Of a DNA stretch of 64,000 nucleotides, positions 1 through 64,000 are shown piece after piece. The notes under the pieces were generated by a model. It saw nothing but the letters and a program-made list of their open reading frames with translations. It did not search any database and was not told the DNA's origin. Positions within the stretch are counted from its first letter, which is position 1, and each line of letters begins with the position of its first letter. This stretch comes from Myxococcota bacterium (GTDB lineage: Bacteria; Myxococcota_A; UBA796; CAJQPC01), in assembly GCA_036012755.1 (NCBI GenBank), contig DASCPX010000027.1, positions 303,510 to 367,509 of the forward strand. The letters are read 5' to 3'. The position numbers were made by a program, and so were the translations under genes.

Positions 1-474
1 CTCTGCGCTGATGACGATTCCCGGGGCGATGGCGCCGCCGACGTAGTCGCCTTGATCGTTCACGCAGTCGAATGTGGTGGCGGTCCCGAAGTCGATGACG
101 ACCAGCGGCGGCTCCCAGGTCTCCAGCGCGGCCACGCAGTTGACGATGCGATCGCTGCCGACCTCCCTGGGGTTGTCGGTGCGGACGCGCATGCCGGTCT
201 TGAGGGCCTTGCCCACGACGAGCGGCTCGACCTCGAGGTACCGCCGGCAGGCCTTCTCGATGTTGAACAGCGTGCTGGGCACGACGTTGCTGACGATCAC
301 GCCCTCGATCGCGGCCAGCTCGTGGCCTGCGTGCCGCAGCAGCTCGAGCAGCGTGAGTCCGAACTCGTCGGTGGTGCGCGTGACGGTCGTGACCCGCCAG
401 CGCTCGATGACCTCTCCTCCGCTCATGAGGCCGAGGACGATGTTGGTGTTTCCTACGTCGATGACCAGGAGCAT
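1..474 (-). CDS. coaX: Type III pantothenate kinase (3' end runs off the window)
   Basis: Own translation: MLLVIDVGNTNIVLG...VGSDR...VIDFGTATTFD...YVGGAIAPG; AGGAG RBS at 481-485 on the minus strand. Not in the ORF track because it is partial. Confidence 0.93.
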   Translation of the reverse strand, partial: MLLVIDVGNTNIVLGLMSGGEVIERWRVTTVTRTTDEFGLTLLELLRHAGHELAAIEGVIVSNVVPSTLFNIEKACRRYLEVEPLVVGKALKTGMRVRTDNPREVGSDRIVNCVAALETWEPPLVVIDFGTATTFDCVNDQGDYVGGAIAPGIVISAE

Positions 475-483
475 CGACGGCTC

Positions 484-2649
484 CTAACGCGCTACGCGGT
501 CCACACTGATGACGCCCCGGATCTTCTCGAGGCGGCGGATCAGCCCGGTCAACTCCGCGACGTCGGTGACGCCGATCTCCAGGTCGCACTCTGCCTTGTC
601 GTCGCCGACGACCTGGACGTTCGCCGCCGAGATGTTGATGCCGGCGTCGGTGCAGGTCTTCGTGATGTTGGCGAGCAGCCCCGGACGGTCGACGCAGATG
701 AGCCGGATGCCGCTCATGTGTTGGACGCCCTCGACCTTGGAGTCCCACTGGACGGTGATGCGCCGCTCCGGCTCCAGCGCCAGGAGCTGTGGGCACTGGC
801 GGCGGTGCACGCTGATGCCGCGGCCGCGGGTGATGTAGCCCCGCACGGGCTCCCCAGGCAGCGGGTTGCAGCACTTGGCGAAGGAGACCAACACGTCCTC
901 TTCGCCGTCGATGAGCACAGGGCTGACGCTTCGGCGCCGGATCCGACTGAGCAGGCGCTCCAGCGCGCCGGCCTCCTTCTCGTCCCGCTCGCTCTCCCAG
1001 TCGTAGTCCGGGAGCAACTCGCGGACGTGGCCGGTGATCGGGGAGTGGCCTTGCGTGATGTCGATGAACAGCGACTCCGCGTCGCGGAAGCCGTGGCTCT
1101 TGCACAGCCGCTTCAGCGCACCGCTCTTGACTACGGCGTTCAGGCTCGTCCCCCGCTTCTTGAGCTCGTTCTCGAGGACCTCGCGCCCCAGGCGCGCCCC
1201 GGTCCGCCGCTCCTCCTGGCGCAGGAACTTCCGGATCCGGCCGAGGGCCCGAGAGGTCCGCGCGACGTTGAGCCAGTCTCGCCGAGGGTGCTGGTTCTTG
1301 CCGGTGATGACCTCGACCGTGTCACCGCTCTGAAGCCGGTACTCCAGCTTCACCATCTTGCCGTTGACCTTGGCGCCGGTGCAGGTGTTGCCCACCTCGG
1401 TGTGGACCGCGTAGGCGAAGTCCAGCGCCGTCGCCCCCCGCGGGAACTCGATCACGTCGCCCTTCGGGGTGAAGACGAAGACCTCGTTGTGGAACAGGTC
1501 GAGCTTCACGGCCTCCATGAACTCGTCCGGATCCTCGACCTCGCGGGCGCTCTCGAAGACCTCTCGCAGGCGGCTGATCTGGTTGACGGCGGCGGCGGAC
1601 AGCGCGAGGTGCCCTTCCTTGTAGCGCCAGTGGGCGGCCACGCCGCGCTCGGCGATCTCGTGCATGTCGGTGGTGCGGATCTGGACCTCGAAGCGGCGCC
1701 CCTCGGGCCCGAACACCGTCGTGTGGAGGCTGCGATACCCATTGCTCTTGGGCATCGCGATGTAGTCCTTGATGCGGTCGGGTACGGGCTGGAAGAAGGC
1801 GTGCACGTAGCCGAGGGTCCCGTAGCACTGGGTGATGTCGGGCACGATGACCCGGAACGCGAGCAGGTCGTGGAGCTGCTCGAACTCGACCTTCTGGGTC
1901 TGCATCTTGCGGAAGATGCTCATGAGGTGCTTGGCCCGACCGGTGATGGACTCGGGCTTGACGCCGCGCCTCAGGAGCTCTCGCTCCAGGGTACCCGTGA
2001 CCCTGCCGATGTAGGCCTCGCGGCTGTCCCGGGTCTCGTCCAACTTGGCGACCAGCTCCGCATGGACGCGCGGATGCAAGTGCTCGAGGCAGTGGTTCTC
2101 GAGCTCCACCTTCCAGGGCGTGAGCCCGAGCCGCGCCGCGAGCGGGGCGTAGATGTCGAGGGTCTCTTGAGAGATGCGGGCCTTCTTGTGGTCCGGCATG
2201 GAGCCCAGGGTCCGCATGTTGTGGAGCCGGTCGGCGAGCTTCACCAGGATCACGCGGACGTCCTGTGACATCGCCACCATCATTTTCCTGAAGTTCTCAG
2301 CCGCAGCCTCTTCCTTGCTGCGGAACTGGAGCTTCGAGATCTTCGTGACCCCGTCGACGAGGTCGGCGATGACGTCCGAGAAGGTCTCGGCGATCTGCTC
2401 CTTGGTGACGAAGCAGTCTTCGAGGACGTCGTGCAGCAGGGCCGTGGCGACGGTGTCGACGTCCATCTTCTGCCCGACGAGGATGCCGGCGACGGCCAGC
2501 GGATGGGTGAAGTAGGCCTCTCCTGACTTGCGCGACTGGTCCTTGTGGGCCTTCGCCGCGTAGAAGTACGCGCGCATCACGACGTCGAGGTCGGCGTCGG
2601 GTGCGTAGACGGAGATGTCGTCGAGGATATCGTTGAGGCGGAGCGCCAC
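484..2649 (-). CDS. relA: Long RelA/SpoT (p)ppGpp synthetase/hydrolase
   Basis: HD motif (ALLHDVLED), KLADRLHNMRT, NGYRSLHT, EVQIRT, TGS domain (DFAYAVHTEVG), CCNPLPG zinc region, C-terminal ACT domain. Confidence 0.95.
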   Translation of the reverse strand: MALRLNDILDDISVYAPDADLDVVMRAYFYAAKAHKDQSRKSGEAYFTHPLAVAGILVGQKMDVDTVATALLHDVLEDCFVTKEQIAETFSDVIADLVDGVTKISKLQFRSKEEAAAENFRKMMVAMSQDVRVILVKLADRLHNMRTLGSMPDHKKARISQETLDIYAPLAARLGLTPWKVELENHCLEHLHPRVHAELVAKLDETRDSREAYIGRVTGTLERELLRRGVKPESITGRAKHLMSIFRKMQTQKVEFEQLHDLLAFRVIVPDITQCYGTLGYVHAFFQPVPDRIKDYIAMPKSNGYRSLHTTVFGPEGRRFEVQIRTTDMHEIAERGVAAHWRYKEGHLALSAAAVNQISRLREVFESAREVEDPDEFMEAVKLDLFHNEVFVFTPKGDVIEFPRGATALDFAYAVHTEVGNTCTGAKVNGKMVKLEYRLQSGDTVEVITGKNQHPRRDWLNVARTSRALGRIRKFLRQEERRTGARLGREVLENELKKRGTSLNAVVKSGALKRLCKSHGFRDAESLFIDITQGHSPITGHVRELLPDYDWESERDEKEAGALERLLSRIRRRSVSPVLIDGEEDVLVSFAKCCNPLPGEPVRGYITRGRGISVHRRQCPQLLALEPERRITVQWDSKVEGVQHMSGIRLICVDRPGLLANITKTCTDAGINISAANVQVVGDDKAECDLEIGVTDVAELTGLIRRLEKIRGVISVDRVAR

Positions 2650-2674
2650 CGGTCACCGTGCGAGGCCCGGCAAG

Positions 2675-2702
2675 GAACTTAGCACCGGGTCGTAGGAGTC
2701 AA
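2675..2702 (-). promoter_or_regulatory. Possible sigma70-type promoter for relA
   Basis: Minus strand reads TTGACT-N15-TAAGTT, with TG two bases upstream of the -10 (extended -10); the spacer is short. Confidence 0.35.
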
Positions 2703-2720
2703 AGCCCTGGACAAGCGGAT

Positions 2721-3386
2721 CTACGGAGTTTTCTGTCCGGCCGGCGTGCCCGCCGCTGGTCTCCCGCACATCGCCTGGACGAGGCCCTCCCGGCGGCACC
2801 GCCTCTGGAACTCGGCGAGGAAGACCGCCTGGAAGCAGCGATGTGCCGTGTCGAGGTCGTCGTTGACCACCAGGTAGTCGAAGTCCCCGCAGTGGCCGAC
2901 CTGGTCCATCAGCTGGGCCATGCGGGAGGCGATGATCTCTTCGCTGTCGGTGCCGCGACTCCGCAGACGATCCTCCAGCGCCGCCAGGGAGGCGGGCAAC
3001 ACGAAGATCGTCACCGCGTCCGGGAAGCTCCCCCGCACCTGCGCGGCGCCCTGCACGTCGATGTCGAGCACCACGCTCCGGCCCTCCGCCAGCGCTGCCT
3101 CGACAGGCGCACGGGGCGTCCCGTAGCGGTTGTCATAGACCCTGGCCCACTCGAGCAGGGCCTCGTCGGCAAGCAGCCTGTCGAAGCCCGTCTGCCCGAC
3201 GAAGTGGTAGTCGACACCCTCTTCCTCGCCGGCTCGCATCGAACGGGTCGTCGCGGAGACCGAGAACTCCACGCCGGGGATCTCGACAAGGGCCTGACGC
3301 AACAGGGTGGTCTTGCCGGAGCCGCTAGCGCCCGTCACCACGAACAGCACCCCGGTGTCGGGCCCTTGCCAGCGCAGCATCGCCAT
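2721..3386 (-). CDS. gmk: Guanylate kinase
   Basis: GASGSGKTT P-loop, SATTR, EGVDYHF, YGTP, DIDVQGA. Confidence 0.95.
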   Translation of the reverse strand: MAMLRWQGPDTGVLFVVTGASGSGKTTLLRQALVEIPGVEFSVSATTRSMRAGEEEGVDYHFVGQTGFDRLLADEALLEWARVYDNRYGTPRAPVEAALAEGRSVVLDIDVQGAAQVRGSFPDAVTIFVLPASLAALEDRLRSRGTDSEEIIASRMAQLMDQVGHCGDFDYLVVNDDLDTAHRCFQAVFLAEFQRRCRREGLVQAMCGRPAAGTPAGQKTP

Positions 3387-4256
3387 CTACTCGACGTTCG
3401 CGACCTGCTCGCGGATGCGCTCGAGGGTCGACTTCATGTCGACGACGAGCGCAGACACCGCGTGCTCGGCTGCCTTGGACCCGATGGTGTTGATCTCGCG
3501 GTTCATTTCTTGCGCGAGGAAGTCCAGCCGCCGGCCGATCGGTTCGGGGCGGCCCAGGGCCGCGAGGAACTGCTTGTTGTGGGACTGGAGCCTCGCGAGC
3601 TCCTCGGCGACGTCGGCCTTGTCCGCCAGCACAGCGGCTTCCTGGGCGAGGCGGTCCGGATCGACCCGGTCCCCGACGAGCTTGTTCAGGCGATCCATCA
3701 AACGCAAGCGGAGCCGCGCCGCGACTCCATCCGCCTCCAGCGCGACCTTCTGGCGGAGATCATCGATCTCGCCGACGAGGTCCGTCAGCACCCTGCGCAT
3801 GGCCTCGCCTTCCTTCTCCCGCATCTCGGTGAGGTGCTTGGCCGCGGCGATCAGCGCGGTCTCGAGGACGTGCCACTCCCCCGTGACGTCGAGAACCTGC
3901 TCCACCGTCACGAGCACACCGGGGAGGCCGGCGAGGAAGGCGAGGTCGACCTCCGCCTCGACTCCGAGCGACCGCGCGAGCTCGCTCAGGGAGCTGTGGT
4001 AGGTCTCGGCCATCGCCTTGTCGACCATCACACCCATGCCGCCCTGGCGGGCGACCCGGCGCACGAAGACATCGATCCTGCCGCGCCCGAAGCGGGGCTT
4101 CAGCGCGGTGGCGATCCGCGGCTCAAAGGCCATGTACTCACGTGGGCAGCGCAGCTGCAGGTCGCGGAAGCGGTTGTTCACCGACTTCATCTCGACGGTG
4201 ACGGTGACGCCCTCGCCGCTGGCCTCGCCCCGGCCGAACCCGGTCATGCTGTTCAT
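3387..4256 (-). CDS. yicC: YicC/YloC family endoribonuclease
   Basis: SMTGFGR, KSVNNRF, GRRLDFLAQEMNREINTIGSK, IREQVANVE; usual position upstream of gmk. Confidence 0.95.
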   Translation of the reverse strand: MNSMTGFGRGEASGEGVTVTVEMKSVNNRFRDLQLRCPREYMAFEPRIATALKPRFGRGRIDVFVRRVARQGGMGVMVDKAMAETYHSSLSELARSLGVEAEVDLAFLAGLPGVLVTVEQVLDVTGEWHVLETALIAAAKHLTEMREKEGEAMRRVLTDLVGEIDDLRQKVALEADGVAARLRLRLMDRLNKLVGDRVDPDRLAQEAAVLADKADVAEELARLQSHNKQFLAALGRPEPIGRRLDFLAQEMNREINTIGSKAAEHAVSALVVDMKSTLERIREQVANVE

Positions 4257-4293
4257 GGCCGCGTCTTAACGCGCCGCCTCGAGGGCGCCTCGC

Positions 4294-5220
4294 TCAGCAA
4301 TCGCCGCTGTCGCCGTCGGAGCAGGTGTAGACGCAGCTGTCGTCAGCGCCGTAGGTCAAGTCGCAGGTCGTGCCATCACTGAAGGTCCACAGCCCCGTGC
4401 CCGAGCCGTCGTAGTTGCGCTCGGTGTGGACGTCGGCGTAGGGCTCCTCGCTGCCCTCGGCGACCGTGTAGTCCTCGACGGTGAAGCCGTTCTTCGCGAC
4501 GTCGGTGGTGCCGATGTAGACGTAGTTGCTGTCCTTGTGGACCTGACTCCACTCCTGGGTCTCTTCTCCCTTGGAGTTCGTCCGGGACCACGAGTCGTAG
4601 GCGATCGTGTCGCCGTCGTAGCTGACGTTCCGAACGTAGGCGAGCTCGGAGGTCCACTGGCCCCAGGCGCTCTCGATGCCGCTGCCGACCTCCGTCTCGG
4701 CGCTCCACTCGACCTTGTCGTCGCTGACGATGTCGTAGGCGACCTCGTACTGGGGGTAGCGTGGGAGGCTGCCGTCATCCTCCTCCCAGCGGTACTTGAT
4801 CCAGCCCTTGCAGCCCATGCGCTCGTCACGGCGAACATAGGTGACGGTGTTCCCGAGGACGTCCTCCTCCGTGATCTTGGCGCGGACGTCGAGGTTGCCG
4901 TTGGTGTAGACCGTCCCGTAGTTGCCGAACTCCGCGATGGTCCGCTTGCTCACCATGTAGCTGTCGTTGGTGTACTCGACCGTGTAGTCGAAGTTGCCGC
5001 TGCGGGTGCTGTAGCTGCCCTTCACGGAGCGGACGTTGGCGGGCTCGTAGTCGAAGTCCCAGGCGTAGGTGGCCTCCGCCCCCTCTTTCGGCTCGCCGCG
5101 GTCCACGTACAGGGCGAGGTCGTCGAACCAGCCGAACACGTCGTTGTCACAGCGTATGTTGCTGTCGAGGAAGTTGCCCCCGACCTCGGGGTTGCAGGCC
5201 ATTGCGAGCAGGACGAACAT
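4294..5220 (-). CDS. Hypothetical lipoprotein, Tyr/Asp-rich beta-strand protein
   Basis: MFVLLAMAC lipobox-like start, GGAG RBS, typical codon usage. Confidence 0.75.
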   Translation of the reverse strand: MFVLLAMACNPEVGGNFLDSNIRCDNDVFGWFDDLALYVDRGEPKEGAEATYAWDFDYEPANVRSVKGSYSTRSGNFDYTVEYTNDSYMVSKRTIAEFGNYGTVYTNGNLDVRAKITEEDVLGNTVTYVRRDERMGCKGWIKYRWEEDDGSLPRYPQYEVAYDIVSDDKVEWSAETEVGSGIESAWGQWTSELAYVRNVSYDGDTIAYDSWSRTNSKGEETQEWSQVHKDSNYVYIGTTDVAKNGFTVEDYTVAEGSEEPYADVHTERNYDGSGTGLWTFSDGTTCDLTYGADDSCVYTCSDGDSGDC

Positions 5221-5240
5221 CGTGTCTCCAAGCGTCTGGA

Positions 5241-6728
5241 TTACAGACGGCGCCGTCGACTCGCAAGGGCCACCAGGCGGCTCGTCTGGCTGGCGCTGAG
5301 CCCGAAGGCGGAGACGAGGTCTTCGTCGTCGCCGTCGAGCCAGCCGGACGGAACCGGCAAACCCTTGATAACGTTCGGATACAGGTCAAGGCGCGCGCCG
5401 CCTTCGATCCGGAGCAGGCCGTCGACGAGGGGGCTCCTGAGAAGGGTCAAGAGTCTGTCCAGATCCATGTCCTCCATGGGCCGGACCACCGTGAGCGTGT
5501 GCCCGGCGTAGAGACCCTCCAGGTCGATCACCGCGCGGACCGGGTGGGGACCGCGCAGACGCTGGACGAGGATCTTGGGTCCCTCGAAAAGCGCCGGACG
5601 CTTCGCTCGGTGCATCTGTCGGGGTCGATAGTCGAGCCAACGCCGCCTCCCCTCCAGCAGATCCCTCGCGTCCACGTAGGGCACGCGTCCCCCGCCAGGC
5701 TGGTCGCTGAGCAAGCGCGCCTTGCCTCCCTTCGGCCCATGGGCGACCACGCCGGTGTCGACCTCGCACAGCGTCCCGAGGGTGACCGCGTGCCTCCGCA
5801 TGTGTTCGACCAGGCCAGGGTCGCCGTGCTCCAGCGCGCGGTCGAGGGGGGCGTTGTCCAAGGCCAGGAGCTCGCCCGCCTCCATGCGCGGGTCCCAGGG
5901 CATCGGCGCGGGACCCTCGCCGATCGCCCAGGTCGCGAGGACGACCTCCACGCCAGCCCCCTCGAAGGGCGTGGGGCTCGACAGCTCCATGAGGCGGTGG
6001 CTCGCGAGCCAGCGCCGGCGCAGCGCCGCGGCATATGGCTGACTGGCCAGGGAGCTCGGCAGCACCAGGGCCGCCCGTCGAGTCGCGAGCTCCACCGCGT
6101 GGGCCAGGAAGGGCACGGCCAGGTCGAAGCGACCGCGAAGCCAGTCGAAGCGCTCCGAGAGGCGCGCGCGCAGCACCTTGTCCTGGTGCTCGGCGGAGAC
6201 GAAGGGCGGGTTGCAGAGCACCACCTCGGCGCCCTCGTCCCGCTCGAAGGCACTGCAGCGCTCGAGGTGGGCCTCCGGCACGGCGACGCTGGCGACGGCC
6301 AGCGCTGCCTGGTCGAGGTCCCAGCCCCTGATCCGGCTGGCTCCTGCTTGCTTCGCGGCGAGGAGGAAGGCGCCGGGACCACAGGCGGGGTCCAGCACGT
6401 CGTCTCCGCAGGCGCGAGCGAGCCCACGTGCCATCTGCCGGGGAGTGTCCCAGGCACCCCGACGCTTCCGCCCCGCCAGATCGAGCACCGGGAAGGGCTC
6501 GCCAGCGGAGAAGACCGCCACGGCGCGCGCGCTGTCGGGCTTCAGGCGCTGGAGGCGCTCACCCACGCCGGTGTCCATATCGAGGACGACGACCTGCGCA
6601 CGAGCCAGGGCGCCGGCCACCTCCACGACCCTCCAGGGGTCATCCGCGAGGAGCTCCGCGGCCGCACGACAGGCGATGGTGTGGTCGCCGTCGTAGACCT
6701 CTCGCCACCGGGAGAGCGCCCTACGCAT
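5241..6728 (-). CDS. N6-adenine DNA methyltransferase (gamma class, TaqI/Eco57I-like C-terminal TRD)
   Basis: GAWDTP, VLDPACGPGAFL (motif I), LCNPPF (motif IV), PKILVQ TaqI-C-like segment; start moved to ATG 6728, which overlaps the upstream GT stop. Confidence 0.8.
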   Translation of the reverse strand: MRRALSRWREVYDGDHTIACRAAAELLADDPWRVVEVAGALARAQVVVLDMDTGVGERLQRLKPDSARAVAVFSAGEPFPVLDLAGRKRRGAWDTPRQMARGLARACGDDVLDPACGPGAFLLAAKQAGASRIRGWDLDQAALAVASVAVPEAHLERCSAFERDEGAEVVLCNPPFVSAEHQDKVLRARLSERFDWLRGRFDLAVPFLAHAVELATRRAALVLPSSLASQPYAAALRRRWLASHRLMELSSPTPFEGAGVEVVLATWAIGEGPAPMPWDPRMEAGELLALDNAPLDRALEHGDPGLVEHMRRHAVTLGTLCEVDTGVVAHGPKGGKARLLSDQPGGGRVPYVDARDLLEGRRRWLDYRPRQMHRAKRPALFEGPKILVQRLRGPHPVRAVIDLEGLYAGHTLTVVRPMEDMDLDRLLTLLRSPLVDGLLRIEGGARLDLYPNVIKGLPVPSGWLDGDDEDLVSAFGLSASQTSRLVALASRRRRL

Positions 6729-7734
6729 GCGCCGCGAGGACCCCCTGCACCTGGTCCTCGAGGCTGAAGTGGGCCAGCACGTGCTCTCGAGCCCGCGCGC
6801 CTTTGTCGTCGTCCGCAAAGGCTCGGCGGAGAGCCTCGGCGAGCGCCCCGGCGTCTCCGGGTGGAACCCGCCAGCCCACCTCGTCCGGCACCAGCTCCTC
6901 GAGCCCCGGCAGCGTCGTCGTCACGACCGGGAGACCTGCGCACATCGCCTCCATCATGGCCACCGGGAGACCGTCACGGTCGCCGTCGGGGGCCTCCAGG
7001 CAAGCAAGGGCGAAGACCCGCGACCGGGCTTGGAGCTGCCGGATGGTCGCCTTGTCGACGGCCCCGAGACCACCGAGGCGCTCCGTGCCCGGACCCGCGA
7101 GGAGCAAGGAGACGCCAGCCAGTTCCGCGGCCTCGACCAGCACGTCGAGGCCCTTCTTCGGTACGTCGCGAGCGACGCAGAGCACATGCTCACCCCCGGT
7201 CACACGCGGCCAGTCAGAGGCCCTGACCCCACAGTGGACCACCCGGGCCGTGACCCCGTACCGCTGTTGGATGAGCTCGCGGTTGTGACGGCTCACGGTG
7301 AGCACGGCGTCAGCTTCGGCGAGGACCTCGGCCAGAGCGGGGCGCGGCTTGAAGAGATCGGCGGCGTGCACGGTCACGGCGTAGGGCGTCCCCCGGACCT
7401 GCCTCGCCAACAAGGCCCACTCGGCAGCCTCGCCCGCGAAGTGGCAGTGGACGCGCTCGTCCGCCTCGAGCTGATCGACAGCCCAGAGGGCCTTCAGCAC
7501 CTGCTTGCTGCGCTGGTGGCCGGAGAGCCAGGTCGGCAGCCGCGGCAGGTAGCGCAGGAGGCTGGCGTAGCCCGGGGGACGGAGCACCTCCCAGTCGGGT
7601 CCCTCCCCTTGTTCCCGGCTCCCGATGGCGACGCAGCGCACCCTGTGGCCGAGAGCCGAGAGCGCGCGAGCCTCCTCGTAGACGAAGGTCTCCGTTGTCG
7701 TCGGGTAGTAGCGCAGGAAGTACGCGAGCTTCAC
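6721..7734 (-). CDS. Glycosyltransferase family 4
   Basis: ETFVYEE, HCHFA, KKGLDVL, DGDRDGLPVAMMEAMCAGLPVV. Confidence 0.9.
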   Translation of the reverse strand: MKLAYFLRYYPTTTETFVYEEARALSALGHRVRCVAIGSREQGEGPDWEVLRPPGYASLLRYLPRLPTWLSGHQRSKQVLKALWAVDQLEADERVHCHFAGEAAEWALLARQVRGTPYAVTVHAADLFKPRPALAEVLAEADAVLTVSRHNRELIQQRYGVTARVVHCGVRASDWPRVTGGEHVLCVARDVPKKGLDVLVEAAELAGVSLLLAGPGTERLGGLGAVDKATIRQLQARSRVFALACLEAPDGDRDGLPVAMMEAMCAGLPVVTTTLPGLEELVPDEVGWRVPPGDAGALAEALRRAFADDDKGARAREHVLAHFSLEDQVQGVLAAHA

Positions 7735-8867
7735 GCCAGCGTGCCGGCGAGCACCGCCTCCAGCTGCCGCGCGCGGCTCTGCCAGCTGCGCAGCCGACGA
7801 CGCCGAACCGCCAACCGCCGATCGGGATCCGCGGCCCGCAAGGTCGCGCCCAGGAGTGAGTGAACGTCCCCTGGCCGGTAGAACTCCGTGCTCTCGGGCC
7901 CGAGCACCTCGCGAATCGTGGGCAGATCGGCGGCGACCAGCGGGACGCCGACCGCCAGGTAGTCCCAGAGCTTCAGGGGGTTGGCGAGGTGGGCACCGAA
8001 GAGGTTGTCGTCCAGGCAGATGACGGCCGCGTGCCAGCGCGCGACCCTGTCCGGGATCTCGGCATAGGGCAGCTCGCCGACGAGCCGCAGCGATGGTCCC
8101 AGGTGGCCCAGGGCGGAGCGCTCCTCGCTGCTGCCGCCGAGGATCTCGAGGGTCCAGCCATCCGGCAGCAGGCGCGCCAGGTCGCTCAGGATCGACACGC
8201 CCTTGAAGCGCCGCAGCGAGCCCGCGTAGCCCACCACGCGCTCGGCCCCGGGCAGGTGGTTCCTCACCCTTCTGGGGTTGGTGGCGTTGTGGACCACCGC
8301 CCGGTTCGGCGGGAGGACCTCCTTTCCGTGGACCTGCTCGAGCAGGCTCAAGGTGCCCGCGCAGTTCGTCACCAGGCCGTCCACCTCTGCGAGCAGGCGG
8401 CGCTCGAGCTTCAGCCAGTCCTGCGGTGTCTCCCCCCGCGTGATGGCGAGCTGGCTGTCGACCTCGTGGGCCTCCATGACGACGGGAGGCCCGAAGGGCA
8501 GCACGAGGTACTCGTCGATGTAGCGCTTGGCGCGGCCCATGATGACGCTGTTGTCCGCGTGCTCACGGGTGCTGTTCCAGATCCAGAACAGGGCGTGCTT
8601 GCGGAACCAGAAGCTCACGGCGGCGGGAATGCTCGTGGGCGCCAGCTTCAAGTCCAGACCCTCCACCGGCGGGAGGTCGTACCAGGCCAGGACCTCCTCG
8701 ACGGTGGGCAGCTCCTCGACCGGCATCCTGTCCCGAGGCGGATCAGCCAAGAGCGTCACCTCGTGGCCGAGGGAGGCCAGCCCGTGGCAGGTCCCGAGGA
8801 CCTGGATGGACTGCGCCCGCGTGCTCGGCAGCCGGGGCCGGTAGAGGTGGAGGATGCGCAGCTTCAA
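7731..8867 (-). CDS. Glycosyltransferase family 4
   Basis: YAGSLRRFKG, NPLKLWDYLAVGVPLVAADLP. Confidence 0.85.
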   Translation of the reverse strand: MKLRILHLYRPRLPSTRAQSIQVLGTCHGLASLGHEVTLLADPPRDRMPVEELPTVEEVLAWYDLPPVEGLDLKLAPTSIPAAVSFWFRKHALFWIWNSTREHADNSVIMGRAKRYIDEYLVLPFGPPVVMEAHEVDSQLAITRGETPQDWLKLERRLLAEVDGLVTNCAGTLSLLEQVHGKEVLPPNRAVVHNATNPRRVRNHLPGAERVVGYAGSLRRFKGVSILSDLARLLPDGWTLEILGGSSEERSALGHLGPSLRLVGELPYAEIPDRVARWHAAVICLDDNLFGAHLANPLKLWDYLAVGVPLVAADLPTIREVLGPESTEFYRPGDVHSLLGATLRAADPDRRLAVRRRRLRSWQSRARQLEAVLAGTLA

Positions 8868-9871
8868 CAGAGCGTCTCCAACACGACCGCTGCCGCGTTC
8901 TCCGGACCGTGCTCCGCCTTGACCCAGGCGTGGGCCTCGAGCCCCCTCGCGCCGCTGGAGAGCCAGGTGCGGATGGCAGCGGCAGAGCCCGCCGCGTCGT
9001 CCGGGTCCTCCAGGATCAGTCCCGCCACCTCCGGCACGCCGCCCACATCGCAGCCGATCGCCGGGACTCCCCGGGCGCTGGCCTCGAGCAGCGCGAGCCC
9101 GAGGCCTTCAGCGCGGAGTCCATCTGCGTCGACGCGGGGCAGCAGCATGCAAGCCGCCTTGCCCCGCAACAGCTCGAAGACGCGCCGTCGATCGACCCGA
9201 CCGTGGAAGGTCACGCTGTCGCCTGCCTGCGCTTCCAGCTCTTCGCGGGCAGGACCGTCTCCGACGACATCCAGGGGCCAGCCGAGCGCAGCGGCGATGC
9301 CGATGGCCCTGTCGACCCCCTTGAGCGGGTTGAGGCGCGCCACGACGATCAGTCCCGTCCCGGGCGTTCCGGGCACGTCGATGGGCAGCGGCATCGGCAG
9401 GACTCGCGGTTCGCCGCCATGGCCCGCGACGAGATCACCGAGGAAGGAGCTGACCGAAAACAGCGCGCGCGCACCGTTCATCGCGCGGCGCAGTCCCCGG
9501 GGGGTGCGCCGGAGCGAGGTGAGCTCGGAGCCGTGGAAGGCCACGCCGAAGGGCACGCCACGATGGTGGAGGATGGGCGCCAGGAGCTCGGCCAGCTTCC
9601 AGGTCGCGAAGATCACGCGATCGGTGGCCCCGACCATGGGGTTCACCTGCGGAACGACCCAGACCCCCTGCCACCGGCCCCAGCTTCGGCCCCGCATGCG
9701 CAGGACCGGGAAGGGCAGGATCCTGTCGTACTCGGAGCTCGTGCCCGTGTACTTCGCGTGGACCACGACCTTCTCTCCGGCGGCGACCAGCGCGCGGGCG
9801 AGATCCTCGCACCAGGACGCGAGTCCACCGTCGAAGTCAGGCGGGAAGTCGAGCGTGACGAGATGGATCAT
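8864..9871 (-). CDS. Glycosyltransferase family 4
   Basis: DFPPDFDGG, VARLNPLKG, EGLGLALLEASARGVP; ATGA overlap with the upstream gene. Confidence 0.88.
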   Translation of the reverse strand: MIHLVTLDFPPDFDGGLASWCEDLARALVAAGEKVVVHAKYTGTSSEYDRILPFPVLRMRGRSWGRWQGVWVVPQVNPMVGATDRVIFATWKLAELLAPILHHRGVPFGVAFHGSELTSLRRTPRGLRRAMNGARALFSVSSFLGDLVAGHGGEPRVLPMPLPIDVPGTPGTGLIVVARLNPLKGVDRAIGIAAALGWPLDVVGDGPAREELEAQAGDSVTFHGRVDRRRVFELLRGKAACMLLPRVDADGLRAEGLGLALLEASARGVPAIGCDVGGVPEVAGLILEDPDDAAGSAAAIRTWLSSGARGLEAHAWVKAEHGPENAAAVVLETLC

Positions 9872-10680
9872 CGACAAAGTTCAGCGATCGCCTCGGCGAC
9901 CTGCCCGACTCCTATCCCGGTCATGCAGGCGTGGTCCCCGATGGCGCAGTGCGGCCCGCCATGCCGCGAACACGGTCGGCAGGGCATCTCCAGCTCGAGC
10001 GCCCGGCCCGGGTGGCACCAGAACCCGTCGCCCGAGGAGGTCGGCCCGAACAGCCCGACGACGGGCACGCCCAGCGCCGCGGCGAGGTGCACCAGCCCGG
10101 TGTCACCACCCACGACGACCCGGCAGCCGGCCAGCCCCTCGAGCGTGCGGTCGAAGCCCTCCTCGATGCAGGCATCGCCAGGCAGCTCCAGTCCATCGTC
10201 CGGGTGGCCGAACACGACCACCTCGTCCAGGCGCTCGGCCAAGGCCTCCCAGTGCGGCCAGCGCTTGGTGGCGTGGGCCGCACCGGGAACCAGGCCGATG
10301 CGCGCAAAAGAGCGCTCCACAGGGATCCACGGGCGCGGGGAGGTGGCTACGCGCGCGGCCTCGGCGTAGCGCTCCACCACGAGCGGGATGGGTCCGCCGG
10401 ACTTGAGCGCGACGCGACGCCAGCGCGCCCAGCGGTGCATCCGGACGCGCTCCGCGGTGGGCCAGCGCAGCCAGGTCCACGGCGATGACTGGAGGTCTAC
10501 GACCCGGTCCACGGCCGGGAGATCCTCGCGCCTGCTGACGACGACCTCGACTCCGGGAAAGCGCCGTACGAGCTCCGCGTACCGCGGCTTGGTGAAGAAC
10601 ACGACGGGAGCCAGCGCCGCGGTGATCGACGAGGCGAGCACGACGTCTCCCAGGGAGCTCAGCCGGATGACCAGCGTCAC
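9868..10680 (-). CDS. Glycosyltransferase family 9 (LPS heptosyltransferase-like)
   Basis: 3' part of ORF 9868..12600: IRLSSLGDVVL, PGAAHATKRWP, GGDTGLVHLAAA, CRPCSRHG; GTG at 10680 overlaps the upstream stop. Confidence 0.9.
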   Translation of the reverse strand: MTLVIRLSSLGDVVLASSITAALAPVVFFTKPRYAELVRRFPGVEVVVSRREDLPAVDRVVDLQSSPWTWLRWPTAERVRMHRWARWRRVALKSGGPIPLVVERYAEAARVATSPRPWIPVERSFARIGLVPGAAHATKRWPHWEALAERLDEVVVFGHPDDGLELPGDACIEEGFDRTLEGLAGCRVVVGGDTGLVHLAAALGVPVVGLFGPTSSGDGFWCHPGRALELEMPCRPCSRHGGPHCAIGDHACMTGIGVGQVAEAIAELCR

Positions 10681-11498
10681 GGGTGGATCGCCGCGAGCAC
10701 GACCTCGACGGGGATGTCGAGGCATGGCACGCCGCCTGCTGTGCAGGACTTCTCGTAGCAGGGTCGGCAGGGGAGCTCGGGCCCCTCGATGGGGACGGAG
10801 CCGACCGCTCCGGTCCGCTCGGGCGAGGTGCTCCCATGGATGACCAGGGTGCGCACACCCACCGCCCGGGCGAAGTGCGACAGCCCCGAGTCGTTGACCA
10901 CGACGACCCGCGCGCGCTCCAGGGCCGCAGCCAGCTCTCCCAGGCCCAGACAGACGCCACCGGCAAAGGCCTCTTTGGGACCGACGTAGACGACGGCCTC
11001 GGGCACGGCGGCGGCGAGCTCGGCGAAACCCGGCCACTGCACGACTGCTCCGGAGGGGCTGCAGGGGATCAGGGCGACGTGTCCCTCGGGCGCCACGCAA
11101 GCCGCCCTCTCCTCGGCGGTCGGCGCGAAGCGTGGATGCGCCTCCACCACTCCGCCGAGGACCTCGACCAGGCGTCGGTACTCGAGGCTCCGGTGCAAGC
11201 CGTCCATCTCGACGACATCGGTGAGCAGCGGGCCCCGCATGTCCCAGCGCACACCCACGCGTCGAGGGACGCGCCTGGCCTCCCAGGCCGCCCTGAAGGA
11301 GGGAGCCAGGAGCAGGGCGACGTCCGCATCCGGCACGGTGCCACGCTCGACGACCTCGACGTCCAGGGCGCGGTAGAGCTCCGCGCCCCACGGGGGTGCC
11401 GCGACGACGACCTCGCCCAGGGCGGTGGCTGCCTCGATCGCAGGCATCGCCATCACCCCATCCCCGAGGTGGTTCGGAGCTCGAATGTAGAGCCGCAT
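10677..11498 (-). CDS. waaF: LPS heptosyltransferase II-like, GT9
   Basis: IRAPNHLGDGVMA, NDSGLSHFA, GSTSP, CRPC. Confidence 0.75.
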   Translation of the reverse strand: MRLYIRAPNHLGDGVMAMPAIEAATALGEVVVAAPPWGAELYRALDVEVVERGTVPDADVALLLAPSFRAAWEARRVPRRVGVRWDMRGPLLTDVVEMDGLHRSLEYRRLVEVLGGVVEAHPRFAPTAEERAACVAPEGHVALIPCSPSGAVVQWPGFAELAAAVPEAVVYVGPKEAFAGGVCLGLGELAAALERARVVVVNDSGLSHFARAVGVRTLVIHGSTSPERTGAVGSVPIEGPELPCRPCYEKSCTAGGVPCLDIPVEVVLAAIHP

Positions 11499-11501
11499 CG
11501 C

Positions 11502-12851
11502 CTACAGGACGACGTCGTCCATGCGGGGACCGCGCGCTCCGAGACCCTCCGGCGGCACGATCCGGAAGCACCTCGGACGGAGCACCTCGGCCAGGCCCGC
11601 CCGAGCGACCAGCGCGGTGGCGATCGATGCGGCGGAGAGCGTGACGGCGACGATGCCCAGGGGGATCGACGAGAACCAACCCGTCAGCGCGGCAGCGACC
11701 AGCGTCAACGGAACAAGGACGCAGACGATCTTGCGCGCGTGAAGGGCTCGGCGCACCCGGGCCGCCAGCCGCTTGCCGTCGACGTCGGTGACCGTCCGCT
11801 CGGCGGCGGCGAGCTCCGCCGGCGCACGCTGATCCCCGCGGTGGGCCCACACCAGTGCCCGCAAGAGTCGGGCGGGGCCGAGGTCCTTCGACAACTTCAG
11901 GGTCTGCTCGAGCACCTCGAGCCCGTCGTCGAGCGACCCACCTCGCACCAGCGACAGCGCGAGGTGGTAGCGCAGGACCCGGTCGTCTGGGAAGTTGTGG
12001 ACGCCAATGCGCGCCGAGGTCTCGGCGCTGTCCGGACGACCGAGCATGTCCGCGACCACGCAGGCCGCGACCAGCGCCTGGCGCCGGAATGCGCACTCGG
12101 AAATGGCCGCCTCGAAGCGACTGAGCGCCGCCGCGGCGTCGCCCTCCGAGAGCAGCCTGAGGCCGCTGGCGTAGGGGTCGTCGAGACGCTCGGGCTCGCT
12201 GAAGAGAATCTCGTCCGCAGCACGATCGGCCTCGACGGCGCCAGCTGCGTGCTCGCCCATGCAGGTCAGGACGAGGCCGCAGTCCGCCGTGTGGTGGAAG
12301 GCCACGAGGGTCTCCACGTCCTGCCCATGCGTGGCCTGGACGACGCGCAGCAGGTCGAAGAAGGCCTCGCGCCCGGCGCAGGCAGCGAAGCTCTCGAATC
12401 GGTAGAGGTAGAGGAGGTAGCCGACGTCCTCGCCCTTCCGGGCGAAGTAGGTCTGGCCATCCGGCCGGTCCTCCATCCAGCGGACCTCGAGTTCCACGGG
12501 CTCCTGCTCGCCGTAGAACCTCCGCAAGAACGCCGCGACCTCTCCGGCGAACTGGCCTGCGAGCCCACCCGGCGCGTCCTTGCGCTGGATGCCGGACCAC
12601 CCGTAGCGATGGAAGTAGCTCTTGCGAAGCTGCTCGATGCGACGCTGGCAGTGCGCGATCTCCGCGGTGACCACATCGTTGTCGCCATAGCGACTCGGCG
12701 CGCTCGCTATTCGCCGCTGGTAGAGGCGAACGCTGGCCTCGAAGCTGTAGCGCCGGATGATCCCGTCACGTCCGACGATCTCCACCGGGAAGTCCACGAG
12801 CTGCGTGTAGTCCTTCCGGCTGTAGCGCTTGAGCTTCTTCCCTTTGTCCAT
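11502..12851 (-). CDS. Hypothetical protein with TPR-like helices and a C-terminal membrane hairpin
   Basis: 449-aa ORF with typical codon usage, 3 bp upstream of the GT9 gene; two hydrophobic segments near the C-terminus. Confidence 0.75.
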   Translation of the reverse strand: MDKGKKLKRYSRKDYTQLVDFPVEIVGRDGIIRRYSFEASVRLYQRRIASAPSRYGDNDVVTAEIAHCQRRIEQLRKSYFHRYGWSGIQRKDAPGGLAGQFAGEVAAFLRRFYGEQEPVELEVRWMEDRPDGQTYFARKGEDVGYLLYLYRFESFAACAGREAFFDLLRVVQATHGQDVETLVAFHHTADCGLVLTCMGEHAAGAVEADRAADEILFSEPERLDDPYASGLRLLSEGDAAAALSRFEAAISECAFRRQALVAACVVADMLGRPDSAETSARIGVHNFPDDRVLRYHLALSLVRGGSLDDGLEVLEQTLKLSKDLGPARLLRALVWAHRGDQRAPAELAAAERTVTDVDGKRLAARVRRALHARKIVCVLVPLTLVAAALTGWFSSIPLGIVAVTLSAASIATALVARAGLAEVLRPRCFRIVPPEGLGARGPRMDDVVL

Positions 12852-12974
12852 ATACGGCAGTGGTCGATCCTGAGTTCACAGCGTACCATCACAGTGAACC
12901 GACTCGCCGACGTGAAATAAAGGCTCGCCCCGCTCGTAGAGCCAAACGAAGACCGCCCAAAGGAGGCACCCGAA

Positions 12975-13544
12975 CTGGCCCTGCGACTCGTCACCGGAGC
13001 TATCGACGAAAGAGAACAGATCCTGGCGGCCCGAGAGGGCGACCGGGGCGCATGCGACTGGCTCATCCGCCAGTACACGCCGGCGGTGTTCCGCTTCGCG
13101 TATCGCATGCTTCGAAACGAGCAGGACGCGCGCGACGTCGCGCAGGACACGCTCATCAAGGTCATGAAGAACCTCCACCGCTACGACGTGAACCGCAAGT
13201 TCTCGACCTGGGTATTCGGCATCGCCCGGAACACGGCGATCGACGAGCAGCGCAAGCGCAAGCGCAGAGCACCCGCGCCCAAGAAGGAACCGGCCTGGCA
13301 GGGACCCTCCCCGTTGGAGGAGACCTCTCGCGGTGAGCGCGCTCGGCGGCTCCACGAGGCCCTGGGCCACCTCCCCCCGAAGTACCGTGAGATCCTCGTC
13401 CTGTACCACTTCGAACACTTGAAGTACCAGGAGATCGCGGACACCCTCCAGATCCCCATCGGCACCGTCATGAACCGCATCTTCCGCGCTCGTCGCCGGC
13501 TGCGGGACCTCTATGATGCGGTCGAGGCCTCCCCCATCGCATGA
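12975..13544 (+). CDS. ECF (sigma-70 family) RNA polymerase sigma factor
   Basis: DARDVAQDTLIK, KFSTWVFGIARN, YQEIADTLQIPIGTVMNRIFRAR; reading frame extends upstream of GTG 13086 to a CTG at 12975 behind AGGAGG. Confidence 0.9.
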   Translation: MALRLVTGAIDEREQILAAREGDRGACDWLIRQYTPAVFRFAYRMLRNEQDARDVAQDTLIKVMKNLHRYDVNRKFSTWVFGIARNTAIDEQRKRKRRAPAPKKEPAWQGPSPLEETSRGERARRLHEALGHLPPKYREILVLYHFEHLKYQEIADTLQIPIGTVMNRIFRARRRLRDLYDAVEASPIA

Positions 13545-14113
13545 TCCAGCATCCCTCCGACGCACACCTCGGCAGCTTCGTCCGGGGAGACCTCGGCGAA
13601 GCTGACGCCGTCGCGGTCGCGCTGCACCTCGACGACTGTCCGCGCTGCGCGACGCGAGCGGCGGGCTTCGACCCCCTCGCGAGCGCCTTCGCCAGCTGCG
13701 ATGACCCGCTGGTGCCAGATGACCTCGTCGCCGCGGTCCTCGCGGCAGCCGCCGACATCCCGATTGGGGTCGCCCCGAGTGGGGTCGCCCCGAGTGGGGT
13801 CGCGCCGGAGCCGGAGAGAGCTCGCATCCCGCTGGGTGAGCTGCTCGCCGCCGCGGGGCTGCTGAGCGCCGCCGCGATGCTCTTCCTCATGCTCGGCGAG
13901 CCCACAGCACTGGCCGCGGACGCTGCGCTGGCCGCGTCCGCCGGGATCACCGCCGCCAACCTCGTGGCGACCGAGCTGTCCACCAGCACGTGGGTGGTGA
14001 TGCCGATGGCTGCCCTCGCCTTCCTCTTGTGCCTGGCCGTCGCGTCCGGATTCGGACGCCGTCCCCTGCCCTTCGCGCGGGGGTCCTCCGCGCAGGGGCC
14101 AGACGACCCTTGA
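13541..14113 (+). CDS. Zinc-binding anti-sigma factor (ZAS) with membrane helices
   Basis: HLDDCPRC (HxxxCxxC), ATGA overlap with the sigma gene, hydrophobic C-terminus. Confidence 0.8.
   Translation: MIQHPSDAHLGSFVRGDLGEADAVAVALHLDDCPRCATRAAGFDPLASAFASCDDPLVPDDLVAAVLAAAADIPIGVAPSGVAPSGVAPEPERARIPLGELLAAAGLLSAAAMLFLMLGEPTALAADAALAASAGITAANLVATELSTSTWVVMPMAALAFLLCLAVASGFGRRPLPFARGSSAQGPDDP
13765..13803 (+). repeat. 15-bp tandem repeat (about 2.6 copies) encoding GVAPS
   Basis: tggggtcgccccgag twice plus tggggtcgc. Confidence 0.85.
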
Positions 14114-14114
14114 G

Positions 14115-15080
14115 ATGCTGAGTCCCGCGCTGATCGCACCGGCGCTCGTAGCCCTCAGTGTCGCTCAGGAGCCAGACCTCGAGAGCGTCCAGCTCGAGCA
14201 GACACAGCGGGACCTCGCTGCTGCCATCGAGCGTCTGGACGTCGCCGAGCAGCGCATCCGCGTCCTCGAGACCGAGATCGCCCTGTCCGAAGTGCAGGGG
14301 GAGGTGGCCGACGAGGCGCTCGGCGAGCCGATCATCGTGCATGCAGGCCAGCTCGTCCCGGAGGCCGTGGCGTTCGCCGCACCGGTGCACGTACACGGCC
14401 GGGTGGACGGAGAAGCGGTGAGCTTCGGCGATGACGTCCGCGTGTTCAATGGCGGGCAGGTCTACGGCGACGCGGTCAGCTTCGGCGGGCAGGTGGTCGT
14501 CGACCCGGGCGGCTCCGTTGCTGGCGACCGCATCTCCTACTCGGACCCGACCACGACCGTCACGCGCACGCGGGCATCGACCGGGAGCATCATGCAGGCC
14601 CAGACCGCTCAGGGCTGGGCGCGCACGCTGGCCCGCAAGCTGGTCCTGATCCTCACCTTCGCGGGCGCGGGGGTGCTCGTCGTCGGGCTCTTCCCGAAGC
14701 ACGTGGAGAACGTCGCAGCCACCATCGCCGCTCGGCCGATGCGGATGGGCCTCCTCGGGGCCGGGCTGACCACGGGCCTCGGCTTCCTGGCGCTCTTGCT
14801 CCTGTTGACCGTGCTCCTGAGCCCGCTGGCGCTCGCTATCGGTGTGGCCCTAGGCGTCGCGTGGTTGCTCGGCTTCGTGGGCCTCTGCCAGGCCGCGGGT
14901 GACCGGCTGCCGATCGCCAGCGAGGGCCTGCGCCGCTGGCTCGCTTTCCTCGTCGGCGTCGTAGTGCTCGCCTTCGTGAGCACCCTGCCCCTGGTGGGAC
15001 AGCTCTTCCTCGTGCTCATCGGCTTCATCTGCGTCGGGGCGGCTCTCCACACCCGCTTCGGGGTCAGAGAACTCGACTGA
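14115..15080 (+). CDS. Membrane protein with coiled coil and bactofilin-like beta-helix repeats
   Basis: Repeats GxVxGxAVSFGGxVxV followed by several TM helices. Confidence 0.7.
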   Translation: MLSPALIAPALVALSVAQEPDLESVQLEQTQRDLAAAIERLDVAEQRIRVLETEIALSEVQGEVADEALGEPIIVHAGQLVPEAVAFAAPVHVHGRVDGEAVSFGDDVRVFNGGQVYGDAVSFGGQVVVDPGGSVAGDRISYSDPTTTVTRTRASTGSIMQAQTAQGWARTLARKLVLILTFAGAGVLVVGLFPKHVENVAATIAARPMRMGLLGAGLTTGLGFLALLLLLTVLLSPLALAIGVALGVAWLLGFVGLCQAAGDRLPIASEGLRRWLAFLVGVVVLAFVSTLPLVGQLFLVLIGFICVGAALHTRFGVRELD

Positions 15081-15600
15081 TCGCCAGCGCGACGCCGACC
15101 GCGGACAACGCGAGGAAGGTAGAGCGCTCGCTACCGAGGGCCCGCACGAGGTCGAAGGTGCCCGCGCCGCCGGGGCCGAGAGGAAGCCAGCGGGGCACGC
15201 GTTCGAGGTAGGCGCGGTACTCGGGACCGAGCTCCGGAGCGAGGTTTGCCTCCTCCCACCGGACGACGAGGCCGTAGTGCACCACCATGAGGACGAGCCA
15301 GGCCAGCGCCCAGTACCAGCCCGCCACGAGGCCGACGCCGCTCCAGATGATGATGTTGCCGGCATAGAGCGGGTTCCGCAGCCTCCCGTAGGGTCCGACC
15401 GTCACGAGCTGGCCGACCTCGGACGTGCGAGTGCGGGAGGCAGGACCGATGTACCCGACAGCCCAGAGGCGAATGGCCTCGCCGAGCACGATGGCACCGA
15501 CACCAAGGACCCAGTGGCCCTCTCCTCCCAGCACCAGCTGCGCCAGGAGCAGCGGGAGCGGCACCAGACCGCGGGCTCGGAAGAGCCGCTGTCCGACTAT
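15064..15600 (-). CDS. Isoprenylcysteine carboxyl methyltransferase (ICMT/PEMT) family membrane protein
   Basis: LVTVGPYGRLRNPLYAGN, EE..L...GPEYRAYLERVPRWLP; start uncertain (GTG 15564 or ATA 15600). Confidence 0.85.
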   Translation of the reverse strand: MVGQRLFRARGLVPLPLLLAQLVLGGEGHWVLGVGAIVLGEAIRLWAVGYIGPASRTRTSEVGQLVTVGPYGRLRNPLYAGNIIIWSGVGLVAGWYWALAWLVLMVVHYGLVVRWEEANLAPELGPEYRAYLERVPRWLPLGPGGAGTFDLVRALGSERSTFLALSAVGVALAISRVL

Positions 15601-18600
15601 CTGCCCGCCTGCATCAATGTCTTCATCGCGTCGGCGAGTCCCATCGCATCGCTCACGACGACCTCTCCCACGGACTCGCCCAGGGCGACGTCGGCATCGA
15701 AGGCGGCCGCGAAGTCGCTCTCGGCCTTGTCCGCATCACCCACGGACTGCTCGGCGACGGCGCGAACGAGCAGGAGCCGCGCACGCCGCTCGGGAGACAC
15801 GTCCAGCGCCAGGGCTCGATCCGACAGCGAGGCGGCGTCTGCCCAGTCCTGCCTGCGGAGGGCGAGCTCCGCGAGCCTGAGGAGCGCCTCGTCCTGCCCC
15901 GGATCGAAGGCCAGCGTCTTCTGGAAGTGCTGGGCGGCCTTGTCGGCCATGCCCATCTTCGCGTCGAGCACGTAGCCCTTCGTCAGGTAGCTGCGGATGA
16001 CGTCGCCAGGCTCCTTCGCGTGGAAGATCACGTTGTTGTAGACATTGAGGAGGTTGCTCCACTCGCCGCGGTCGTAGAGCACCGAAGCGACGCCCAGGAG
16101 CGCGCGGACGTCGTTGGGACGCATCTCCAGTGCCTTGTTGAAGCGCTTGCGAGCCTTGTCCGTCTTGCCGAGCGCTCGCTCGACCTCGCCGAGCGCCGTG
16201 TATGCGTCGCAGAGCTCGTCCTTGTCCGCCGAACCACCGATGAGCTGGAGCACCTGGCGCCATACCGTCTGGGCCCTGGGCCAGTCCTCCTCGGCCATCC
16301 GAATCGGACCCATCGCGCGCAGCGAGGGCAGGTGCGAAGGGTTGAGGTCCAAGGCCTTGCCGAGCTTGTCCGTGGCGTCGTCGTCGCGTCCCAGCTGCGA
16401 CAGCGTCGTGCCGTACTGGAAGTAGAACTGCGCGATCTCGACCTTCTCGTCGAAGTCGTCGAGGTCCCAGTGGTCAGCGCCGGCCTCGATGCGCTCGAAG
16501 AGCTGGATGGCGCCCTCCCGATCCCCGGCCCTGAAGCGGTGGTCGGCGACGAAGCGCAGGGCCTCGTCGTGGTCCGGGTCGCGCTCGAGCACCTCCCCGA
16601 AGATGCCAGCGGCGTCCTCGCGGTTGTGGAGCGTGTCCAGCTTGATGTGGGCGGCCCGCAACAAGGGCTCGATACCGGCGCTGTCGGCCTGTGCCCTGGC
16701 CTGGCGGCGCAGCGCCTCGACGACGTGGTCCCATTCGCCGCGGATGGAGCGCAGGCTCTCCAGCGCGACCGCCGCTTCGAGGTCGGGCGCATCGCCGCCG
16801 CTGGCGGCATCGAGGAAGCGCACGGCCTCGTCCTCGTTCTTCAAGTGGTCGCGGTACGCGAACCCGATGCGGCGTTGCAGGGCGCTTTGCTCAGCGCCCT
16901 GGCCGTGGCCCGCGAGCTTCGTCGCGTGCTCCACGAAGCTCGACCAGTCCTCGCCCTGTTCGCTCAGGACCAGGAGCCGCTCCAGCGCTTCGGGGTGTTC
17001 CGGAGCGAGGTCGAGGACCTTGCGCCAGCTGTCCGCGGCCACGGAGTCGTCGTCGAGCCTGTCCTGCCAGATCCGTGCGATCCCGGCGTAGCGGTCGACC
17101 TGCTCGTCTCCTGCCACTAGCGAAGCCTCGCGGGCGAGCACGCCCACCATGGCCTGCCAGTCCTCGCCCTTCTCCGCCACGCGGCGGAGCCCGCTTAGAG
17201 CCTCGGCGTCCTCGGACTGGTGATCCAGCGCGGCGAGGAACGCGGCGCGGGCATCGTCCAGGGACTCGTTCTGCTCGTGGATCTCCCCGATGCGGCGGGA
17301 GTACCGCGCCGACTCGGCGGGTTCGGATGCGCTCTCGGCGAGAGACGACAGGTACTGCACGCCCAGCTCGACCTCTCCTCGTGCGCCTGCGATCCGTGCG
17401 AGCGCCTCGAGGACATCGCGGTCATCGGGCCGCTCCTCGTGGAGCTGCCGGTAGAAGTCCCAGGCCTCGTCGGAATCGGTGAGCTTCGCCGCCAGCAGCC
17501 AGCGCGCCTTGGCTTCAGCCGCGGCCTTCTGGCCGGCGTCCTGGTGAAGGGCAGCGCGGATGCGCAGGGTCTCGAAGGCCTCCTGCCAGTCCTCTGCCGC
17601 CTCCAGCGCGTGCTCCCGACGCAAGAGTCCGGCGATGTCCTCTCGACCCTCCAGCGCCGCAGCCGCCAGCGCGGGAGCATCCGCCTCCTCCAAGGTGGCG
17701 GAGAGGCCCAGGGCGTCGGTCTCGGGAAGCTCGTCATATAGGGCCTGAAGGCCGTCGAGGTCTTTTCGTTCGAGCAGGATTCGGCGGGCCCCTTCGAAGG
17801 CCTTGCCGGCGCACTTGCGCGCCCCGAAGGCCATGCGGTAGGCCGCCAGGGCGTCATCGCCCCGCTCGAGGCCTTCCATGAGGTGGCCGGCGAGGATGGA
17901 GTGGACGACCCGCACCGGGACCGCGTCCATCAGGTCGGCGACCCGCGCGTGGGCCTCGGCCAATGCTTCCCGGTTGCCGGTCTTGCGCTCGAGGCGCGCG
18001 ATCCCAGCGGCCGCGGCGACGTGCGTCTCGTCGGCCTCCAGCACCTCGCGATAGCCAGCCAGCGCCTCGCCCGCGCCGTCGAGGTAGTCCTCCTGGATGC
18101 GAGCCGCGTCGAAGGTGGAGCCCGCGTCGTTCAAGGCGCGGAGGGCCTCCTCCCAGTAGTTGAGCCCCTCGCACAGGCGAGCGACAGCGATCAGCGCGCG
18201 GTCCTCGGCCTCCTCGGCGCCGATGACCTCTCCGGCAGCCTGCACGGCTCCCATCGAGTCGCCGAGATCGCGCAGGATGTCCGCGAGGATCGTCGACAGT
18301 CGGGCCCGGTCGTCATCGGACTCCGCAGCGCCGGCTGCGTTCCGGTAGATGCCCACCAGCCCGGTCAGGTTGCCGGCTCGGTGGTGCAGCTGCTCCAAGA
18401 GCGCCCGAGCGCCACCGTGGTTGGGATCGGTCTCGAGGACCTCCAGGACGACGCCCGCTGCGTCGACGCCAGGGAGCCCGCCAGCCACTTCGGCCGCCGC
18501 GATGAGCTGCCAGGCCTTCCTGTCGAGCTCGGCCTCTGCGCTGGCTTCACCGTGTTGGAGGTCGAACACGCCCTGCCAGTCGGCCTGGCGCGCCTTCATC

Positions 18601-20999
18601 TCCTTGAGCAGGTAGTGGGCACCGAGGAAACCGGGGGAGAGCGCGAGGCACTTCTCCAGGCAGTCCACCGCCGAGGCCTCGTCACCGACGAGGTCCGCGA
18701 AGATTCGGCCAGCCCGGTAGTAGAAGCTGACCTGCTGGCTGCCTTCCTGGCTTGCGCCGGCGGCGAGCCGGAGGGTTGCGGCCAACGCTCCCCAGTCCTC
18801 TTCCACCTCGAGGATGCGGAGCATCGCGTCGAGTGATGGTGGGAAGTCCGGCAGGTGGTCCAGCGCGCGTCGGTAGAAGTCCCGCGCCCGCGAGTGGTCG
18901 TTCATCCGGAACTCGCAGACCGCCCCAGCGCGATGGAGCTGCAGCGCGATGGCCGCGGGATCCTCGTTGAGGATGGCGCGCTGCTCATAGACAGCTGCGA
19001 GCTGTTCCCACTCGGCCAGGCGGGTGTAGACCCGCTCCAGGCCTTCCAGCGCAGGGAGGTATCCAGGGGCGATGCCCAGCACCTTCTCGAAGTGGACACG
19101 CGCACCCGCGTGGTCGCCGAGAGGGCCCTCGCAGATCTCACCCATGCGATAGGCGAGCGTGACCTGATGGTTCGGGTCGTCGACGACGTCGAAGCGCTGC
19201 TGCCAGAAAGCGAGCAGTCCCGCGCTGTCGCCCTTGGCGTGGAGCATTCGGGCGACGGCTTCGGCGGCAGGGACCGCAGCGGGGTCCTGGGCGACCTCGG
19301 TGTAGGCCGCGAGCGCACCATCGATGTCTCCGCTGGTCTCGCAGAGCCGCGCGACGCGGTAGCGCACGTAGGGCTTCTCCTCTTCACCGACGGCGTCGAC
19401 CTCTGCACGGAGCGCGGCGAGGAGCTTCTCGTTCCGACCGCTCTCTGCAAGGAAGGCCTGGTACTCGTGGTGCAGCTCCGCCCCTGCGCCCAGCGCCAGG
19501 GCCTGCTCGTAGACCTCGCAAGCTCGCTCCTCGTCGAAGAGCCGAGTTCGGTAGATGCGGGCAGCGCGGGCCGTGAAGAAGGTGGCGTCAGCAGCGCGAT
19601 CCTCGCCAGCGGCCCTCTCCGACTCGGCGAGGTAGAGCTCGACCAGCGGCGTCCACTCCGCGGTCTGGGTGTAGAGGCGCTCGCAGGCGACGAAGCAGGG
19701 CACGTGCCCTGGCGCGGCGGAGTGGCCCGCCCGGAAGGCGGCGAGAGCGCGGGCGTTGTCGCCGAGTTGCTCGCTGTAGACCCGTCCGCGCTCGTAGTGG
19801 AGGCGCGCGGTGAGGGCGCCCTGTCCGAGCGCCGCCATCTTGCCGAGGGTGAGCACGATTCCGCGCCAGTCCTTGCCGGCGAGCTGGACATCGCGGAGCA
19901 GCTGCAGGCTGAGGAAGTCCTCTGGGTTGCGCTCGACAGAGGACTTCAGGAGCCTCAGCGCCACGTCGTCCTGTCGGAGGTGCCGGCGGGCCAGGAGCGC
20001 AGCGTCCTGGAGGATCTCCGCCGCCGCGGCGTCTTCGGTCTCGAGCTCGGCCAGGCGCTCCATGGCACCGCGGAGCTCGTCGAACTTCTGGTTGCTGTTG
20101 AGCGCCTTCTCGAACTCCCGCACACCCTGGAGGGTGTCGGGGTCAGCCCCGACGGCCGCACGGGCGAGCTCCTCGGCGAGTTGGCTGTCCCGGAGGCGCG
20201 TCCTGGCGATGCGGGCAGCTTCTGCGTACAGCGATGCCCTCTCCTCTGGGGGGCGATCCTGGGCGCCTTCGGCGCGGAGCGCCTCGACACTGGCACGCCA
20301 ACGATCGGCCTCGGCCTCGCTGGGCACGTAGCGGACCTGCGTGGCTGCGGGAGGCTCGATCTCCGTGGAGGTCTCCTGCAGGGCTGGGGCGTCGCTGTCG
20401 GGACGAAGGGCCGCCTCGGTCGGTTGCCCGTCGGGGCCGGCGAAGGGATCCTGGACCGTGGCCTTTGCGTCGGAGGGGGGATCGAGGAAGTCCTCTGCAG
20501 ACGCCATGACGTCGGAGCTCGGCTCCTCGCTTGCGTCCTCTTCGGCGTCTTCCTTGTCCCAGTCCTCGCCGCCGAAGTCCTCGGGGTGGAGGACCATGGT
20601 CGGTCCGCTGGAGAGCCCCTTGGGCTTGGCGACCATCGCCGCGGCCTGGGCATCGCGCTCGGCCTCGATCGCCTTGGCGAGTGCGGCTCGGCGAGCAGCC
20701 TCCTCCTCCGCGACCGCCGCGGCGGCTGTAGCCGCTGCCTGTTCGGCCTCCTTGGCCTGGTCCGCCGCGACGCGGCGACGCTCGCTCTCCTCCGCCGCGA
20801 AGCGGGCCTCGGCCTCCTGCTTCAGGCGGCGGGCTTCGGCCAGCTTGGCCTCCTTGTCCTCGGCCAGCTTGGCCTTCTTGGCTGCCGCCTCTTTTTCGGC
20901 AGCAGCCTCCGCTGCCTCGTCCCAGCTGAGATTCCCGCCCTCCCCTTCGCTGAAGAAGCTGTCTTCCCAGTCTTCGAATCCGTCTTTCTTCTTGCCCAT
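15597..20999 (-). CDS. Giant TPR-repeat protein (1800 aa) with acidic/coiled N-terminus
   Basis: Dozens of TPR-like helical repeats (e.g. ALELDP/NPSHLPSLRAM-type); GGAG RBS. Confidence 0.85.
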   Translation of the reverse strand: MGKKKDGFEDWEDSFFSEGEGGNLSWDEAAEAAAEKEAAAKKAKLAEDKEAKLAEARRLKQEAEARFAAEESERRRVAADQAKEAEQAAATAAAAVAEEEAARRAALAKAIEAERDAQAAAMVAKPKGLSSGPTMVLHPEDFGGEDWDKEDAEEDASEEPSSDVMASAEDFLDPPSDAKATVQDPFAGPDGQPTEAALRPDSDAPALQETSTEIEPPAATQVRYVPSEAEADRWRASVEALRAEGAQDRPPEERASLYAEAARIARTRLRDSQLAEELARAAVGADPDTLQGVREFEKALNSNQKFDELRGAMERLAELETEDAAAAEILQDAALLARRHLRQDDVALRLLKSSVERNPEDFLSLQLLRDVQLAGKDWRGIVLTLGKMAALGQGALTARLHYERGRVYSEQLGDNARALAAFRAGHSAAPGHVPCFVACERLYTQTAEWTPLVELYLAESERAAGEDRAADATFFTARAARIYRTRLFDEERACEVYEQALALGAGAELHHEYQAFLAESGRNEKLLAALRAEVDAVGEEEKPYVRYRVARLCETSGDIDGALAAYTEVAQDPAAVPAAEAVARMLHAKGDSAGLLAFWQQRFDVVDDPNHQVTLAYRMGEICEGPLGDHAGARVHFEKVLGIAPGYLPALEGLERVYTRLAEWEQLAAVYEQRAILNEDPAAIALQLHRAGAVCEFRMNDHSRARDFYRRALDHLPDFPPSLDAMLRILEVEEDWGALAATLRLAAGASQEGSQQVSFYYRAGRIFADLVGDEASAVDCLEKCLALSPGFLGAHYLLKEMKARQADWQGVFDLQHGEASAEAELDRKAWQLIAAAEVAGGLPGVDAAGVVLEVLETDPNHGGARALLEQLHHRAGNLTGLVGIYRNAAGAAESDDDRARLSTILADILRDLGDSMGAVQAAGEVIGAEEAEDRALIAVARLCEGLNYWEEALRALNDAGSTFDAARIQEDYLDGAGEALAGYREVLEADETHVAAAAGIARLERKTGNREALAEAHARVADLMDAVPVRVVHSILAGHLMEGLERGDDALAAYRMAFGARKCAGKAFEGARRILLERKDLDGLQALYDELPETDALGLSATLEEADAPALAAAALEGREDIAGLLRREHALEAAEDWQEAFETLRIRAALHQDAGQKAAAEAKARWLLAAKLTDSDEAWDFYRQLHEERPDDRDVLEALARIAGARGEVELGVQYLSSLAESASEPAESARYSRRIGEIHEQNESLDDARAAFLAALDHQSEDAEALSGLRRVAEKGEDWQAMVGVLAREASLVAGDEQVDRYAGIARIWQDRLDDDSVAADSWRKVLDLAPEHPEALERLLVLSEQGEDWSSFVEHATKLAGHGQGAEQSALQRRIGFAYRDHLKNEDEAVRFLDAASGGDAPDLEAAVALESLRSIRGEWDHVVEALRRQARAQADSAGIEPLLRAAHIKLDTLHNREDAAGIFGEVLERDPDHDEALRFVADHRFRAGDREGAIQLFERIEAGADHWDLDDFDEKVEIAQFYFQYGTTLSQLGRDDDATDKLGKALDLNPSHLPSLRAMGPIRMAEEDWPRAQTVWRQVLQLIGGSADKDELCDAYTALGEVERALGKTDKARKRFNKALEMRPNDVRALLGVASVLYDRGEWSNLLNVYNNVIFHAKEPGDVIRSYLTKGYVLDAKMGMADKAAQHFQKTLAFDPGQDEALLRLAELALRRQDWADAASLSDRALALDVSPERRARLLLVRAVAEQSVGDADKAESDFAAAFDADVALGESVGEVVVSDAMGLADAMKTLMQAGR

Positions 21000-21113
21000 G
21001 AAGGCTCCATTGGCCCCCTCGAAGGTCGCGCCGAAGGGAATGCCAGTACCCGGGCAGTCCTATCACCCGCGCGGGGCCCTCATCAACGGGCCGAGCCCAG
21101 CTTCACCGAGGCT

Positions 21114-22580
21114 TCACGGCACAGACGGCAGCGTGGCGATGATCCACTTGAAGTCATCGTCGTTGAAGTGGAGTCCCGCACCGACGTACCCGGTGTGCAT
21201 CCCGTGGCGCGCGCCCATCAACGCGTTGTAGACCCCGCCCTGGACGAAGACGTGCGGATAGGGCTCCACGCGGACCCCCAACTCGACGTTCGGGGTTCCA
21301 TCGAGCAGGGGGTAGCTGGCGTAGGTGAAGTCGTAGAGATCCGCCGAGAACTTCACGCGGTCCTGCCAGAGATAGGCGTCGGCCCCGACGCCTCCGGAGC
21401 TGTGCTTGACCCCGAGGCGGAACGAGAAGTGGTCGTAGCGGCGCGCGAACTGGAAGCTGAAGCGCGCGTCCCTGGTGCGAACGTACTCGGTGTACCGCGT
21501 CCCGAGCTCCGGGCTCTCGACCTGGCGGAAGTCGAAGCTGCCGACAGGGTGATCGACGAACTCGAAGATGTACCAGTAGTCCTCGCGCGGCATGATCTGC
21601 AGCCCGAGCACGTTCCTGGACTTCATGTGCACCGGGTTCTCGACCAGGGCACCGCTGGAGGGCTGCTGTCCCAGGAAGTACGCGCCGTCGTAGTAGACCT
21701 CTGTGCGGAGGTCGCTCACGCTGGTGACGACCTGGTTCACCTCGCGCAGGGTGGTGTTCACCTCGTTGAGCGTGGCCTCCACCTGGCGGACCGGCGTGTC
21801 GTCGTTGATGAGCACGCCCAGGGTCCCCTGCCCTTCGTCGATCTTCGAGGTGATCGAGTTGATGTCCTCGAGGCTCTTGTTGAGGCGTGTCGTGGCCTCT
21901 GCGACGGCGGCGCCCTGCTCCTCGACGGTGGTCCCGGTGGCTTCGATGATGGTCTTGAGCGACTCGCTGACCTCGCGGAGGTTCCGGGCGATGGCGTTGA
22001 CCTCTGACTTGTTGGCCGTCGACAGCTCGCGGACCTCTGCAGAGAGCTGCTCGAGGTTCTTGACCGTCGCGTCGAGGCTGGACTTGACGCCCTCGTCCTC
22101 GAGGTAGTCCCGCAGCGACGCCGTGATGGCCTGGACGTCCTCTGTGATGACCTCGAGCTGGCCCTGGAGATTGTCGAAGTCGAGACCGTAGGGGCGCGTG
22201 GAGATGACGTCGCCGTCGACCAGGAGCTCCTCTTCATTGCCCGGCGCGATGACGACGATCTTGTCTCCGAGCACGCCGCTGGATCTGAGCTCCGCCCAGG
22301 AGCCGACCGGGAGCTCCAGCTCGCCGGACATCTCGAGGGACAGCCGCGCCTGGCTCCCCTCCAGGCTGATGCCGCGCACCGAACCGACGCTGACGCCGGC
22401 GATGAGGACCTGGGTCGTGACGCGCACGCCCTCTGCGGTCGGCACGTCCGCGTACAGCGTGTAGCCCTCGATCGCGCCAGAGGGCCGGTCGTCGGTCTCG
22501 AGGATGAAGATGGCGGTGAACACCGCCACGAGGATGGCCAGCAGCCCCACCTTGAACTCGTTCGACCAACCTCGGACCAT
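21114..22580 (-). CDS. mlaD: MCE/MlaD family protein with long coiled coil
   Basis: EFKVGL N-terminal TM, GVSVGSV, GVLGDKIV MCE motifs; follows mlaE-mlaF. Confidence 0.85.
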   Translation of the reverse strand: MVRGWSNEFKVGLLAILVAVFTAIFILETDDRPSGAIEGYTLYADVPTAEGVRVTTQVLIAGVSVGSVRGISLEGSQARLSLEMSGELELPVGSWAELRSSGVLGDKIVVIAPGNEEELLVDGDVISTRPYGLDFDNLQGQLEVITEDVQAITASLRDYLEDEGVKSSLDATVKNLEQLSAEVRELSTANKSEVNAIARNLREVSESLKTIIEATGTTVEEQGAAVAEATTRLNKSLEDINSITSKIDEGQGTLGVLINDDTPVRQVEATLNEVNTTLREVNQVVTSVSDLRTEVYYDGAYFLGQQPSSGALVENPVHMKSRNVLGLQIMPREDYWYIFEFVDHPVGSFDFRQVESPELGTRYTEYVRTRDARFSFQFARRYDHFSFRLGVKHSSGGVGADAYLWQDRVKFSADLYDFTYASYPLLDGTPNVELGVRVEPYPHVFVQGGVYNALMGARHGMHTGYVGAGLHFNDDDFKWIIATLPSVP

Positions 22581-22592
22581 CGTCGGCGAAGC

Positions 22593-23369
22593 CTACTCGA
22601 CCGTCATGGGGCCGTCGAGGCGGCCCTCGATGAACTGGCGAACCAGGGGGTCGCCCGTCGTTCGGAACCACCTGGGCGGTCCCTCCGCGACTATGCGGCC
22701 GTCATGCAGCATCAGGATGTGGTCGGCGATCTCGAAGGTCGCCTCCATGTCGTGGCTGACGACCAGCGAGGTCATGCCGACGTTTCGAGCCTGGGTCTCG
22801 GTGATGAGCTGGTCGATGGTGGCCGTGAGGATCGGGTCCAGGCCGGTGGTGGGCTCGTCGTAGAGGAGGATCTCCGGCGTGTGGACGACCGCTCGCGCCA
22901 ACCCGGCGCGCTTTTTCATGCCGCCAGAGAGCTCGGCCGGGCTCTTGTCGATGGCGAAGAACAGTCCGACCTCGGTGAGCACCGCCTCGACCCGCTGGCG
23001 GACCTCTGCCTCGGAGAGCTTCGTGTGCTCCCGAAGGCCGAAGGCCACGTTGTCGTAGACGCTCATCGAGTCGAAGAGCGCGGCGTGCTGGAAGACCATG
23101 CCGAACCTCAGGCGGATCTCGCGCCGCTCTCGGTTGCCCATGCGGGTGAGCTCGCGGTCGCCGACCCAGATGCGCCCGTGGTCGGGCAGCATCAGGCCCA
23201 TGGCGTGCTTCAACGTGACGCTCTTGCCGGTCCCCGAGCGCCCGATGATCACCGTGATGCAGCCTCGCGGGATCTTCATGTTGAGCCCGTCGAGCACCTT
23301 CTGGGAGCCGAAGGACTTGTGGATGTCCTCGAAGACCAGCGCGTATGCGTCGGGGTCCTGGGCGCTCAT
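22593..23369 (-). CDS. mlaF: ABC transporter ATP-binding protein, MlaF-type
   Basis: GRSGTGKS, LSGGMKKRAGLARA, LYDEPTTGLDP. Confidence 0.92.
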   Translation of the reverse strand: MSAQDPDAYALVFEDIHKSFGSQKVLDGLNMKIPRGCITVIIGRSGTGKSVTLKHAMGLMLPDHGRIWVGDRELTRMGNRERREIRLRFGMVFQHAALFDSMSVYDNVAFGLREHTKLSEAEVRQRVEAVLTEVGLFFAIDKSPAELSGGMKKRAGLARAVVHTPEILLYDEPTTGLDPILTATIDQLITETQARNVGMTSLVVSHDMEATFEIADHILMLHDGRIVAEGPPRWFRTTGDPLVRQFIEGRLDGPMTVE

Positions 23370-23373
23370 GGCA

Positions 23374-24171
23374 TCACCACAGGCCCGTGGACATCAGGAT
23401 GTCGGTGAGGAAGTAGTCGAGGATGAGGATGCTGACGCTGGCGACGACCACCGCCTGGGTCGTGGCCTTGCCCACACCCTCCGCGCCGCCGCGCACGTAG
23501 AGGCCCTTGTAGCAACCCACGACGCTCATCACGTAGCCGAAGATCGAGGCCTTCACGAGCCCCCAGAGGAAGTCAGGAGGATCGACGTACCACTGGATCC
23601 GGTACAGAAAAGCGCCCTGGTTGATCTCGAGGAGGTTCACGCCCACGAGCCAGGCGCCGATCATGCCGACGGCGGTGAACACGACGGCGGCCATGGGCAC
23701 CATCACGACCCCGGCCAGGATGCGCGGGGCGACCAGGTACTCGATGGGATCCACCGCCATGGACTCCAGCGCGTCGACCTGCTCGGTGACCCGCATCGTG
23801 CCGATCTCGGCGGCCATGGCGGAGCCCGCCCTGCCGGTGATCATCAAGGCAGCGAAGACCGGGCCCAGGGTTCGGGCGAGGGAGATGGTGACCGTCGACC
23901 CGGTGAGCACCTCTGCGTCGAAGAGGCCGAAGCCGTAGGCCGCTTGCAGCGCGTAGACAGCCCCCGTGAAGCCGCCGGTGACGCAGACGATCGACAGGGA
24001 CTGCACCCCGACGAACTCGAACTGCTTGAACACGAGCCGAACGCGGTAGGGGGGCGTGAAGATGGCGAGGGTTCCGAGCACCATCACCCGGAGCAGGCGC
24101 CCCACGTCCTCGACCGGGCGGATGATGGCGCGGCCGATGGCCTCGACCGGTTGGATCAGCAGCGCCCTCAC
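23374..24171 (-). CDS. mlaE: ABC transporter permease, MlaE-type
   Basis: GRAGSAMAAEIGTMRVTEQVDAL, GGAEGVGKATTQAVV. Confidence 0.93.
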   Translation of the reverse strand: MRALLIQPVEAIGRAIIRPVEDVGRLLRVMVLGTLAIFTPPYRVRLVFKQFEFVGVQSLSIVCVTGGFTGAVYALQAAYGFGLFDAEVLTGSTVTISLARTLGPVFAALMITGRAGSAMAAEIGTMRVTEQVDALESMAVDPIEYLVAPRILAGVVMVPMAAVVFTAVGMIGAWLVGVNLLEINQGAFLYRIQWYVDPPDFLWGLVKASIFGYVMSVVGCYKGLYVRGGAEGVGKATTQAVVVASVSILILDYFLTDILMSTGLW

Positions 24172-25280
24172 CCCTCGAAGCTCCTCGGAACCCGCTCGGA
24201 GAAGCCGGTCAGGATCTCGTAGGGGATGGTCCCGGCCCAGGCGGCGAGCTCCTCCACGCGCACGCCGTCGCCGAGGAGCTCGACCTCGTCTCCAGGGCGA
24301 ACGCGGTGGGGGACGTCGGTGACGTCAACCAGGATCATGTCCATGCAGACCGCTCCGCGCACGGGAGCGCGGACTCCGTGGAGGAGCACCTCGCCGACGC
24401 CGGAAAGAGCGCGGGGGTAGCCGTCCGCGTAGCCGACAGGCAGGGTCGCGAGGCGGGTCGGGCGCGGGGCGATCCAGCGGCGCCCGTAGGAGACCCCGGC
24501 GCCGGCGGGGATGTTCTTGACGAAGAGCACCTCGGTCGTGACGCGCATCACCGGACGCAGGTCGAAGCCGGACTCCGCCGCGGGGGGAATGCCGTAGAGA
24601 GCGAGGCCGGGACGCACCATGTCCCTCTGGAGCCGTGGGAAGCGGAGAGCCGCCGCGGAGTTGGCGATGTGGAGGGTGCCGGGACCGAAGGCGCGGACGC
24701 GGGCGGCCTCTACGGCCTCGTCGAAGCGACGGGCCTGCTCGATCGAGAAGGTCTCGTCGAGATCGGCCTCCGCCATGTGACTGGCGATCCCCTCGACCTC
24801 GATGTTCGGGAGATCGGCGAGGCGGTCGAGGAAGTACTCCCAGTCCCCTGGGACGACGCCGAGGCGACCCATTCCGGTGTCGACCTTGAGGTGGACCCGG
24901 GCCTTCTGTCCGAGGGCGCGCCCGGCGTCGTCGAGGTCCTGGGCCGAGTCGAGGTCATAGAGCATCGGCGTCAGGTCGTGACGCAGGGCGTCGTATGCAC
25001 CTCTGTGCCCGATCCCGCCCAGGAGCAGGATGGGGAGGGTGATCCCAGCCGCACGCAAGGCCTTTCCCTCCTCGACCAGGGCCACGCCGAATGCATCGAC
25101 GCCGGCGTCTTGTAGCGCCAGCGATGTCTTCGTCAGCCCGTGCCCGTAGGCGTCGCCCTTGACCGGCGCGAGCACGGCCACGCCGGGCTTCAGGTGCGAG
25201 CGCACCACGCGGAGGTTGTGCTCCAGGCGGTCGAGATCGACGTGCACGGTGGTGGGTCGAATCTGGTTCACCGGGAGCAC
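24168..25280 (-). CDS. alr: Alanine racemase
   Basis: [35 protein letters not shown]. Confidence 0.95.
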
Positions 25281-25314
25281 CTATCCCGCGTTATGCGAGC
25301 CGCCCGGAGGGTTC

Positions 25315-26250
<936 letters not shown>

Positions 26251-26271
26251 GCGGTTATGGGGGCCGGCTCA

Positions 26272-27624
26272 ATGATCCTCGCACTCGCCGGTGCTGCTCT
26301 CGCCCAGGACGTCAACACCGTCCTGCTGCCGGACATCACTCCGGAGGCGGTGAACGACTACTCGGTCGCGATCATGCTGACCGACCAGCTGCGGCGCGAC
26401 CTCGAAGCCCATGGCCTCACCGTCATCGGCGGCCCCGAGCTGGTCGAGACCGTCGGCGAGGATGCGGACGGCTGCGCCGACAACCCCGAGTGTCCGGGGG
26501 TGCTCTGGCAGCACTACTCGGCGCCGATGGCGCTGGTCGGGGAGCTCTCGAACACCGCGGCCGGGCTGGACGTCACGGTCTCCTTCCACCAGCCCGACGA
26601 GGCCTCGGCCATCGCCGACTACAACGAGGTCATCTTCCCGGGCGCCGAGTTCGAGTACACAGCGGTCGTCGCCGACAAGACGGTCGACCTGCTCAAGCTG
26701 CTCGCGATGTTCGAGCTGGACGATCCCATCGTCGAGCTCGTGCCCACTCCCTACGAGGAGCCCGTGGTGGTCGAGCCCTTCGAGGACCCCCCGCCCATCG
26801 GCAGCGACCCCGTCGAGGGGCTCTTCATCGACAACAAGGTCGAGCGTCGTGAGATGGGCATCAACAAGCGCAACTACGAGTCCTACGCGCTCTCCGGCAT
26901 GGGCCGCGAGGAGTGGCTCACGGACCGCAGGGTCCGCGCCGGGTCGTTCTTCGTCGAGGTCGGTGGGGGCATCGTGATGGGCTCGGTCGACCGCAGCTAC
27001 ACGGTGGAGCTCGCCCTCGACGAGCAGGACGACGGCAGCTTCGTCGAGACCGAGCGCTACGAAGAGGACGTCTTCGTCAGCGGCTTCGGCGGTCAGGGCG
27101 GCGTCGCCCTTGGCGTCAACCTGGGCAGCCGGGTCGACGTGCTCGTCTCCGGGGGGCTGCAGTCCGGGCGCAAGCACCTGAGCACCGGCTGGGAGCACTA
27201 CCTGGACGGCTCACTCGAAGGCGTGAGCGAGGACGGTCCTCCGCCCCCTGCTGCCGCAGCCGTCGGGTGGGTCGAGCCCCGGGTCCGCGTCTACTTCCTG
27301 CAGACAGGCATGGTGAAGCCCTACGTGCTCGGCGCTGCCACGCTGCGCTTCTACGACGCCTACGTAGTCGAGGACACCTCCGAGGTGGTCAGCTTCCAGC
27401 CCGGGCGGCCGCCGCTGCACCCGGTCAGCGTCGGCGGCGGCGCCGGCCTGATGGTCGACATCACCCAGGAGCTGGCGGTCTTCGTCGAGCCGGTCTGGAA
27501 CCAGATGGTGTGGGGCATGGAGCCCTACCGAAAGACCGCGGACGCCCTCGAGACCTCGCCGGCAGCCACGGAGCCGATCACCTCCTCGATCCGTGTCACG
27601 GCTGGCCTCGGCGTGAAGTTCTGA
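26272..27624 (+). CDS. Exported protein with probable C-terminal outer-membrane beta-barrel
   Basis: Short signal MILALAGAALAQD; amphipathic beta strands; terminal F (GLGVKF). Start could be 26257. Confidence 0.7.
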   Translation: MILALAGAALAQDVNTVLLPDITPEAVNDYSVAIMLTDQLRRDLEAHGLTVIGGPELVETVGEDADGCADNPECPGVLWQHYSAPMALVGELSNTAAGLDVTVSFHQPDEASAIADYNEVIFPGAEFEYTAVVADKTVDLLKLLAMFELDDPIVELVPTPYEEPVVVEPFEDPPPIGSDPVEGLFIDNKVERREMGINKRNYESYALSGMGREEWLTDRRVRAGSFFVEVGGGIVMGSVDRSYTVELALDEQDDGSFVETERYEEDVFVSGFGGQGGVALGVNLGSRVDVLVSGGLQSGRKHLSTGWEHYLDGSLEGVSEDGPPPPAAAAVGWVEPRVRVYFLQTGMVKPYVLGAATLRFYDAYVVEDTSEVVSFQPGRPPLHPVSVGGGAGLMVDITQELAVFVEPVWNQMVWGMEPYRKTADALETSPAATEPITSSIRVTAGLGVKF

Positions 27625-27635
27625 GAGGACGCACC

Positions 27636-30137
27636 GTGGCGGTCGAGGTCCACAAGTTCGGAGGCACCAGCCTTGGGTCAGCCGAGCGCATGGTGCAGGC
27701 CGCGGGCCTGGTCCGGGCCTGCGACAGCTCCGTCGTGACCGTCGCCTCGGCGATGGGGGGCGTCACGGATCGGCTCGTCCACGCCGCGACGACCGCGGCC
27801 CGGGGCGCGAGGGGCCAGGCCCTGGAGGCGGTCGAGGCCCTGCTGGCGGTGCACCTGGAGGCCCTGCGCGAGCTCGGCGATCCGCCAGGTGTCGGCGAGC
27901 AGATCGAGGACATCGGCGCGGAGCTCGCGGAGCTCATCGGCGCGGTGAGCCGCCTCGCCGAGCTCACTCCCAGGGTCCGTGACCGTGTGCTGGCCTGCGG
28001 GGAGAAGCTCTCGGTGCGACTGCTCGCGGCCGCGATGCGCTCAGAGGGCGTCGACGCGCTGGCGGTGGACGCGGACACCTTCCTCGCCACGGACGGACGG
28101 CACGGAGAGGCCAGCCCGCTGTTGGTGGTCTACGAGCGCACGACCCGCGCCGCGCTCCAGCCACACCTGGACGCGGGTCGGGTGCCGGTGGTCACGGGCT
28201 TCTGCGGCCAGGCTCCCGACGGCGCCACGACGACCCTGGGCCGCGGAGGCTCGGACTACACGGCCACCCTGATCGCCGCCGCGCTCGGTGCTGACGAGGT
28301 CTCGATCTGGACCGACGTCGACGGGGTCTACAGCGCTGACCCGCGGGTGGTGCCCCGGGCCCGCATCGTGCCCCACCTCAACTACCGCGAGGCGGCCGAG
28401 CTCTCCTACTACGGCGCCAAGGTGCTCCACCAGCGCACGATGATCCCGGTGGCGCGAGCCGGCATCGCGCTCCGCACGCGCAACAGCTTCCGCCCGGAGG
28501 AGCCCGGCACGGTAGTGGACAGCCGCTTCACCCCAGGCTCGCACCCGGTCAAGGCCATCAGCGCCATCCGCGATCAGCAGCTCCTCAGCGTCGAGGGCAA
28601 GGGCATGGCAGGTGTCCCCGGGGTGGCCGCGCGTGCCTTCGGGGCCCTGGCCGAGCGGAACCTGAGCGTCACGATGATCAGCCAGTCGAGCTCCGAGTCC
28701 TCGATCTCCATGGCGGTGCCGGCGGTCCACGCCCTCGCGGCGGAGTCAGCGCTGAAGGCGGCCTTCAGGGACGAGCTGGGCCGCGGGGACGTCGAGGAGG
28801 TCGTCGTCGGGGACGAGGTCGGCCTGGTGGCGGCGGTCGGGCTGGGCATGGCCCACACACCTGGCGTCGCCGCGCGCCTCTTCGGAGCCCTGGGGGACGC
28901 CAAGGTCAACGTGCTGGCCATCGCCCAGGGCAGCTCGGAGCTCAACGTGTCGATCGCCGTGGACCACGGCGACGTCGACCGCGCCGTGCGCGTCCTCCAC
29001 GACGCCCTGGGCCTGCACCGCATCGACACCGGCGCCGAGTCGGCCGATGGCCTCGACCTGATCCTCCTCGGCCCGGGAGCCATCGGGCGCGCTGTCGTCG
29101 AGCAACTCCAGGCCCGCCGAGAGGGCATCGTCGCCCGCTTCGGTCTCAGCCCCCGGGTGGTGGCCGTGGCCGACACCTCGGGCTGGGTGCTCGAGCCAGC
29201 GGGGCTCTCGGACGAGCGCCTGGACTCGCTGCTGGCCGCCAAGACCCAGGGCACCCCCCTCGCCCGGTCCGGGGGGACCGCCGGCTCCGCGGATCAGCTG
29301 CTCGACGCCGCCTTGGAGCTCCGCCTCACCCGTCCGATCCTGGTCGACTGCACCGACGCCGCCTCGGCCCCCCTCTGGCTACGGGCCATGGGCGCGGGGT
29401 GCGATGTCGTCACCGCGAACAAGGTCCCGCTGGCGGGCTCCTTCGAGCTCCACACCCAGCTCCAGGAGACCGCCCGGACTCGGGGGCGGCTCTTGCGCTC
29501 AGAGGCCACCGTCGGAGCCGGGCTGCCCGTCATCGAGACCCTGGAGATGCTCCAGCACACGGGCGATGCCCTCACCCTGGCGGAGGGCTGTCTCTCTGGG
29601 ACCCTGGGCTTCCTGATGGCCAGGCTCCAGGCCGGGGACCGCCTCTCGGAGGCAGTGAAGACCGCGATCGAGCTCGGCTACACCGAGCCGGACCCGGTGA
29701 CGGACCTGAGCGGAGTCGACGTGGGCCGCAAGGCGCTGATCCTCGGTCGCCTGTCCGGGCTCCTGGGGGCTGACGCCGTCCTGGAGGTCGAGGGCCTGGT
29801 CGAGACCGCCTGGGCTGGACTGCCGATCCCGGAGCTGATGGAGCGCCTGTGCACCCTCGACGCGGGCCTCGCGGAGCGCTGCGACAGCGCCGCTGCCGCC
29901 GGCAAGGTCCTTCGCTACGTCGCGAGGGTGACCCGTGGCCGCGCTGTCGTCGGTCCGGCGGAGGTGGACCTGGACTCGCCGATCGGCCGCCTCTCGGGCA
30001 GCGACAACCTCGTGCTGTTCCGGTCCGAGCGCTACGCGGAGCGCCCGCTGGTGGTGATCGGTCCCGGCGCTGGCGTGGACGTCACGGCGATGGGCGTGCT
30101 CGGTGACGTCCTGCGTGTCGCCGCGGAGCGCAGCTGA
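27636..30137 (+). CDS. thrA: Bifunctional aspartate kinase / homoserine dehydrogenase
   Basis: HKFGGTS, TTLGRGGSDYTA, WTDVDG, ACT domains, TANK, EATVGAGLP, GYTEPDP, GPGAG; GTG 27636 with GAGGA RBS. Confidence 0.95.
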   Translation: MAVEVHKFGGTSLGSAERMVQAAGLVRACDSSVVTVASAMGGVTDRLVHAATTAARGARGQALEAVEALLAVHLEALRELGDPPGVGEQIEDIGAELAELIGAVSRLAELTPRVRDRVLACGEKLSVRLLAAAMRSEGVDALAVDADTFLATDGRHGEASPLLVVYERTTRAALQPHLDAGRVPVVTGFCGQAPDGATTTLGRGGSDYTATLIAAALGADEVSIWTDVDGVYSADPRVVPRARIVPHLNYREAAELSYYGAKVLHQRTMIPVARAGIALRTRNSFRPEEPGTVVDSRFTPGSHPVKAISAIRDQQLLSVEGKGMAGVPGVAARAFGALAERNLSVTMISQSSSESSISMAVPAVHALAAESALKAAFRDELGRGDVEEVVVGDEVGLVAAVGLGMAHTPGVAARLFGALGDAKVNVLAIAQGSSELNVSIAVDHGDVDRAVRVLHDALGLHRIDTGAESADGLDLILLGPGAIGRAVVEQLQARREGIVARFGLSPRVVAVADTSGWVLEPAGLSDERLDSLLAAKTQGTPLARSGGTAGSADQLLDAALELRLTRPILVDCTDAASAPLWLRAMGAGCDVVTANKVPLAGSFELHTQLQETARTRGRLLRSEATVGAGLPVIETLEMLQHTGDALTLAEGCLSGTLGFLMARLQAGDRLSEAVKTAIELGYTEPDPVTDLSGVDVGRKALILGRLSGLLGADAVLEVEGLVETAWAGLPIPELMERLCTLDAGLAERCDSAAAAGKVLRYVARVTRGRAVVGPAEVDLDSPIGRLSGSDNLVLFRSERYAERPLVVIGPGAGVDVTAMGVLGDVLRVAAERS

Positions 30138-31075
30138 TGCGCTGGGAGGTGAGCACCCAGGCGCCTGCGACGGTGGCCAACCTCGGGCCCGGCTTCGACG
30201 TGCTCGGCCTGGTCCTGGGCGGTCCCGGGGACATCGTGCAAGCCCGCCGGGCCCCGGGAACCGGTGTGCGACTCGTCGAGATCACCGGGGACGGGGGTCG
30301 CCTGCCTCGAGCGGCAGCGGACAACACCGCGGGGGTGGCTGCCCTGGAGACCCTGAAGGTCGCCGGCGTCGAGACGGGCGTGGAGCTGGCCTTGCACAAG
30401 CGCCTGCCGCTCTGCTCCGGGCTGGGCAGCAGCGCATCGAGCGCCGCCGCCGCTGCCTACGCGGTCAACCTGTTGATCGGGAGCCCCTTGCGCAAGGCGG
30501 AGCTGGTGGCTCCATGTGTCGAGGCCGAGGCCGCGGTCAGCGGTCGCCACGCCGACAACGTCGCGCCTGCGTTGCTCGGCGGGCTGGTCCTGGTCCGGGG
30601 CATCGATCCGGTGGAGCTCTTGCGCCTTCCGGTCCCGCCCGGCCTCACGCTGGTCGTGGTCACGCCGGAGTTCGAGCTGCCGACCCGGGAAGCACGCGCG
30701 GTGTTGCCGGCGGAGGTGACGCTGCAGACGATGGTGAAGCAGTCCGCCCGCCTCGCTTCGCTGGTCAGCGCGCTGCACACGGCCGACATGGCGCTCTTGG
30801 GCCGCTGCCTGGTCGACGAGGTCGTCACCCCCCGGCGCGCGGCCCTGGTCCCGGGGGCACCAGAGGCGATGGCCGCCGCGCTGGGCGCCGGCGCCCTCGG
30901 GAGCTCGCTCAGCGGCTCTGGGCCCTCGGTCTTCGCCCTCTGTCGCTCGCCCAGGAGCGCGGAGGTCGCCGCGACCGCGATGGGGAGGGCTTTCGAGACA
31001 GCCGGGCTGGCGAGCCAGCTGCGCATGTCCCCGGCAGACGGCCCGGGAGTCCGACGGGTCCGAGGTGTCTCATGA
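30137..31075 (+). CDS. thrB: Homoserine kinase
   Basis: PATVANLGPGFD, SGLGSSAS, HADNVAP, LSGSGPS. Confidence 0.95.
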   Translation: MRWEVSTQAPATVANLGPGFDVLGLVLGGPGDIVQARRAPGTGVRLVEITGDGGRLPRAAADNTAGVAALETLKVAGVETGVELALHKRLPLCSGLGSSASSAAAAAYAVNLLIGSPLRKAELVAPCVEAEAAVSGRHADNVAPALLGGLVLVRGIDPVELLRLPVPPGLTLVVVTPEFELPTREARAVLPAEVTLQTMVKQSARLASLVSALHTADMALLGRCLVDEVVTPRRAALVPGAPEAMAAALGAGALGSSLSGSGPSVFALCRSPRSAEVAATAMGRAFETAGLASQLRMSPADGPGVRRVRGVS

Positions 31076-32340
31076 AGCTCCGCTGTGTCCTCTGCGCGCA
31101 GATCCATCCCCCCAACGAGCCGCGCTATCGCTGCGACTGCGGCGCCACCCTGGACGTCGTGCACGATCTGGACGCGCTGCAGGGTGTCGACCTGCTCGGG
31201 CTCTGGGAGTCTCGCCGAGGCTCACCAGCGCGCCTCGATCGCTCCGGTGTGTGGCGCTACCGGGAGCTGATCGCGCCCGGACTCGAAGAGCACGTCGTCA
31301 CTCGCGGCGAGGGCAACACCTGGCTCTACGACAGCACCACGCTGGCGGAGCGGGTCGGCCTGGACCGCCTGCTGTTGAAGCACGAGGGCGAGAACCCGAC
31401 CGCCTCCTTCAAGGACCGCGGCATGACGGTGGCCATCACCGTGGCCCGCTGGCTGGGCATGGAGAGCGTGGCCTGCGCCTCGACGGGCAACACCTCTGCG
31501 TCGATGGCGGCCTACGCGGCGCTCACGGGCATGCCCTCGCTGGTCTTCGTGCCGGCGGGGAACATCGCCTACGGCAAGCTCTCCCAGGCCCTGGCCTACG
31601 GAGGACGCACGCTTCAGCTGGCTGGGGACTTCGACGACGCCATGGCGCTGGTGCAGCAGGCCTGCACGGAGCGGGACATCTACCTGGTCAACTCGGTGAA
31701 CCCCTTCCGCATCGAGGGCCAGAAGGCGATCGGCTTCGAGCTCCTGAGCGACCTCGGCTGGCAGGTCCCGGACTGGATCGTGCTGCCCGGTGGCAACCTC
31801 GGGAACAACACGGCCATCGCCAAGGGCCTGATCGAGCTCCACGAGCTCGGTCTCATCGAGCGGCTGCCTCGCATCGCCGTGATCCAGGCGGCCGGCGCGA
31901 ACCCCCTCTACACGGCCTGGACCACGGGGTCCGAGGTCGTCCCGGTCAAGGCGGACACACGGGCAACAGCCATCAAGATCGGCGCGCCGGTGTCCTGGCG
32001 GAAGAGCCTCCGCGGACTGTCCGCCTGCGACGGCGTGGTGACGCAAGTGGACGACCAGCAGATCCTCGACGCGAAGGCCTGGGTGGACGCCGCGGGCATC
32101 GGCGCCGAGCCCGCCTCCTGCGCGACCGTCGCGGGTGTGAAGCGCCTGGTCGACGAGGGGGTCATCCGCCGCGGGGAGATGGTGACAGGGGTGCTCACGG
32201 GCCACGTGCTGAAGGACCCGGAGATCGTGGTCCGCTACCACCTCTCGGAGCTCGAAGGCATCGAGTCGCACCACGCCAACGCGCCGATCGAGGTGGCCGC
32301 CACGCTGGAGGCGGTGCTCGCGGCGCTGGGTCTTGGCTAG
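31072..32340 (+). CDS. thrC: Threonine synthase
   Basis: 3' part of ORF 30103..32340: KHEGENPTASFKDRG, CASTGNT, NSVNPFRIEGQK, PGGNLGN. Confidence 0.95.
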   Translation: MKLRCVLCAQIHPPNEPRYRCDCGATLDVVHDLDALQGVDLLGLWESRRGSPARLDRSGVWRYRELIAPGLEEHVVTRGEGNTWLYDSTTLAERVGLDRLLLKHEGENPTASFKDRGMTVAITVARWLGMESVACASTGNTSASMAAYAALTGMPSLVFVPAGNIAYGKLSQALAYGGRTLQLAGDFDDAMALVQQACTERDIYLVNSVNPFRIEGQKAIGFELLSDLGWQVPDWIVLPGGNLGNNTAIAKGLIELHELGLIERLPRIAVIQAAGANPLYTAWTTGSEVVPVKADTRATAIKIGAPVSWRKSLRGLSACDGVVTQVDDQQILDAKAWVDAAGIGAEPASCATVAGVKRLVDEGVIRRGEMVTGVLTGHVLKDPEIVVRYHLSELEGIESHHANAPIEVAATLEAVLAALGLG

Positions 32341-32370
32341 TAGTCCACAAGGGATTAGGTACCGCGTCGC

Positions 32371-32443
32371 GCCGAGATAGCTCAGTTGGTAGAGCAGCTG
32401 ATTCGTAATCAGCAGGTCGTCGGTTCAAATCCGATTCTCGGCT
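32371..32443 (+). tRNA. tRNA-Thr (anticodon CGT)
   Basis: Acceptor stem GCCGAGA/TCTCGGC, D-arm AGCTCAGTTGGTAGAGC, anticodon arm GCTGA-TTCGTAA-TCAGC, T-loop GGTTCAAATCC; CCA not encoded (CCT follows). Confidence 0.97.
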
Positions 32444-32540
32444 CCTCAGACCCTGGCCTCGGCCGGGGTCTTCGCACTCAGCAGGTCGTCGGTCGTGCGC
32501 GACCCCGGCGGGTGCCGGCCTGTCCAAATCCGGTTTCCGG
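32402..32540 (+). repeat. 139-bp direct repeat, copy 1 (tRNA 3' half plus downstream; attL-like)
   Basis: Matches 34770-34908 with one mismatch (tccaaat vs tccgaat). Confidence 0.95.
32448..32471 (+). terminator. GC-rich hairpin downstream of the tRNA (putative terminator)
   Basis: AGACCCTGGC-CTCG-GCCGGGGTCT stem-loop; weak U tract. Confidence 0.5.
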
Positions 32541-32608
32541 TCGAGATCTTCACCCATTGGGTTAGCCTCCGTCGCCTCACTGATTGAGCCGAAGGGCATG
32601 GAGGTGTC

Positions 32609-33709
32609 ATGGTGCGAGTTGTCATGGTGGGTGGTGCTCTTCTCGTGTTGCCCTTCCTCTGCCTTGCGGGCTGTGGTCCCTCGGCAGAGGAGATCGCTCA
32701 GACCATCGATGAGCGCGTCGAGGCAAGGCTGGTCGAGGAGCGGCTGATCAAGAGCGAGGATGAGCGACAGGCCGAGGCCGCCGTCGAAGCTGCGAAACCC
32801 GAGTGGGAGAGGTCGATGGACTTCCTCGCCGATCTCGACGAGTTGATGGCGGGCTACAGCCCGACCTTGCCCGACGAAGTGGACAACACCGACGTGCTGC
32901 GATGCACCACAGACTACGAGCTCGGTGTGGACAACGAACTCAAGATCGGCGCGAGGTCACTCGTGAAGCAGGCCGAGGCCTCCGCCAGGGCCAGGGACAA
33001 GCAGCGAAAGGACTTCGAGAAGAACAAGTGGGTTCAGTATCGAGTCGACTACTCGTGGGAGTCCCGCAATGGGACGAGTCCGGTCGCGGGCTGTCGCTTC
33101 GAAACCTGGCAGCCATACTGCTGGCGTGGATGTGTGGGGCCGAACACCTGTGATGGTTCGCACGAATGCCACTACAAAGGCATGAAGGGATGCCGTGAGA
33201 TGTACGACAACGGCAAAGGGGACTTCGCCGATCAGTATGTCGTGAAGACGCGGTACTACGCGGAGGCAGATGCGCCTTCGTATCGCTACTCGGAGAACGG
33301 GATGAACCGCTACTCGCGGACAACGACCCCCGACAGGCCCGAGCTGATGAAGCGTATCGACTCTGAGCAGCTCGCCATACCCGAACGCTTCCACTGCAAG
33401 GTCGTCAACGCCCGAAAGGAAAAGGACCAGATGATGGTCCAGTGCAAGGGCGACGATCCGGTCCTGACGCATCTGCAGATTACCGGTGACCTGACGCAGA
33501 TGGTCCATCGTGGAGACCAGGTCAGCGTGCCGATCGGGACGGGGAAGGCCTCGCAGGCGGTGGATGGGACGATCACGAAAGACGAGATCCGCATCGGGCG
33601 GGTGGACTACCGAGTGTGGCTGATCCATGCGAATGGTGATGCGCTCGTGTTCGACGAGCTGGGCGAGTGCCCCACCCGCGAGGCCGTTCTGGAGGCCGCC
33701 TCGAAGTGA
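32609..33709 (+). CDS. Hypothetical Cys-rich lipoprotein (islet cargo)
   Basis: GGAGG RBS, LCLAGC lipobox, coiled-coil stretch then a Cys-rich segment. Confidence 0.8.
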   Translation: MVRVVMVGGALLVLPFLCLAGCGPSAEEIAQTIDERVEARLVEERLIKSEDERQAEAAVEAAKPEWERSMDFLADLDELMAGYSPTLPDEVDNTDVLRCTTDYELGVDNELKIGARSLVKQAEASARARDKQRKDFEKNKWVQYRVDYSWESRNGTSPVAGCRFETWQPYCWRGCVGPNTCDGSHECHYKGMKGCREMYDNGKGDFADQYVVKTRYYAEADAPSYRYSENGMNRYSRTTTPDRPELMKRIDSEQLAIPERFHCKVVNARKEKDQMMVQCKGDDPVLTHLQITGDLTQMVHRGDQVSVPIGTGKASQAVDGTITKDEIRIGRVDYRVWLIHANGDALVFDELGECPTREAVLEAASK

Positions 33710-33920
33710 CCGTCAGAGGGGCTCAGAGCATTCGATCCCGGTGACCGGCGCGGCCATCGCCACGATGGCCGATCCGCATGGCGGCTACGAACTCCGAGTT
33801 CTCGGGGAACATCACCGGGCTCCGCAGTGTCCACTCTGCAGGTCAGTACGAGGAAGACCATCCATCCGGGCTCGCCGTGTGGCGACCGGTATGGAGGTCA
33901 TCTACAGGACCAGGGCGCCA

Positions 33921-34529
33921 ATGAACCGACGTCGTTTCTTTGCTGGATTGCTCGCCACCGGCGCCTTCGCTGCATCAGGACCCGCCCGCGCCGGGGTCGA
34001 GTGCATGGACGGCTGGGGCACGCGCACGTGCACCGCGGGTATCGCGCGCTCGCTCATCGATCAGGCCGTGGTCGATGACGAGCAGCACGCCTCTCAGTGG
34101 TGCTGGGCCGCCTGCATCTCGATGATCTTCCAGTACTACGGCCACCCGGTCGACCAGGAGCGCATCGTCGAGGAGACCTTCGGCACGATCGTCGACATGC
34201 CGGGCGAGCCCGAAGACATCCTCCGCGCGCTGAACCGCAGGTGGAAGGACGACGACGGCGACAGCTTCCGGAGCAGCGGCGACCAGATGACCGCCAACCT
34301 GATGACGGCTGCCCAGGACCTCGCGGAGGACCAACCGCTGATCATCGGGGCCCTCGCACACGCCACGGTGCTCACTGCGATGACCTACACCGCCCACGTC
34401 TACGGCCACTTCCAGCACGACGCGCTGACTGTACGAGACCCCATGCCCGGCCGGAACCAAGGCCGACGCGTGCTCTCGGGGGCCGAGTTCTACAATATCC
34501 AGTTCCTGGCCCGTGTGCGGGTGCGGTAG
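33921..34529 (+). CDS. Tat-exported papain-like (C39-like) cysteine peptidase
   Basis: MNRRRFF Tat signal; Q-x4-WCWAAC catalytic Cys region, HATV His, VRDP Asp. Confidence 0.75.
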   Translation: MNRRRFFAGLLATGAFAASGPARAGVECMDGWGTRTCTAGIARSLIDQAVVDDEQHASQWCWAACISMIFQYYGHPVDQERIVEETFGTIVDMPGEPEDILRALNRRWKDDDGDSFRSSGDQMTANLMTAAQDLAEDQPLIIGALAHATVLTAMTYTAHVYGHFQHDALTVRDPMPGRNQGRRVLSGAEFYNIQFLARVRVR

Positions 34530-34596
34530 GCCGACGTCACTCGGGCTGGCGCCAGCCCAGCGTCGACAGCCCCAGATCGAAGCCGAGGTCCGAGCT
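34530..34596 (+). repeat. 67-bp direct repeat, copy 1 (duplicate of the 3' end of the lamin-tail gene)
   Basis: Identical to 35938-36004. Confidence 0.95.
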
Positions 34597-34621
34597 GGTG
34601 CCCACGGACCGCCAGCGAGCA

Positions 34622-34744
34622 GCTGTTTGCGGCCTGCGAGGCGGCCAGCAGTCACGGACCGCACAGGAATCTGGCTACTGCCAAGGACTCGTTGCAAACA
34701 GCGTTGCAAACAGCCGATTTGACCGCTGTGAACGGGCCAAACAG
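34622..34744. repeat. Clustered CAAACAG motifs (integrase arm-type-site-like)
   Basis: Tandem cgttgcaaacag x2 at 34690-34713, inverted gctgtttgc at 34622-34630, caaacag at 34738-34744. Confidence 0.6.
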
Positions 34745-34769
34745 GCCAACGCGCCGCCGTGCCCCCTGC

Positions 34770-34908
34770 TTCGTAATCAGCAGGTCGTCGGTTCAAATCC
34801 GATTCTCGGCTCCTCAGACCCTGGCCTCGGCCGGGGTCTTCGCACTCAGCAGGTCGTCGGTCGTGCGCGACCCCGGCGGGTGCCGGCCTGTCCGAATCCG
34901 GTTTCCGG
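34770..34908 (+). repeat. 139-bp direct repeat, copy 2 (truncated tRNA-Thr 3' half; attR-like)
   Basis: Starts at TTCGTAATCAG; lacks the tRNA 5' half. Confidence 0.95.
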
Positions 34909-35056
34909 CCGGCCCGAGGCCCCGGGGTGAGATCGCCCGCCCAGGAGAGCCATGGCGGCGAATAATCGACCGTCCAGTAGATTTAGCACTGCAATCGACC
35001 GTTCGGTAGATTATGCTCATCTGCCCCCCCACGCTCCCCCGAACAACGAGCCCGTC

Positions 35057-35713
35057 GTGAGCACACCTGCAGCCTCCATCCTCCTGGTCCTCGTCGGCCT
35101 CGCCTGCACCGACACGGCGACCCCCGTCGACAGCGCGGACCCCGACAGCGACGCCCCGGTCGAGACCGACGCGGACACCGACGCGGACTCCGACTCCGAC
35201 GCCGATGCCGACGCCGACGCTGACAGCGACGCCGACAGCGACACCGACAGCGACACCGACAGCGACGCCGACTCCGACGTCGGCTTCACGCCAGCCGCGG
35301 GCACCTGGATCGTCTCCTCCTCGGAGACGCTCGATGACGGCTGTGGGGTGTCGGAGCTGAGCGAAGACGGTGGGCCGGGCAGCACCATGGACCTCGCGTT
35401 GTCCGGAGGCGGTGGCTTCGTGATGACCTTCGAGAGTGGACAGGTGATGACCTGCGCCATCGACAGCGAAGGCGGCGACTACAGCTGCGGTCCGGACCAC
35501 TCGACCGACGAAACGGCCCAGGACATGGGCGTCGACTGCCTCCTCGAGCTCGAGATCACAGGCTCCGGCGCCTTCTCCGGGGCCGAGTCGGTGGTCGTCG
35601 AGTCACACGTCGACATGGACGGCAGCGGCGGGTCCTGCGCGCTCCTGGACTACGTCGGCATCACCCTGCCCTGCTCGATGGACACCCGCACCGAGCTCGA
35701 CTTCAGCTTCTGA
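35057..35713 (+). CDS. Hypothetical lipoprotein with (D-A/S/T)n linker
   Basis: GTG 35057, ILLVLVGLAC lipobox, about 40-aa Asp-alternating repeat. Confidence 0.75.
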   Translation: MSTPAASILLVLVGLACTDTATPVDSADPDSDAPVETDADTDADSDSDADADADADSDADSDTDSDTDSDADSDVGFTPAAGTWIVSSSETLDDGCGVSELSEDGGPGSTMDLALSGGGGFVMTFESGQVMTCAIDSEGGDYSCGPDHSTDETAQDMGVDCLLELEITGSGAFSGAESVVVESHVDMDGSGGSCALLDYVGITLPCSMDTRTELDFSF

Positions 35714-35937
35714 CTCGCGTCTCGACGATCACCGCCGTCCGTCCACGCGAAGTCGATCGCTACGAACCTTGGCGACCATCGGCCGGAGCAAGCCCACGCC
35801 GCTGGTGTGCAGCACTCTCTACGCCGGGCGAACAGCTGAGATCCACTCGACCAACTCGCGAGGCACGTTCTGGTAGAGGAGGACCGTCAGGTCAAGAGGC
35901 ACGCGGGATGACTCTCTCCTCGTCTACGACCATGCAC

Positions 35938-36004
35938 GCCGACGTCACTCGGGCTGGCGCCAGCCCAGCGTCGACAGCCCCAGATCGAAGCCGAGGTCCG
36001 AGCT
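35938..36004 (+). repeat. 67-bp direct repeat, copy 2
   Basis: Identical to 34530-34596; covers the stop and last about 19 codons of the minus-strand gene. Confidence 0.95.
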
Positions 36005-37048
36005 CGTGGCCGCGGCCTGGTGGACCTCGACCGCGATGACGTTCTCACCCTCGACCAGGGAGCCGTCTGGCAGGGAGTACGTCGAGATCGCAGACTCGGC
36101 CGCGTCATCGACCGCCTCCACCGCCCAGGTCAGGTGGCTGACTTCACCCTCTGGGAGGTTGACCCGCACAGCCTCCTCGCCGTTGACCCAGACCAGGGCG
36201 CCGTCGTCGACGTTCAGATCGATGCTCCCGCCCTCGACCTCGCCGAGCTCGACGAGGCGGCGGAAGTAGATGGTGGGGGTCCGGTCTCCCTCGGGGCCGC
36301 TGGCGACCGTCGTGGTCCGGGTGGGCTCGCCGAAGCCGAAGTCCCCCTCGCCAGTCGACCACTCCGAGGCGTCGTAGTCGGTCCCGCTCCAACCAAAGGG
36401 CGCCTCGCCGGCGTCCCACCAGCTCCATGTCGAGCCGAGCGGGAAGACCTCTGTCTCGACCAGGGTGTCGTTGGTCTCGCCGGGGGTGCCACGGAAGACG
36501 AAGTCCAGGCAGCCCTCGCCGCTGCAGCAGTCGGAGACCCGGGACACGCTGAAGTCCGACTCGACGTGGCCATAGTGGATGATCTGGCCTCGACCGTCCG
36601 GGTGCCAGATCGCTACGTCTCCACCGTCGGAGGAGAGAGCGAATGGCATGTGGTCGTCGCCGCTGTCCGTGAGCCCGTCGGCGTAGAGCAGCGTGAAGCC
36701 CCCCGCGGCCACGTAGACGTCCCCGAGCACGTGAGGGAGCTCCTCGTCGATGTCGTCGGAGATGGCCCAACCGCTCAGCGCGATGTACTCGTCGGTGGGG
36801 TTGTGCAGCTCGATCCAGTCCGGCGTGCTGCCGTCTTCGGCGATGAGCACGGACTCGTTGTCCGCCATGAACTCGTTGATGCACAGCGGCAAGGGCTCCG
36901 GCGGCGGGTCCGAGTCCACCGGCGTGGAGTCCACCGGCGTGGAGTCCACCGGCGCGCTGTCGGTGGAGTCCAGCGTCGCCGAGTCGGACCCCTCGATGGG
37001 CCGGAAGTTGTCGACCGGCGTCTCCGGAGGCGTACAAGCCAGGATCAG
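35945..37048 (-). CDS. Lamin-tail-domain lipoprotein (CotH partner-like) with C-terminal beta-sandwich
   Basis: CINEFMADN, DWIELHNP, ALSGW.ISDD, FALSSDG, VDDGA.VWVNG, AVEVHQ; DSTPV x3 tandem repeat at 36912-36954; start uncertain (probable CTG). Confidence 0.8.
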   Translation of the reverse strand: MILACTPPETPVDNFRPIEGSDSATLDSTDSAPVDSTPVDSTPVDSDPPPEPLPLCINEFMADNESVLIAEDGSTPDWIELHNPTDEYIALSGWAISDDIDEELPHVLGDVYVAAGGFTLLYADGLTDSGDDHMPFALSSDGGDVAIWHPDGRGQIIHYGHVESDFSVSRVSDCCSGEGCLDFVFRGTPGETNDTLVETEVFPLGSTWSWWDAGEAPFGWSGTDYDASEWSTGEGDFGFGEPTRTTTVASGPEGDRTPTIYFRRLVELGEVEGGSIDLNVDDGALVWVNGEEAVRVNLPEGEVSHLTWAVEAVDDAAESAISTYSLPDGSLVEGENVIAVEVHQAAATSSDLGFDLGLSTLGWRQPE

Positions 37049-38337
37049 AAGCCCCAGAATGCCTCCATGGTGGCGTTCTGGCTCTCGAGCCAGGCACGCA
37101 CACGGGCCTGCTCTGAGCGGGCCGAGTCGACCGAGCACTCCCGCCGGGGATCCGATGCGATGTCGGCCACGATGAGCGGGACCATCTCGTCCATGTGGCC
37201 GACGAGGTCCGTGGACTCGGCGATGCCCAGCAGCTCCTTCGAGGCCTGCCGGCGCTCCGAGTAGCAGGCCGAGTCCACCATGCACCAGTAGGCGAGGTGG
37301 CCGGTGGGCGAGGACCACGAGCGCCCCCACGAGTAGTCGTAGAGAAAGCTGTAGTCGAGGTCCCAGGGGACGAACTCGAGCTTCCCGTCCATGGGGTCGA
37401 AGTAGAGGCGGTAGTTGTTCCGGTTCAGGCCATAGCCATCGTTCTGGCCGACCCACTGCTCCACCGCCTGGAACATCAGGAACTGCTCCCAGTCCACCAG
37501 CGCGTCCATCTCCCCGAAGAACCCGGCGGTGCCCTTGTGAGCCGTCAGCGCCTGCGAGACCGCCATTACGTCAGCGTGCCCTACGTCGGTGCCCTCCTCG
37601 AGCTGGAAGAGCGTGTCCACCCCCAACATGAAGTCCAACAGGACGTAGCTGTAGCCCCCGTACCAGACGTACTTGCCGTCGTAGAGGTTGCCGCTGGAGT
37701 CCTCCTGGGTGCGGTCCAGGAAGCGGTCGTCCGGCGTCTCGATGATGATGTACAGCCCGTAGTCTCCGCCGTTGAGGGAGACCCGCGCGAAGGAAGTGCG
37801 GGGGGCCGCGATGCCCGCCTCGCGGAAGAGCCTGTAGGACAGGTTCTCCTTGACGAACGAGCAGTCGATGACACCCCCGGCGTTGAGGCTCAGCCCCTCG
37901 AGCCCGAAAAAGCGCTGGTCCTCGACGAACTGGTTGAAGTCCAACTTGAACTTGGGCTTCCCCGACAGTGGACGCAGCGACCCGATCTTGCCTCGAATCC
38001 GGACACCGACATCTTCGATGGTGTACTCGTCGAACTCGACGGTGGCCTCCACGTAGCTGAAGGGCTCCGTGATCAGCCCATCGGTCGAGCTCGTGGGCAG
38101 CTCGATCGAGATGGTGTGGATGACCCCGTCGTCGAAGATCCACGAGGTGTCGACCTCCTGGTCTGGCACGGTCTCCTCTGTGACCTCGGGTGGCTCCGGC
38201 TCGGCTGGCTCGCTGTCCTCTGGCGCCTCGCTGTCGGGGGGACTCGACTCCACGGGGGCCTCGGCCTCCGAGTCCACCGACACGGGATCCGCGGGGGTCG
38301 AGCCCGGGTCCGTGCAAGCCAGGAGGAGGGGGAGCAT
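37045..38337 (-). CDS. CotH kinase family lipoprotein
   Basis: VGVRIRG, KPKFKLDFN, YGLY, GNLY, NNYRLY, PWDLD; MLPLLLAC start. Confidence 0.9.
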   Translation of the reverse strand: MLPLLLACTDPGSTPADPVSVDSEAEAPVESSPPDSEAPEDSEPAEPEPPEVTEETVPDQEVDTSWIFDDGVIHTISIELPTSSTDGLITEPFSYVEATVEFDEYTIEDVGVRIRGKIGSLRPLSGKPKFKLDFNQFVEDQRFFGLEGLSLNAGGVIDCSFVKENLSYRLFREAGIAAPRTSFARVSLNGGDYGLYIIIETPDDRFLDRTQEDSSGNLYDGKYVWYGGYSYVLLDFMLGVDTLFQLEEGTDVGHADVMAVSQALTAHKGTAGFFGEMDALVDWEQFLMFQAVEQWVGQNDGYGLNRNNYRLYFDPMDGKLEFVPWDLDYSFLYDYSWGRSWSSPTGHLAYWCMVDSACYSERRQASKELLGIAESTDLVGHMDEMVPLIVADIASDPRRECSVDSARSEQARVRAWLESQNATMEAFWGF

Positions 38338-38386
38338 GCAGTGAGCATACCGGCCTGTCCTTCCACCTGTGCGCTTTCGACCCTGT

Positions 38387-39178
38387 TCAGCGAGCGGGCG
38401 GCCGCCGGTCCTCGCGCCAGTCGTGGCCTGCAACGCGGCCCACGCAGGCCGCCATCGCGGAGACGTGCTCCACGCCGTCGATGCCGGTGAGCTCGTGGAC
38501 AAGGTCGTCGTGCCAGGCGCCGACACAGCAGACCCCGAGCCCCAGGGCAGTAGCCACGAGGTTGAGGTTCTCGGAGATGTGTCCGGCGTCCCACCAGACG
38601 TAGCGGTAGGCGCGCTCGTGGTACTTCGCCCGAGTCCGCTCCAGCACCGCCGTCCAGAGGAAGTTCACGGCCGCGGTGCGCGCCATCTCCTGACCCAGGA
38701 GCGCCTTGGTCGCCGCCCCGGACAGGTCTCCGAGCTCCAGCCCCTCCAGGGCCCAGCCCTTCACGTCGAGGTGGTACAGCCCGGGCTCCATGCCCTCGAC
38801 GCGGTTCACGACCAGGTAGGTCTCGACCGGGTACAGGGCTCCCGCGGAGGGAGCGGTTCGGAGCTGGTAGTCCCCCATGTCCGCGGTGACTCCCTGGGAG
38901 CCCCAGAGCAGGAGGTTCAGCTCCTGGAGCGTCAGCGGCTCCGGCAGGAAGTTCCTCTTCGAGCGCCGCGCTCCGAGGACGGACCAGAGGTCGGGGCACT
39001 CCGGGAAGACCGGCGGACCCAGCTCCACCCTGCAGACGGCGTCCGGGAACACGAGGTAGGTCTCGGGGCGATTCGCCCGGTCGTAGCTCCGGCGCTTCTG
39101 CGCCTCCTGCAACTCCCCTGGGGAGTACGAAGTCGCAAGCATGAACTCGGCGCAGATCCGTCGCCACTGGGGGTGCAC
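38387..39178 (-). CDS. SagB/ThcOx-family nitroreductase-like dehydrogenase
   Basis: RRSKRNF, RTAPSAGALYPVETY, GLYH, KYHERAYRY, DAGHISEN; AGGAGG RBS. Confidence 0.9.
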   Translation of the reverse strand: MHPQWRRICAEFMLATSYSPGELQEAQKRRSYDRANRPETYLVFPDAVCRVELGPPVFPECPDLWSVLGARRSKRNFLPEPLTLQELNLLLWGSQGVTADMGDYQLRTAPSAGALYPVETYLVVNRVEGMEPGLYHLDVKGWALEGLELGDLSGAATKALLGQEMARTAAVNFLWTAVLERTRAKYHERAYRYVWWDAGHISENLNLVATALGLGVCCVGAWHDDLVHELTGIDGVEHVSAMAACVGRVAGHDWREDRRPPAR

Positions 39179-39216
39179 GGCGGCCCTCCTTTCGGGGAGC
39201 CACCGTACCAGGGCGC

Positions 39217-39720
39217 CTACTCCGTCTTCTCTTCCGCTGGCGCCTCGCCCTCACCTTCGGCGGCGTGGCCAGACATGGACATCGCTCCGGTGAGGCCCGC
39301 GCAGGCATCGAGCAGGCCGTGCTTGTCGACGGCGGCGCCGAGCAGGCCCGCCTTGTCCTCTGCGGCGGCGTGGGCGATCTCGCCCAGGACACCGACCTCC
39401 ATGGAGAGGCCCTTCGCCTCGAGGTCGGCCTTGGCCTTCTCGACGAAAGCTGCGTCGACGGCCTCTGCCGTGCCGTCCTCTCCGGCCTCGTCCTTGGCAG
39501 CCTGCCAGGCGGCACACGCGATCTCGAGGGCCTCCTTCTCCTTGGCGTCGTTGTCGGCCGACGCGCCCTCTGTCGCCTCGGACGGGGCGGGTGCCTCCGG
39601 CGGGGTGGGGACCTCTGGCGCGGCCTCGGGCGCGGCGGGGGCCTCTGGCTCGGTGGGGGCGTCCTCGTCGCCACAAGCGACCAGCGCGGACAGACCCAGC
39701 ATCAGGACAACACATCTCAT
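39217..39720 (-). CDS. Hypothetical acidic lipoprotein
   Basis: MRCVVLMLGLSALVAC lipobox, EAP-rich linker. Confidence 0.7.
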   Translation of the reverse strand: MRCVVLMLGLSALVACGDEDAPTEPEAPAAPEAAPEVPTPPEAPAPSEATEGASADNDAKEKEALEIACAAWQAAKDEAGEDGTAEAVDAAFVEKAKADLEAKGLSMEVGVLGEIAHAAAEDKAGLLGAAVDKHGLLDACAGLTGAMSMSGHAAEGEGEAPAEEKTE

Positions 39721-39784
39721 TCGTTCATTCCTCGGCAAGGAGGGGGACTCTAGCACGATCGCAGAGTCGCCTGGGCCGTCCGCC

Positions 39785-41512
39785 TCAGAGGTTGTCCCAC
39801 CGGTACCCGTTCACGGCGAGGGCGTCGTCGGCCAGGGCCTTGATCAGGTCGTCGTCGTTCAGATCGATGTGGGCGAAGTTCCCCTTCACCCTCTCCAGCG
39901 CCTGGCCGGAGAATGCCCGCAGGATCTGCAGCTCCGTCGCGCAGGCTTCTGCGCTGGTCTCGCTGATGGCCGTGCTCACGCGGCTGAGCACGGCGGCGAG
40001 CACGAACAGGTCGATCATGATGTCGGCCAGGCGCTTCGAGGCGAACTGCTTGCCGATGATGTTCTTGCCGTGCTTGCGCAGGATGCGGTCGACGGCGACG
40101 CCGAGGTGCCGCGTCGCGTCCTCGAATCCGGCGGCGGGGCTGGCGACCTCTGGCACCAGCTTCGTCCAGCCGCGGCTCCCCAGGCCCGCGAGGCTGGCGC
40201 GTTTGCGTGCGTAGCCGCCGAAGACGCCGAAGCCCTTGATCGGGTCGTCGAAGACGCCGCGCAGGCTCGTCTGGAGCTCGCGCAGCTCGTTGCCGACATC
40301 TCGCATGGCGGTGAGCGCCACGAACAGCCGCAGGACCTCGTTGGTGCCCTCGAAGATGCGGTTCACGCGGCAGTCCCGGACAGTGCGCTCGTAGCTGTAC
40401 TCGCACATGTAGCCGTTGCCGCCAGCGATCTGGAGGGCCTCGTCCGCGCTCCTCCAGAGGGCCTCGCTCGCGAAGATCTTGGAGATGGCGGCCTCTACCG
40501 CGTAGTCGTCCACCCCTCCGTCGATCAGTCCGTTGACGGCGTTGACGACGCTCTCCGAGGCGTAGCAGTCGATCACCATCTGGCCGAGCTTCTGCTTGAC
40601 CAGGCCGAACTCGGAGATCGGCCTGCCGAACTGCTCCCGCTCGCCTGCCTGCCGGGTGGCTTGCTCGATGAGCTTCTTCATCGCTCCGACGCAGCCACCG
40701 CCGAGCCCGGTGCGCCCGCTGTTGAGGATCTTCATGGCGATCTTGAAGCCCTTGTGCTCCTCGCCGAGCAGCGCGTCGGGCTCCAGGCGCACGTTGTCGA
40801 AGAAGACCGAGGTGGTGGAGGAGGCTCTCAGGCCCATCTTGTCCTCGTGAGGTCCGACGCTGACCCCTTCCTGGTCGGAGCGCACGATGAAGGCGCTCAT
40901 GCCGCGGCGTTCGTCGGCCAGCCCGGTCTTGGCGAAGACCGTGAAGAACTGGGCGATGCCGCCGTTGGTGATCCACAGCTTGGAGCCGTTGAGGACCCAG
41001 CCTTCGCCGTCGCGCTCGGCGGTCGTGCGCAGGCTGGCGGCGTCCGAGCCGGCCCCCGGCTCGGTGAGGCAGAAGGCCGCGATCATCTCGCCGGTGGCGA
41101 GCGAGGGCAGGTAGCGGGCCTTCTGCTCGTCCGTGCCGAAGAGCAACAGCCCCCGCATGCCGATGGAGCTGTGGGCGCCGATGGTGACGGCCACCGAGGC
41201 GTCGTGTCGGGAGAGCTGCTGCAGAGTGCGCGAGTAGGCGGTGGCGCCGAAGCCGAGGCCGCCGTCTTCCTCTGGGATGATCAGGCTGAAGAGGCCGAAC
41301 TCCTTGAGCTCGTCGAGGAACCCAGGCGGCAGCTCCCCTGCCCGGTCCCAGGCGCGGAAGTCCTCGCCGCGAGAGCCGAGCAGGTCGTCGATGGACTCGG
41401 CGACTGCCGCCACGGTCTCCCGCTCCGTCTCGGCCATCGAGCGGAAGGGGATCAGCTGGTCCTCTTCGATCCGTCCCATGCACAAGCCACGAATAAAGCC
41501 GCTGTCCGACAT
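39785..41512 (-). CDS. Acyl-CoA dehydrogenase (long, VLCAD/ACAD9-like)
   Basis: FCLTEPGAGSDA, NGSKLWITNG, KMGLRAS, REQFG, GGNGY, RIFEGTNEVLR. Confidence 0.93.
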   Translation of the reverse strand: MSDSGFIRGLCMGRIEEDQLIPFRSMAETERETVAAVAESIDDLLGSRGEDFRAWDRAGELPPGFLDELKEFGLFSLIIPEEDGGLGFGATAYSRTLQQLSRHDASVAVTIGAHSSIGMRGLLLFGTDEQKARYLPSLATGEMIAAFCLTEPGAGSDAASLRTTAERDGEGWVLNGSKLWITNGGIAQFFTVFAKTGLADERRGMSAFIVRSDQEGVSVGPHEDKMGLRASSTTSVFFDNVRLEPDALLGEEHKGFKIAMKILNSGRTGLGGGCVGAMKKLIEQATRQAGEREQFGRPISEFGLVKQKLGQMVIDCYASESVVNAVNGLIDGGVDDYAVEAAISKIFASEALWRSADEALQIAGGNGYMCEYSYERTVRDCRVNRIFEGTNEVLRLFVALTAMRDVGNELRELQTSLRGVFDDPIKGFGVFGGYARKRASLAGLGSRGWTKLVPEVASPAAGFEDATRHLGVAVDRILRKHGKNIIGKQFASKRLADIMIDLFVLAAVLSRVSTAISETSAEACATELQILRAFSGQALERVKGNFAHIDLNDDDLIKALADDALAVNGYRWDNL

Positions 41513-41563
41513 CTCGGCACCTCCGAGGGAGCCATAGCCGGATTGGCTCGTCCGCCCAGGGTT

Positions 41564-41937
41564 TCAGTCGATGGCGTGGCGCTTCATGAGCTCCCAGAGG
41601 TGCTTGCGGACGTTGCCCGGCCAGGGATGCTCCTCGAGCATCGCGAGGGCCTCTGGGCTGAGGTCCCTGGGGGTCTCGGGGGAGCGCTCCCTCAGGGCCG
41701 CGAGGAAGCACCGCGCCAGGGGCGCGATGTCCTCCGTGCGCTCCCGGAGCGGGGGCACCAGGACCTCGAAGGCTGCGAGCCGGTAGAGCAGGTCCGCCCG
41801 GAATCGGCCGGCTGCGACCTCCTTCCGCAGGTCGCGGTTCGAGGCAGCGATGAAGCGGACATCTACCTCGATGGTCGCGTCAGCCCCGACCGGGAGCACC
41901 TCGCGACTCTCGAGGACACGCAGGAGTCGGGCCTGGG
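41564..41937 (-). pseudogene. Fragment of a sigma-54-dependent (NtrC-like) activator
   Basis: [41 protein letters not shown] joined directly to an HTH-end-like KHLWELMKRH; no Walker A or GAFTGA, no receiver domain. Confidence 0.8.
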
Positions 41938-41959
41938 GGGCCTCTTCGACAGCGCCTGG

Positions 41960-42165
41960 TGAGCCAGCGAGATGCGGGCCAGCGTGCCCTCCATGCCATC
42001 CGCCCTCGAGCCCAGGCTGAGCTCCCCGCCGAGGGCGTCCACGATCGAGCGGGACACCGCGAGACCCAGCCCAGTCCCCTGCCCTGTGTCCAGGGTGGTG
42101 AAGAAGGGCTCGAAGACCCGGTCACGGATCCCCGGGGGAATGCCGGGGCCGTCGGCCAGGGAGAG
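41960..42165 (-). pseudogene. Fragment of a sensor histidine kinase (HATPase_c C-terminal part only)
   Basis: [32 protein letters not shown] (G1, F and G2 boxes); no H- or N-box upstream. Confidence 0.8.
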
Positions 42166-42729
42166 CTCACCTGCGAGACCGACCCCTGCGGCGCTGACGC
42201 GGTCTGCAACGACCTCGACGCTGGCGACTACGAGTGCACCTGCGCGACGGGCTTCTCCGGAGACGGCTTCGACTGCTGCGCTGACGACGACGGCGACGAG
42301 ACCTGCAACGACCTCGACAACTGCGTCTCCGATGCCAACCCCTCCCAGGACGACTTCAACTCCGACGGGACCGGCGACGCCTGCGACTCGATCGTGATCA
42401 TGCTGTCCGACCTCACCACCACCGCGCAGTTCTACGAGTACGAGGCGGTGTCCGCCACGGTCCACTACTTCGCGCTCCTCGACGAAGGCGGCGAGCCACA
42501 CGTCGCAGTCGACGCTTGCGATGTCTGCTACGGAGCCAAGAAAGGCTACCGGCAGGACGGCGACGAGATGGTCTGCAACAACTGCGGCCTCACATTCGAC
42601 ATCGACGGCATCGGCTCCGAGAACCGGACCGGTGGCTGCAACCCCGGCTACATCCCGATCGAGATCACCGCCGAGTCCGTCATCATCGAGCCAGAGGCCC
42701 TCGAGGCCGCGAGCTGGTACTTCGAGTAG
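42166..42729 (+). CDS. 5'-truncated EGF-like + TSP3-like + DUF2318-like Cys-rich protein
   Basis: [78 protein letters not shown]; no credible start before the junction with the kinase fragment. Confidence 0.7.
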
Positions 42730-42732
42730 GTC

Positions 42733-43329
<597 letters not shown>

Positions 43330-43332
43330 GCC

Positions 43333-45423
43333 TCAGTAGCTCTCGCTCGCGCTGCCCCCGTCGCGGTCTCCGAAGTCCCACCCGTAGCGCTCCGCCACTG
43401 CCGCCCCGTAGTCCCTGCGGACCACCGTCGCGGTGACGGTCAGCCCCGCGGTAGAGGGGAAGCGGTGCTCGCTCGTGGCGCTGGAGAAGGCGGCGATGCG
43501 GTTGTCGCTGGCGACGTCGAGGGCCCTGTAGTGGGCCACGCCCCGGCGGCCCTCGCTGTCGACGAGGACCTTTGCGTAGAGCCAACCCGGCGCGCCGGCG
43601 TGGTGCCCCTCGGCGCAGAGGAAGACGACATCGCCGCGACGTGTCTCCGGGGGCTGCGAGGCGAGGATTGCCGAGTCCCCGGTGATGGAGCTCAGCTCGA
43701 CCTCGCCGAGGAACTCGTAGACAGGCAGGCCCTTTTCTGCGGCCGTGGCCTCGGCGAACGAGGTCGTGCCAGGCCCTGAGTAGTCGGTCCACTCCCCGGT
43801 CGGGCGGACGAAGCGGGCGATCAGCGCCCCCTCCAGCTCCTGGCCCGAGAGCTCCAGGTCCAGCTCCGAGACAGACGCGTCAGCGCCGATGGTCCCCATC
43901 GCCAGGTAGCCGCCGACGTCCGGAACGACCTGGCCACCTGTGGCTTCTACCGGCTGTCCGTCAGCGTCCAGGGCGCTCACGAGGACGATGATCTGCCTCA
44001 GCGGCTCCCCGGTCGGCACTGCGTGTGCGGCCCGATTCGTCAGCTCGACCGTCGCGCGGAGCTCGCCATCCTGCTCTTCGAGGGAGAGCAGGAGGTAGGG
44101 ATCGCCGAGGTCATCGGCGCGGGGGAAGTGATGGTGCCGGACCTCTCCCGCCTCGCGCAGCCAGCCCTGGGTGGTCGAGGGGATCTGGCCCCGGTCGACG
44201 ATGTCGTAGGTCGAGCTCGGGAGCTCCAGCGTCGGCATGTGGCAGCCCTGACAGGAGAAGCCGGCCTCTGTGGAGCCCGCCGCTTCGAACTCGGAGAAGG
44301 TCTCCAACACGGGCAGCCCATCGGGCCAGCGTTCGGAGTCCAGCTCCTCGCCGGGTCCCAGCGCCGGCTGGTAGTACTCGTGGCAGGCGGAGCAGAAGCG
44401 CGCCTCGCGGAACAGGGGGTTGTAGCTCCCGTTCATGATCGGCACGACCACGTCGGGGTAGGGGCCGAAGATGATTGGGTCGAACTCCTGGCCGCCGATG
44501 CGCGACTCCTCGCTGGGGCGCTCGAGCTGGATCGCCCCGTCGAGTCCAGGGGCGGGACCGGCGACGACGGAGCGGATCTTGTGGCAGAAGTCGCAGGTGA
44601 CCCCCTCGTGAGCCACTCCGGTCGAGGCGGCGAAGTCGATCGACCCGGGCGTGCCGCCGTCGGTGGCGGGGGTGTGGCAGTCGCCGCAGCTGCCGAAAGC
44701 GGTGAGGGTGTCCCGTCGATCCGGGTGGTCGCAGGCCGGTCCACAGCCCTCGTTCAGCCAAGGAAGCACGCCCTCGCCGAGGTAGCAGTACTCCGCGACG
44801 GTCCCCTCCTCTCCTGGCAGCTGGCCCTCTGCCAGGCTCCCGCCAAGGGCGTCGCAGTCGTCTGTCTCGGAGGCCCGCCCGGTGTAGATGTCCCACACCT
44901 GTGGGTCCGAGGCGGCCTTGGCGTGGGTGGAGTCCGCCCAGTCCCCGGCGATGTCCCAGTGGCAGTGTCCGCAGTAGCTCGTGTCGGGGCTCTTGATGTC
45001 CCCACCCTTCTGGAAGGGGTAGTCGACGTTGTCGACTCCCAGCAACGGCCGCATCGTGATGGTCAGCGGGCCTGTGGGATCCTCCTCGGGCACGGCCACG
45101 GACCCGCTGATCCAGCCCTCCTTGCCGGCCAGCAGGTGACGCTCGGTGATGCCGTCGTCGTCTACCTCCAGGGTAGCCAGACCCTCTGCATCGGTGGTCA
45201 CCCAGCGGTCCTCGGGCCAGCCCCCGACCATGGCCACGGCTCCCTCCACGACAGCGCCGTCGGGGTCCACGACCACCACCGTCGCGGCGCCGGTCCAGCG
45301 CTGCGCCTCGATCTCGCTGTCGTCGACGGAGCTCTCGGCCCGGCTCTCGGTCGAGCTCTCGTCAGGCGCGCTGTCAGCTCCCCGGCCGTTGCAGGCGAGG
45401 CAGAACAAAAGCGGCGTGATCAA
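43333..45423 (-). CDS. Pentaheme c-type cytochrome lipoprotein with beta-sandwich domains
   Basis: CGHCH, CGDCH, CDFCH, CSACH, CQGCH; TTG 45423 (LITPLLFCLAC) overlaps the upstream TGA. Confidence 0.88.
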   Translation of the reverse strand: MITPLLFCLACNGRGADSAPDESSTESRAESSVDDSEIEAQRWTGAATVVVVDPDGAVVEGAVAMVGGWPEDRWVTTDAEGLATLEVDDDGITERHLLAGKEGWISGSVAVPEEDPTGPLTITMRPLLGVDNVDYPFQKGGDIKSPDTSYCGHCHWDIAGDWADSTHAKAASDPQVWDIYTGRASETDDCDALGGSLAEGQLPGEEGTVAEYCYLGEGVLPWLNEGCGPACDHPDRRDTLTAFGSCGDCHTPATDGGTPGSIDFAASTGVAHEGVTCDFCHKIRSVVAGPAPGLDGAIQLERPSEESRIGGQEFDPIIFGPYPDVVVPIMNGSYNPLFREARFCSACHEYYQPALGPGEELDSERWPDGLPVLETFSEFEAAGSTEAGFSCQGCHMPTLELPSSTYDIVDRGQIPSTTQGWLREAGEVRHHHFPRADDLGDPYLLLSLEEQDGELRATVELTNRAAHAVPTGEPLRQIIVLVSALDADGQPVEATGGQVVPDVGGYLAMGTIGADASVSELDLELSGQELEGALIARFVRPTGEWTDYSGPGTTSFAEATAAEKGLPVYEFLGEVELSSITGDSAILASQPPETRRGDVVFLCAEGHHAGAPGWLYAKVLVDSEGRRGVAHYRALDVASDNRIAAFSSATSEHRFPSTAGLTVTATVVRRDYGAAVAERYGWDFGDRDGGSASESY

Positions 45424-46139
45424 GAGCCCGCGTGTTCGGCGATCACGTCCCTGAGCTCCTCGAGCCCGTGGCCGGTCGTGCACTCCAGCATCTCCATCTC
45501 CGGCGACAGGGCGCACTTGCCGGGCAGGCTCCTGCCATCGTAGGGCGTGACGTCCAGCAGCAGGCCCTCGGTGTCCGCCAGGACCGGGAGGTCCGGCGAG
45601 CCGAGCCGCTCGTGGTACTCGGCGGCCATCTCGGGTGGGGGCGGACCGGGATCCATGCCCTCGAAGAGGCCGACGATGTAGCCCATCTCGATGCCGGTCT
45701 CGTCGGTGAAGTCGACGCTGTCTTCATAGAGGCTGACCGCCTCCGTCATGCAGACGCCTCACCAGGCGGCGGTCATGAAGAGGATGTGGTAGCTCCTGGC
45801 GAAGTCCCAGAGGTCCACCTCGTCGCCGCACTGGTCGACGAAGGTGACGTTGTCGACCACGTCACCGACCTCGGCTCCGGTGGAGCTCAGGTCACCGGGA
45901 TCGTCGTGGCGCCAGCCGCAGGCGTAGCACTGCTCGTCGAGGTCCAGCGGGCTGGAGCCGCAGTCGAGCTCGTCGCCGTCGTCGAAGCCGTCGCCGTCGC
46001 TGTCCGCCAGGGTCGGATCCGTGCCGAACTCGTCCTCTTCCATGCAGTCTTCGAGCCCGTCGCCGTCAGCGTCACCGCCGCAGGCTCGGGCGACGTCAGT
46101 GCCGGTACAAGCGAGGCCAAGCAGGAGCAGGGAGTTCAT
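45420..46139 (-). CDS. Selenocysteine-containing thioredoxin-fold lipoprotein (W-U-G-V-C) with DxDxDG repeats
   Basis: ORFs 45759..46139 and 45420..45749 are in the same frame, separated only by TGA 45759-45761 in FMTAAW*GVC; SECIS-like hairpin follows. Confidence 0.85.
45725..45750 (-). promoter_or_regulatory. Putative bacterial SECIS element
   Basis: mRNA UGA-N15-GAGGC-GGUCA-GCCUC; loop starts with G about 21 nt after UGA; stem extendable by CAU/AUG. Confidence 0.7.
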
Positions 46140-46210
46140 GGGCAGTTCCTATCGGACGGCCCAGCCTATCCTCCGAGAGGGTGCCTTCGGTCCGCGGTCT
46201 GCAAACAGCC

Positions 46211-47080
46211 TCAGTCGGAGGGGTCCAGAGCGGCCTCGATGCCCCCTGGGGTGTGGCACGCCTGGCACAGGGCGCCGTCCTCCAGAGGCAGCCTGGACAG
46301 CGCCGAGTCCCCCGCGACCGGAGCCGCGTGGAGGCCGATCGACGGCGACCCCTGCTCCAGGCTCGGAGCCAGGACCTGCTCCAACCAGGACTCGGGGAAG
46401 GGGGACGAGTCGGGGATCTCACGGCTTCGCTGGGTGATCCCGGGGGGATGGGGGTCATGGCAGGTCGAGCAGACCAGCTCGCCCTGGGGAGTCAGCGGCA
46501 GGCCCGCTGCCTTGGCCCGCTCCGCCATCTCCGGCTCCATCGGCCCACGGTGGAGCGCGGATCCCGCGTGGGCCGAGAGCTGGTGGCAGGCCACGCAGAT
46601 CTCGTCGCCCTGGACCGTCGCTGGGGCGCGGCCCGTGTCGGCAGGGACCGGGTCGTGGCAGCCCAGGCAGCGGGTCGGGATCGCCGGGTCCAGCATCGCC
46701 TGGTGGGGGTCGAAGCCCACGCTGGTCAGCTCCACGTGGCAGGCGGCGCAGAAGCCGCGCTCGTTGGGATAGGTCCCCCTGAGCAGGCCGGGGCTGGCCG
46801 CGTCGCCGTGACAGGCGGGCTCGTCGTGGCAGCTCAGGCAGGCCAGCTCGCCATTCACCAGCGGAAAGACCCCTGGGACGGTCGCCGTCTCCGGCTTCAT
46901 CCCGACGGGGTGGGGATCGGCGGCGTGGCAGCTCAGGCAGGTCTCGTCCGCGGAGCCGTGGGTGAAGGAGACCTCCTCCGGGGCGGTCCCGACCGATGCC
47001 TCGGAGTGGCAGGCGGCGCAGCCCTCCGCGTCGCCATGGGGGTTGGCAGAGGCGCTCAGCAGCAGCAGGAGCCCGGTCAC
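46211..47080 (-). CDS. Octaheme c-type cytochrome (periplasmic, doubled-CxxCH-type)
   Basis: 8 CxxCH (CAACH, CLSCH x2, CAACH, CLGCH, CVACH, CSTCH, CQACH), HPVG and CSTCHDPH motifs; GTGA overlap. Confidence 0.9.
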   Translation of the reverse strand: MTGLLLLLSASANPHGDAEGCAACHSEASVGTAPEEVSFTHGSADETCLSCHAADPHPVGMKPETATVPGVFPLVNGELACLSCHDEPACHGDAASPGLLRGTYPNERGFCAACHVELTSVGFDPHQAMLDPAIPTRCLGCHDPVPADTGRAPATVQGDEICVACHQLSAHAGSALHRGPMEPEMAERAKAAGLPLTPQGELVCSTCHDPHPPGITQRSREIPDSSPFPESWLEQVLAPSLEQGSPSIGLHAAPVAGDSALSRLPLEDGALCQACHTPGGIEAALDPSD

Positions 47081-47370
47081 TCGCCCTCTCCCGTGTCGAC
47101 TCGGAGCGCCTCGACGCCGTTGTCTCCATGACATGGCACGCAGGTGGACGGGTCCTCTGGATCCGCCTCGATCTCTTCGACCTCGACCCCGCCGATGCAG
47201 TCCTGGCTGTGGATGTTCCAGGCCTGGTGACACTGGAAGCACTGCTCCTGGCCCCAGCCCACGCCGTGTTCCTCGGCGGTCAGGGTGAGCGCCGCCGGAG
47301 ACCTGGTCAGGTCCCGCGTCCCGGCGCAGGGATCCGGATCGCCGCAGGCGAGCAACAACAGCAGGCTCAC
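47077..47370 (-). CDS. Small diheme cytochrome c lipoprotein
   Basis: MSLLLLLAC, CFQCH, CVPCH. Confidence 0.85.
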   Translation of the reverse strand: MSLLLLLACGDPDPCAGTRDLTRSPAALTLTAEEHGVGWGQEQCFQCHQAWNIHSQDCIGGVEVEEIEADPEDPSTCVPCHGDNGVEALRVDTGEGE

Positions 47371-47951
47371 AGGGCACCTCCATCTGCGTGGCAGGCGACA
47401 CAGTCGGGCTGGAGGTGGCAGGTGCTGCAGGCGGCCGGATCAGCACGGGCCGCGATCCCGTGGATGCTGATCCAGCTGCGGTCGTGCACGTCGAAGGAGA
47501 TGGACTCCTTGTTCTCGTGGCAGTCGATGCACTCGGAGCTCAAGTGGCAGTCCTTGCACTGCAGGAGCCCCATGCGGCTCTGTCCCCCGTGGAGCTCCAG
47601 CCACCCGGCCCCGTGGCTCGCTGGTGGGGCGATCTGCTCGTGGCAGGTCTCGCAGCGCCCCGGGGCCTTGGTCCGCCGGTCGTCCGCCGGGTTGTGGCAG
47701 TAGTGACAGGCCTGCTCGGGCGGTCGGAGGAAGACCTCGTCCACCGCCTGGGGCGAGGCCGGTGTGGGCGCCGCCGCCCCCACCTGGTGACACGCAGTGC
47801 AGGAGAGACCCTCGCGCTTCAGGGCGCGCTCGTGGACCTCGTGGTCGAAGCGATCGAAGATCTGCTCTGAGTGCCCGGACAAGCTCGGGGCCGCGGCCCA
47901 GGCCAAGGGAGGGGCCAGGAGCAGGACCATCGCCGAGCTGCGCCACCTCAT
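47367..47951 (-). CDS. Heptaheme cytochrome c (c3/c7-like N-terminus)
   Basis: Signal peptide, FDHEVH, 7 CxxCH. Confidence 0.9.
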   Translation of the reverse strand: MRWRSSAMVLLLAPPLAWAAAPSLSGHSEQIFDRFDHEVHERALKREGLSCTACHQVGAAAPTPASPQAVDEVFLRPPEQACHYCHNPADDRRTKAPGRCETCHEQIAPPASHGAGWLELHGGQSRMGLLQCKDCHLSSECIDCHENKESISFDVHDRSWISIHGIAARADPAACSTCHLQPDCVACHADGGAL

Positions 47952-49078
47952 GGCAGGCTCACGACGAGGCCGGCGTTGCCTCGCAGATCGAAGCGATGGG
48001 TGGCGTCAGAGGCCGCCTCGACCCCGGCCTGGACGCGAAGCCGTTCCGTGAGCTCTGAGTGGACCTCGAGGCCCCCGGTCAGGACCGTGTCCCAGGGCTC
48101 GTGCAGCTTGCGATAGGGCACGACCGCCGCCGTGGCGTGCAGGCTCCGCGCGTCCGACAGGGACAGGGTCGCCCGCGCGCTCAGGGCGTGGAAGACACCG
48201 CCGGGCCCAGACCGGAAGGCGTAGGCAGGGGCGACGGTCCAGAGCCGAGCCCGTCCCGGCAGCCAGGCAACGTCGACGAGGTGGCCCCACTGACGCACCT
48301 CGTCCTCGGAGTGGGATGTGAGGGCGTAGCTGGTCCACAGGGTCGAGCGCCGAGCGCCTCGAAGACGCACGCTCCCACCGACCTGGTCGACCCCCTCCGG
48401 CGCAAAGGCGGCAGTGATGGCCTCGCCGAAGAGGGAGTCCGGGTCGAGCGCCTCTCTGTGCTGGGCGTGGATCGAGGCCCGCACTCCAGGGGTCAGCGAG
48501 CTCTCCAACGCGACCCGAGCCCACTGGACCGGGGCCTCCGGGCCGGTGACGACCAGCGCCCGGACCCCAGCCCGGTCGCCTCCCAGCCACAGCTCGCCGT
48601 CTGCATGGGGCGAGGACTCCACCCCCGCGAGACCACCGAGGCGGAGCCGGGCCGGTCCCTTCACCACACGAGCCTCGAGCCTCGCCATCGCCTCGCCGTC
48701 GGCGAGGTCGTCCAGGTCATGGTGCCGCGCCAGGCCCCCCCAGCCAGAGAACTGCAGCCCGCCCCTGGTCCAGGACAGCTGGGCCCCGTCCAGGCTCATC
48801 GGGCGCAGAGGTCCCCTCACGAGCTGGCGTCCCACCTCCCAGCTGCCCCATGTGGCCTGGGAGCTGGCGTTGAGCAGGTACAAGTCGGGATCGATCTCGC
48901 CGCTCCAGCTCAGGCCCGCGTAGCCCGACACCGCCACACCGTGGTGCTCGCTGCGCACTCGCAGGTACTCGCTGGCGGGGAGCTGGCGCTGACCGAGGAA
49001 GTCGTGGCGGACCTGGACCACGGTCTCGGACTCGGCGACCGTGGCGGCCGCGGCGGCACTCAGCAACGCCAGCATCAC
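47948..49078 (-). CDS. Predicted outer-membrane beta-barrel (porin of a porin-cytochrome cluster)
   Basis: Signal peptide, Cys-free, alternating amphipathic strands, VGRQ motif; sandwiched between multiheme genes with 4-bp overlaps. Confidence 0.7.
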   Translation of the reverse strand: MMLALLSAAAAATVAESETVVQVRHDFLGQRQLPASEYLRVRSEHHGVAVSGYAGLSWSGEIDPDLYLLNASSQATWGSWEVGRQLVRGPLRPMSLDGAQLSWTRGGLQFSGWGGLARHHDLDDLADGEAMARLEARVVKGPARLRLGGLAGVESSPHADGELWLGGDRAGVRALVVTGPEAPVQWARVALESSLTPGVRASIHAQHREALDPDSLFGEAITAAFAPEGVDQVGGSVRLRGARRSTLWTSYALTSHSEDEVRQWGHLVDVAWLPGRARLWTVAPAYAFRSGPGGVFHALSARATLSLSDARSLHATAAVVPYRKLHEPWDTVLTGGLEVHSELTERLRVQAGVEAASDATHRFDLRGNAGLVVSLP

Positions 49079-49824
49079 TCGGCCCCCCCGTGGCAGGAGG
49101 CCCCGCAGGGGACCTGCTCCGGTCCGTCTCCTGGCTCATGGCAACGCATGCAGACCGCCTCCCCCGAGACCGAGACGCCAGCGATGTGTCCGGACGGCCA
49201 GTCCTCCGAGTGAGGGTAGCTGGAGTGGCAGCGGGCGCACGCGACGCCGGAGATCCCACCGGTCCAGCTGGTGGCGTCGACAGGATCCGTGTGGCAGGCG
49301 ATGCAGTCCTCGGCGCCCTCGGCTCCCTGCTCGCCGTGGGCGCTCTCCCACCCCTCCGCGTGGGGGTACGACTCGTGGCAGGAGCTGCAGCCCACCTCGA
49401 TCGCACCGCCGAGGAGGTCGTCTCCGTGGCACGGGCCGCAGACGACGGCGCTGTCCGGTCGCTTCAGGGCGTAGGCGCCGTGCACCCCGGCCTCGGCCCA
49501 GCCCGCCGCGTGGGGGTAGCTCGCGTGACAGCTGGTGCAGCTCACCTCGCTCCCCTCGGCTTTGTGACAGCCCAGGCAGGTCTTCTGCTGCCCGTGGACC
49601 GAGCCCGCCACCCAGCCCTCGGCGTGGGGGTAGTGCTCGTGGCAGGAGGCGCAGGTGGGAGCCGTCGCCCCCTCGACGTGGCAGTCCAGGCAGGCCGAGG
49701 TGCCGAGCTCCAGGGCCAGGGCGCCGTGGCCTTCGTCGAAGCCCTCCGGGTGTGGGAAGCGGACCTCGCCCACCGGCTGGGGCGCTGGGTCGAGCAGCAC
49801 GCAGGCGAAGAACAGGACGATCAC
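49075..49824 (-). CDS. Decaheme-type cytochrome c lipoprotein built from internal repeats
   Basis: MIVLFFAC; 9 CxxCH plus terminal CGASCH; repeated CxxCHxxYPHxxxW. Confidence 0.9.
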   Translation of the reverse strand: MIVLFFACVLLDPAPQPVGEVRFPHPEGFDEGHGALALELGTSACLDCHVEGATAPTCASCHEHYPHAEGWVAGSVHGQQKTCLGCHKAEGSEVSCTSCHASYPHAAGWAEAGVHGAYALKRPDSAVVCGPCHGDDLLGGAIEVGCSSCHESYPHAEGWESAHGEQGAEGAEDCIACHTDPVDATSWTGGISGVACARCHSSYPHSEDWPSGHIAGVSVSGEAVCMRCHEPGDGPEQVPCGASCHGGAE

Positions 49825-51764
49825 GGGAACAGCCCCTCCCAGGCAGCCTGGAAGGCCTCGTGGGTGCTGCGTTCGCTGGGGTCCCCGGTTGGTCCCCTGA
49901 AGGTGCCGCCGGTCTGCTCGGCCAACCAGGCCCCGTAGGCGTGGCAGTCGGCGCAGGCGTGGGTGGGGTAGTCGCCTGGAGGCAGGGTGTCGGCGCCAGC
50001 CTCGTCGAAGGCCGAGAGCGTCTCCTCCGGCGCCAGCGCCACGAAGAGGTGAGATGACAGGTCACCGGAGCCAGAGAGCTCGTGGAAGCCGACTCGCGCA
50101 GCGGTCTGCGGCATGTGGCAGCCGGTGCAGCGCCCCTCCTCCGTGGGGCCGTCCGGGTCGTAGTCCCCGTGGCCGTCGTGGGCTTCGAGCGCCTCGCCCT
50201 GGAAGTCCGGCACCACGTGGCAGGCCTCGCAGAGCGAGTTGTCAGTCGAGGACGAGCGCAAAGAGCCGTGCTCTCCGGTGCCGTGGACCGTGTGGCAGTC
50301 GAAGCAGGCTAGCGACGCGTGCTTCGAGAGCGCCGCCTCGTCGGACTGCTGGCCCGGAGCCGCGGCAGCCCCAGAGGGCCAGAGGGTCGGGACGGAGCTG
50401 GCGTGGTCTTCGAGCTCCGCGCCCGGCTCGTAGAAGCCGAACTCGGTCGACAGGGGGAAGGGCAGGCCGCTGCCGTGGCCCTCGAGCGCGCCGTGGCACT
50501 GTCCGCAGACTCCGGCGGCGCGTCCGGCGTCGAGCTGGTCCGGACGCGTGATCGTGTCGGCCTTGTCCGGCTCGGAGGCGGCGATGTGGGAGGAGGCGGG
50601 CCCGTGGCAGCGCTCGCAGCCGACGCCGGTCTCGATCCAGCGGTCCCCGGAGCTCGAGCTCATGTCCACGCCGCCCTCGGCGTCCACCTCGAGATCGAAG
50701 CCCGTGGAGTGACAGGCAAAGCAGCCGGCCTCGGCCGAGAGCTCCGCCGCAGGGCTCGTCTCCTCGTCCACGAGGAACTCACCGGCCTCGTCGAACCAGC
50801 GCTCGGCCCGCCAGGCCCGCGGGGCGCTATCGGCCCAGCCCTCACGCTCGCTGTCATCGGGAGTCCAGGCCACCGGCAGGGGCCAGGCCTCATCGCCGAG
50901 CTCCGTGTAGGGGATGCCCGAGGACGAGCCCAGCCAGCCCGCCACCTCGTAGTCCCGGCTCTCGCCGCTGGCCGCTGACAGGCGCACGACGGGGTCCTCT
51001 CCGTCCATCCAGAGGGTGGCGCTGGCTTCGCCGAGCTCCACGACCTCGCCTGACTCGAAGAGCAGCAGGCGATCCTCGCTGGTGGCCTCCTCCAGGGCCT
51101 GGGCGTGGGGGCTGGGACTCCAGTCGCGCAGGATCTCGTAGTGACAGGCGACGCAGTAGCCGGAGCCGACCACCACCGAGTCACTCCGGGGTCGCCCACC
51201 GAGCGTCGCCACCAGCTGGACCGCGCCCTGCTCTGGCACGGTGACGTCCCAGAAGCGCCTCGACCAGTAGCGGTCATCGCTGACCTCCAGGTCGACGATC
51301 TGCCCACCGAGTCCGGGAATCCAGGCCGACCCTGCCTCGTCCGACCAGGCCGCGCTCCCGTCGCTGGCGACCACCAGAGCGCCCTCTACGGGCTCGCCGG
51401 CGGGGTCGAGGACCTCGACAGCCACTCCGCCGTCTGGCGAGATCGCTGGCGACAGGCTGATCTCGAGGTGGCTCCCCACCTCGACCCAGTCGGTGGTCGT
51501 GGCCTCCATGCCCTCGGCGACCGCCCACACCCGGAGCTCGCCTGGGGGCAGCAGGGTGAGCTCGAAGCTGCCGTCGGCTGCCGAGACGGCCTCGTAACCG
51601 TGGGGCTCGCTGGCCAGCTGCGCACCCTCGACCGGCAGACCGGCCTCGTCGGTCACGACCCCACTGAGGGTGGCGAGCTGGTCCCGCGCCGGGTGCACCG
51701 GAGCCTCGTCGCTGTCCCAGCCGACGGTCGGCACCGAGCAGGCCTGGATGAGTCCGAGCAGCAT
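49821..51764 (-). CDS. Octaheme cytochrome c lipoprotein with N-terminal carboxypeptidase-regulatory-like domains
   Basis: MLLGLIQAC; SGVVTDEAGLPVEGA; 8 CxxCH including GVGCERCHGP. Confidence 0.9.
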   Translation of the reverse strand: MLLGLIQACSVPTVGWDSDEAPVHPARDQLATLSGVVTDEAGLPVEGAQLASEPHGYEAVSAADGSFELTLLPPGELRVWAVAEGMEATTTDWVEVGSHLEISLSPAISPDGGVAVEVLDPAGEPVEGALVVASDGSAAWSDEAGSAWIPGLGGQIVDLEVSDDRYWSRRFWDVTVPEQGAVQLVATLGGRPRSDSVVVGSGYCVACHYEILRDWSPSPHAQALEEATSEDRLLLFESGEVVELGEASATLWMDGEDPVVRLSAASGESRDYEVAGWLGSSSGIPYTELGDEAWPLPVAWTPDDSEREGWADSAPRAWRAERWFDEAGEFLVDEETSPAAELSAEAGCFACHSTGFDLEVDAEGGVDMSSSSGDRWIETGVGCERCHGPASSHIAASEPDKADTITRPDQLDAGRAAGVCGQCHGALEGHGSGLPFPLSTEFGFYEPGAELEDHASSVPTLWPSGAAAAPGQQSDEAALSKHASLACFDCHTVHGTGEHGSLRSSSTDNSLCEACHVVPDFQGEALEAHDGHGDYDPDGPTEEGRCTGCHMPQTAARVGFHELSGSGDLSSHLFVALAPEETLSAFDEAGADTLPPGDYPTHACADCHAYGAWLAEQTGGTFRGPTGDPSERSTHEAFQAAWEGLFP

Positions 51765-51848
51765 CGCGCGGGAGCATACTTGCTGAGGGTGGCGTCGCCC
51801 CGCCGGAGTCCTCGATCCGCTACATTGCCACACCTGACCGGAGCGACC

Positions 51849-52736
51849 TTGTACCTGACACTGCTCACAGCCCTGGCAGCCGAAGCTCCGCCCATCGTCG
51901 GCGGAGAGAGGACCGGCGACTACCCGGCGGTGCTCCTGCTCTGGACCGGCGACGCCACCTGCACCGGCACGCTCGTGGCTCCCAATTGGCTCGTCACCGC
52001 TGCCCACTGCGTGAAGGGTGGCGACCCGGACAAGATGAGCGTGCACGTGGGCAAGAGGCCCTTCGCCGGCTCCGAGGAGGCCTCCAGCGACGTCACGGAG
52101 CTCTTCGCCCACCCCGACTACCGGTCCAACATGAGCAAGGGCATGGACGTCGGGCTGGTCCACCTCGCCACTCCGCTGGAGTCGGTCGTCCCCATGCCGC
52201 TCACGAGGGCCACCATCGACAACAGCTGGGAGGGCCGCGACGTCCGGTACGTCGGCTACGGCGTCACCTCGGAGACCGCCAACGACTCGGGGGTGAAGCG
52301 CACGGTGGTCGTGCCCTTCTACCAGCTCGACGAGCACTGGATGTACACCTACGACCCTGGCCACAACATGTGCTGGGGAGACTCGGGCGGACCGGCCTTC
52401 GTCGAAGAGGACGGCGAGCTCGCCGTCGCCGGGATCATCTCCTGGGTGGGCAGCTGGGACGACGAGGATCGGCCCTGCTCCACCGGCTGGGGCAGCTCCA
52501 CCCGCATCGACACGGTGCGGGACTGGATCGACGGCTACGTCACGGTCCGCTACGCAGAGGACACCGGCTCCGCCGAGCCCTGGGACACGGCGCCTCCACC
52601 ACAGGACAGCGATCCGGTCGTGGAGCCGAAGGGCCCACCGGATGACAAGGGCGGCATCTGCGGCACCCTGCCCGGAGCAGGCAGCGCCATGCTCGGGCTG
52701 CTCCTGCTCGCCGGGGCCCGGCGTCGCCGGGGCTGA
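51849..52736 (+). CDS. Trypsin-like S1 serine protease with MYXO-CTERM-like tail
   Basis: IVGG, CTGTL, TAAHC, DVGL, GDSGGP; C-terminal GGICG..LLLLAGARRRR. Confidence 0.9.
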   Translation: MYLTLLTALAAEAPPIVGGERTGDYPAVLLLWTGDATCTGTLVAPNWLVTAAHCVKGGDPDKMSVHVGKRPFAGSEEASSDVTELFAHPDYRSNMSKGMDVGLVHLATPLESVVPMPLTRATIDNSWEGRDVRYVGYGVTSETANDSGVKRTVVVPFYQLDEHWMYTYDPGHNMCWGDSGGPAFVEEDGELAVAGIISWVGSWDDEDRPCSTGWGSSTRIDTVRDWIDGYVTVRYAEDTGSAEPWDTAPPPQDSDPVVEPKGPPDDKGGICGTLPGAGSAMLGLLLLAGARRRRG

Positions 52737-52742
52737 GGATCC

Positions 52743-53747
52743 TCAGCCCCCGAGTTCGCGATCCAGCTTGCGGACACGCTCGGGAGCGCCAATGACGATG
52801 ATCACGTCACCTGCGCGCACGACCGTGTCGGCGTCCGGCGTCGGGACCAGGTCGCCGTCCTTTCGGCGCACGGCCGCGACGAGCACGCCGTAGCGACGGC
52901 GGACCTCCAGGTCGCCCAGGGACCGGCCGGCCCAGGTCCCTTCATCGATGTCGATCTCGTCGAGCAGGATGTCGTCGTGCTGGGCCAGGGTGGCGATGTC
53001 CAGGAAGCTCGAGGTGTGGGGACGCACCAGGCCGTGAGCCATGCGCCAGCCTCCCATCGAGTGCGGGCTCACGACGCCGGTGGCTCCGGCTTTTCGGGCC
53101 TTGACCGCCTGGCCGTCGTTGTCCACGCGGGTCAGGATGGGCAAGCTCGCGTTGAGCTGTCGCGCGGACAGCGTGATGAACACGGCCTCGGCGCCAGCTG
53201 GTGTCGTGACCGCGAGGCCCCGCGCTCGCTGGATTCCCGCCAGCAGCAACACCTCGTCGTCCGCGCCGTCCCCCTGCAAGGCCGCCTCGGGTCGGCTCGG
53301 CTCGTCGAGGATGGCCTCGTGGGCGGCCCGCCCCCTCTCGACGACGCACACGGCGTGGCCAGTGGCCCTCAGCTCGGCTGCCACGGCCCGCCCCAGCCGG
53401 CCGTAGCCGACGACGATGTAGTGATCACTCAGTGCATCCAAGGCCTTCCTCCTCTTGCGACGTCGCCAGTCCCGCACGACGTCGCCCTCGAAGATCGCGC
53501 GGGTGGCCGCGGTGAACGTGAACGTGACCAGGCCGAGTCCGCTCAAGATGAGCCCGATCGTGAAGACCCTGCCCAGCGGACTCAGGGGCTGGACTTCGCC
53601 GAAACCGATGGTCGTCAGGGTGATGACCACCATCCACCAGGACTCGAGCGGACTCCAGCCCTCGATGAGCACGTAGCCCACGACACCCACCACCTGCACG
53701 AGCCCGAGCAGCACGAAGGCCAGGACGAGCTTGCGGGTGAGTGTCAT
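52743..53747 (-). CDS. Potassium channel protein with TrkA-N/TrkA-C (RCK) domains
   Basis: TLTTIGFGE filter, GYGRLG Rossmann motif, C-terminal RCK-C. Confidence 0.92.
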   Translation of the reverse strand: MTLTRKLVLAFVLLGLVQVVGVVGYVLIEGWSPLESWWMVVITLTTIGFGEVQPLSPLGRVFTIGLILSGLGLVTFTFTAATRAIFEGDVVRDWRRRKRRKALDALSDHYIVVGYGRLGRAVAAELRATGHAVCVVERGRAAHEAILDEPSRPEAALQGDGADDEVLLLAGIQRARGLAVTTPAGAEAVFITLSARQLNASLPILTRVDNDGQAVKARKAGATGVVSPHSMGGWRMAHGLVRPHTSSFLDIATLAQHDDILLDEIDIDEGTWAGRSLGDLEVRRRYGVLVAAVRRKDGDLVPTPDADTVVRAGDVIIVIGAPERVRKLDRELGG

Positions 53748-53813
53748 CAGACCCCGAGTAGCGCTTTTCGCTCCCGCCGGTGTCCACAAGGCGGGCAGGA
53801 CGAGGAGAGAGCC

Positions 53814-54704
53814 ATGACGTTTCTCATGATGTTGGCGTGCGCGGGCCCCAACGGCGAGTGGGCCGAGGACCTCTACATGGGCACCCACACCCGCCTCACG
53901 CTCGACGCCAACGCGCTCTGCGCGGGGGTCTCCTGCGCCTGGGACGAGGTCCACGAGATCATCGAGGTCGTCATCGCGGATCCCGACGTGCTGGAGGCCG
54001 AGATCGCCGGCTCATCGACCGTCGATGTCGTCGCCACGCGACCAGGCACCTCCAAGGTCACCATCATCGGACTGGACGAGGAGCAGCAGGTGGCCGAACG
54101 CTACGTCGACATCACCGTCGCGCCGATCGAGCAGGCCCCGCTCTACCCGCGCTGCAACGTGCACGCTCCTGACGAAGAGGTCTACATCCTTCCCCCCGAG
54201 ACCGAGCTCTTCGTCGCCTGGAACCTCTGGGGAGACGACTACATCGAGCTCGAGGGTGACCCGGGCATCCGCTTCGACGACTTCGGGGTCATCGACCTCG
54301 ACACCGAGGAGCAGATCGCGACCCTGGTGAGCCCGGCGGAGCCCGGCGAGTACGTGCTGGAAGCCGACGCGCTCATGCGCCCGATGGCCTCCTTCGAGGT
54401 CCACGACGGCGAGTACGACGGGCTCGATGCCTACGCCCTCTTCGGCGAGGTCGTCGAGATCGGCGACAGCGTCTGGATCGAGACGGCCCTGCAGCTCGAC
54501 GGCCGCAACCTCTGCATCGACGAGTCCCCTCGCGAGATCACCGTGCTCACCCCGGATGTCTGCAGCCTCCACCCAGACACCAGCGTCACCGAAGCGACCA
54601 TCGAGGACCCCACCTTCCACGCCTACGCGGTGGCCTCTGGGGACTGCGTCCTGACCGTCGAGGCAGAGGGTCACAGCGCCGAGATCAACGCCATCGTGCT
54701 CTGA
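53814..54704 (+). CDS. Hypothetical acidic lipoprotein, Ig-like repeats
   Basis: AGGAG RBS, MTFLMMLAC. Confidence 0.75.
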   Translation: MTFLMMLACAGPNGEWAEDLYMGTHTRLTLDANALCAGVSCAWDEVHEIIEVVIADPDVLEAEIAGSSTVDVVATRPGTSKVTIIGLDEEQQVAERYVDITVAPIEQAPLYPRCNVHAPDEEVYILPPETELFVAWNLWGDDYIELEGDPGIRFDDFGVIDLDTEEQIATLVSPAEPGEYVLEADALMRPMASFEVHDGEYDGLDAYALFGEVVEIGDSVWIETALQLDGRNLCIDESPREITVLTPDVCSLHPDTSVTEATIEDPTFHAYAVASGDCVLTVEAEGHSAEINAIVL

Positions 54705-54709
54705 GGGTC

Positions 54710-57700
54710 CTACCTGCGGAAGGTGTGGTGGTTCTTGCAGTCCCAGGTGCGTCCGTCGCCGCAGACCTTGTAGCGGGAGTCGGCGCTCTTGGGTGAGACC
54801 CAGTCCTCCAAGCCCTCCTCCTGCCATCGGTAGGGGAAGGGAACGCCGGGCACCGCCTGGTAGATGGCGACCTCGTCGAGGGTGCCGTCCGTGCAGCCCT
54901 CGAAGGCCAGCCGGATGGCGACTTCGGTCTCGGACTCGGGCACATCGGCCCTGGCGGTCGTGACGTCGAGGCGGTCGACCACGACATCACGCACCTCTGC
55001 GGAAAAAGAGCTCGTGCCCAGCACAGAGGCGTTCACGACGCAACCCGCTGGCAGCTCCGTGTGGAAGCGCACGAGGAGCTCCTTGGGCCACTCGCTGTCG
55101 AGCTGGACCGTCGGGCTGTCCCAGACCGTGGTCGGCCCCAGGCGCAAGAGCGCGCCAGTTTGGGGCCATGTGAAGTCGCTCTCCTCGAGCGCAGCGCCGC
55201 TCACGGTCCAGGACTCGACACCCCCGGGCAGCGCGGCGTCCTTCGAGATGAGCCAGTCGTCGACCAGCGCCCATCCGGGCTGCCAGAAGTAGTGGCCCGC
55301 CTGGCGCATGACCCGCGGCCCCTGCCGGTCGGTGCCCCAGGCGAAGTGGGCCACTCCGGGCACGTCGAAGCCGTGGGTGCGGCCGGTGCCCGCGGCCAGG
55401 GCGGCCCAGGCCCTGGCGTTGTCGGGGTCCCAGGCGCTGGCGCCGATCACGCCGAGTCCGGCGCCCGTGAGATCCCGGACGAAGCTCATCAGGGTCTCGT
55501 GGCCACCGTCATCCTTGCCGACCCGGCGCACGTCGTAGTGCCACCACGACAAGAAGACCGTGGAGGCAGGCACGAAGTCCCGAGCCCCGGAGGTGCCTCC
55601 GACGAAGCCGCCGTGGGGCACCTGGTAGGCAGCGCGACCGGGTATGCCGCCCTCGCTGTCCCCGCCGTTGTGCCAGGGAGTGAACATGTCCCCGGAGACG
55701 AGCAGCCGACGCTCGCTCACCGTCTCGGCGCAGACGCAGGGGGCGAAGTCTCCGCTGAGCGGGTCCGCGAGCATCGAAGAGCAGTCCGGGGCCTCGGCGC
55801 AGCCCCCGCTGTTGTCGCAGAGGGCCTCTTGCACGCCGCAGACGAAGCTCCCGAGGGTCTCCGAGGCGCTCGTCTCGTAGTAGCCGGCGCTCGCCCGGTT
55901 GAACCCCCTCGCCTCTCCTCCAAGATCCGAGATGCCGACGAAGTCGCTGTCGACCCCGTGGTCCGAGAGCGCCTTCAGCTGCCCCGCGGGCCCGTGTTCG
56001 TGCTCCCACCACCCTGACTCGTAGACCCCCGGCGCGTAGGTCCAGTGGGACTGGCGGACGGAGAGCCCGGGCCACAGCCCAGCGTGGATCCAGGTGCGGT
56101 AGGAGACCTCGACCAGCTCCCCCTCCGAGGCGCAGGCGGGGTCGATCTCGATGCTCCCGAACGGCCCGAGGGGCGCACCATGGGCGTCGAAGTAGCTCGC
56201 GACGCTCAAGGCGCCCTCGAAGCCCGCCTCGACGGTGATGCAGTCGCCTCCGAGCTCCTCCTCTCCGAAGACACGGACGCTGGAGGCGTCGATGCGAGGC
56301 AGCTGAGCGTCGACCTCGAAGAGCTGGATGTCGTCGACGTAGAGCTTCGAGCCCGGCCGCCCGAGCAGCTGCAGGTAGGCCTCGGTCACCCGGTCATCGA
56401 CCAGCGGCACCCGGTAGACGAAGGAGAACCGGACCCACTCGGCGTCCCGCGACAGCGTGTCCCCCTTGGCGGTGAGGTAGTCGCTGTCCTCGCGCTTGGT
56501 GTTCAGGGGGGCGACGTCCAGGGCGTTGGTGATGCCCTCTGAGTCCTTCACCACCACCTTGACGCGCAGATCCTGGGTCTTGGTGACCAGGGCTCGGAAG
56601 GACAAGGCGTAGAGCCGACCGGCGTAGGGCTCCTCGATGGGCATCGGCACCCGGATCGCCGGGTTCGCGCAGGTGGCATCGGGCTGCAGCGCCAGGCCCC
56701 GCAGCCCCCTGACCTCGCTCCAACACCCCGCGACCTGGCAGGCGCCGAGGGGCTTGTCGCACTTCCAGAGCTCGGTGGGCAGCTCCGTCTTGTCGGTATC
56801 CCAGCGCGGAGTCACGGCCTTCGGGGCCGCAACGTGGCCCTCGGCGTCGAGGTCCTCGCAGTCCTCTGCGAGGAACAGCCGCCCCTCCAGCGCGCAGACC
56901 TGCATCTCGCGAGGGAGGACGGAGAACCCCTCGGAGAGCGTGACGTCGCCCTCTGCACCCCAGAGCTCGTAGGGGTCCTCCAAGCTCAGGGGTGGTCCGG
57001 CGATTGGGGTGTCACCGACCCGGGTCTCCAGCCCGAAGACCGAGGGCACGAGCTCGACCCCGCGATCCCCGAGGTAGCGGTCGAGCTCGGCGTAGAGGAG
57101 AGCCCCACCACAGCCGGTGAGGTCCTGCAGGGTCGATCCGGTGGCGACCGGGTAGCCCTCGTCGAGGGCGTGGGTGAAGCGCCCGGACACGAGGGTGTCG
57201 AGCCGGACGAGCACGTCGTTGCATGTGCCCACTCCGCGCTCGCAGCCGATGGTCGCCGCCCAGAAGACCGAGGTCTCGTCAGGCTGATCGCAGGTCCCGA
57301 GCTCGACGCCCACGATGTTGGGGACGAAGTGAGCGTTCATGGTGCCCTTGAAGGAGGCGAAGCCCATGCGCACGTCGATGGCGGGGTGGTCACTGACCGT
57401 CTCGGGGCACCAGGTGACAGCCTCGACCGGGCTCCAGCCACCCCTCCAGCAGGAGGCGTCCCCGAGGCAGCTGCCGTCGTAGTCGCTGCACTCGTTGCGG
57501 GCGGTGAACTCGGAGTGCGGGTCCGGAGCCCAGGCGCCGTCGACGGTCTGCACGTGGTCGAGGCTCTGGAGCCAGGCCATCGCCCCGTAGACCAGCCCCT
57601 GCCTCGTCCCGCCGGCGATCAGGATCCCGTCCCTGCGCCAGCCGATGACGTAGCCCTGCTCGTGGATGTCCGTGAGCGAGACCTCGAAGTGATTCTCGAG

Positions 57701-57982
57701 GTGGGCGCGCTGCTGCGCCGAGAGCTCGTCGACGCTGGCCAGGATCAGCCGAGACCCGGCCTGGTCGAACTGCATGGGCGGGAGCTGGTCCTCGCAGCCC
57801 ATCAGGAGCTTGCCCTCGGCCAGCAGGCTCGCGACGCTCGCGCTGGCCTCGCCCTTGGACTCGATCGACCAGGTCTGATCGATCACCAGGGCATCGCCAC
57901 AGCTCGCGGGGACGTGAGCTCGGGCCTGCACCGTCGCCGAGTCATGCGGAGAGCCACAGGCAGCAAGGAACCAGAGCAGCAT
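54710..57982 (-). CDS. Large lipoprotein with GH20/GH67-like N-terminal domain and CBM-like modules
   Basis: MLLWFLAAC; EQGYVI..GILIAGGTRQGLVYG..LQ; YVDDIQLFEV and LDEVAIY CBM-like ends. Confidence 0.65.
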   Translation of the reverse strand: MLLWFLAACGSPHDSATVQARAHVPASCGDALVIDQTWSIESKGEASASVASLLAEGKLLMGCEDQLPPMQFDQAGSRLILASVDELSAQQRAHLENHFEVSLTDIHEQGYVIGWRRDGILIAGGTRQGLVYGAMAWLQSLDHVQTVDGAWAPDPHSEFTARNECSDYDGSCLGDASCWRGGWSPVEAVTWCPETVSDHPAIDVRMGFASFKGTMNAHFVPNIVGVELGTCDQPDETSVFWAATIGCERGVGTCNDVLVRLDTLVSGRFTHALDEGYPVATGSTLQDLTGCGGALLYAELDRYLGDRGVELVPSVFGLETRVGDTPIAGPPLSLEDPYELWGAEGDVTLSEGFSVLPREMQVCALEGRLFLAEDCEDLDAEGHVAAPKAVTPRWDTDKTELPTELWKCDKPLGACQVAGCWSEVRGLRGLALQPDATCANPAIRVPMPIEEPYAGRLYALSFRALVTKTQDLRVKVVVKDSEGITNALDVAPLNTKREDSDYLTAKGDTLSRDAEWVRFSFVYRVPLVDDRVTEAYLQLLGRPGSKLYVDDIQLFEVDAQLPRIDASSVRVFGEEELGGDCITVEAGFEGALSVASYFDAHGAPLGPFGSIEIDPACASEGELVEVSYRTWIHAGLWPGLSVRQSHWTYAPGVYESGWWEHEHGPAGQLKALSDHGVDSDFVGISDLGGEARGFNRASAGYYETSASETLGSFVCGVQEALCDNSGGCAEAPDCSSMLADPLSGDFAPCVCAETVSERRLLVSGDMFTPWHNGGDSEGGIPGRAAYQVPHGGFVGGTSGARDFVPASTVFLSWWHYDVRRVGKDDGGHETLMSFVRDLTGAGLGVIGASAWDPDNARAWAALAAGTGRTHGFDVPGVAHFAWGTDRQGPRVMRQAGHYFWQPGWALVDDWLISKDAALPGGVESWTVSGAALEESDFTWPQTGALLRLGPTTVWDSPTVQLDSEWPKELLVRFHTELPAGCVVNASVLGTSSFSAEVRDVVVDRLDVTTARADVPESETEVAIRLAFEGCTDGTLDEVAIYQAVPGVPFPYRWQEEGLEDWVSPKSADSRYKVCGDGRTWDCKNHHTFRR

Positions 57983-58020
57983 CGATCAGATCCTACCCAG
58001 CCAGCCCTCTTCGGCCGCGT

Positions 58021-59055
58021 TCAGTCCGGTTGCATGCGCGGGGACTCCAGCAGCGCCTCGCTGACGACCTGAGCACAGATCTCGGAGCCGGGCCGCCGGA
58101 AGTGGGTCAGGTCTCCCCAGTTCTCGGGCGAGCTGTCTACGGCGGGGGCCACCTCAGCGAGCTGGATCCGCTCCCGCTTCGCGATGCCCCGCACCAGCTC
58201 GTTGTAGGCATCGAAGGCCTTGACCGACTCCTCGGGCGGCAGCATCAGCAGCTGGGCGAGCTCGTTCATCTCGTGCCCCAGGCTGCCGTCAGAGGCCCGC
58301 ACCACGCGCAGCGGATGGGTGACCAGCAGGGGGTCGGCTCCCAGCTGTCGGGTCAGCCGGATGGCGTCGCGGAGCCCCTGCTCGGCCATGCTGAGGTGCT
58401 GCTCGGGCAGGAAGGTCCCGCCCTGGGTCCAGGCCTGGGGGCGAGAGCCGCGGGCCAGCAGGCGAGGCAGCGCCAGGCGGGTCAGCAGGGGCTGGGGGGG
58501 CAGCTTCGGCGGGCCCTTCTGGAGCTCCTCCTGGACCCGCTGCATCCGCAGGTCGTTGGGCCCATGGTACAGGACGACGAGGTCCGGATCGAAGCGCTCG
58601 CCCCAGGTCTCGAGCTCCTTGATCGAGCCCATCAGCGCGTCCCCGGGGATGCCGGCGTTGAGCACCTCGACCGAGCGCTCGGGCAGCGCAGCCTGCAGCC
58701 GCTGCTCGACAAGGTTGGGCCAGGCCGAGGCGTTGTCCCGGCTGTAGATGTCGAAGGTGGTCGAGCCACCGACGACCCAGACACGCAGGGCCCGCTCGGG
58801 CTTGGGCTCGACCACCTCGTCGTCCCGGAAGCCCCAGGAGTTGATGCGCACGTCCACCAGCAGCCCGGGCAGCTCGACCCCGGGGTTCAGGGTCGGGCGG
58901 CCCAGCTCGATGGTGTACATGCCGCGGGGCTGGCCATCGGGGTAGGGCGCCCCCCAGAGCAGGATCTCCAGGCCCCAGGACGCCGCCTCGATCAGGCCGA
59001 GGAACAGCAGGAGCGCGATGGCGCTGAACAGGAGCCGTTTGCGGCGAGCAGTCAT
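58021..59055 (-). CDS. SGNH/GDSL hydrolase family membrane-anchored protein
   Basis: GGSTT, NAGIPG, YHGPND, DLTH. Confidence 0.88.
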   Translation of the reverse strand: MTARRKRLLFSAIALLLFLGLIEAASWGLEILLWGAPYPDGQPRGMYTIELGRPTLNPGVELPGLLVDVRINSWGFRDDEVVEPKPERALRVWVVGGSTTFDIYSRDNASAWPNLVEQRLQAALPERSVEVLNAGIPGDALMGSIKELETWGERFDPDLVVLYHGPNDLRMQRVQEELQKGPPKLPPQPLLTRLALPRLLARGSRPQAWTQGGTFLPEQHLSMAEQGLRDAIRLTRQLGADPLLVTHPLRVVRASDGSLGHEMNELAQLLMLPPEESVKAFDAYNELVRGIAKRERIQLAEVAPAVDSSPENWGDLTHFRRPGSEICAQVVSEALLESPRMQPD

Positions 59056-59137
59056 GCCGCGTTCTACCGCGGGAGCTCAGCGAGCGTAGAGCTGCTCGGG
59101 CGAAGCCACCCCCAGGCCGGTTGCATTAGACGTTCCA

Positions 59138-60199
59138 ATGCTCCTCCTCATCGCTTGCACCGCACAGCGCGCCGACAGCTCGACTCCGAGCGTCTACGAG
59201 GACGACAGCGTCTGGCTCTGCCACCCGGAAAAGGACGGCGACGTCTGCTCAGAAGACCTGTCGTCCACCGTCGTCGAGGGCGACGGGACCCTCACCCTCG
59301 AGCCCCACGTGCCCTCGGCGGACCCCGCCTTCGACTGCTTCTACCTCTACCCGACCTGCAGCCTCGACCAGGAGGGCAACAGCGACTGGGAGCCCGGCGC
59401 CGAAGAGGCCTTCATGGTGAAGAACCAGGCCGCGCGGCTGTCCGAGGTCTGCCGGGTCTTTGCCCCCGTCTACCGCCAACGGACCATCCGCGCGCTCTTC
59501 GACGACACCCTCGACGGCGACAGGGACATGGCCTTCGGCGACGTCGAGGAGGCCTGGCGTTTCTACCTGGAGCACCACAACGAGGGGCGCGGTGTCGTGC
59601 TCGTGGCCCACTCCCAGGGGGCCTACATGCTCAAGCAGCTCCTGGCCGATGTGATCGAGCCCGAGCACCCCGAGCTCCTCGTCGGCGCCTGGCCGATCGG
59701 AGCGGCGGTCGAGCCCGGTGACTTCGAGACCCCCCTGTGCTCGTCTGCGGACGAGGCGGGCTGCGCCCTGAGCTACCTCAGCTACCGAGTCGAGGAGCCG
59801 CCGGACGACGACTTCATCTTCGCCAAGGTCGGCTCCGACGTCGCATGCCTGAATCCCGCCGGCATCGGCGCGGGCTCCGTAGAGCTCCACGGCTACTACC
59901 CGACTGAAATACCCGACGGGCTCGCAGCGTTCATGCCAGGTGGGTCGAACCCCTGGCAAGAGGAGGGCGAGGACATCGAGACCCCCTTCTACACCCTGCC
60001 TGGACTGGTCACGGCCGAGTGCGCCGCGACCGGCGAGACCGGCTACCTCGCGGTCAGCGTGCATCCGGACCCGGAGGACCCCCGCGCGGACGACATCGAA
60101 GGGGACTTCCTGCCCGGCTGGGGCCTCCACCTCGTCGACGTGAACATCGCGATGGGCGACCTCGTCGACCTCGCCGAGCGCCAGTACGCAGCCTGGTGA
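59138..60199 (+). CDS. DUF3089-like alpha/beta hydrolase lipoprotein
   Basis: WLCHP, DCFYLYPT, FAPVYRQ, AHSQG, WGLHLVDVN. Confidence 0.85.
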   Translation: MLLLIACTAQRADSSTPSVYEDDSVWLCHPEKDGDVCSEDLSSTVVEGDGTLTLEPHVPSADPAFDCFYLYPTCSLDQEGNSDWEPGAEEAFMVKNQAARLSEVCRVFAPVYRQRTIRALFDDTLDGDRDMAFGDVEEAWRFYLEHHNEGRGVVLVAHSQGAYMLKQLLADVIEPEHPELLVGAWPIGAAVEPGDFETPLCSSADEAGCALSYLSYRVEEPPDDDFIFAKVGSDVACLNPAGIGAGSVELHGYYPTEIPDGLAAFMPGGSNPWQEEGEDIETPFYTLPGLVTAECAATGETGYLAVSVHPDPEDPRADDIEGDFLPGWGLHLVDVNIAMGDLVDLAERQYAAW

Positions 60200-61323
60200 G
60201 GCCGATCCTCGCTGGAGTCCTGGTGCTGTCGCTGGCATGCGGAGTGAACCCGGAGCCCGTGGCCGAGCTCAGCGTCGAAGAGCTCAGCCGCTACGTGCGC
60301 AAGGACGCCGACGACCGCGAGGGCTGGGCCACCGACGTGAGGGACGGCTTGAGGCGGGCAGACCGTCCGGTCGACGCCGACCACGCCTGCCAGGTCCTGG
60401 CGATCATCGAGCAGGAGTCCGGCTACGACCCGGATCCCGCCGTGCCGGGGCTCGCCGCCATCGTGGAGGAGGAGCTCGGCGCAGAGGTCGAGGACAAGCT
60501 CGGCTTCCTCGGCCCGACCGCCCTGGAGATGCTGCTCGACGTCACGCCGGAGGGCTCGGACCGCCCCTTCAGGGAGCAGCTGCGAGCTGTGCGCACCGAG
60601 CGGGACGTGGACCTGTTGTTCCGCGACCTGAAGGACCACCACGCGCTGGCCGCGCCCAGGCTCGCCAGCGGCGTCGAGCGCATGGCGCCGCGCATGCTCG
60701 AGCGCCTCAACCCGGTGAGCACCGCCGGCTCCATGCAGGTCAGCGTCGCCTACGCCCAGGAACACCGGGTGAGCCAGGACCTCGACCGGGAGACGGTCCG
60801 CGACCTGCTCTACACCCGCCACGGGGGCGTGCTCTACGGCACCCTGAGGCTCTTCGACCACGAAGCGGACTACGACGAGCCCGTCTACCGCTTCGCCGAC
60901 TTCAACGCGGGCCAGTACGCCTCTCGCAACGCTGCCTTCCAGACCCAGCTCGCGGACCTCACGGGCACGGACCTTGCCCCGGACGGAGACCTGCTGATCT
61001 GGACGGATCGGGGCACCCCCGCGAACGCGGACGGCGAGACCGTGAACGCCCTGTTGGCCTGGCGGGAGGCAGAGGCGCCGGAGCTCAACGAGACCTGGAT
61101 GCGCTGGGAGCTGCGGAGCGAGAAGACGCGCGACTTCGAGTCCACCAGGACGTGGCGGCTCTTGCGCGCCTCGTGGGAGTCCAAGCACGGCCACGAGCCC
61201 GCCTACGCCAGGGTCCCGGATGTCGCGCTGGACTCGCCGAAGCTCTCTGGAAGCTGGACTACGCGCTTCTTCGCTGAGAAGGTGCAGGCACGGTACGAGA
61301 CCTGTCTCGCCCGCGGAGGCTGA
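60196..61323 (+). CDS. DUF1615 (YaiW-like) lipoprotein
   Basis: DREGWATD, AIIEQES, NPVSTAGSMQVS, YRFADFNAGQYASRNAAFQ, SPKL. Confidence 0.85.
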   Translation: MRPILAGVLVLSLACGVNPEPVAELSVEELSRYVRKDADDREGWATDVRDGLRRADRPVDADHACQVLAIIEQESGYDPDPAVPGLAAIVEEELGAEVEDKLGFLGPTALEMLLDVTPEGSDRPFREQLRAVRTERDVDLLFRDLKDHHALAAPRLASGVERMAPRMLERLNPVSTAGSMQVSVAYAQEHRVSQDLDRETVRDLLYTRHGGVLYGTLRLFDHEADYDEPVYRFADFNAGQYASRNAAFQTQLADLTGTDLAPDGDLLIWTDRGTPANADGETVNALLAWREAEAPELNETWMRWELRSEKTRDFESTRTWRLLRASWESKHGHEPAYARVPDVALDSPKLSGSWTTRFFAEKVQARYETCLARGG

Positions 61324-61324
61324 C

Positions 61325-61924
61325 GTGCTCTGGATCCTGTGCTGCATCCCACCGGAGACGCAGCTCCCCGACAACTCCTCGGAGTCCGTCGTCTACGGGG
61401 ACTCGGACAGCTCGGACGCGGACACCGACACCGACGCGGACACCGACTCCGACTCCGACACGGACACGGACACCGACACCGACACCGGACCCGACCTGGA
61501 CCCGGTCGTGGTCTGGGCCGTGCGACACGCAGAGAAGGAGCCCGAAGGCGACGACCCGGGGCTCACCGACGAGGGGGCCGAGCGCGCCCTGGCCCTGGTC
61601 GAGGTCATGGCCGAGATCCCGATCACCGCGGTCTACGCCACGGAGAAGGCCAGGACCCAGGAGACCTGCCAGCCCACCGCTGACGACCACGGGCTCGAGG
61701 TCCGCACCGACATCGACCCCGAAGACGAGCTCGCCGCGCTGGTCGTCACCGACCACGCCGGTGAGACGGTCCTTCACTGCGGCCACAGCTACACCCTGCC
61801 CGACTTCTTCGACGCCATCGGGGCCGACGAGGCGGACGGCGTCTCCGGCTACGGCCAGATCTGGGTCCTCACCGTCGACGACGGCGAGGTGGCGATCGAG
61901 ATGGGCCACTTCGGCGAGGAGTGA
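61325..61924 (+). CDS. Histidine phosphatase (SixA/PGM-like) lipoprotein with DT linker
   Basis: VRHAEK, LTDEG.ERA, RTQET, GHS. Confidence 0.85.
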   Translation: MLWILCCIPPETQLPDNSSESVVYGDSDSSDADTDTDADTDSDSDTDTDTDTDTGPDLDPVVVWAVRHAEKEPEGDDPGLTDEGAERALALVEVMAEIPITAVYATEKARTQETCQPTADDHGLEVRTDIDPEDELAALVVTDHAGETVLHCGHSYTLPDFFDAIGADEADGVSGYGQIWVLTVDDGEVAIEMGHFGEE

Positions 61925-61942
61925 GCGGGATAGAGCGGGCCG

Positions 61943-62551
61943 ATGAAGAAGCTCGCAACGGGTCTCGCCGCGCTGATCGCGATCCTGGCGCTCGGGCTCC
62001 TCGGCTCGGCGGCGATGCAGCCGGACGTCATGAGCTTCGAGCGCCGCAAGACGATGCAGGTCGACGCCGTGGACGTCTTCCCTCACCTCTCCGACCACAG
62101 GCTCGCCGCGGTGTGGAGCCCCTGGTCCGCCAAGGACCCGAGCATGACCCGGGAGTTCTCCGAGCCCTCCGCCGGTCAGGGCGCCTGGTACAGCTGGTCG
62201 GGAAACGACGAGGTCGGCGTCGCCAAGCTCACCAACACGAAGGTCGTCGACAACGAAGAGGTCCAGCAGTCGCTGGTCTTCACCGCACCCTGGCAGAGCG
62301 AGGCCCGCTGTGGCTTCGACGTGAAGCCCGTCGGCGACGCCGTCGAGGTCACCTGGTACTACGAGCAGGACGCCGACTTCGGCACGAAGATGATGATGGT
62401 GACGATGGACCTGGAGGAGGTGCTCGGGCCGGTCTACGAGGAGGGCCTCGACAGCCTCGAGCAGGCCGCCAACGCCTCCAGAGACGAGCGCCTGGAAGCC
62501 GAGAGGGCCGCTGAAGAGGCCGCAGAGCCCGAAGAGGCCGAGGGCCCATGA
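61943..62551 (+). CDS. SRPBCC/polyketide cyclase family protein
   Basis: WSPW..KDP, G.GAWYSWSGN..VG, YEEGL. Confidence 0.85.
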   Translation: MKKLATGLAALIAILALGLLGSAAMQPDVMSFERRKTMQVDAVDVFPHLSDHRLAAVWSPWSAKDPSMTREFSEPSAGQGAWYSWSGNDEVGVAKLTNTKVVDNEEVQQSLVFTAPWQSEARCGFDVKPVGDAVEVTWYYEQDADFGTKMMMVTMDLEEVLGPVYEEGLDSLEQAANASRDERLEAERAAEEAAEPEEAEGP

Positions 62552-63000
62552 AGATCTGGGTCGACGCCGACGCCACGCCGCGTCCGGTGAAGGAGATGCT
62601 CTTCCGCGCTGCGGCGCGAACGGGCATCGAGGTCGTCTTCGTGGCCAACCAGCCCATCTACCTGCCCAAGACCCCCGGGCTCCGGCTCGTCGTGGTGGGC
62701 AAGGGCTTCGACGTCGCCGACGACTACATCGTCGAGCAGGTCGAGGCCGGTGACCTCGTCATCACTCAGGACATCCCGCTCGCCGCCGCCGTGGTCGAGA
62801 AGGGAGCCACCGCCCTGGAGAACCGCGGCGAGGTCATCGACGAGGACAACGCCCAGTCCCGGCTCCAGATGCGCAACTTCATGGAGAGCATGCGCAACGC
62901 GGGCGAGGAGCTCGGCGGTCCGAAGGCCTTCAGCGACCGTGACAAACACCGCTTCGCCGCCGCGTTGGATCGCTGGTTGGCGAGGCGGCAAAAGGCCTAG
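62548..63000 (+). CDS. YaiI/YqxD (UPF0178) family protein
   Basis: IWVDADA, GFDVADDYI, DLVITQDIPLAA. Confidence 0.92.
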   Translation: MKIWVDADATPRPVKEMLFRAAARTGIEVVFVANQPIYLPKTPGLRLVVVGKGFDVADDYIVEQVEAGDLVITQDIPLAAAVVEKGATALENRGEVIDEDNAQSRLQMRNFMESMRNAGEELGGPKAFSDRDKHRFAAALDRWLARRQKA

Positions 63001-63113
63001 ATGACACCGGCAGGAGTAGCTACCGGGCTCGTTGGTCCGCGCGTAAAAACCCCGACCGCGGCGGCGAACACGCGCTTGCGCGTCTCGAGCCCCTGCTGTT
63101 CGCGGCGGGTCAT
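62997..63113 (-). pseudogene. Truncated TetR-like N-terminal remnant (38 aa)
   Basis: MTRREQQGLETRKRVFAAAVGVF then unrelated sequence; ATGA-coupled to the dbpA stop. Confidence 0.5.
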
Positions 63114-64000
63114 CGGCCCGGGCTAACCGAGCGCCCGAGGAGCCGCGCACGGACCCGCTTCTTCTTGATGCGACCTTCTCGAGCCCAGGCCAACGCGCTC
63201 TCCGCGTGGTCCAGTCGGACGGCCACCGCGATGGTCGCCCGGTTCACGTCGATCCGGCCCAGGGCGTCGGCGGGCACGCGGGCGTCCTGGATGAGCGCCC
63301 CGAGCACGTCGCCCTTGCGGAGCTTGTCCTGGCGTCCGGCGAGCAGCAGCAGCGTCCGGTGGGTCGGCCGGAGGAAACCCAGCGCGCCGCCCGTTGGGGT
63401 CTCGGCCCGCTCGAGCTTTGTCCCGGTGGCCTGCTCGATGCGATGGAGGCGGTTCAGCTCGCCGGGTCCCTCGACCAGACAGGCGGCCACCCCTTCGGCA
63501 CCGGCGCGGGCGGTGCGGCCGACCCGGTGGACATGGGCGTCGACGTCGCGGGACAGCTCGGCGATGAGCACCAGCGGCAGCTCCGGGATGTCCAGGCCGC
63601 GAGCGGCGACGTTGGTCGCGACCAACACCGTGGCGCTGCCGTTCGCGAACTGCACCAGAGCGTCGTCCCGATCCCTCTGCTCGAGGTCCCCGTGCAGGGC
63701 GAGGGCGTGGGCTCCTCGACCGCTCAGGAAGCGGGCCAGGCCGTCGCAGTCCCGCTTCGTTTCGCAGAAGACGAGGGCACGCGAGGGGCGGTGCAGGGCC
63801 AGGACCGCCGCGGCCAAGGCGTTGCGGCCTCCTCGCTCACAGCGGTAGGCGAGCTGACGGAGGGTCTCGACCCGCTCGTCGCAGAGGACCTCGACCGCGT
63901 CGGTCTGGATGGAGCGGGCGAGCTTGCGGACGGGCTCGGGCATCGTCGCCGAGAAGAGCAGCGTGCGGCGAGGTGGGCAGCTCTCGACGATGGCGCAGAC
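63110..64000 (-). CDS. dbpA: DEAD-box RNA helicase DbpA (5' end outside the window)
   Basis: LFSATMP, LHGDLEQRDRD, ATNVAARGLDI, HRVGRTARAG, C-terminal KLRKGDVLGAL DbpA RNA-binding domain. Confidence 0.92.
   Translation of the reverse strand, partial: VCAIVESCPPRRTLLFSATMPEPVRKLARSIQTDAVEVLCDERVETLRQLAYRCERGGRNALAAAVLALHRPSRALVFCETKRDCDGLARFLSGRGAHALALHGDLEQRDRDDALVQFANGSATVLVATNVAARGLDIPELPLVLIAELSRDVDAHVHRVGRTARAGAEGVAACLVEGPGELNRLHRIEQATGTKLERAETPTGGALGFLRPTHRTLLLLAGRQDKLRKGDVLGALIQDARVPADALGRIDVNRATIAVAVRLDHAESALAWAREGRIKKKRVRARLLGRSVSPGR

Follow-up and report, generated by a model that had tools for sequence, protein, structure and literature searches.

The PROSITE rule PS51257 requires Lys or Arg near the start of a lipoprotein precursor and the Cys beyond about residue 15; predictors built on such requirements would miss the short signals described here. 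Hikita and Mizushima (1992), working with engineered E. coli signal peptides, are said to have found that the hydrophobic core can make up for a lack of positive charge, and Izard, Rusch and Kendall (1996) reportedly observed the same for a missing N-terminal charge; in both cases a longer core is said to have been used. On the side of the translocon, I187 of SecY is a member of the isoleucine ring, positions of which are sites of prlA alleles (available portion of PMC2171872). According to the available portion of PMC3164448, prl alleles are mostly found in the pore ring, the plug or the lateral gate, and in Sec61 polar residues substituted into the pore ring act as prl alleles. These changes have been proposed to reduce the barrier to channel opening, with the consequent acceptance of defective signals (PMC2171872, PMC3164448, same portions).

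The locus analyzed here is a stretch of 64,000 nucleotides (the window) from the genome of an uncultured marine bacterium of the Myxococcota. Its characteristic N-termini, which comprise Met, five to nine uncharged Leu-rich residues and a lipobox Cys, likely represent complete Sec-type lipoprotein signals of about one-third of the textbook length. No paper matching this short uncharged trait was found in the literature.

Short N-termini in the window

All eleven short lipobox-type N-termini of the original prediction were located in the window, each at the position given for it. Their short length was borne out, with 6–10 uncharged residues before the Cys rather than 6–11. Three of the genes start with GTG (42733, 47370 and 49824) and one with TTG (45423), codons that are read as Met only at initiation. 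Longer starts are excluded or unlikely, judging from the sequence, for each of the eleven.

Seven starts have no in-frame ATG, GTG or TTG upstream before a stop codon. The gene of a 308-residue protein with no Pfam match (4294..5220, minus strand; ATG, MFVLLAMAC) is preceded by 55 open codons without a start, with GGAG at −9 and a GC3 of 0.67 upstream versus 0.90 downstream. At 42733..43329 (plus), which encodes 198 residues with an N-terminus of 11 letters followed by an Asp/Thr-rich linker, the upstream gene ends with a TAG in this frame two codons before the GTG, so that a single open codon is left. The 126-residue protein with a bacterial TSP3 repeat (45759..46139, minus; MNSLLLLGLAC) has a TAG in frame four codons upstream, leaving three open codons, an AGGA at −11, and a start common to all seven cluster members. 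The 97-residue protein with two CxxCH motifs (47077..47370, minus; MSLLLLLAC) starts in a GTGA overlap behind GGAGG at −11, and the 23 codons upstream contain no canonical start. The same type of GTGA overlap is found for a multihaem cytochrome c of 249 residues (49075..49824, minus; GTG, MIVLFFAC; nine CxxCH; Cytochrome_C7, E 6e-10), with no start in 79 upstream codons; lipobox use is least certain in this protein because the residues following the Cys (VLL) are hydrophobic too. The 1090-residue protein (54710..57982, minus; MLLWFLAAC) has a TGA in frame two codons upstream, one open codon, and TAGGAT at −13, and its start is covered by independent contigs; the strain variant MLPWFLAAC is commoner in its cluster, being the form of five of the six members in which the N-terminus is included. 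The shortest signal, MLLLIAC, with six residues before the Cys, belongs to a DUF3089 protein of 353 residues (59138..60199, plus; E 6.4e-38). Its 16 open upstream codons include no start, and no recognisable signal was found upstream of the start. Homologues with 64–70% identity start MLLLLAC, and 76 of the 121 family members listed carry a signal of 13–35 residues with Lys or Arg.

For the remaining four genes a farther start candidate exists, and the in-frame GC3 is 0.43–0.63 upstream of the short start versus 0.87–0.97 downstream. The CotH-family protein (37045..38337, minus; 430 residues; E 1.3e-34; MLPLLLAC) has TATGCT at −12, the leaderless type, GC3 values of 0.63 and 0.93, and a start unchanged in strain variants. 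At 43333..45423 (minus; 696 residues, five CxxCH; TTG, MITPLLFCLAC), TTGA overlaps the preceding gene's stop codon, GC3 rises from 0.43 to 0.87, and the sole alternative is a GTG 20 codons upstream that would yield MHDRPRARGAQGRDRRTRGL-. The multihaem cytochrome c at 49821..51764 (minus; 647 residues, eight CxxCH; MLLGLIQAC), with Cytochrome_C554 (E 2e-14) and CarboxypepD_reg (E 8e-20) domains, has TATGCT at −14 and values of 0.60 and 0.93. The start of the 296-residue protein at 53814..54704 (plus; MTFLMMLAC), preceded by GAGGAG at −12 to −7, is common to four cluster members (GC3 0.63 and 0.97).

That several starts are pinned by overlaps or −10 boxes, as had been proposed, holds in both respects. 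Overlaps of 4 bp with an upstream stop occur at 45423, 47370, 49824 and the non-lipoprotein start 49078, and TAnnnT boxes lie 12 to 14 nucleotides upstream of 38337, 51764 and 57982. Five starts (5220, 46139, 47370, 49824 and 53814) follow a Shine-Dalgarno core. Independent metagenome contigs over positions 50000–59999 show zero insertions or deletions, and public gene calls give an identical sequence for all seven ATG-start window proteins looked up, including those at 5220 and 51764.

The non-lipoprotein examples that had been named are also present. A 376-residue protein (47948..49078, minus; GTG, MMLALLSAAAAA) carries a short SPase I-type signal, its GTGA overlapping the upstream gene, with no start among 19 upstream codons. 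The trypsin-family protease (51849..52736, plus; 295 residues; TTG, GGAG at −9) begins MYLTLLTALAA-EAPP-IVGG, with 15 residues in total before IVGG and a Trypsin match from residue 22 (E 5.8e-25). A 455-residue protein (26257..27624, plus) has the uncharged SPase I-type signal MGAGSMILALAGAALA with TGA in frame three codons upstream; initiation at 26272 instead would give MILALAGAALA. Our pipeline additionally matched a 218-residue protein (35057..35713, plus) with an uncharged 16-residue lipobox signal, MSTPAASILLVLVGLAC, which had not been predicted. By contrast, a 194-residue cytochrome c with seven CxxCH (47367..47951, minus) bears the ordinary charged signal MRWRSSAMVLLLAPPLAWA, and a lipoprotein at 39217..39720 (minus) has a more ordinary signal with Arg, MRCVVLMLGLSALVAC, with possible starts that place 9, 15, 21 or 27 residues ahead of the Cys. 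Another Arg-carrying lipoprotein-type signal, MRPILAGVLVLSLAC, is found at 60196.

The cargo is of the exported kind. As anticipated by the original prediction, haem-c proteins are among the short-signalled ones, namely four window proteins with two to nine CxxCH motifs (cytochromes c), and the genome contains cytochrome c maturation genes; haem c attachment occurs outside the cytoplasm. The genome also encodes, outside the window, a LolA homologue with an N-terminus of this kind, which starts MLLSVLALGLAA three codons past a stop. These sequences support the view that the short N-termini belong to proteins that have to be exported from the cytoplasm (multihaem cytochromes, the trypsin-family protease and LolA).

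Genome-wide pattern

Throughout the genome, short (at most 12 residues) uncharged N-termini account for 453 of 859 lipobox-like N-termini, in a gene set that is a GC3-filtered list of open reading frames rather than the output of a trained gene caller. The suggested check of Cys position against charge gave a clear outcome: with the lipobox as sole requirement, a Cys at position 7–9 is preceded by uncharged residues in 270 cases, by Lys or Arg in three and by Asp or Glu in one. The distance is sharply fixed, the Cys being at position 7–10 in 386 of 457 short signals. The residue before the Cys is Ala, Gly or Ser by construction of the set. The core is 52% Leu; Leu occupies position −2 in 63% and position −3 in 60%, the latter equal to the charged lipoprotein signals of the genome. 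At the DNA level, ATG(NTN)5KCNTGY has 47 matches, compared with none for the reversed pattern and one with TGG for TGY, and is therefore beyond chance. Signals of the SPase I type, which lack the Cys, are also short (212 in a crude count).

The possibility that true starts lie farther upstream, which would undo the observation, is contradicted in aggregate. Across 456 genes, in-frame GC3 is 0.62–0.65 over the 40 upstream codons and 0.91 from the start codon onward, the upstream Lys+Arg content is 15.0% in frame versus 15.8% and 15.7% out of frame, and upstream stops are commoner in frame than in either of the other frames. TAnnnT has a sharp maximum at −12 (119 of 456 genes), and 199 of the 456 have a Shine-Dalgarno core. 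For 432 of 481 short N-termini no canonical start was found upstream, and in 158 of the 481 a stop lies 0–4 codons upstream.

It is very improbable that the starts are instead at codons outside the scan (CTG, ATT, ATC and others), or are misplaced by mis-assembly, and that a normal basic n-region precedes them. The frame is open and Arg-rich in single cases, such as 45423 with MHDRPRARGAQGRDRRTRGL- and the BamD gene of this genome, and a minority of these would be compatible with the aggregate test. Against this reading stand the GC3 step exactly at the start codon, the equal Lys+Arg content of the three frames, the nearby stops, the −10 boxes at −12, the four overlapped window starts, the indel-free contigs, and the same short starts in relatives of 64–70% identity.

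Distribution among relatives

The same pipeline gives short uncharged fractions of 21/44 in genus g4 and 6/42 in genus g3, against 453/859 in this genome, and, at greater distance, 0/12 in family f3 and 2/46 in another order. The index of DNA-pattern matches is at least 10 in 16 of 41 relatives; in a sample of the phylum it reaches this value in 9 of 44 genomes of the order and in 0 of 257 outside it. Orthologues in low-trait relatives have longer, charged signals. The idea that the signals are a lineage feature is in keeping with these counts, which support a lineage-specific distribution of short charge-free N-termini.

Export machinery and SecY

Genes for SecY, SecA, Ffh, Def, Lgt, LspA, Lnt and LolA are present, with five copies of Lgt, two of LspA (in tandem) and one of Lnt, and an lspA-lspA-lgt-lgt tandem cluster. 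Across the 41 relatives, LspA numbers 1–2 and Lgt 3–6, whatever the trait, and both LspA copies retain NxxDR and FNxAD, which we take to be the LspA motifs. An unusual specificity of Lgt and LspA, as originally suggested, is thus not borne out. A specialisation of these paralogues for short signals is the least probable reading of all; it would draw on the two tandem LspA and five Lgt genes, but copy numbers are equal without the trait, tandem LspA pairs occur in three genomes of index 0 (G029, G035 and G025), and the SPase I-type signals, which are independent of LspA and Lgt, are shortened too. This last point directs attention to Sec, the step that both kinds of signal pass through, and away from the enzymes of lipidation.

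SecY carries four substitutions at positions conserved elsewhere in 36 of 36 order members read. In E. coli numbering, mapped via an ungapped alignment around TM5, these are E110 to Gln, T168 to Ser/Ala, the pore-ring I187 to Ala/Ser, and F192 to Thr/Ser/Ala/Val. Just these 4 of 449 alignment columns are disjoint between 34 sequences within the order and nine outside it, and two further members agree. All nine outside sequences have Ile/Met and Phe at the I187 and F192 positions. In 79 SecY of other phyla the columns read E75/Q3/D1 (E110), T79 (T168), I54/T19/V2/S2/A1/Q1 (I187) and F55/M17/L5/Y2 (F192). T168 is invariant in all 88 sequences outside the order (79 from other phyla and nine from this phylum) and F192 is replaced only by large hydrophobic residues there, so the SecY of the order is truly unusual. 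The I187 position is Thr, Ala or Ser in 22 of the 79, and we know of no short signals in those phyla. The four substitutions are present also in index-0 genomes of the order (G029, G035, G025, G040, G022 and G028), and are consequently insufficient for the trait and permissive at most. Within the order, high-trait and low-trait genomes are not told apart by any SecY column. The four substitutions count as one phylogenetic event, so their link with the trait may be coincidental.

Discussion

The observation behind the original prediction is confirmed, and its interpretation is partly supported. We infer export, lipidation and a causal role of SecY from sequence, and lean towards the reading that the short signals work via Sec, with the SecY of the order being permissive. 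The very hydrophobic Leu core would engage the translocon in the absence of basic residues. The acidic mature chain (net charge about −3 over its first 20 residues) would provide the N-to-C charge difference that normally stems from Lys/Arg. However, chains that follow short signals are just slightly more acidic (−3.1) than those that follow charged ones (−2.2), and the exported proteome as a whole is acidic (Asp+Glu 3.8 versus Lys+Arg 1.05 per 20 residues), which speaks against this step. The L-L-A-C lipobox would be processed by ordinary Lgt, LspA and Lnt, all encoded. Signals of the SPase I type are shortened in parallel, from which we predict that relaxation lies at the step both classes have in common, the opening of the SecY channel; the four substitutions probably amount to a permissive, prl-like loosening of gating, after which the signals would have shrunk unequally between the genera of the order.

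It is possible, if rather doubtful, that the signals are real and working and the machinery unchanged, with ordinary Sec/Lgt/LspA tolerating a Met-Leu5-7 core before an acidic chain. The trait would then arise from drift or economy selection in some genera, and the SecY substitutions would be unrelated lineage markers. The index range of 0 to 96 matches among order genomes with the same SecY residues is in line with this, as are the failure of any SecY column or of LspA/Lgt copy number to track the trait, the small or polar I187 position in 22 of 79 other SecY, and the 2/46 short forms even in another order. The absence of indices of at least 10 from 257 genomes outside the order, the Ile/Met and Phe of nine outside SecY, and the otherwise invariant T168 and large hydrophobic F192 argue for the contrary. 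An improbable variant holds that the N-termini are real, with the Cys unlipidated, the segment uncleaved as an anchor or processed by signal peptidase I, and the resemblance to a lipobox partly an effect of composition. The predominance of Leu rather than Ala/Ser at −2, the atypical IQAC at 51764 and VLL at 49824, and the common short signals without Cys would agree with it. The fixed Cys position, the −3 Leu frequency shared with charged signals, the DUF3089 members elsewhere whose ordinary lipoprotein signals have the Cys at the same place, and the five Lgt, two LspA and one Lnt genes weigh against it.

Compared with canonical Sec/SPase II signals of the E. coli Lpp type, as described in the available portion of PMC9360617, a permissive Sec route of this kind would share the N-terminal place, the hydrophobic core and the lipobox Cys, together with the Lgt, LspA and Lnt genes and periplasmic or envelope-type cargo. 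The signals differ in having 6–12 residues versus about 16–25 and no positive n-region, and in their Leu content and mostly Leu position −2. Engineered charge-free E. coli signals can function given a sufficiently hydrophobic core; the natural ones here are extremely Leu-rich, with a shorter core (about 5–8 residues), and are proteome-wide rather than confined to a mutant reporter. As the published compensation by the core involves a longer hydrophobic stretch, this shortness counts against the same compensation here. With the prlA (SecY) and Sec61 prl alleles the order shares a smaller or polar residue for the pore-ring Ile (the I187 position); no allele at I187 itself is named in the available portions of PMC2171872 and PMC3164448, and the prl-like phenotype here is a predicted one. 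Unlike those alleles, the substitutions are natural, fixed throughout the order, members with ordinary signals included, and accompanied by three others.

Start sites of the short N-termini in the window

All 11 short N-terminal peptides of the original prediction were found in the window, beginning at 5220, 38337, 42733, 45423, 46139, 47370, 49824, 51764, 53814, 57982 and 59138. Each consists of Met, a few hydrophobic residues and a lipobox Cys; the initiation codon is GTG in three cases and TTG in one. The window has a G+C content of about 69% and belongs to an assembly of 6.73 Mb (250 contigs, 96% complete), in which no 16S rRNA was matched. As had been claimed, the starts are hard to extend: seven of the 11 have no ATG, GTG or TTG upstream in frame until a stop codon, which lies one, one and three codons away at 42733, 57982 and 46139, respectively. 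The remaining four have distant upstream candidates, with an in-frame GC3 of 0.43–0.63 upstream versus 0.87–0.97 downstream. The 4-bp stop/start overlaps are present in the cytochrome gene row (at 45423, 47370, 49078 and 49824). The adjacent -10 boxes are also present in the window, with TAnnnT located 12–14 nt upstream of 38337, 51764 and 57982. A Shine-Dalgarno core precedes the starts at 5220, 46139, 47370, 49824 and 53814.

Window 50000–59999 is covered, with no indels, by contigs of other marine metagenome runs in public archives, and no RNA run was listed for it. All seven ATG-start proteins looked up are identical to public protein entries from the same start, and strain variants keep these N-termini. 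An A>G strain variant at window position 57975, seen in two independent runs, changes signal residue 3 of the 1090-aa protein from Leu to Pro; the resulting MLPWFLAAC is the more frequent form among public cluster members of this protein.

Short uncharged N-termini across the source genome

Genes of the source genome (G000; GCA_036012755.1) were defined as ORFs running from stop to stop over 300 nt or more, in which GC3 exceeds 0.80 and GC3 > GC1 > GC2, yielding 4538 ORFs that cover 85% of the genome. A lipobox-like N-terminus occurs in 863 of them; for 481, even the most distant start option lies no more than 12 residues ahead of the Cys. Within this short class, 432 have zero canonical starts farther upstream within the ORF, and 457 are also devoid of Lys, Arg, Asp and Glu. 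Two genome-wide checks that had been proposed, on the position of the first Cys and on n-region charge, both supported the prediction. The Cys is residue 7–10 in 386 of the 457 short uncharged N-termini, with a mode of 8. When only three lipobox residues and the Cys were demanded and the hydrophobicity filter was left off, N-termini with Cys at position 7–9 comprised 270 uncharged sequences, three with Lys or Arg and one with Asp or Glu. The core of the short signals is 52% Leu, and their lipobox reads L-L-A-C. A crude screen also retrieved 212 SPase I-type short uncharged signals, a count that includes some lipoproteins with the cut placed one residue too late.

The starts were further analyzed in aggregate on 456 short-signal genes of G000. 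In 5-codon bins, in-frame GC3 stays at 0.62–0.65 across the 40 codons ahead of the start and is 0.91 in the first bin inside the gene. Upstream Lys plus Arg amounts to 15.0% in frame versus 15.8% and 15.7% in the other frames, and upstream stops are more frequent in frame than in the other frames. TAnnnT boxes, present in 119 of the 456 genes, peak at -12 (77 genes, with 21 more at -13), and a Shine-Dalgarno core is found in 199. The GC3 step, the frame-equal Lys plus Arg content, the in-frame stops and the boxes thus exclude a hidden upstream basic n-region for the bulk of the short-signal genes, though not for each gene.

Genome-wide, a TAnnnT box lies 12–13 nt ahead of the first start codon in 357 of 4502 genes (about 8%), which suggests leaderless transcripts in G000. 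Short-signal genes carry such boxes about three times as often, and those in this class start with ATG in 57 cases and with GTG in 42. Leaderless transcription was considered as the link to the trait and rejected, because the rate of -12/-13 boxes is 7.9% in G000, 5.1% in the high-trait genome G012, 3.9% in the low-trait genome G004 and 6.5% in a genome of another order.

Distribution of the trait among relatives

As an index of the trait, matches to the DNA pattern ATG(NTN)5KCNTGY were counted per genome; G000 has 47, and the reversed control none. Comparison with 41 relatives gave values of 47–57 in its own genus (g1), 48–96 in g4, 27 in g2, 14 in g6, 3–11 in g7, 1–4 in g3 and 1–2 in g5. Elsewhere in the order, the index is 9–29 in family f7, 14–17 in f4, 22 in one genus of f6 and 0–8 in most other families. 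In a sample of 301 genomes from the phylum, an index of at least 10 was reached by nine of 44 in-order genomes versus none of 257 others, among which the top values were 9 and 5.

The same gene and lipobox pipeline was applied to 370–400 kb from each of four relatives. The short uncharged form accounts for 453 of 859 lipobox-like N-termini in G000, 21 of 44 in G012 (g4), 6 of 42 in G004 (g3), 0 of 12 in G029 (family f3) and 2 of 46 in G168 (another order). The result is thus not made by the pipeline.

Orthologues display the same difference. In one pair with 51% identity, the low-trait relative carries the charged, longer MTAPARWGRLSLLLGAVGC versus MTWLLLAC. BamD likewise has a longer signal with charge in low-trait relatives; since most BamD proteins of this order bear a signal of SPase I type, it was dropped as a conserved lipoprotein marker and serves as an illustration only. 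A search among the 40 relatives matched orthologues of the DUF3089 protein in just seven of 41 genomes, too few for comparison, and the family was therefore compared through a large protein search. This revealed a 13–35-residue signal with Lys or Arg in 76 of 121 homologues; the nearest relatives, with 64–70% identity, begin MLLLLAC.

Proteins carrying the short N-termini

Haem c is attached outside the cytoplasm, and cytochrome c maturation genes are encoded in G000. Short starts are found in the window on four proteins with 5, 2, 9 and 8 CxxCH motifs, two of which match cytochrome c families above the Pfam cut-off. A tightly packed gene row with several 4-bp overlaps (window 43333–51764, minus strand) encodes proteins with 5, 2, 7, 9 and 8 CxxCH motifs and a 376-aa protein with none, and resembles a multihaem electron-transfer module of extracellular or periplasmic location. 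A fifth cytochrome in the row has an ordinary signal, MRWRSSAMVLLLAPPLAWA, so both kinds of signal coexist in one operon-like row. Other short-start proteins in the window include a CotH protein, a DUF3089 protein and a TSP3-repeat protein, and a trypsin-family protease has just 15 residues ahead of IVGG. Elsewhere in G000, a LolA homologue begins MLLSVLALGLAA, three codons past a stop.

Two neighbouring features are recorded here. An Asp/Thr repeat (window 42760–42870, plus strand) immediately follows the lipobox Cys of a 198-aa protein and forms a low-complexity acidic linker. The first short-signal gene is adjoined by a gene (window 5241–6728, minus strand) for an Eco57I/N6 DNA methylase-type protein with a TaqI_C specificity domain, which probably belongs to a restriction-modification system.

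Export and lipidation machinery

G000 encodes single copies of SecY, SecA and Ffh, two of Def, five of Lgt, two of LspA and two of LolA, with one Lnt above cut-off. Four of these genes form a row, lspA-lspA-lgt-lgt (contig C59:99943–102645), and three further Lgt genes lie elsewhere. The proposal of an unusual Lgt and LspA specificity was not borne out: the copy numbers of LspA (1–2) and Lgt (3–6) are similar throughout the 41 relatives, independent of the trait. LspA/Lgt copy number was likewise discarded as a cause, as genomes with an index of 0 have tandem LspA pairs as well.

Because the SPase I-type signals are short too, SecY was examined. Alignment of G000 SecY with the E. coli protein shows that five pore-ring isoleucines are kept and that I187 is replaced by Ala. 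At the equivalent position, all 36 SecY sequences read from the order have Ala or Ser, whatever the trait of the genome, and nine of nine other genomes of the phylum have Ile or Met. SecY matches in three relatives (G024, G081 and G303) each contain one internal TAG or TGA, and the match may run past the gene end. Inside the order, no SecY column splits high-trait from low-trait genomes at thresholds of 80%/15%, a result that sits well with the main rival explanation, namely that no adaptation of the machinery is needed at all. Between the order and nine SecY proteins from other phylum orders, only four of 449 columns have no residue in common: E110 becomes Gln, T168 Ser or Ala, I187 Ala or Ser, and F192 Thr, Ser, Ala or Val. 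In 79 SecY proteins from other phyla, which are not a fair sample because they were chosen via query-derived peptide patterns and are mostly alphaproteobacterial, these positions hold E75/Q3/D1, T79, I54/T19/V2/S2/A1/Q1 and F55/M17/L5/Y2 (residue and count), respectively.

How such signals could work

The short N-termini are probably genuine minimal signals that are handled by Sec, Lgt and LspA in the ordinary way. A very hydrophobic Leu core may stand in for the missing charge; Hikita and Mizushima in 1992 and Izard et al. in 1996 are said to have found that the hydrophobic core can replace signal-peptide charge. The acidic mature chain would supply the correct charge asymmetry: the first 20 residues carry a net negative charge in 92% of short-signal proteins. 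An acidity specific to the stretch after the Cys was rejected because the whole exported proteome is acidic, with exported-type proteins of G000 containing 3.8 Asp plus Glu versus 1.05 Lys plus Arg per 20 residues throughout.

To these two elements, the alignments add the possibility that the unusual SecY of the order lowers the gating barrier. We regard this step as tentative and somewhat doubtful, since it depends on a single phylogenetic event and plainly does not suffice by itself. The full scenario, in which an order-wide, naturally loosened, prl-like SecY, with Ala or Ser for one pore-ring Ile and changes at three otherwise conserved positions, let several lineages cut nearly all export and lipoprotein signals to Met plus five to eight Leu-rich residues without charge, is rather unlikely; if true, the order would be a natural experiment by which the smallest workable signal peptide of bacteria is defined anew.

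If leaders of 6–12 residues without charge work, much of the envelope proteome of the order is invisible to the usual rules, and the lower limit for acceptance by Sec, Lgt and LspA is far below the taught value. The order offers matched natural controls, with the same proteins bearing long or short signals in sister genera, and a testable candidate cause, namely four residues of SecY including one of the pore ring. Secretion engineering, too, would profit from leaders that are both very short and efficient. The present analysis contributes an index for the whole phylum, controls run through the same pipeline in relatives, a charge count free of filter bias and four SecY positions specific to the order, together with negative results on LspA/Lgt copy number and leaderless promoters.

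Comparison with known signal peptides

By textbook rules, and in the usual predictors, a signal has a basic n-region and is about 16–25 residues long, and the Cys of SPase II lipoprotein signals is usually found at about residue 15–35. The 457 short N-termini fall below the usual SPase II length, and the basic n-region is missing, with Lys or Arg in none of the 11 window examples. The Tat RR motif is absent from all 11 window N-termini, none of which contains Arg. A literature search, outside which most subscription journals lay, found no account of so short, charge-free signals, and review PMC9360617 describes the charged signal form only. The lipobox of the 457 genes fits the [LVI]-x-[GAS]-Cys pattern that closes the N-terminal hydrophobic stretch of SPase II signals, with Leu at -3 (60%) and -2 (63%) and Ala (72%), Gly (15%) or Ser (13%) at -1, the -1 residue and the Cys having been search requirements. 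The processing enzymes Lgt, LspA and Lnt are all encoded in G000. As to translocation, PMC2171872 counts I187 among the residues of the isoleucine ring and locates prlA alleles at ring positions. According to PMC3164448, the pore ring, plug or lateral gate is where most prl alleles fall, and polar pore-ring substitutions in Sec61 belong to the prl alleles. The substitution at I187 in the SecY of G000 falls within this prl-type region.

Follow-up and report, generated by a model that had tools for sequence, protein, structure and literature searches.

The window analyzed here, a stretch of 64,000 nucleotides from a Myxococcota bacterium (contig DASCPX010000027.1), carries on its minus strand a gene that almost certainly encodes a selenocysteine (Sec)-containing thioredoxin-like protein, followed directly by the gene of a predicted pentaheme lipoprotein. 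The inferred TTG start of the latter overlaps the TGA stop of the former in the tetranucleotide TTGA. The features at the locus are as follows.

43333..45423, minus: partner gene, a predicted pentaheme lipoprotein of 696 aa with five CxxCH motifs, an N-terminal carboxypeptidase-regulatory-like domain and an Ig-like stem
45420..46139, minus: gene of the predicted UxxC TlpA/ResA-like selenoprotein, a putative lipoprotein of 239 aa
45522..45524, minus: codon of Pro206, at the ResA cis-proline position by alignment
45728..45744, minus: candidate SECIS apical hairpin with a 6-bp stem, a 5-nt loop and an invariant G at 45737, from folding and covariation in homologues
45750..45761, minus: predicted redox motif U-G-V-C (Sec127, Cys130), with the conserved Glu133 after it
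45759..45761, minus: in-frame TGA, the putative Sec127 codon
45942..46073, minus: bacterial TSP3 (DxDxDG) repeats, residues ~23–66
46107..46139, minus: predicted signal peptide, very short, with lipobox Cys11; lipidation is likely, judged from a lipobox-like Cys in homologues
46211..51767, minus: five genes of multiheme cytochromes clustered upstream with one for a putative beta-barrel protein, outside the conserved module

Recoding of the in-frame TGA

The minus-strand translation of 45420–46139 contains a single internal stop, TGA at codon 127 (45761–45759, in the context M-T-A-A-W-(stop)-G-V-C), and agrees with an earlier note, made from the sequence alone, in which the UGA was placed exactly at the first Cys of a WCxxC motif with the frame open for 112 more codons; this frame ends at TGA 45422–45420. 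The start codon is ATG 46139, with AGGA 7 nt before it, and an in-frame TAG 4 codons ahead of this ATG settles the start position and leaves no room for a signal peptide much longer than predicted.

A sequencing error or a recent nonsense mutation, named in the same note as the opposing case, is contradicted by the homologous loci. Among 72 loci that cover the codon, removal of duplicates and of sites with <40% identity left 56 distinct close sites, of which 45 have TGA and 11 have TGC. Beyond the TGA, the readthrough frame runs for 112–120 codons at 40 of the 44 TGA sites printed and leaves the contig at the other four. In a separate assembly (L028), the gene differs from that of the window at 2 of 720 nt and the TGA is kept. 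Cys homologues, which the note had proposed to look for, were found not only at the TGC sites but also among the best 120 of 234 protein matches, 59 of which are full-length with WCxxC. Nearly all of the short matches in that set (60/61) stop on the Trp preceding the catalytic position, a truncation that was read from the proteins separately from the DNA site counts. With the site masked, the tree of the family requires six changes between Sec and Cys, at least two of which are forced by well-supported branches; this tree and that of the pentahemes discussed below are both quick trees.

The candidate SECIS hairpin, which the note had described as G-led and about 21 nt downstream of the UGA, was located with its stem at 45744 to 45728, 15–31 nt past the TGA, and its 5-nt loop opens with GG at 45738–45737, 21 nt after the TGA. 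Bacterial SECIS elements are described as having a G in a small apical loop (PMC1088965). Folding of the 50 nt that start at the TGA yields −21.9 kcal/mol (z −3.05), with none of 200 shuffles as good, and the mean folding energy in a fixed hairpin window is −11.1 kcal/mol for 44 TGA sites and −3.8 kcal/mol for the 11 TGC sites. When pairing was counted against the hairpin structure derived from the sequence of the window, in related and thus non-independent rows, the 6-bp stem paired in 96.9% of cells in the TGA forms (43 distinct rows; 0/500 shuffles as high), whereas in the TGC forms the same stem paired in 57.6% of cells, which is the shuffle level. Compensatory change in the TGA rows amounts to 15 two-sided changes, all of which fall at one pair of the stem. 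The loop G is invariant in the TGA forms, and the hairpin with this G is preserved in those forms only, as the SECIS check suggested in the note would have it. Such a contrast in pairing between TGA and TGC forms inside one protein family would be hard to explain other than by Sec recoding. A similar GGUC loop sequence occurs in SelD and in two other candidate selenoprotein genes of the same genome.

The host genome (6.7 Mb, 96% complete) contains the whole set of genes that the note had listed for checking, namely SelA (E 1.3e-122), SelB (291 bits over 242), SelD (340 bits), which carries its own in-frame TGA, and tRNA-Sec (SelC; 62.7 bits) with the anticodon TCA; the single tRNA-Trp reads CCA. 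By sequence, the recoding signals are of the SelB type. SelA was found in 39 of 40 other genomes carrying the selenoprotein gene; however, the background control gave 134 of the 151 genomes of the order, and the co-occurrence was therefore dropped as evidence for Sec. The presence of SelA permits the Sec reading and does not discriminate.

That the TGA is a true stop, in a pseudogene, a split gene or a sequence with an error, or that it codes for another residue, could be argued from this lack of discrimination and from selenium incorporation being read from sequence only; however, such an explanation is extremely improbable and effectively refuted at the level of sequence by the same TGA at the catalytic Cys codon of most sites, followed by an open frame wherever the contig is long enough, by the hairpin confined to TGA forms, by a TCA anticodon that occurs in tRNA-Sec alone, beside a CCA-reading tRNA-Trp, and by the gene's own terminator, which is itself TGA. 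The apparent stop codon at 45761–45759 almost certainly encodes Sec.

Fold, anchor and relatives of the predicted selenoprotein

The thioredoxin fold suggested in the note is reproduced by a structure model (pLDDT 93.3, pTM 0.84), which in structure comes closest to ResA (3c73, E 1.1e-7; TM by target 0.74) and pneumococcal Etrx2. By sequence profile, the best solved relative is also ResA (E 2.3e-8), and Etrx lipoproteins rank beside it. Pfam AhpC-TSA and Redoxin match the protein, both under their own cut-offs, and a search of NCBIfam r20 gave weak repeat matches only, with no selenoprotein model at E 0.01 and no match to a ResA/DsbE model. By alignment, the TlpA/ResA signature is complete (U127-x-x-C130, E133 and P206), and the model depicts a TlpA/ResA-type thioredoxin with an N-terminal hairpin and an insertion. 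Invariant positions among 60 aligned proteins are C11, C60, C71, C74, C104, W126, C127 and C130, and conservation is 90% or more at C32, E133, P206, C209 and C220; the extra cysteines are probably engaged in structural disulfides. Glu133 corresponds to the Glu of reducing extracytoplasmic TDORs, in which the Glu after the redox motif is described as conserved without setting the substrate (PMC2665060).

The DxDxDG repeats seen earlier score as Pfam TSP3_bac (PF18884), with 25.6 bits against a cut-off of 25, and their Asp and Gly columns are at least 90% conserved; by analogy with the family, they may bind Ca. Cys11 is preceded by only 10 residues without a basic N-region, and a lipobox-like Cys is present in 111 of 120 homologues. 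The same 10-residue signal form occurs in 399 ORFs of the genome, as against 24–28 in Tyr/His controls and 125–148 with the commoner Thr/Ser, and the genome has five Lgt and two LspA genes. The protein is likely to be lipid-anchored outside the cytoplasm.

Exported UxxC TlpA selenoproteins are already a known class, and periplasmic selenoenzymes such as MccSep are known. Table 1 of PMC13188914 includes the classes UxxC Prx-like thiol:disulfide oxidoreductase (PF00578), thiol-disulfide isomerase-like (cd02966) and Redoxin (PF08534). The earlier view that an exported, lipid-anchored Sec enzyme is unusual could not be upheld, since three further UxxC TlpA-like genes, also with lipobox-like N-termini, occur in the host genome. 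With UxxC thioredoxin-fold selenoproteins, the predicted protein shares the UxxC motif, the TlpA-type fold, a SECIS directly after the UGA with a loop G, and the existence of Cys homologues; it has in addition an N-terminal lipobox, TSP3 repeats, several invariant cysteines and a fixed pairing with a pentaheme gene. With Bacillus ResA/StoA, pneumococcal Etrx1/2 and CcmG, it has in common the fold, a Glu 3 residues past the second Cys, the cis-Pro position and a predicted extracytoplasmic membrane anchor. In contrast to these proteins, Sec would replace the attacking Cys, identity is ~20%, and the gene lies outside any ccm or res locus. The family and its pentaheme pairing were not found in the literature searched, although members may be listed in BSepDB (PMC13326102) under an unspecific label.

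The pentaheme partner and the gene pairing

The profile of the partner retrieves penta-heme c552 (5ZE8, E 1.4e-14), and the model of its stem, in the stem region only, superposes on 5ZE8 with Z 12.6 and an rmsd of 2.5 over 150 residues. The mean pLDDT of the partner model is 62.6, with residues 243–439 mostly <50, and because the model of the heme domain is unreliable, the equivalence of the heme-2 ligand was taken from the sequence alignment. Pore-toxin matches of the partner (probability 0.07–0.28) were treated as noise. Atlas clusters of the partner lead to Myxococcota. 5ZE8, ExtKL and the PHCs of cable bacteria have been grouped in a single structural family (PMC11976967), in which MccSep/ExtKL is a polysulfide reductase that depends both on a Sec in the stem and on a heme-2 Cys ligand (bioRxiv 10.1101/2025.11.18.688581).

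Against NF040886, the model for MccSep/ExtKL, the partner scores 29 bits where the cut-off is 250. A true member of NF040886 from the same phylum (L167) aligns collinearly with the partner across all five hemes; the Sec of L167 falls on Glu473 of the partner, and the Cys in its ligand region has no counterpart there. At position 473, all 42 rows covering it have E, H or D, and Cys or Sec occurs in 0 of 43 aligned partners, either here or at the heme-2 ligand site. The heme-2 ligand stretch of the partner (362–378) contains no Cys, five of the 43 partners have a Cys at 379, and the position of the 5ZE8 Cys is occupied in the subclade of the window by a non-ligating residue (L, F, N or I). Membership of the partner in MccSep was rejected: the order of the five CxxCH motifs, an Ig-like stem and the loop that bears Sec in MccSep are shared with MccSep/ExtKL and T. 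tepidum c552, whereas the partner has Glu (His or Asp in some relatives) where Sec would stand, no Cys to ligate heme 2, an extra N-terminal domain, a lipobox and four extra conserved cysteines besides the ten heme-binding ones. MccSep has Sec in its own chain; here, Sec would reside on a separate, neighboring protein.

The note had set the selenoprotein in a multiheme operon. This stands for the single pentaheme gene downstream, which is conserved, and does not stand for the upstream multiheme/porin cluster, which is mostly incidental: it recurs in 2 of 45 other loci, one in a near-identical assembly and the other in a genome of the same genus with the opposite strand, and was rejected as functional context. 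A scan of 42000–52500 for promoters and terminators found none.

The comparison of neighborhoods took in every one of the 50 matches found in the order (151 genomes) and the nine from other orders, giving 46 Sec and 13 Cys loci, with the Sec or Cys label assigned by hand in six of them (L096, L097, L098, L131, L155 and L165). Among the 46 Sec loci, a pentaheme gene lies on the same strand within 4.5 kb in 28 and is convergent in one, six are cut by a contig edge, and 11 are without one within 4.5 kb; six of these 11 are distant paralogues, and one has a pentaheme gene 13 kb off, past CusA and CopA genes. Adjacency is thus 29/40 for uncensored Sec loci versus 2/11 for uncensored Cys loci. The 13 Cys loci have a pentaheme gene in two cases, with two more censored, and an MbnH-like diheme gene beside six. 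Outside the order, eight of nine Sec loci adjoin a pentaheme gene, and the module usually consists of the two genes alone in unrelated surroundings. In one clade, an SO2930-like diheme gene sits between the two. Every recurring neighbor of the TlpA family is a c-type cytochrome.

Within family f1, three copies are nearer to those of f6 than to the window copy in both proteins (62–65% vs 46–49%; 55% vs 34–36%), and selenoprotein and pentaheme distances correlate over 31 pairs with a Mantel rho of 0.41 that is confounded by kinship. The two genes are inherited together, with a shared history even against species grouping.

The linkage is one-way, as many pentahemes have no TlpA neighbor: the pentaheme is present in 100 and the selenoprotein family in 41 of the 151 genomes of the order, and in 20 hand-picked pentaheme loci without an adjacent selenoprotein match, a TlpA-like neighbor was found in 0/20 and a multicopper oxidase directly downstream in 14/20. 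In the tree of pentahemes, the oxidase-linked ones form one clade and the Sec-linked ones three others. A strict exclusion between the Sec-TlpA gene and the oxidase gene was rejected, as five loci carry both (Sec L101, L157 and L158; Cys L095 and L096).

Possible roles of the predicted selenoprotein

At about an even chance of being right, the predicted selenoprotein is a DsbD-fed reductase dedicated to the downstream pentaheme cytochrome. This reading is preferred because the recurring neighbors are all c-type cytochromes and the closest solved relative is a maturation reductase. Electrons could pass from cytoplasmic thioredoxin through the DsbD-like protein encoded in the host genome to the selenoprotein. 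Sec127 may then attack disulfides of the partner, formed either by the ten heme-binding cysteines before heme attachment or by the four extra conserved cysteines, and Cys130 could resolve the mixed bond. As a result, the pentaheme and any co-encoded diheme would be kept assembly-ready or active in the oxidizing envelope. Against such a dedicated role, a CcmG/DsbE-like gene is already present beside ccmF elsewhere in the genome, there are the 11 Sec loci without a nearby pentaheme gene, and the ResA-type Glu does not set specificity. Since the pentaheme is far more widespread than the TlpA gene and can lack a TlpA neighbor, its maturation does not need a TlpA gene everywhere; moreover, simple maturation leaves unexplained why pentaheme linkage follows Sec and not Cys.

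This preference of the Sec forms for a pentaheme, together with a MccSep-like partner that is without its own Sec, raised another possibility, which is nevertheless unlikely, namely a split MccSep-like enzyme. The pentaheme would gather electrons, and the docked Sec-thioredoxin would provide in trans a selenolate, which in MccSep is part of the same polypeptide; the pair would thereby reduce S-S, Se or peroxide substrates at the cell surface or shuttle electrons between heme and thiol pools. The collinear alignment with L167, whose Sec site lacks Cys or Sec throughout the aligned partners, fits this arrangement, as does the heme 2 that the non-ligating residues of the window's subclade could leave open; on the other hand, MccSep needs both Sec and a Cys that ligates heme (bioRxiv 10.1101/2025.11.18.688581), a Cys that the partner does not have in the aligned stretch, and Glu at 473 also occurs in pentahemes without any Sec neighbor. 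It is likewise doubtful that the pair is a two-protein counterpart of MccSep in Myxococcota, with sister lineages using the multicopper oxidase as partner instead. The oxidase is absent from most Sec-linked loci yet follows most of the other pentahemes examined, which favors this proposal, although it also occurs in three Sec and two Cys loci.

It is quite unlikely that the protein serves as an envelope reductant in copper or oxidative stress (Scs-, TlpA- or Etrx-like), keeping metal-binding thiols or Msr-type enzymes reduced, with the pentaheme not as its substrate but as part of a copper-linked set of genes. TlpA has a role in Cu-centre assembly. Related loci with multicopper oxidases and MbnH-like dihemes, the CusA and CopA genes between the two genes in G036, and the rank of Etrx lipoproteins beside ResA would suit such a function. 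However, no multicopper oxidase was found in the 96% complete host genome, the two genes usually stand alone in other orders, and no Msr or Sco gene recurs as a neighbor of the TlpA family.

For the annotation of this family, the analysis corrects a systematic error, as about half of the best database matches (60/120) are truncated at the putative Sec codon. Most predicted UxxC selenoproteins come without a function-bearing context, whereas this one comes with such a context, and it points to a pentaheme lipoprotein that is widespread and uncharacterised and is a relative of MccSep, a sulfur reductase described recently. The literature searched yielded no Sec-dependent step in the assembly of cytochrome c, and if the selenoprotein is a dedicated maturase, it would provide such a step. 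If Sec instead acts in trans, the pair would represent a new way of linking heme chains to thiol/selenol and disulfide chemistry outside the cytoplasm.

Further candidate selenoprotein genes of the source genome

Besides the copy in the window, the source genome (G000) carries three UxxC TlpA-like genes, each with a TGA in frame, a hairpin downstream and a lipobox-like N-terminus, and in two of the three the TlpA-like part is fused C-terminally of a long repeat-rich domain (~450-530 aa).

C9:99274, +, UxxC TlpA-like gene
C137:129117, -, UxxC TlpA-like gene
C228:44707, +, UxxC TlpA-like gene

Two other selenoprotein candidates with a hairpin were found in the same genome; named from their motifs alone, they are presumably AhpD-like with CxxU and UshA-like with CGU.

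C70:137246, +, selenoprotein candidate
C135:2965, -, selenoprotein candidate

In 399 ORFs of this genome, the encoded protein starts with a hydrophobic signal so short that its terminal lipobox Cys falls at position 7-13; most of these signals lack a basic N-region. The genome encodes five Lgt and two LspA paralogues.

Genes around the selenoprotein gene in the window

41959-42729, FtrD-like gene, adjoining the next
42733-43329, +, convergent gene for a thioredoxin-fold lipoprotein with a Cys motif
46211-51767, -, putative porin-cytochrome cluster

The product of the convergent gene matches NF053656 ("TUGYCR motif thioredoxin fold (seleno)protein") with an E value of 3e-14, a match that falls short of the model's cut-off. 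The cytochromes of the putative porin-cytochrome cluster contain 8, 9, 7, 2 and 8 CxxCH motifs and surround a 376-aa protein with no match in Pfam or NCBIfam, which may be a beta-barrel. This cluster occurs in rearranged form at the same-genus locus L085.

The pentaheme gene and related systems in other genomes

At L085 (G073:C351 near 77220), the match to the pentaheme lipoprotein gene is split in two, which suggests a frameshift or an assembly error near residue 421-451. A Sec-type member of the polysulfide reductase family MccSep/ExtKL was found in one of the 301 sampled genomes of the phylum (L167, G381:C8:55677-56924). Of 20 loci from the order, 14 (L106-L116, L120-L122) pair the pentaheme gene with a multicopper oxidase gene, sometimes close to MbnH-like, CopA or CusA genes, and this conserved pair is apparently undescribed.

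Follow-up and report, generated by a model that had tools for sequence, protein, structure and literature searches.

We propose that six genes (g1 to g6) of a Myxococcota bacterium encode a divergent Geobacter-type Pcc set. In this reading, which we consider probable, the barrel protein g3 likely holds the cytochrome g4, and electrons probably pass outward, under oxygen limitation, to lipid-anchored cytochromes that would be exposed at the cell surface. In Geobacter, Pcc complexes conduct electrons through liposome membranes, and the reduction of metals or electrodes depends on them (PMC4245776, PMC6148476). The initial annotation described an undescribed extracellular electron transfer complex. 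This holds insofar as sequence comparisons point to an uncharacterised variant of the Pcc conduits, and the six-gene set has no one-to-one orthologue among characterised complexes. It does not hold in the sense of an unrelated family, given the homologies to Geobacter Pcc proteins.

All of the genes are on the minus strand of the window (the whole 64,000-nucleotide stretch of DNA that was analysed). In order, they encode a predicted lipoprotein of 647 amino acids with 8 CxxCH motifs (g1, 51764-49821); a predicted 10-heme lipoprotein of 249 amino acids with 9 CxxCH and one CX3CH (g2, 49824-49075); a cysteine-free, predicted outer-membrane beta-barrel of 376 amino acids (g3, 49078-47948); a predicted periplasmic cytochrome of 194 amino acids with 7 CxxCH (g4, 47951-47367); a predicted diheme lipoprotein of 97 amino acids with 2 CxxCH (g5, 47370-47077); and a predicted periplasmic cytochrome of 289 amino acids with 8 CxxCH (g6, 47080-46211). 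The conduit set is thus a barrel and five heme proteins with 35 heme sites. It is followed, after 71 bp, by a predicted lipoprotein selenoprotein of 239 amino acids (g7, 46139-45420) and a predicted pentaheme lipoprotein of 696 amino acids with a TTG start and 5 CxxCH (g8, 45423-43333). Our recount across the eight genes gave the same totals as the initial annotation (39 CxxCH and one CX3CH), and the start and stop coordinates agree with its five consecutive 4-bp overlaps from g1 to g6. A sixth overlap (TTGA, 45423-45420) couples g7 to g8. We found no sigma-70 or terminator consensus in 45900-46400, which spans the gap between g6 and g7. The rest of the window, translated in six frames (110,996 residues), contains only 2 CxxCH motifs, and among the genome's 32 stop-to-stop frames with at least two motifs, 39 of 135 CxxCH are in the cluster.

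The key protein for this proposal is the barrel. An AlphaFold2 model bears out the earlier beta-barrel candidate at 47948-49078: g3 is predicted to form a plug-less barrel of 22 strands (pLDDT 95.5, pTM 0.86), and in fold comparisons it comes closest to TonB-receptor barrels, which are also 22-stranded (Z 21.1, rmsd 3.4). A profile of 66 rows, built from close relatives only (A3), scored 56.3 bits on OmbB and 31.7 bits on ExtB, while the block-shuffle maxima were 10.4 and 7.3 and reversed sequences scored near -2. With a wider profile (A8), the scores were 132.3 and 105.8 bits (shuffles ≤ 11.8). A8 matches 109 of 151 Desulfuromonadia-class genomes, many across nearly the full profile; against the PDB, it found no barrel at E ≤ 10. 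In the reciprocal search, g3 was the sole match to a profile of 17 Desulfuromonadia porins among 67,868 frames from its own genome (E = 6e-5; the next was at 1.9). Among the genomes compared, G460 has porin-8heme-12heme loci twice, with identical porins, and its 12-heme proteins are named OmcB and OmcC in the sources. For Pcc porins, 18-22 strands are predicted, and MtrB is a much larger protein (PMC4245776), so g3 is inside the Pcc range, and the small barrel that the initial annotation took as a mark of something new is of normal size. By these profile scores, g3 is a divergent porin of the OmbB/ExtB/ExtE (Pcc) family and no new barrel family. g3 and OmbB have negligible pairwise similarity (BLASTP E = 0.009 when just the two sequences are compared; hhalign 88%, 17% identity), so assigning a Pcc function to g3 is a transfer across a large distance. 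As single-sequence BLASTP gives only E = 0.009, g3 would probably go undetected in the BLAST-based screen of Shi et al.

Two of the cytochromes tell the same story. g4 has a c3/c7-like N-terminal triheme followed by four repeat hemes. It scored 89.3 bits on OmaB (the maximum for shuffles that preserve the heme motifs was 35.2), with hhalign at 98.8% and a BLASTP E value of 3e-13, which identifies it as a homologue of OmaB/ExtC/ExtF. In Pcc clusters, the periplasmic cytochrome next to the barrel has 5-14 hemes, a range that includes the 7 of g4, and lipoprotein cytochromes of the outer membrane are common but vary greatly. g2 is built from HP-x-x-x-W-x(n)-H repeats. It scored 70.2 bits on ExtG (shuffle maximum 15.2), and hhalign gave 98.6% across ExtG 1-313, so at the profile level g2 is a homologue of the N-terminal part of Geobacter ExtG. 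The g2 profile shows no excess on OmcB (35.2 bits; shuffle maximum 35.4). The initial annotation would place these proteins in a new and unrelated conduit family that includes a selenocysteine redox module. In favor of this, none of the barrel members (66 of 66) has a Pfam or NCBIfam family at meaningful scores. Because g3, g4, and g2 are homologous to Pcc proteins of Geobacter, the "unrelated family" half is largely refuted, and we consider the reading as a whole very unlikely; the evidence on the selenocysteine half is given below.

The closest characterised systems are OmbB-OmaB-OmcB and OmbC-OmaC-OmcC from Geobacter sulfurreducens (Shi et al. 2014, PMC4245776). As in those operons, the barrel gene (376 amino acids for g3 and 403 for its Geobacter homologue) is directly followed by a gene for a small homologous cytochrome that has several hemes (7 in g4 instead of 8) and a signal peptide, and lipoprotein cytochromes share the operon. 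On the other hand, the barrels are only about 17% identical, and g3-type barrels group apart from OmbB in our tree, although the deep support is weak. The cluster also lacks an OmcB homologue; instead, three lipoproteins of smaller size carry 2, 10, and 8 hemes, and there is an additional 8-heme protein that is predicted to be periplasmic. In ExtEFG and ExtABCD (Otero et al. 2018, PMC6148476), whose Ext names we assigned from layout and heme counts, the counterparts are ExtB/ExtE for g3, ExtC/ExtF for g4, and ExtG 1-313 for g2, and ExtABCD likewise has several small lipoprotein cytochromes in one cluster. However, the gene order is different, ExtC and ExtF are 5-heme lipoproteins whereas g4 has 7 hemes and no lipobox, and g2 is a stand-alone 10-heme protein, unlike ExtG. 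ExtA and ExtD did not match g2 or g4 above shuffles.

Within the same phylum, the genes after distant barrel matches encode 13-heme proteins of about 340-390 amino acids, with scores of 75-120 bits against the g4 profile. These loci agree with the two-gene pcc of Anaeromyxobacter, which is described as a porin and a 12-14-heme periplasmic cytochrome (PMC4245776). Unlike in the 13-heme type, the partner of g3 has 7 hemes, along with a dedicated diheme lipoprotein, and the 13-heme-type barrels are nearer to the Geobacter porins in the tree than g3-type barrels are. The resemblance to Shewanella MtrCAB appears to be one of layout (periplasmic cytochrome, barrel, and lipoprotein cytochrome), and this layout, as first proposed, is supported. 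MtrB has 28 predicted strands instead of 22 (structural Z 16.8, rmsd 6.1), and the MtrB/PioB family (TIGR03509, NCBIfam) matched 0 of 66 and 0 of 50 barrel rows. No protein of the cluster exceeded the cut-off of 192.2 for decaheme MtrA/DmsE (TIGR03508; 38.6 bits for g6 and 35.1 for g1). g3 had no match to MtrB, and the matches to MtrA/MtrC were only weak and partial, which supports the earlier impression that the cytochromes are not MtrA/MtrC-like. The conserved five-helix inner-membrane protein of PCC3/PCC4 clusters (He et al. 2017, PMC5566968) has no counterpart here, as all six conduit genes encode cytochromes or the barrel.

Gene order among relatives suggests a conserved core. In 27 of 28 loci, the barrel gene is followed by the 7-heme gene and then the diheme lipoprotein gene, and in 17 of 26, genes for 8- and 10-heme lipoproteins are immediately upstream of this core. 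The gene composition is new, and in this subfamily the diheme lipoprotein (g5) consistently accompanies the barrel. At 12 related loci, the operon is extended by genes for a 15-heme protein and a membrane-anchored 6-heme protein (NapC-like; 4 of the 6 that we scanned match NapC/NirT, below the cut-off). Other related loci contain cytochrome b561-multiheme, NapC-like, or MtrC-like genes. The relatives thus form a size series: a three-gene core, a six-gene form, and a nine-gene form with a NapC-like inner-membrane protein. The present cluster lacks the 15-heme and NapC-like extension. It might be a shortened remnant that no longer has its link to the inner membrane and that this lineage hardly uses: the barrel's presence is patchy (2 of 2 genomes in the genus, but 1 of 19 other genomes from the same family), and truncation and rearrangement are frequent among relatives. 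We consider this highly improbable, as all eight frames are intact with coupled starts, the ligands are conserved, and shortened forms recur in several genera.

We called signal peptides and lipoproteins by eye and by regular expression; a lipobox-like cysteine was matched in 49 of 55 rows for g2, 13 of 15 for g5, 7 of 10 for g1, and 4 of 17 for g4, and g4 from the window has no N-terminal cysteine. The number of conserved distal histidines equals the heme count in g1 (8), g2 (10), g4 (7), and g5, and we found no CxxCK in the cluster's cytochromes, so these four proteins suit a role as electron wires. g1 has two carboxypeptidase-regulatory-like (Ig-like) domains (PF13620, E = 7.9e-20) and an octaheme domain with a c554/OcwA-like segment (PF13435, E = 2e-14). 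Its profile scored -1.4 bits on OmcB (shuffle maximum 20.9). The top PDB match (6I5B, E = 4.6e-18) is OcwA from Thermincola potens, a cell-surface terminal reductase (PMC6703420), but it covers only profile positions 361-512 (about 150 of 665), and g1 differs in having 8 hemes, N-terminal Ig-like domains, and a lipobox. g1 is a candidate for the surface terminal cytochrome. Alternatively, the barrel and g4 could be Pcc-like while the lipoproteins are on the periplasmic side, with the set serving as a heme capacitor or supporting a periplasmic or envelope enzyme (g1) that acts on soluble nitrogen, sulfur, or metal species. Relatives of the g1 heme domain are widespread in many phyla, we saw no barrel beside the two full-length ones that we checked (L134 and L139), and nitrite and hydroxylamine are side substrates of OcwA (PMC6703420). 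But an empty 22-strand barrel that is coupled to g4 and g5 in nearly every locus, and a candidate distal histidine for every g1 heme, make this quite improbable. g5 did not score above shuffles on OmaB, ExtC, ExtD, or ExtF, and we did not find its Geobacter counterpart. g6 is of the paired-CxxCH type (with matches to PF09699 and PF14522), varies in length and presence among relatives, and is a candidate periplasmic relay.

In the outward conduit that we favor, an inner-membrane complex that is encoded elsewhere, at an ACIII-like locus or a Rieske/cytochrome b/octaheme locus, would oxidize quinol and pass electrons to g6 and then to the c3/c7-like N-terminal part of g4. The four repeat hemes of this protein, which is predicted to thread the barrel, would carry them through g3 to g5, which would act as a cap; from g5 they would go along the 10-heme wire g2 to g1, the putative terminal reductase, and on to acceptors outside the cell, for example Fe(III)/Mn(IV) oxides or humics. 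The sequences themselves establish the gene set and its coupling, the number of hemes, the homologies, and a conserved gene order. The barrel fold and one distal histidine per heme are predicted; we infer the binding of g3 to g4, surface exposure, the order of the chain, its direction, and the substrate. As first noted, the cluster has no quinol oxidase. The cytochrome c maturation genes that the initial annotation suggested searching for are present in the genome (CcmA, C, E, and F). The genome also has both candidate inner-membrane loci (the ACIII-like one is on the same contig as the cluster) and a caa3-type oxidase with a diheme partner. Because we did not find NapC/NirT in this 96%-complete genome, and because of the caa3-type oxidase, the quinol link and the direction of electron flow are uncertain.

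The same Pcc-type conduit might run inward in a host that is mainly aerobic: electrons taken from Fe(II), reduced humics, minerals, or other cells would pass through g6 and reach the caa3 oxidase or ACIII. The caa3-type oxidase, the ACIII-like locus, the negative NapC/NirT search, and the lack of the 15-heme and NapC-like extension would fit, and Mtr/Mto-type conduits run both ways (PMC4245776). We consider inward flow unlikely: the characterised Pcc complexes export electrons, the operons of relatives are tied to NapC-like and CbcL-like genes, which are typical of quinol oxidation, and no homologues of OmbB-OmaB-OmcB were reported in 73 genomes of Fe(II) oxidisers (PMC5566968).

g7 and g8 probably do not belong to the conduit. 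g7 combines acidic TSP3-like repeats with a redoxin-like domain; this label reflects a weak TlpA match (E = 0.041) and the W-U-x-x-C motif. As first proposed, g7 is a predicted selenoprotein: codon 127 is an in-frame TGA (W-U-G-V-C) that is kept in most close homologues and that, when translated as Sec, yields the full 239 amino acids, the genome carries SelA and tRNA-Sec, and a stem-loop, with a similar hairpin sequence in homologues, has its loop beginning about 20 nt 3' of the UGA. We read this hairpin by the spacing rule for bacterial SECIS elements. g8 scored weakly on ExtKL (NF040886; 29.4 bits, cut-off 250). No protein in its genome exceeds this cut-off, while G460 scores 615, and in ExtKL/MccSep the selenocysteine and five hemes are in one chain instead of in separate genes. 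Matches to g8 at E ≤ 1e-30 are widespread in the order (44 of 61 genomes). g8 is beside the conduit in three genomes, counting this one, with differing orientations in the other two, and orthologues of at least 50% identity occur in 9 genomes, of which 7 have the barrel, as compared to 12 of 51 others (these relatives are not independent). Both observations would favor an integral module. However, g7-g8 adjoin the conduit in just 1 of 30 barrel rows and in one more genome, 9 fetched loci have g7-g8 without nearby conduit genes (5 of those genomes have no barrel match), and 6 of 19 other barrel-bearing genomes have no g8 match. The claim of a built-in selenocysteine redox module was thus not upheld: g7-g8 travel as their own pair. 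They are likely a separate, more widespread redox pair that happens to lie downstream of the conduit here.

It is conceivable, though we think it quite unlikely, that uncultured oxygen-respiring myxobacteria use this Pcc subfamily, with its core of barrel, 7-heme, and diheme proteins, to draw electrons from minerals, humics, or prey or partner cells into ACIII or caa3. It would then be the first Geobacter-type conduit that runs inward, with the Sec-redoxin/pentaheme pair recruited as a surface thiol/sulfur branch.

Our results do not imply a new principle of extracellular electron transfer. They extend the Pcc family of Geobacter into an uncultured lineage, probably myxobacterial, with an aerobic respiratory chain. 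Pairwise BLAST, Pfam, and NCBIfam are blind at such distances, so genome screens probably undercount electroactive myxobacteria. The three-, six-, and nine-gene series lends itself to testing what a minimal Pcc conduit consists of and what a diheme lipoprotein cap contributes.

All eight minus-strand genes of the initial annotation were reproduced from the sequence, with the in-frame TGA and the unbroken run of five 4-bp overlaps. We refer to the conduit genes as g1 (8-heme lipoprotein), g2 (10-heme lipoprotein), g3 (barrel), g4 (7-heme cytochrome), g5 (diheme lipoprotein) and g6 (8-heme periplasmic cytochrome), and to the two genes downstream as g7 (Sec-redoxin-like lipoprotein) and g8 (pentaheme lipoprotein). 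From g1 to g8, the counts of CxxCH-type heme motifs are 8, 9+1, 0, 7, 2, 8, 0 and 5; the rest of the window has 2 CxxCH in the 110,996 six-frame residues outside the cluster. g7 and g8 share another 4-bp overlap, the sixth in the cluster, and g6 and g7 are 71 bp apart, with no promoter or terminator signal in a scan of that interval. Lipobox-like cysteines (signal peptides and lipoboxes were called by eye and by regular expression) are present in 49/55 alignment rows for g2, 13/15 for g5, 7/10 for g1, and 4/17 for g4. The number of conserved distal histidines equals the number of hemes in g1 (8), g2 (10), g4 (7) and g5 (2), and no protein of the cluster contains a CxxCK motif, so the heme proteins look like wires rather than catalysts. 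Divergent from g1 is a secreted trypsin-like protease (51822-52736, plus strand), for which the genome has six or more paralogous loci. Also in the window is a Cys-rich predicted lipoprotein of 1090 aa (54710-57982, minus strand), which has only weak matches to glycosyl-hydrolase accessory domains.

To compare gene order, we used 42 barrel rows, of which 30 are g3-type; the 12 rows with 13-heme, 11-heme or other partners were excluded. The barrel is followed directly by the 7-heme g4 and then the diheme g5 in 27 of the 28 rows that extend 1 kb or more beyond it. (This count omits the cut loci L031 and L071, and the single exception is a rearranged locus.) g1-g2 are immediately upstream of the barrel in 17 of the 26 rows that reach 1.5 kb or more upstream of it (four cut rows are omitted, and L071 was located via g1). 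The invariant core in these loci is thus the barrel, the 7-heme cytochrome and the diheme lipoprotein. Twelve loci are extended by two further proteins, one with 15 hemes and one with 6 hemes and a hydrophobic stretch at its N-terminus, and compared to these the window's cluster is a shorter form. Four of the six 6-heme proteins that we scanned match NapC/NirT below the cut-off, and two scanned 10-heme neighbors are MtrC-like. A cytochrome b561-multiheme fusion and a NapC-like 12-heme protein were each found at a single locus. In another genome (G293, contig C8; L050 and L051), two full g3-family barrels and a fragment lie within about 15 kb, along with copies of the cytochrome genes that are inverted and shuffled. 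Three distant barrel relatives (L056, L062 and L064) adjoin very large multihemes, with 30, 34 and 27 CxxCH.

The initial annotation allowed that g3 might not be a transmembrane barrel. The AlphaFold2 model of g3 (66-row alignment; pLDDT 95.5, pTM 0.86) has 22 strands and no plug, and the structures matched in fold searches are generic barrels (ushers, TonB receptors and porins), so g3 is predicted to be a barrel after all. TonB receptors, with their 22-stranded barrels, give the closest fold matches (Z 21.1, rmsd 3.4), whereas MtrB is less similar (Z 16.8, rmsd 6.1). We rejected a TonB-dependent receptor, as the model lacks the plug domain and there is no family match: no member of the g3 family scored meaningfully against any outer-membrane family of Pfam or NCBIfam. 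PDB sequence searches with the barrel profiles retrieved no barrel, including the search with the wide profile described below, and no porin from the Geobacter-type porin-cytochrome conduits (Pcc: OmbB-OmaB-OmcB, ExtABCD and ExtEFG) was among the fold matches listed.

The barrel profile matches 20/61 near genomes and 65/401 genomes of the phylum (the source genome is counted in both), and we fetched 20 loci from each search. g3 is the only member of its family in the source genome. The host probably belongs to Myxococcota: this phylum is the most frequent among the Atlas neighbours, and one distant barrel relative is labelled with it. A pattern scan of named genomes using the barrel alone gave zero relatives. 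A wider profile (50 rows) has matches in 109 of 151 genomes from the class of one Desulfuromonadales genome. In genome G460, the barrel matches lie in two porin-8heme-12heme sets, a porin-5heme-13heme set, and a 12heme-porin-5heme-6heme set. The porins of the two first sets are identical, as are their 8-heme proteins, and their 12-heme lipoproteins are named in sources as Geobacter sulfurreducens OmcB and OmcC. We named OmbB and OmaB from position and the identity of the duplicates (excerpts of PMC4245776), and we infer ExtABCD and ExtEFG from their layout compared with excerpts of PMC6148476.

The close-relative profile scores 56.3 bits on OmbB and 31.7 bits on ExtB (block-shuffle maxima of 10.4 and 7.3, with 60 shuffles each), and with the wide profile these scores rise to 132.3 and 105.8 bits. 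In the reciprocal direction, a profile of 17 Desulfuromonadia porins picks g3 alone from 67,868 frames of its own genome (E = 6e-5, next 1.9); these porins had been picked with the wide profile, so this test is partly dependent. Pairwise similarity of g3 and OmbB is negligible (E = 0.009; hhalign 88% over 348 columns with 17% identity). The small size of the barrel had been taken as the mark of an unrelated conduit, but the porins of Pcc clusters are predicted to have 18-22 strands and are far smaller than MtrB (excerpts of PMC4245776), so this argument falls. Barrel trees place g3-type barrels outside both the Geobacter type and the 13-heme type, with weak support for the deep branches: SH-aLRT is 75.3 (weak) for a group of 38 rows plus the extra row L065. 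Because of this, and because the 38 rows include database proteins without genomic context, the trees at most suggest that g3-type barrels are a separate subfamily.

Among the cytochromes, the g4 profile scores 89.3 bits on OmaB, 47.3 on ExtF, and 42.6 on ExtC (maxima of 35.2, 25.4 and 24.0 for shuffles that preserve heme motifs). The g2 profile scores 70.2 bits on ExtG (shuffle maximum 15.2), and hhalign gives 98.6% with ExtG residues 1-313. g5 scored above shuffles on none of the Geobacter proteins considered; g1 had no match to OmcB or ExtG above shuffles, and scored 16.3 bits on OmcC (shuffle 9.3). A pattern scan of named genomes with the g1 alignment gave chiefly generic c554-like multihemes. 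We take 6qvm to be OmhA. Among solved structures, g1 is closest to 6i5b, across about 150 profile positions; this is the surface reductase OcwA (excerpts of PMC6703420). By these comparisons, three of the six conduit genes have Pcc homologues, yet g1-g6 are not one-to-one orthologous to any characterized complex.

Downstream of the distant barrel matches are cytochromes with 13 hemes, which reach 75-120 bits with the g4 profile, in the same layout as the Anaeromyxobacter pcc clusters of Shi et al. 2014 (excerpts of PMC4245776). PCC3 and PCC4 require an inner-membrane protein (in the available text of PMC5566968), which g1-g6 lack. Distinct HMMs for OmbB and ExtB/E porins reveal Pcc clusters in several phyla (PMC7399161, in part), and Myxococcota are foremost in novel multiheme clusters (10.1101/2022.03.26.485925, in part). 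The g1-g6 set is undescribed in the literature searched, which also covers excerpts of PMC12545173, PMC13591261, PMC11748539 and PMC11495043; the supplements of 10.1101/2022.03.26.485925 may contain such proteins.

The initial annotation described g7 as a selenoprotein and as a module built into the conduit. The first part is supported: g7 has the motif W-U-G-V-C, a hairpin 3' of the UGA recurs in homologues (the same stretch codes for conserved residues), and SelA and tRNA-Sec were found in the source genome. The second is not supported. Among 14 loci around g7/g8, the two genes adjoin in five and are separated by one diheme gene in four, and conduit genes are absent from the fetched stretch in all nine of these; five of the nine genomes lack a barrel match. 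Across 61 near genomes, g8 has matches in 44 and g7-like proteins in all 61. Of the 19 other genomes that carry the barrel, six lack a match to g8. At L021, g7-g8 are beside the conduit and convergent; at L223, g8 without g7 is directly upstream of g1. Where g8 orthologues are closest (nine genomes), seven genomes have the barrel, versus 12 of the 51 others (kin are not independent), which argues against full independence of the pair from the conduit.

The Sec-redoxin and pentaheme lipoprotein pair (43333-46139; L224-L232) is conserved across the order, with a diheme gene intervening in four loci. Family scores led us to reject g8 as ExtKL (cf. excerpts of 10.1101/2025.11.18.688581). Two genes converge on g8 at 41959-43329 (plus strand). 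One encodes an FtrD-like protein that carries EGF/acidic repeats (PF10080, E = 8e-24), and the other a redoxin lipoprotein of the TUGYCR family containing CxxC (NF053656, below the cut-off). The same genes adjoin g8 and g1 at L223, and the redoxin adjoins g7 at L233, hinting at an iron/redox island.

CcmA, C, E and F, whose family the initial annotation proposed searching for, were found in the source genome. The contig also carries an ACIII-like locus about 190 kb from the cluster (pentaheme, Mo/Fe-S fusion, NrfD and monoheme; family scores are below cut-off). Another locus (L179; G000:C190:8000-27999) encodes a Rieske protein, cytochrome b subunits resembling ExtP/ExtQ, and an 8-heme cytochrome, and a 9-heme protein is encoded at a distance of about 10 kb; this locus is a candidate quinol-oxidizing partner. 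NapC/NirT was not found in the source genome (96% complete; the control matched 2/14). The genome also encodes a PsrA/TtrA-like molybdoenzyme with NrfD, and a molybdopterin oxidoreductase whose reading frame contains a TGA (G000:C59:125598-126866); the latter is probably a formate dehydrogenase with Sec. At L178 (G000:C70:296000-306000), a weak match to the heme-copper oxidase family adjoins a monoheme cytochrome, possibly NorBC-like; its neighbor is a 6-hydroxycyclohex-1-ene-1-carbonyl-CoA dehydrogenase (over cut-off), from anaerobic aromatic degradation. The L178 genes suggest that the host has a facultatively anaerobic side.

We propose that g4 threads the barrel g3, because of their homology to OmbB-OmaB, and that g6 is the periplasmic relay, with g5 as a cap, g2 as an extension, and g1 as the surface end of the wire. 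The quinol link would be supplied by ACIII or by the Rieske/cytochrome b locus. The main rival is that the conduit runs inward, since the source genome has an aerobic chain, including a caa3-type oxidase. By analogy with Geobacter genetics (excerpts of PMC6148476), and given the NapC-like genes of relatives, we take outward electron flow through the conduit as the default.
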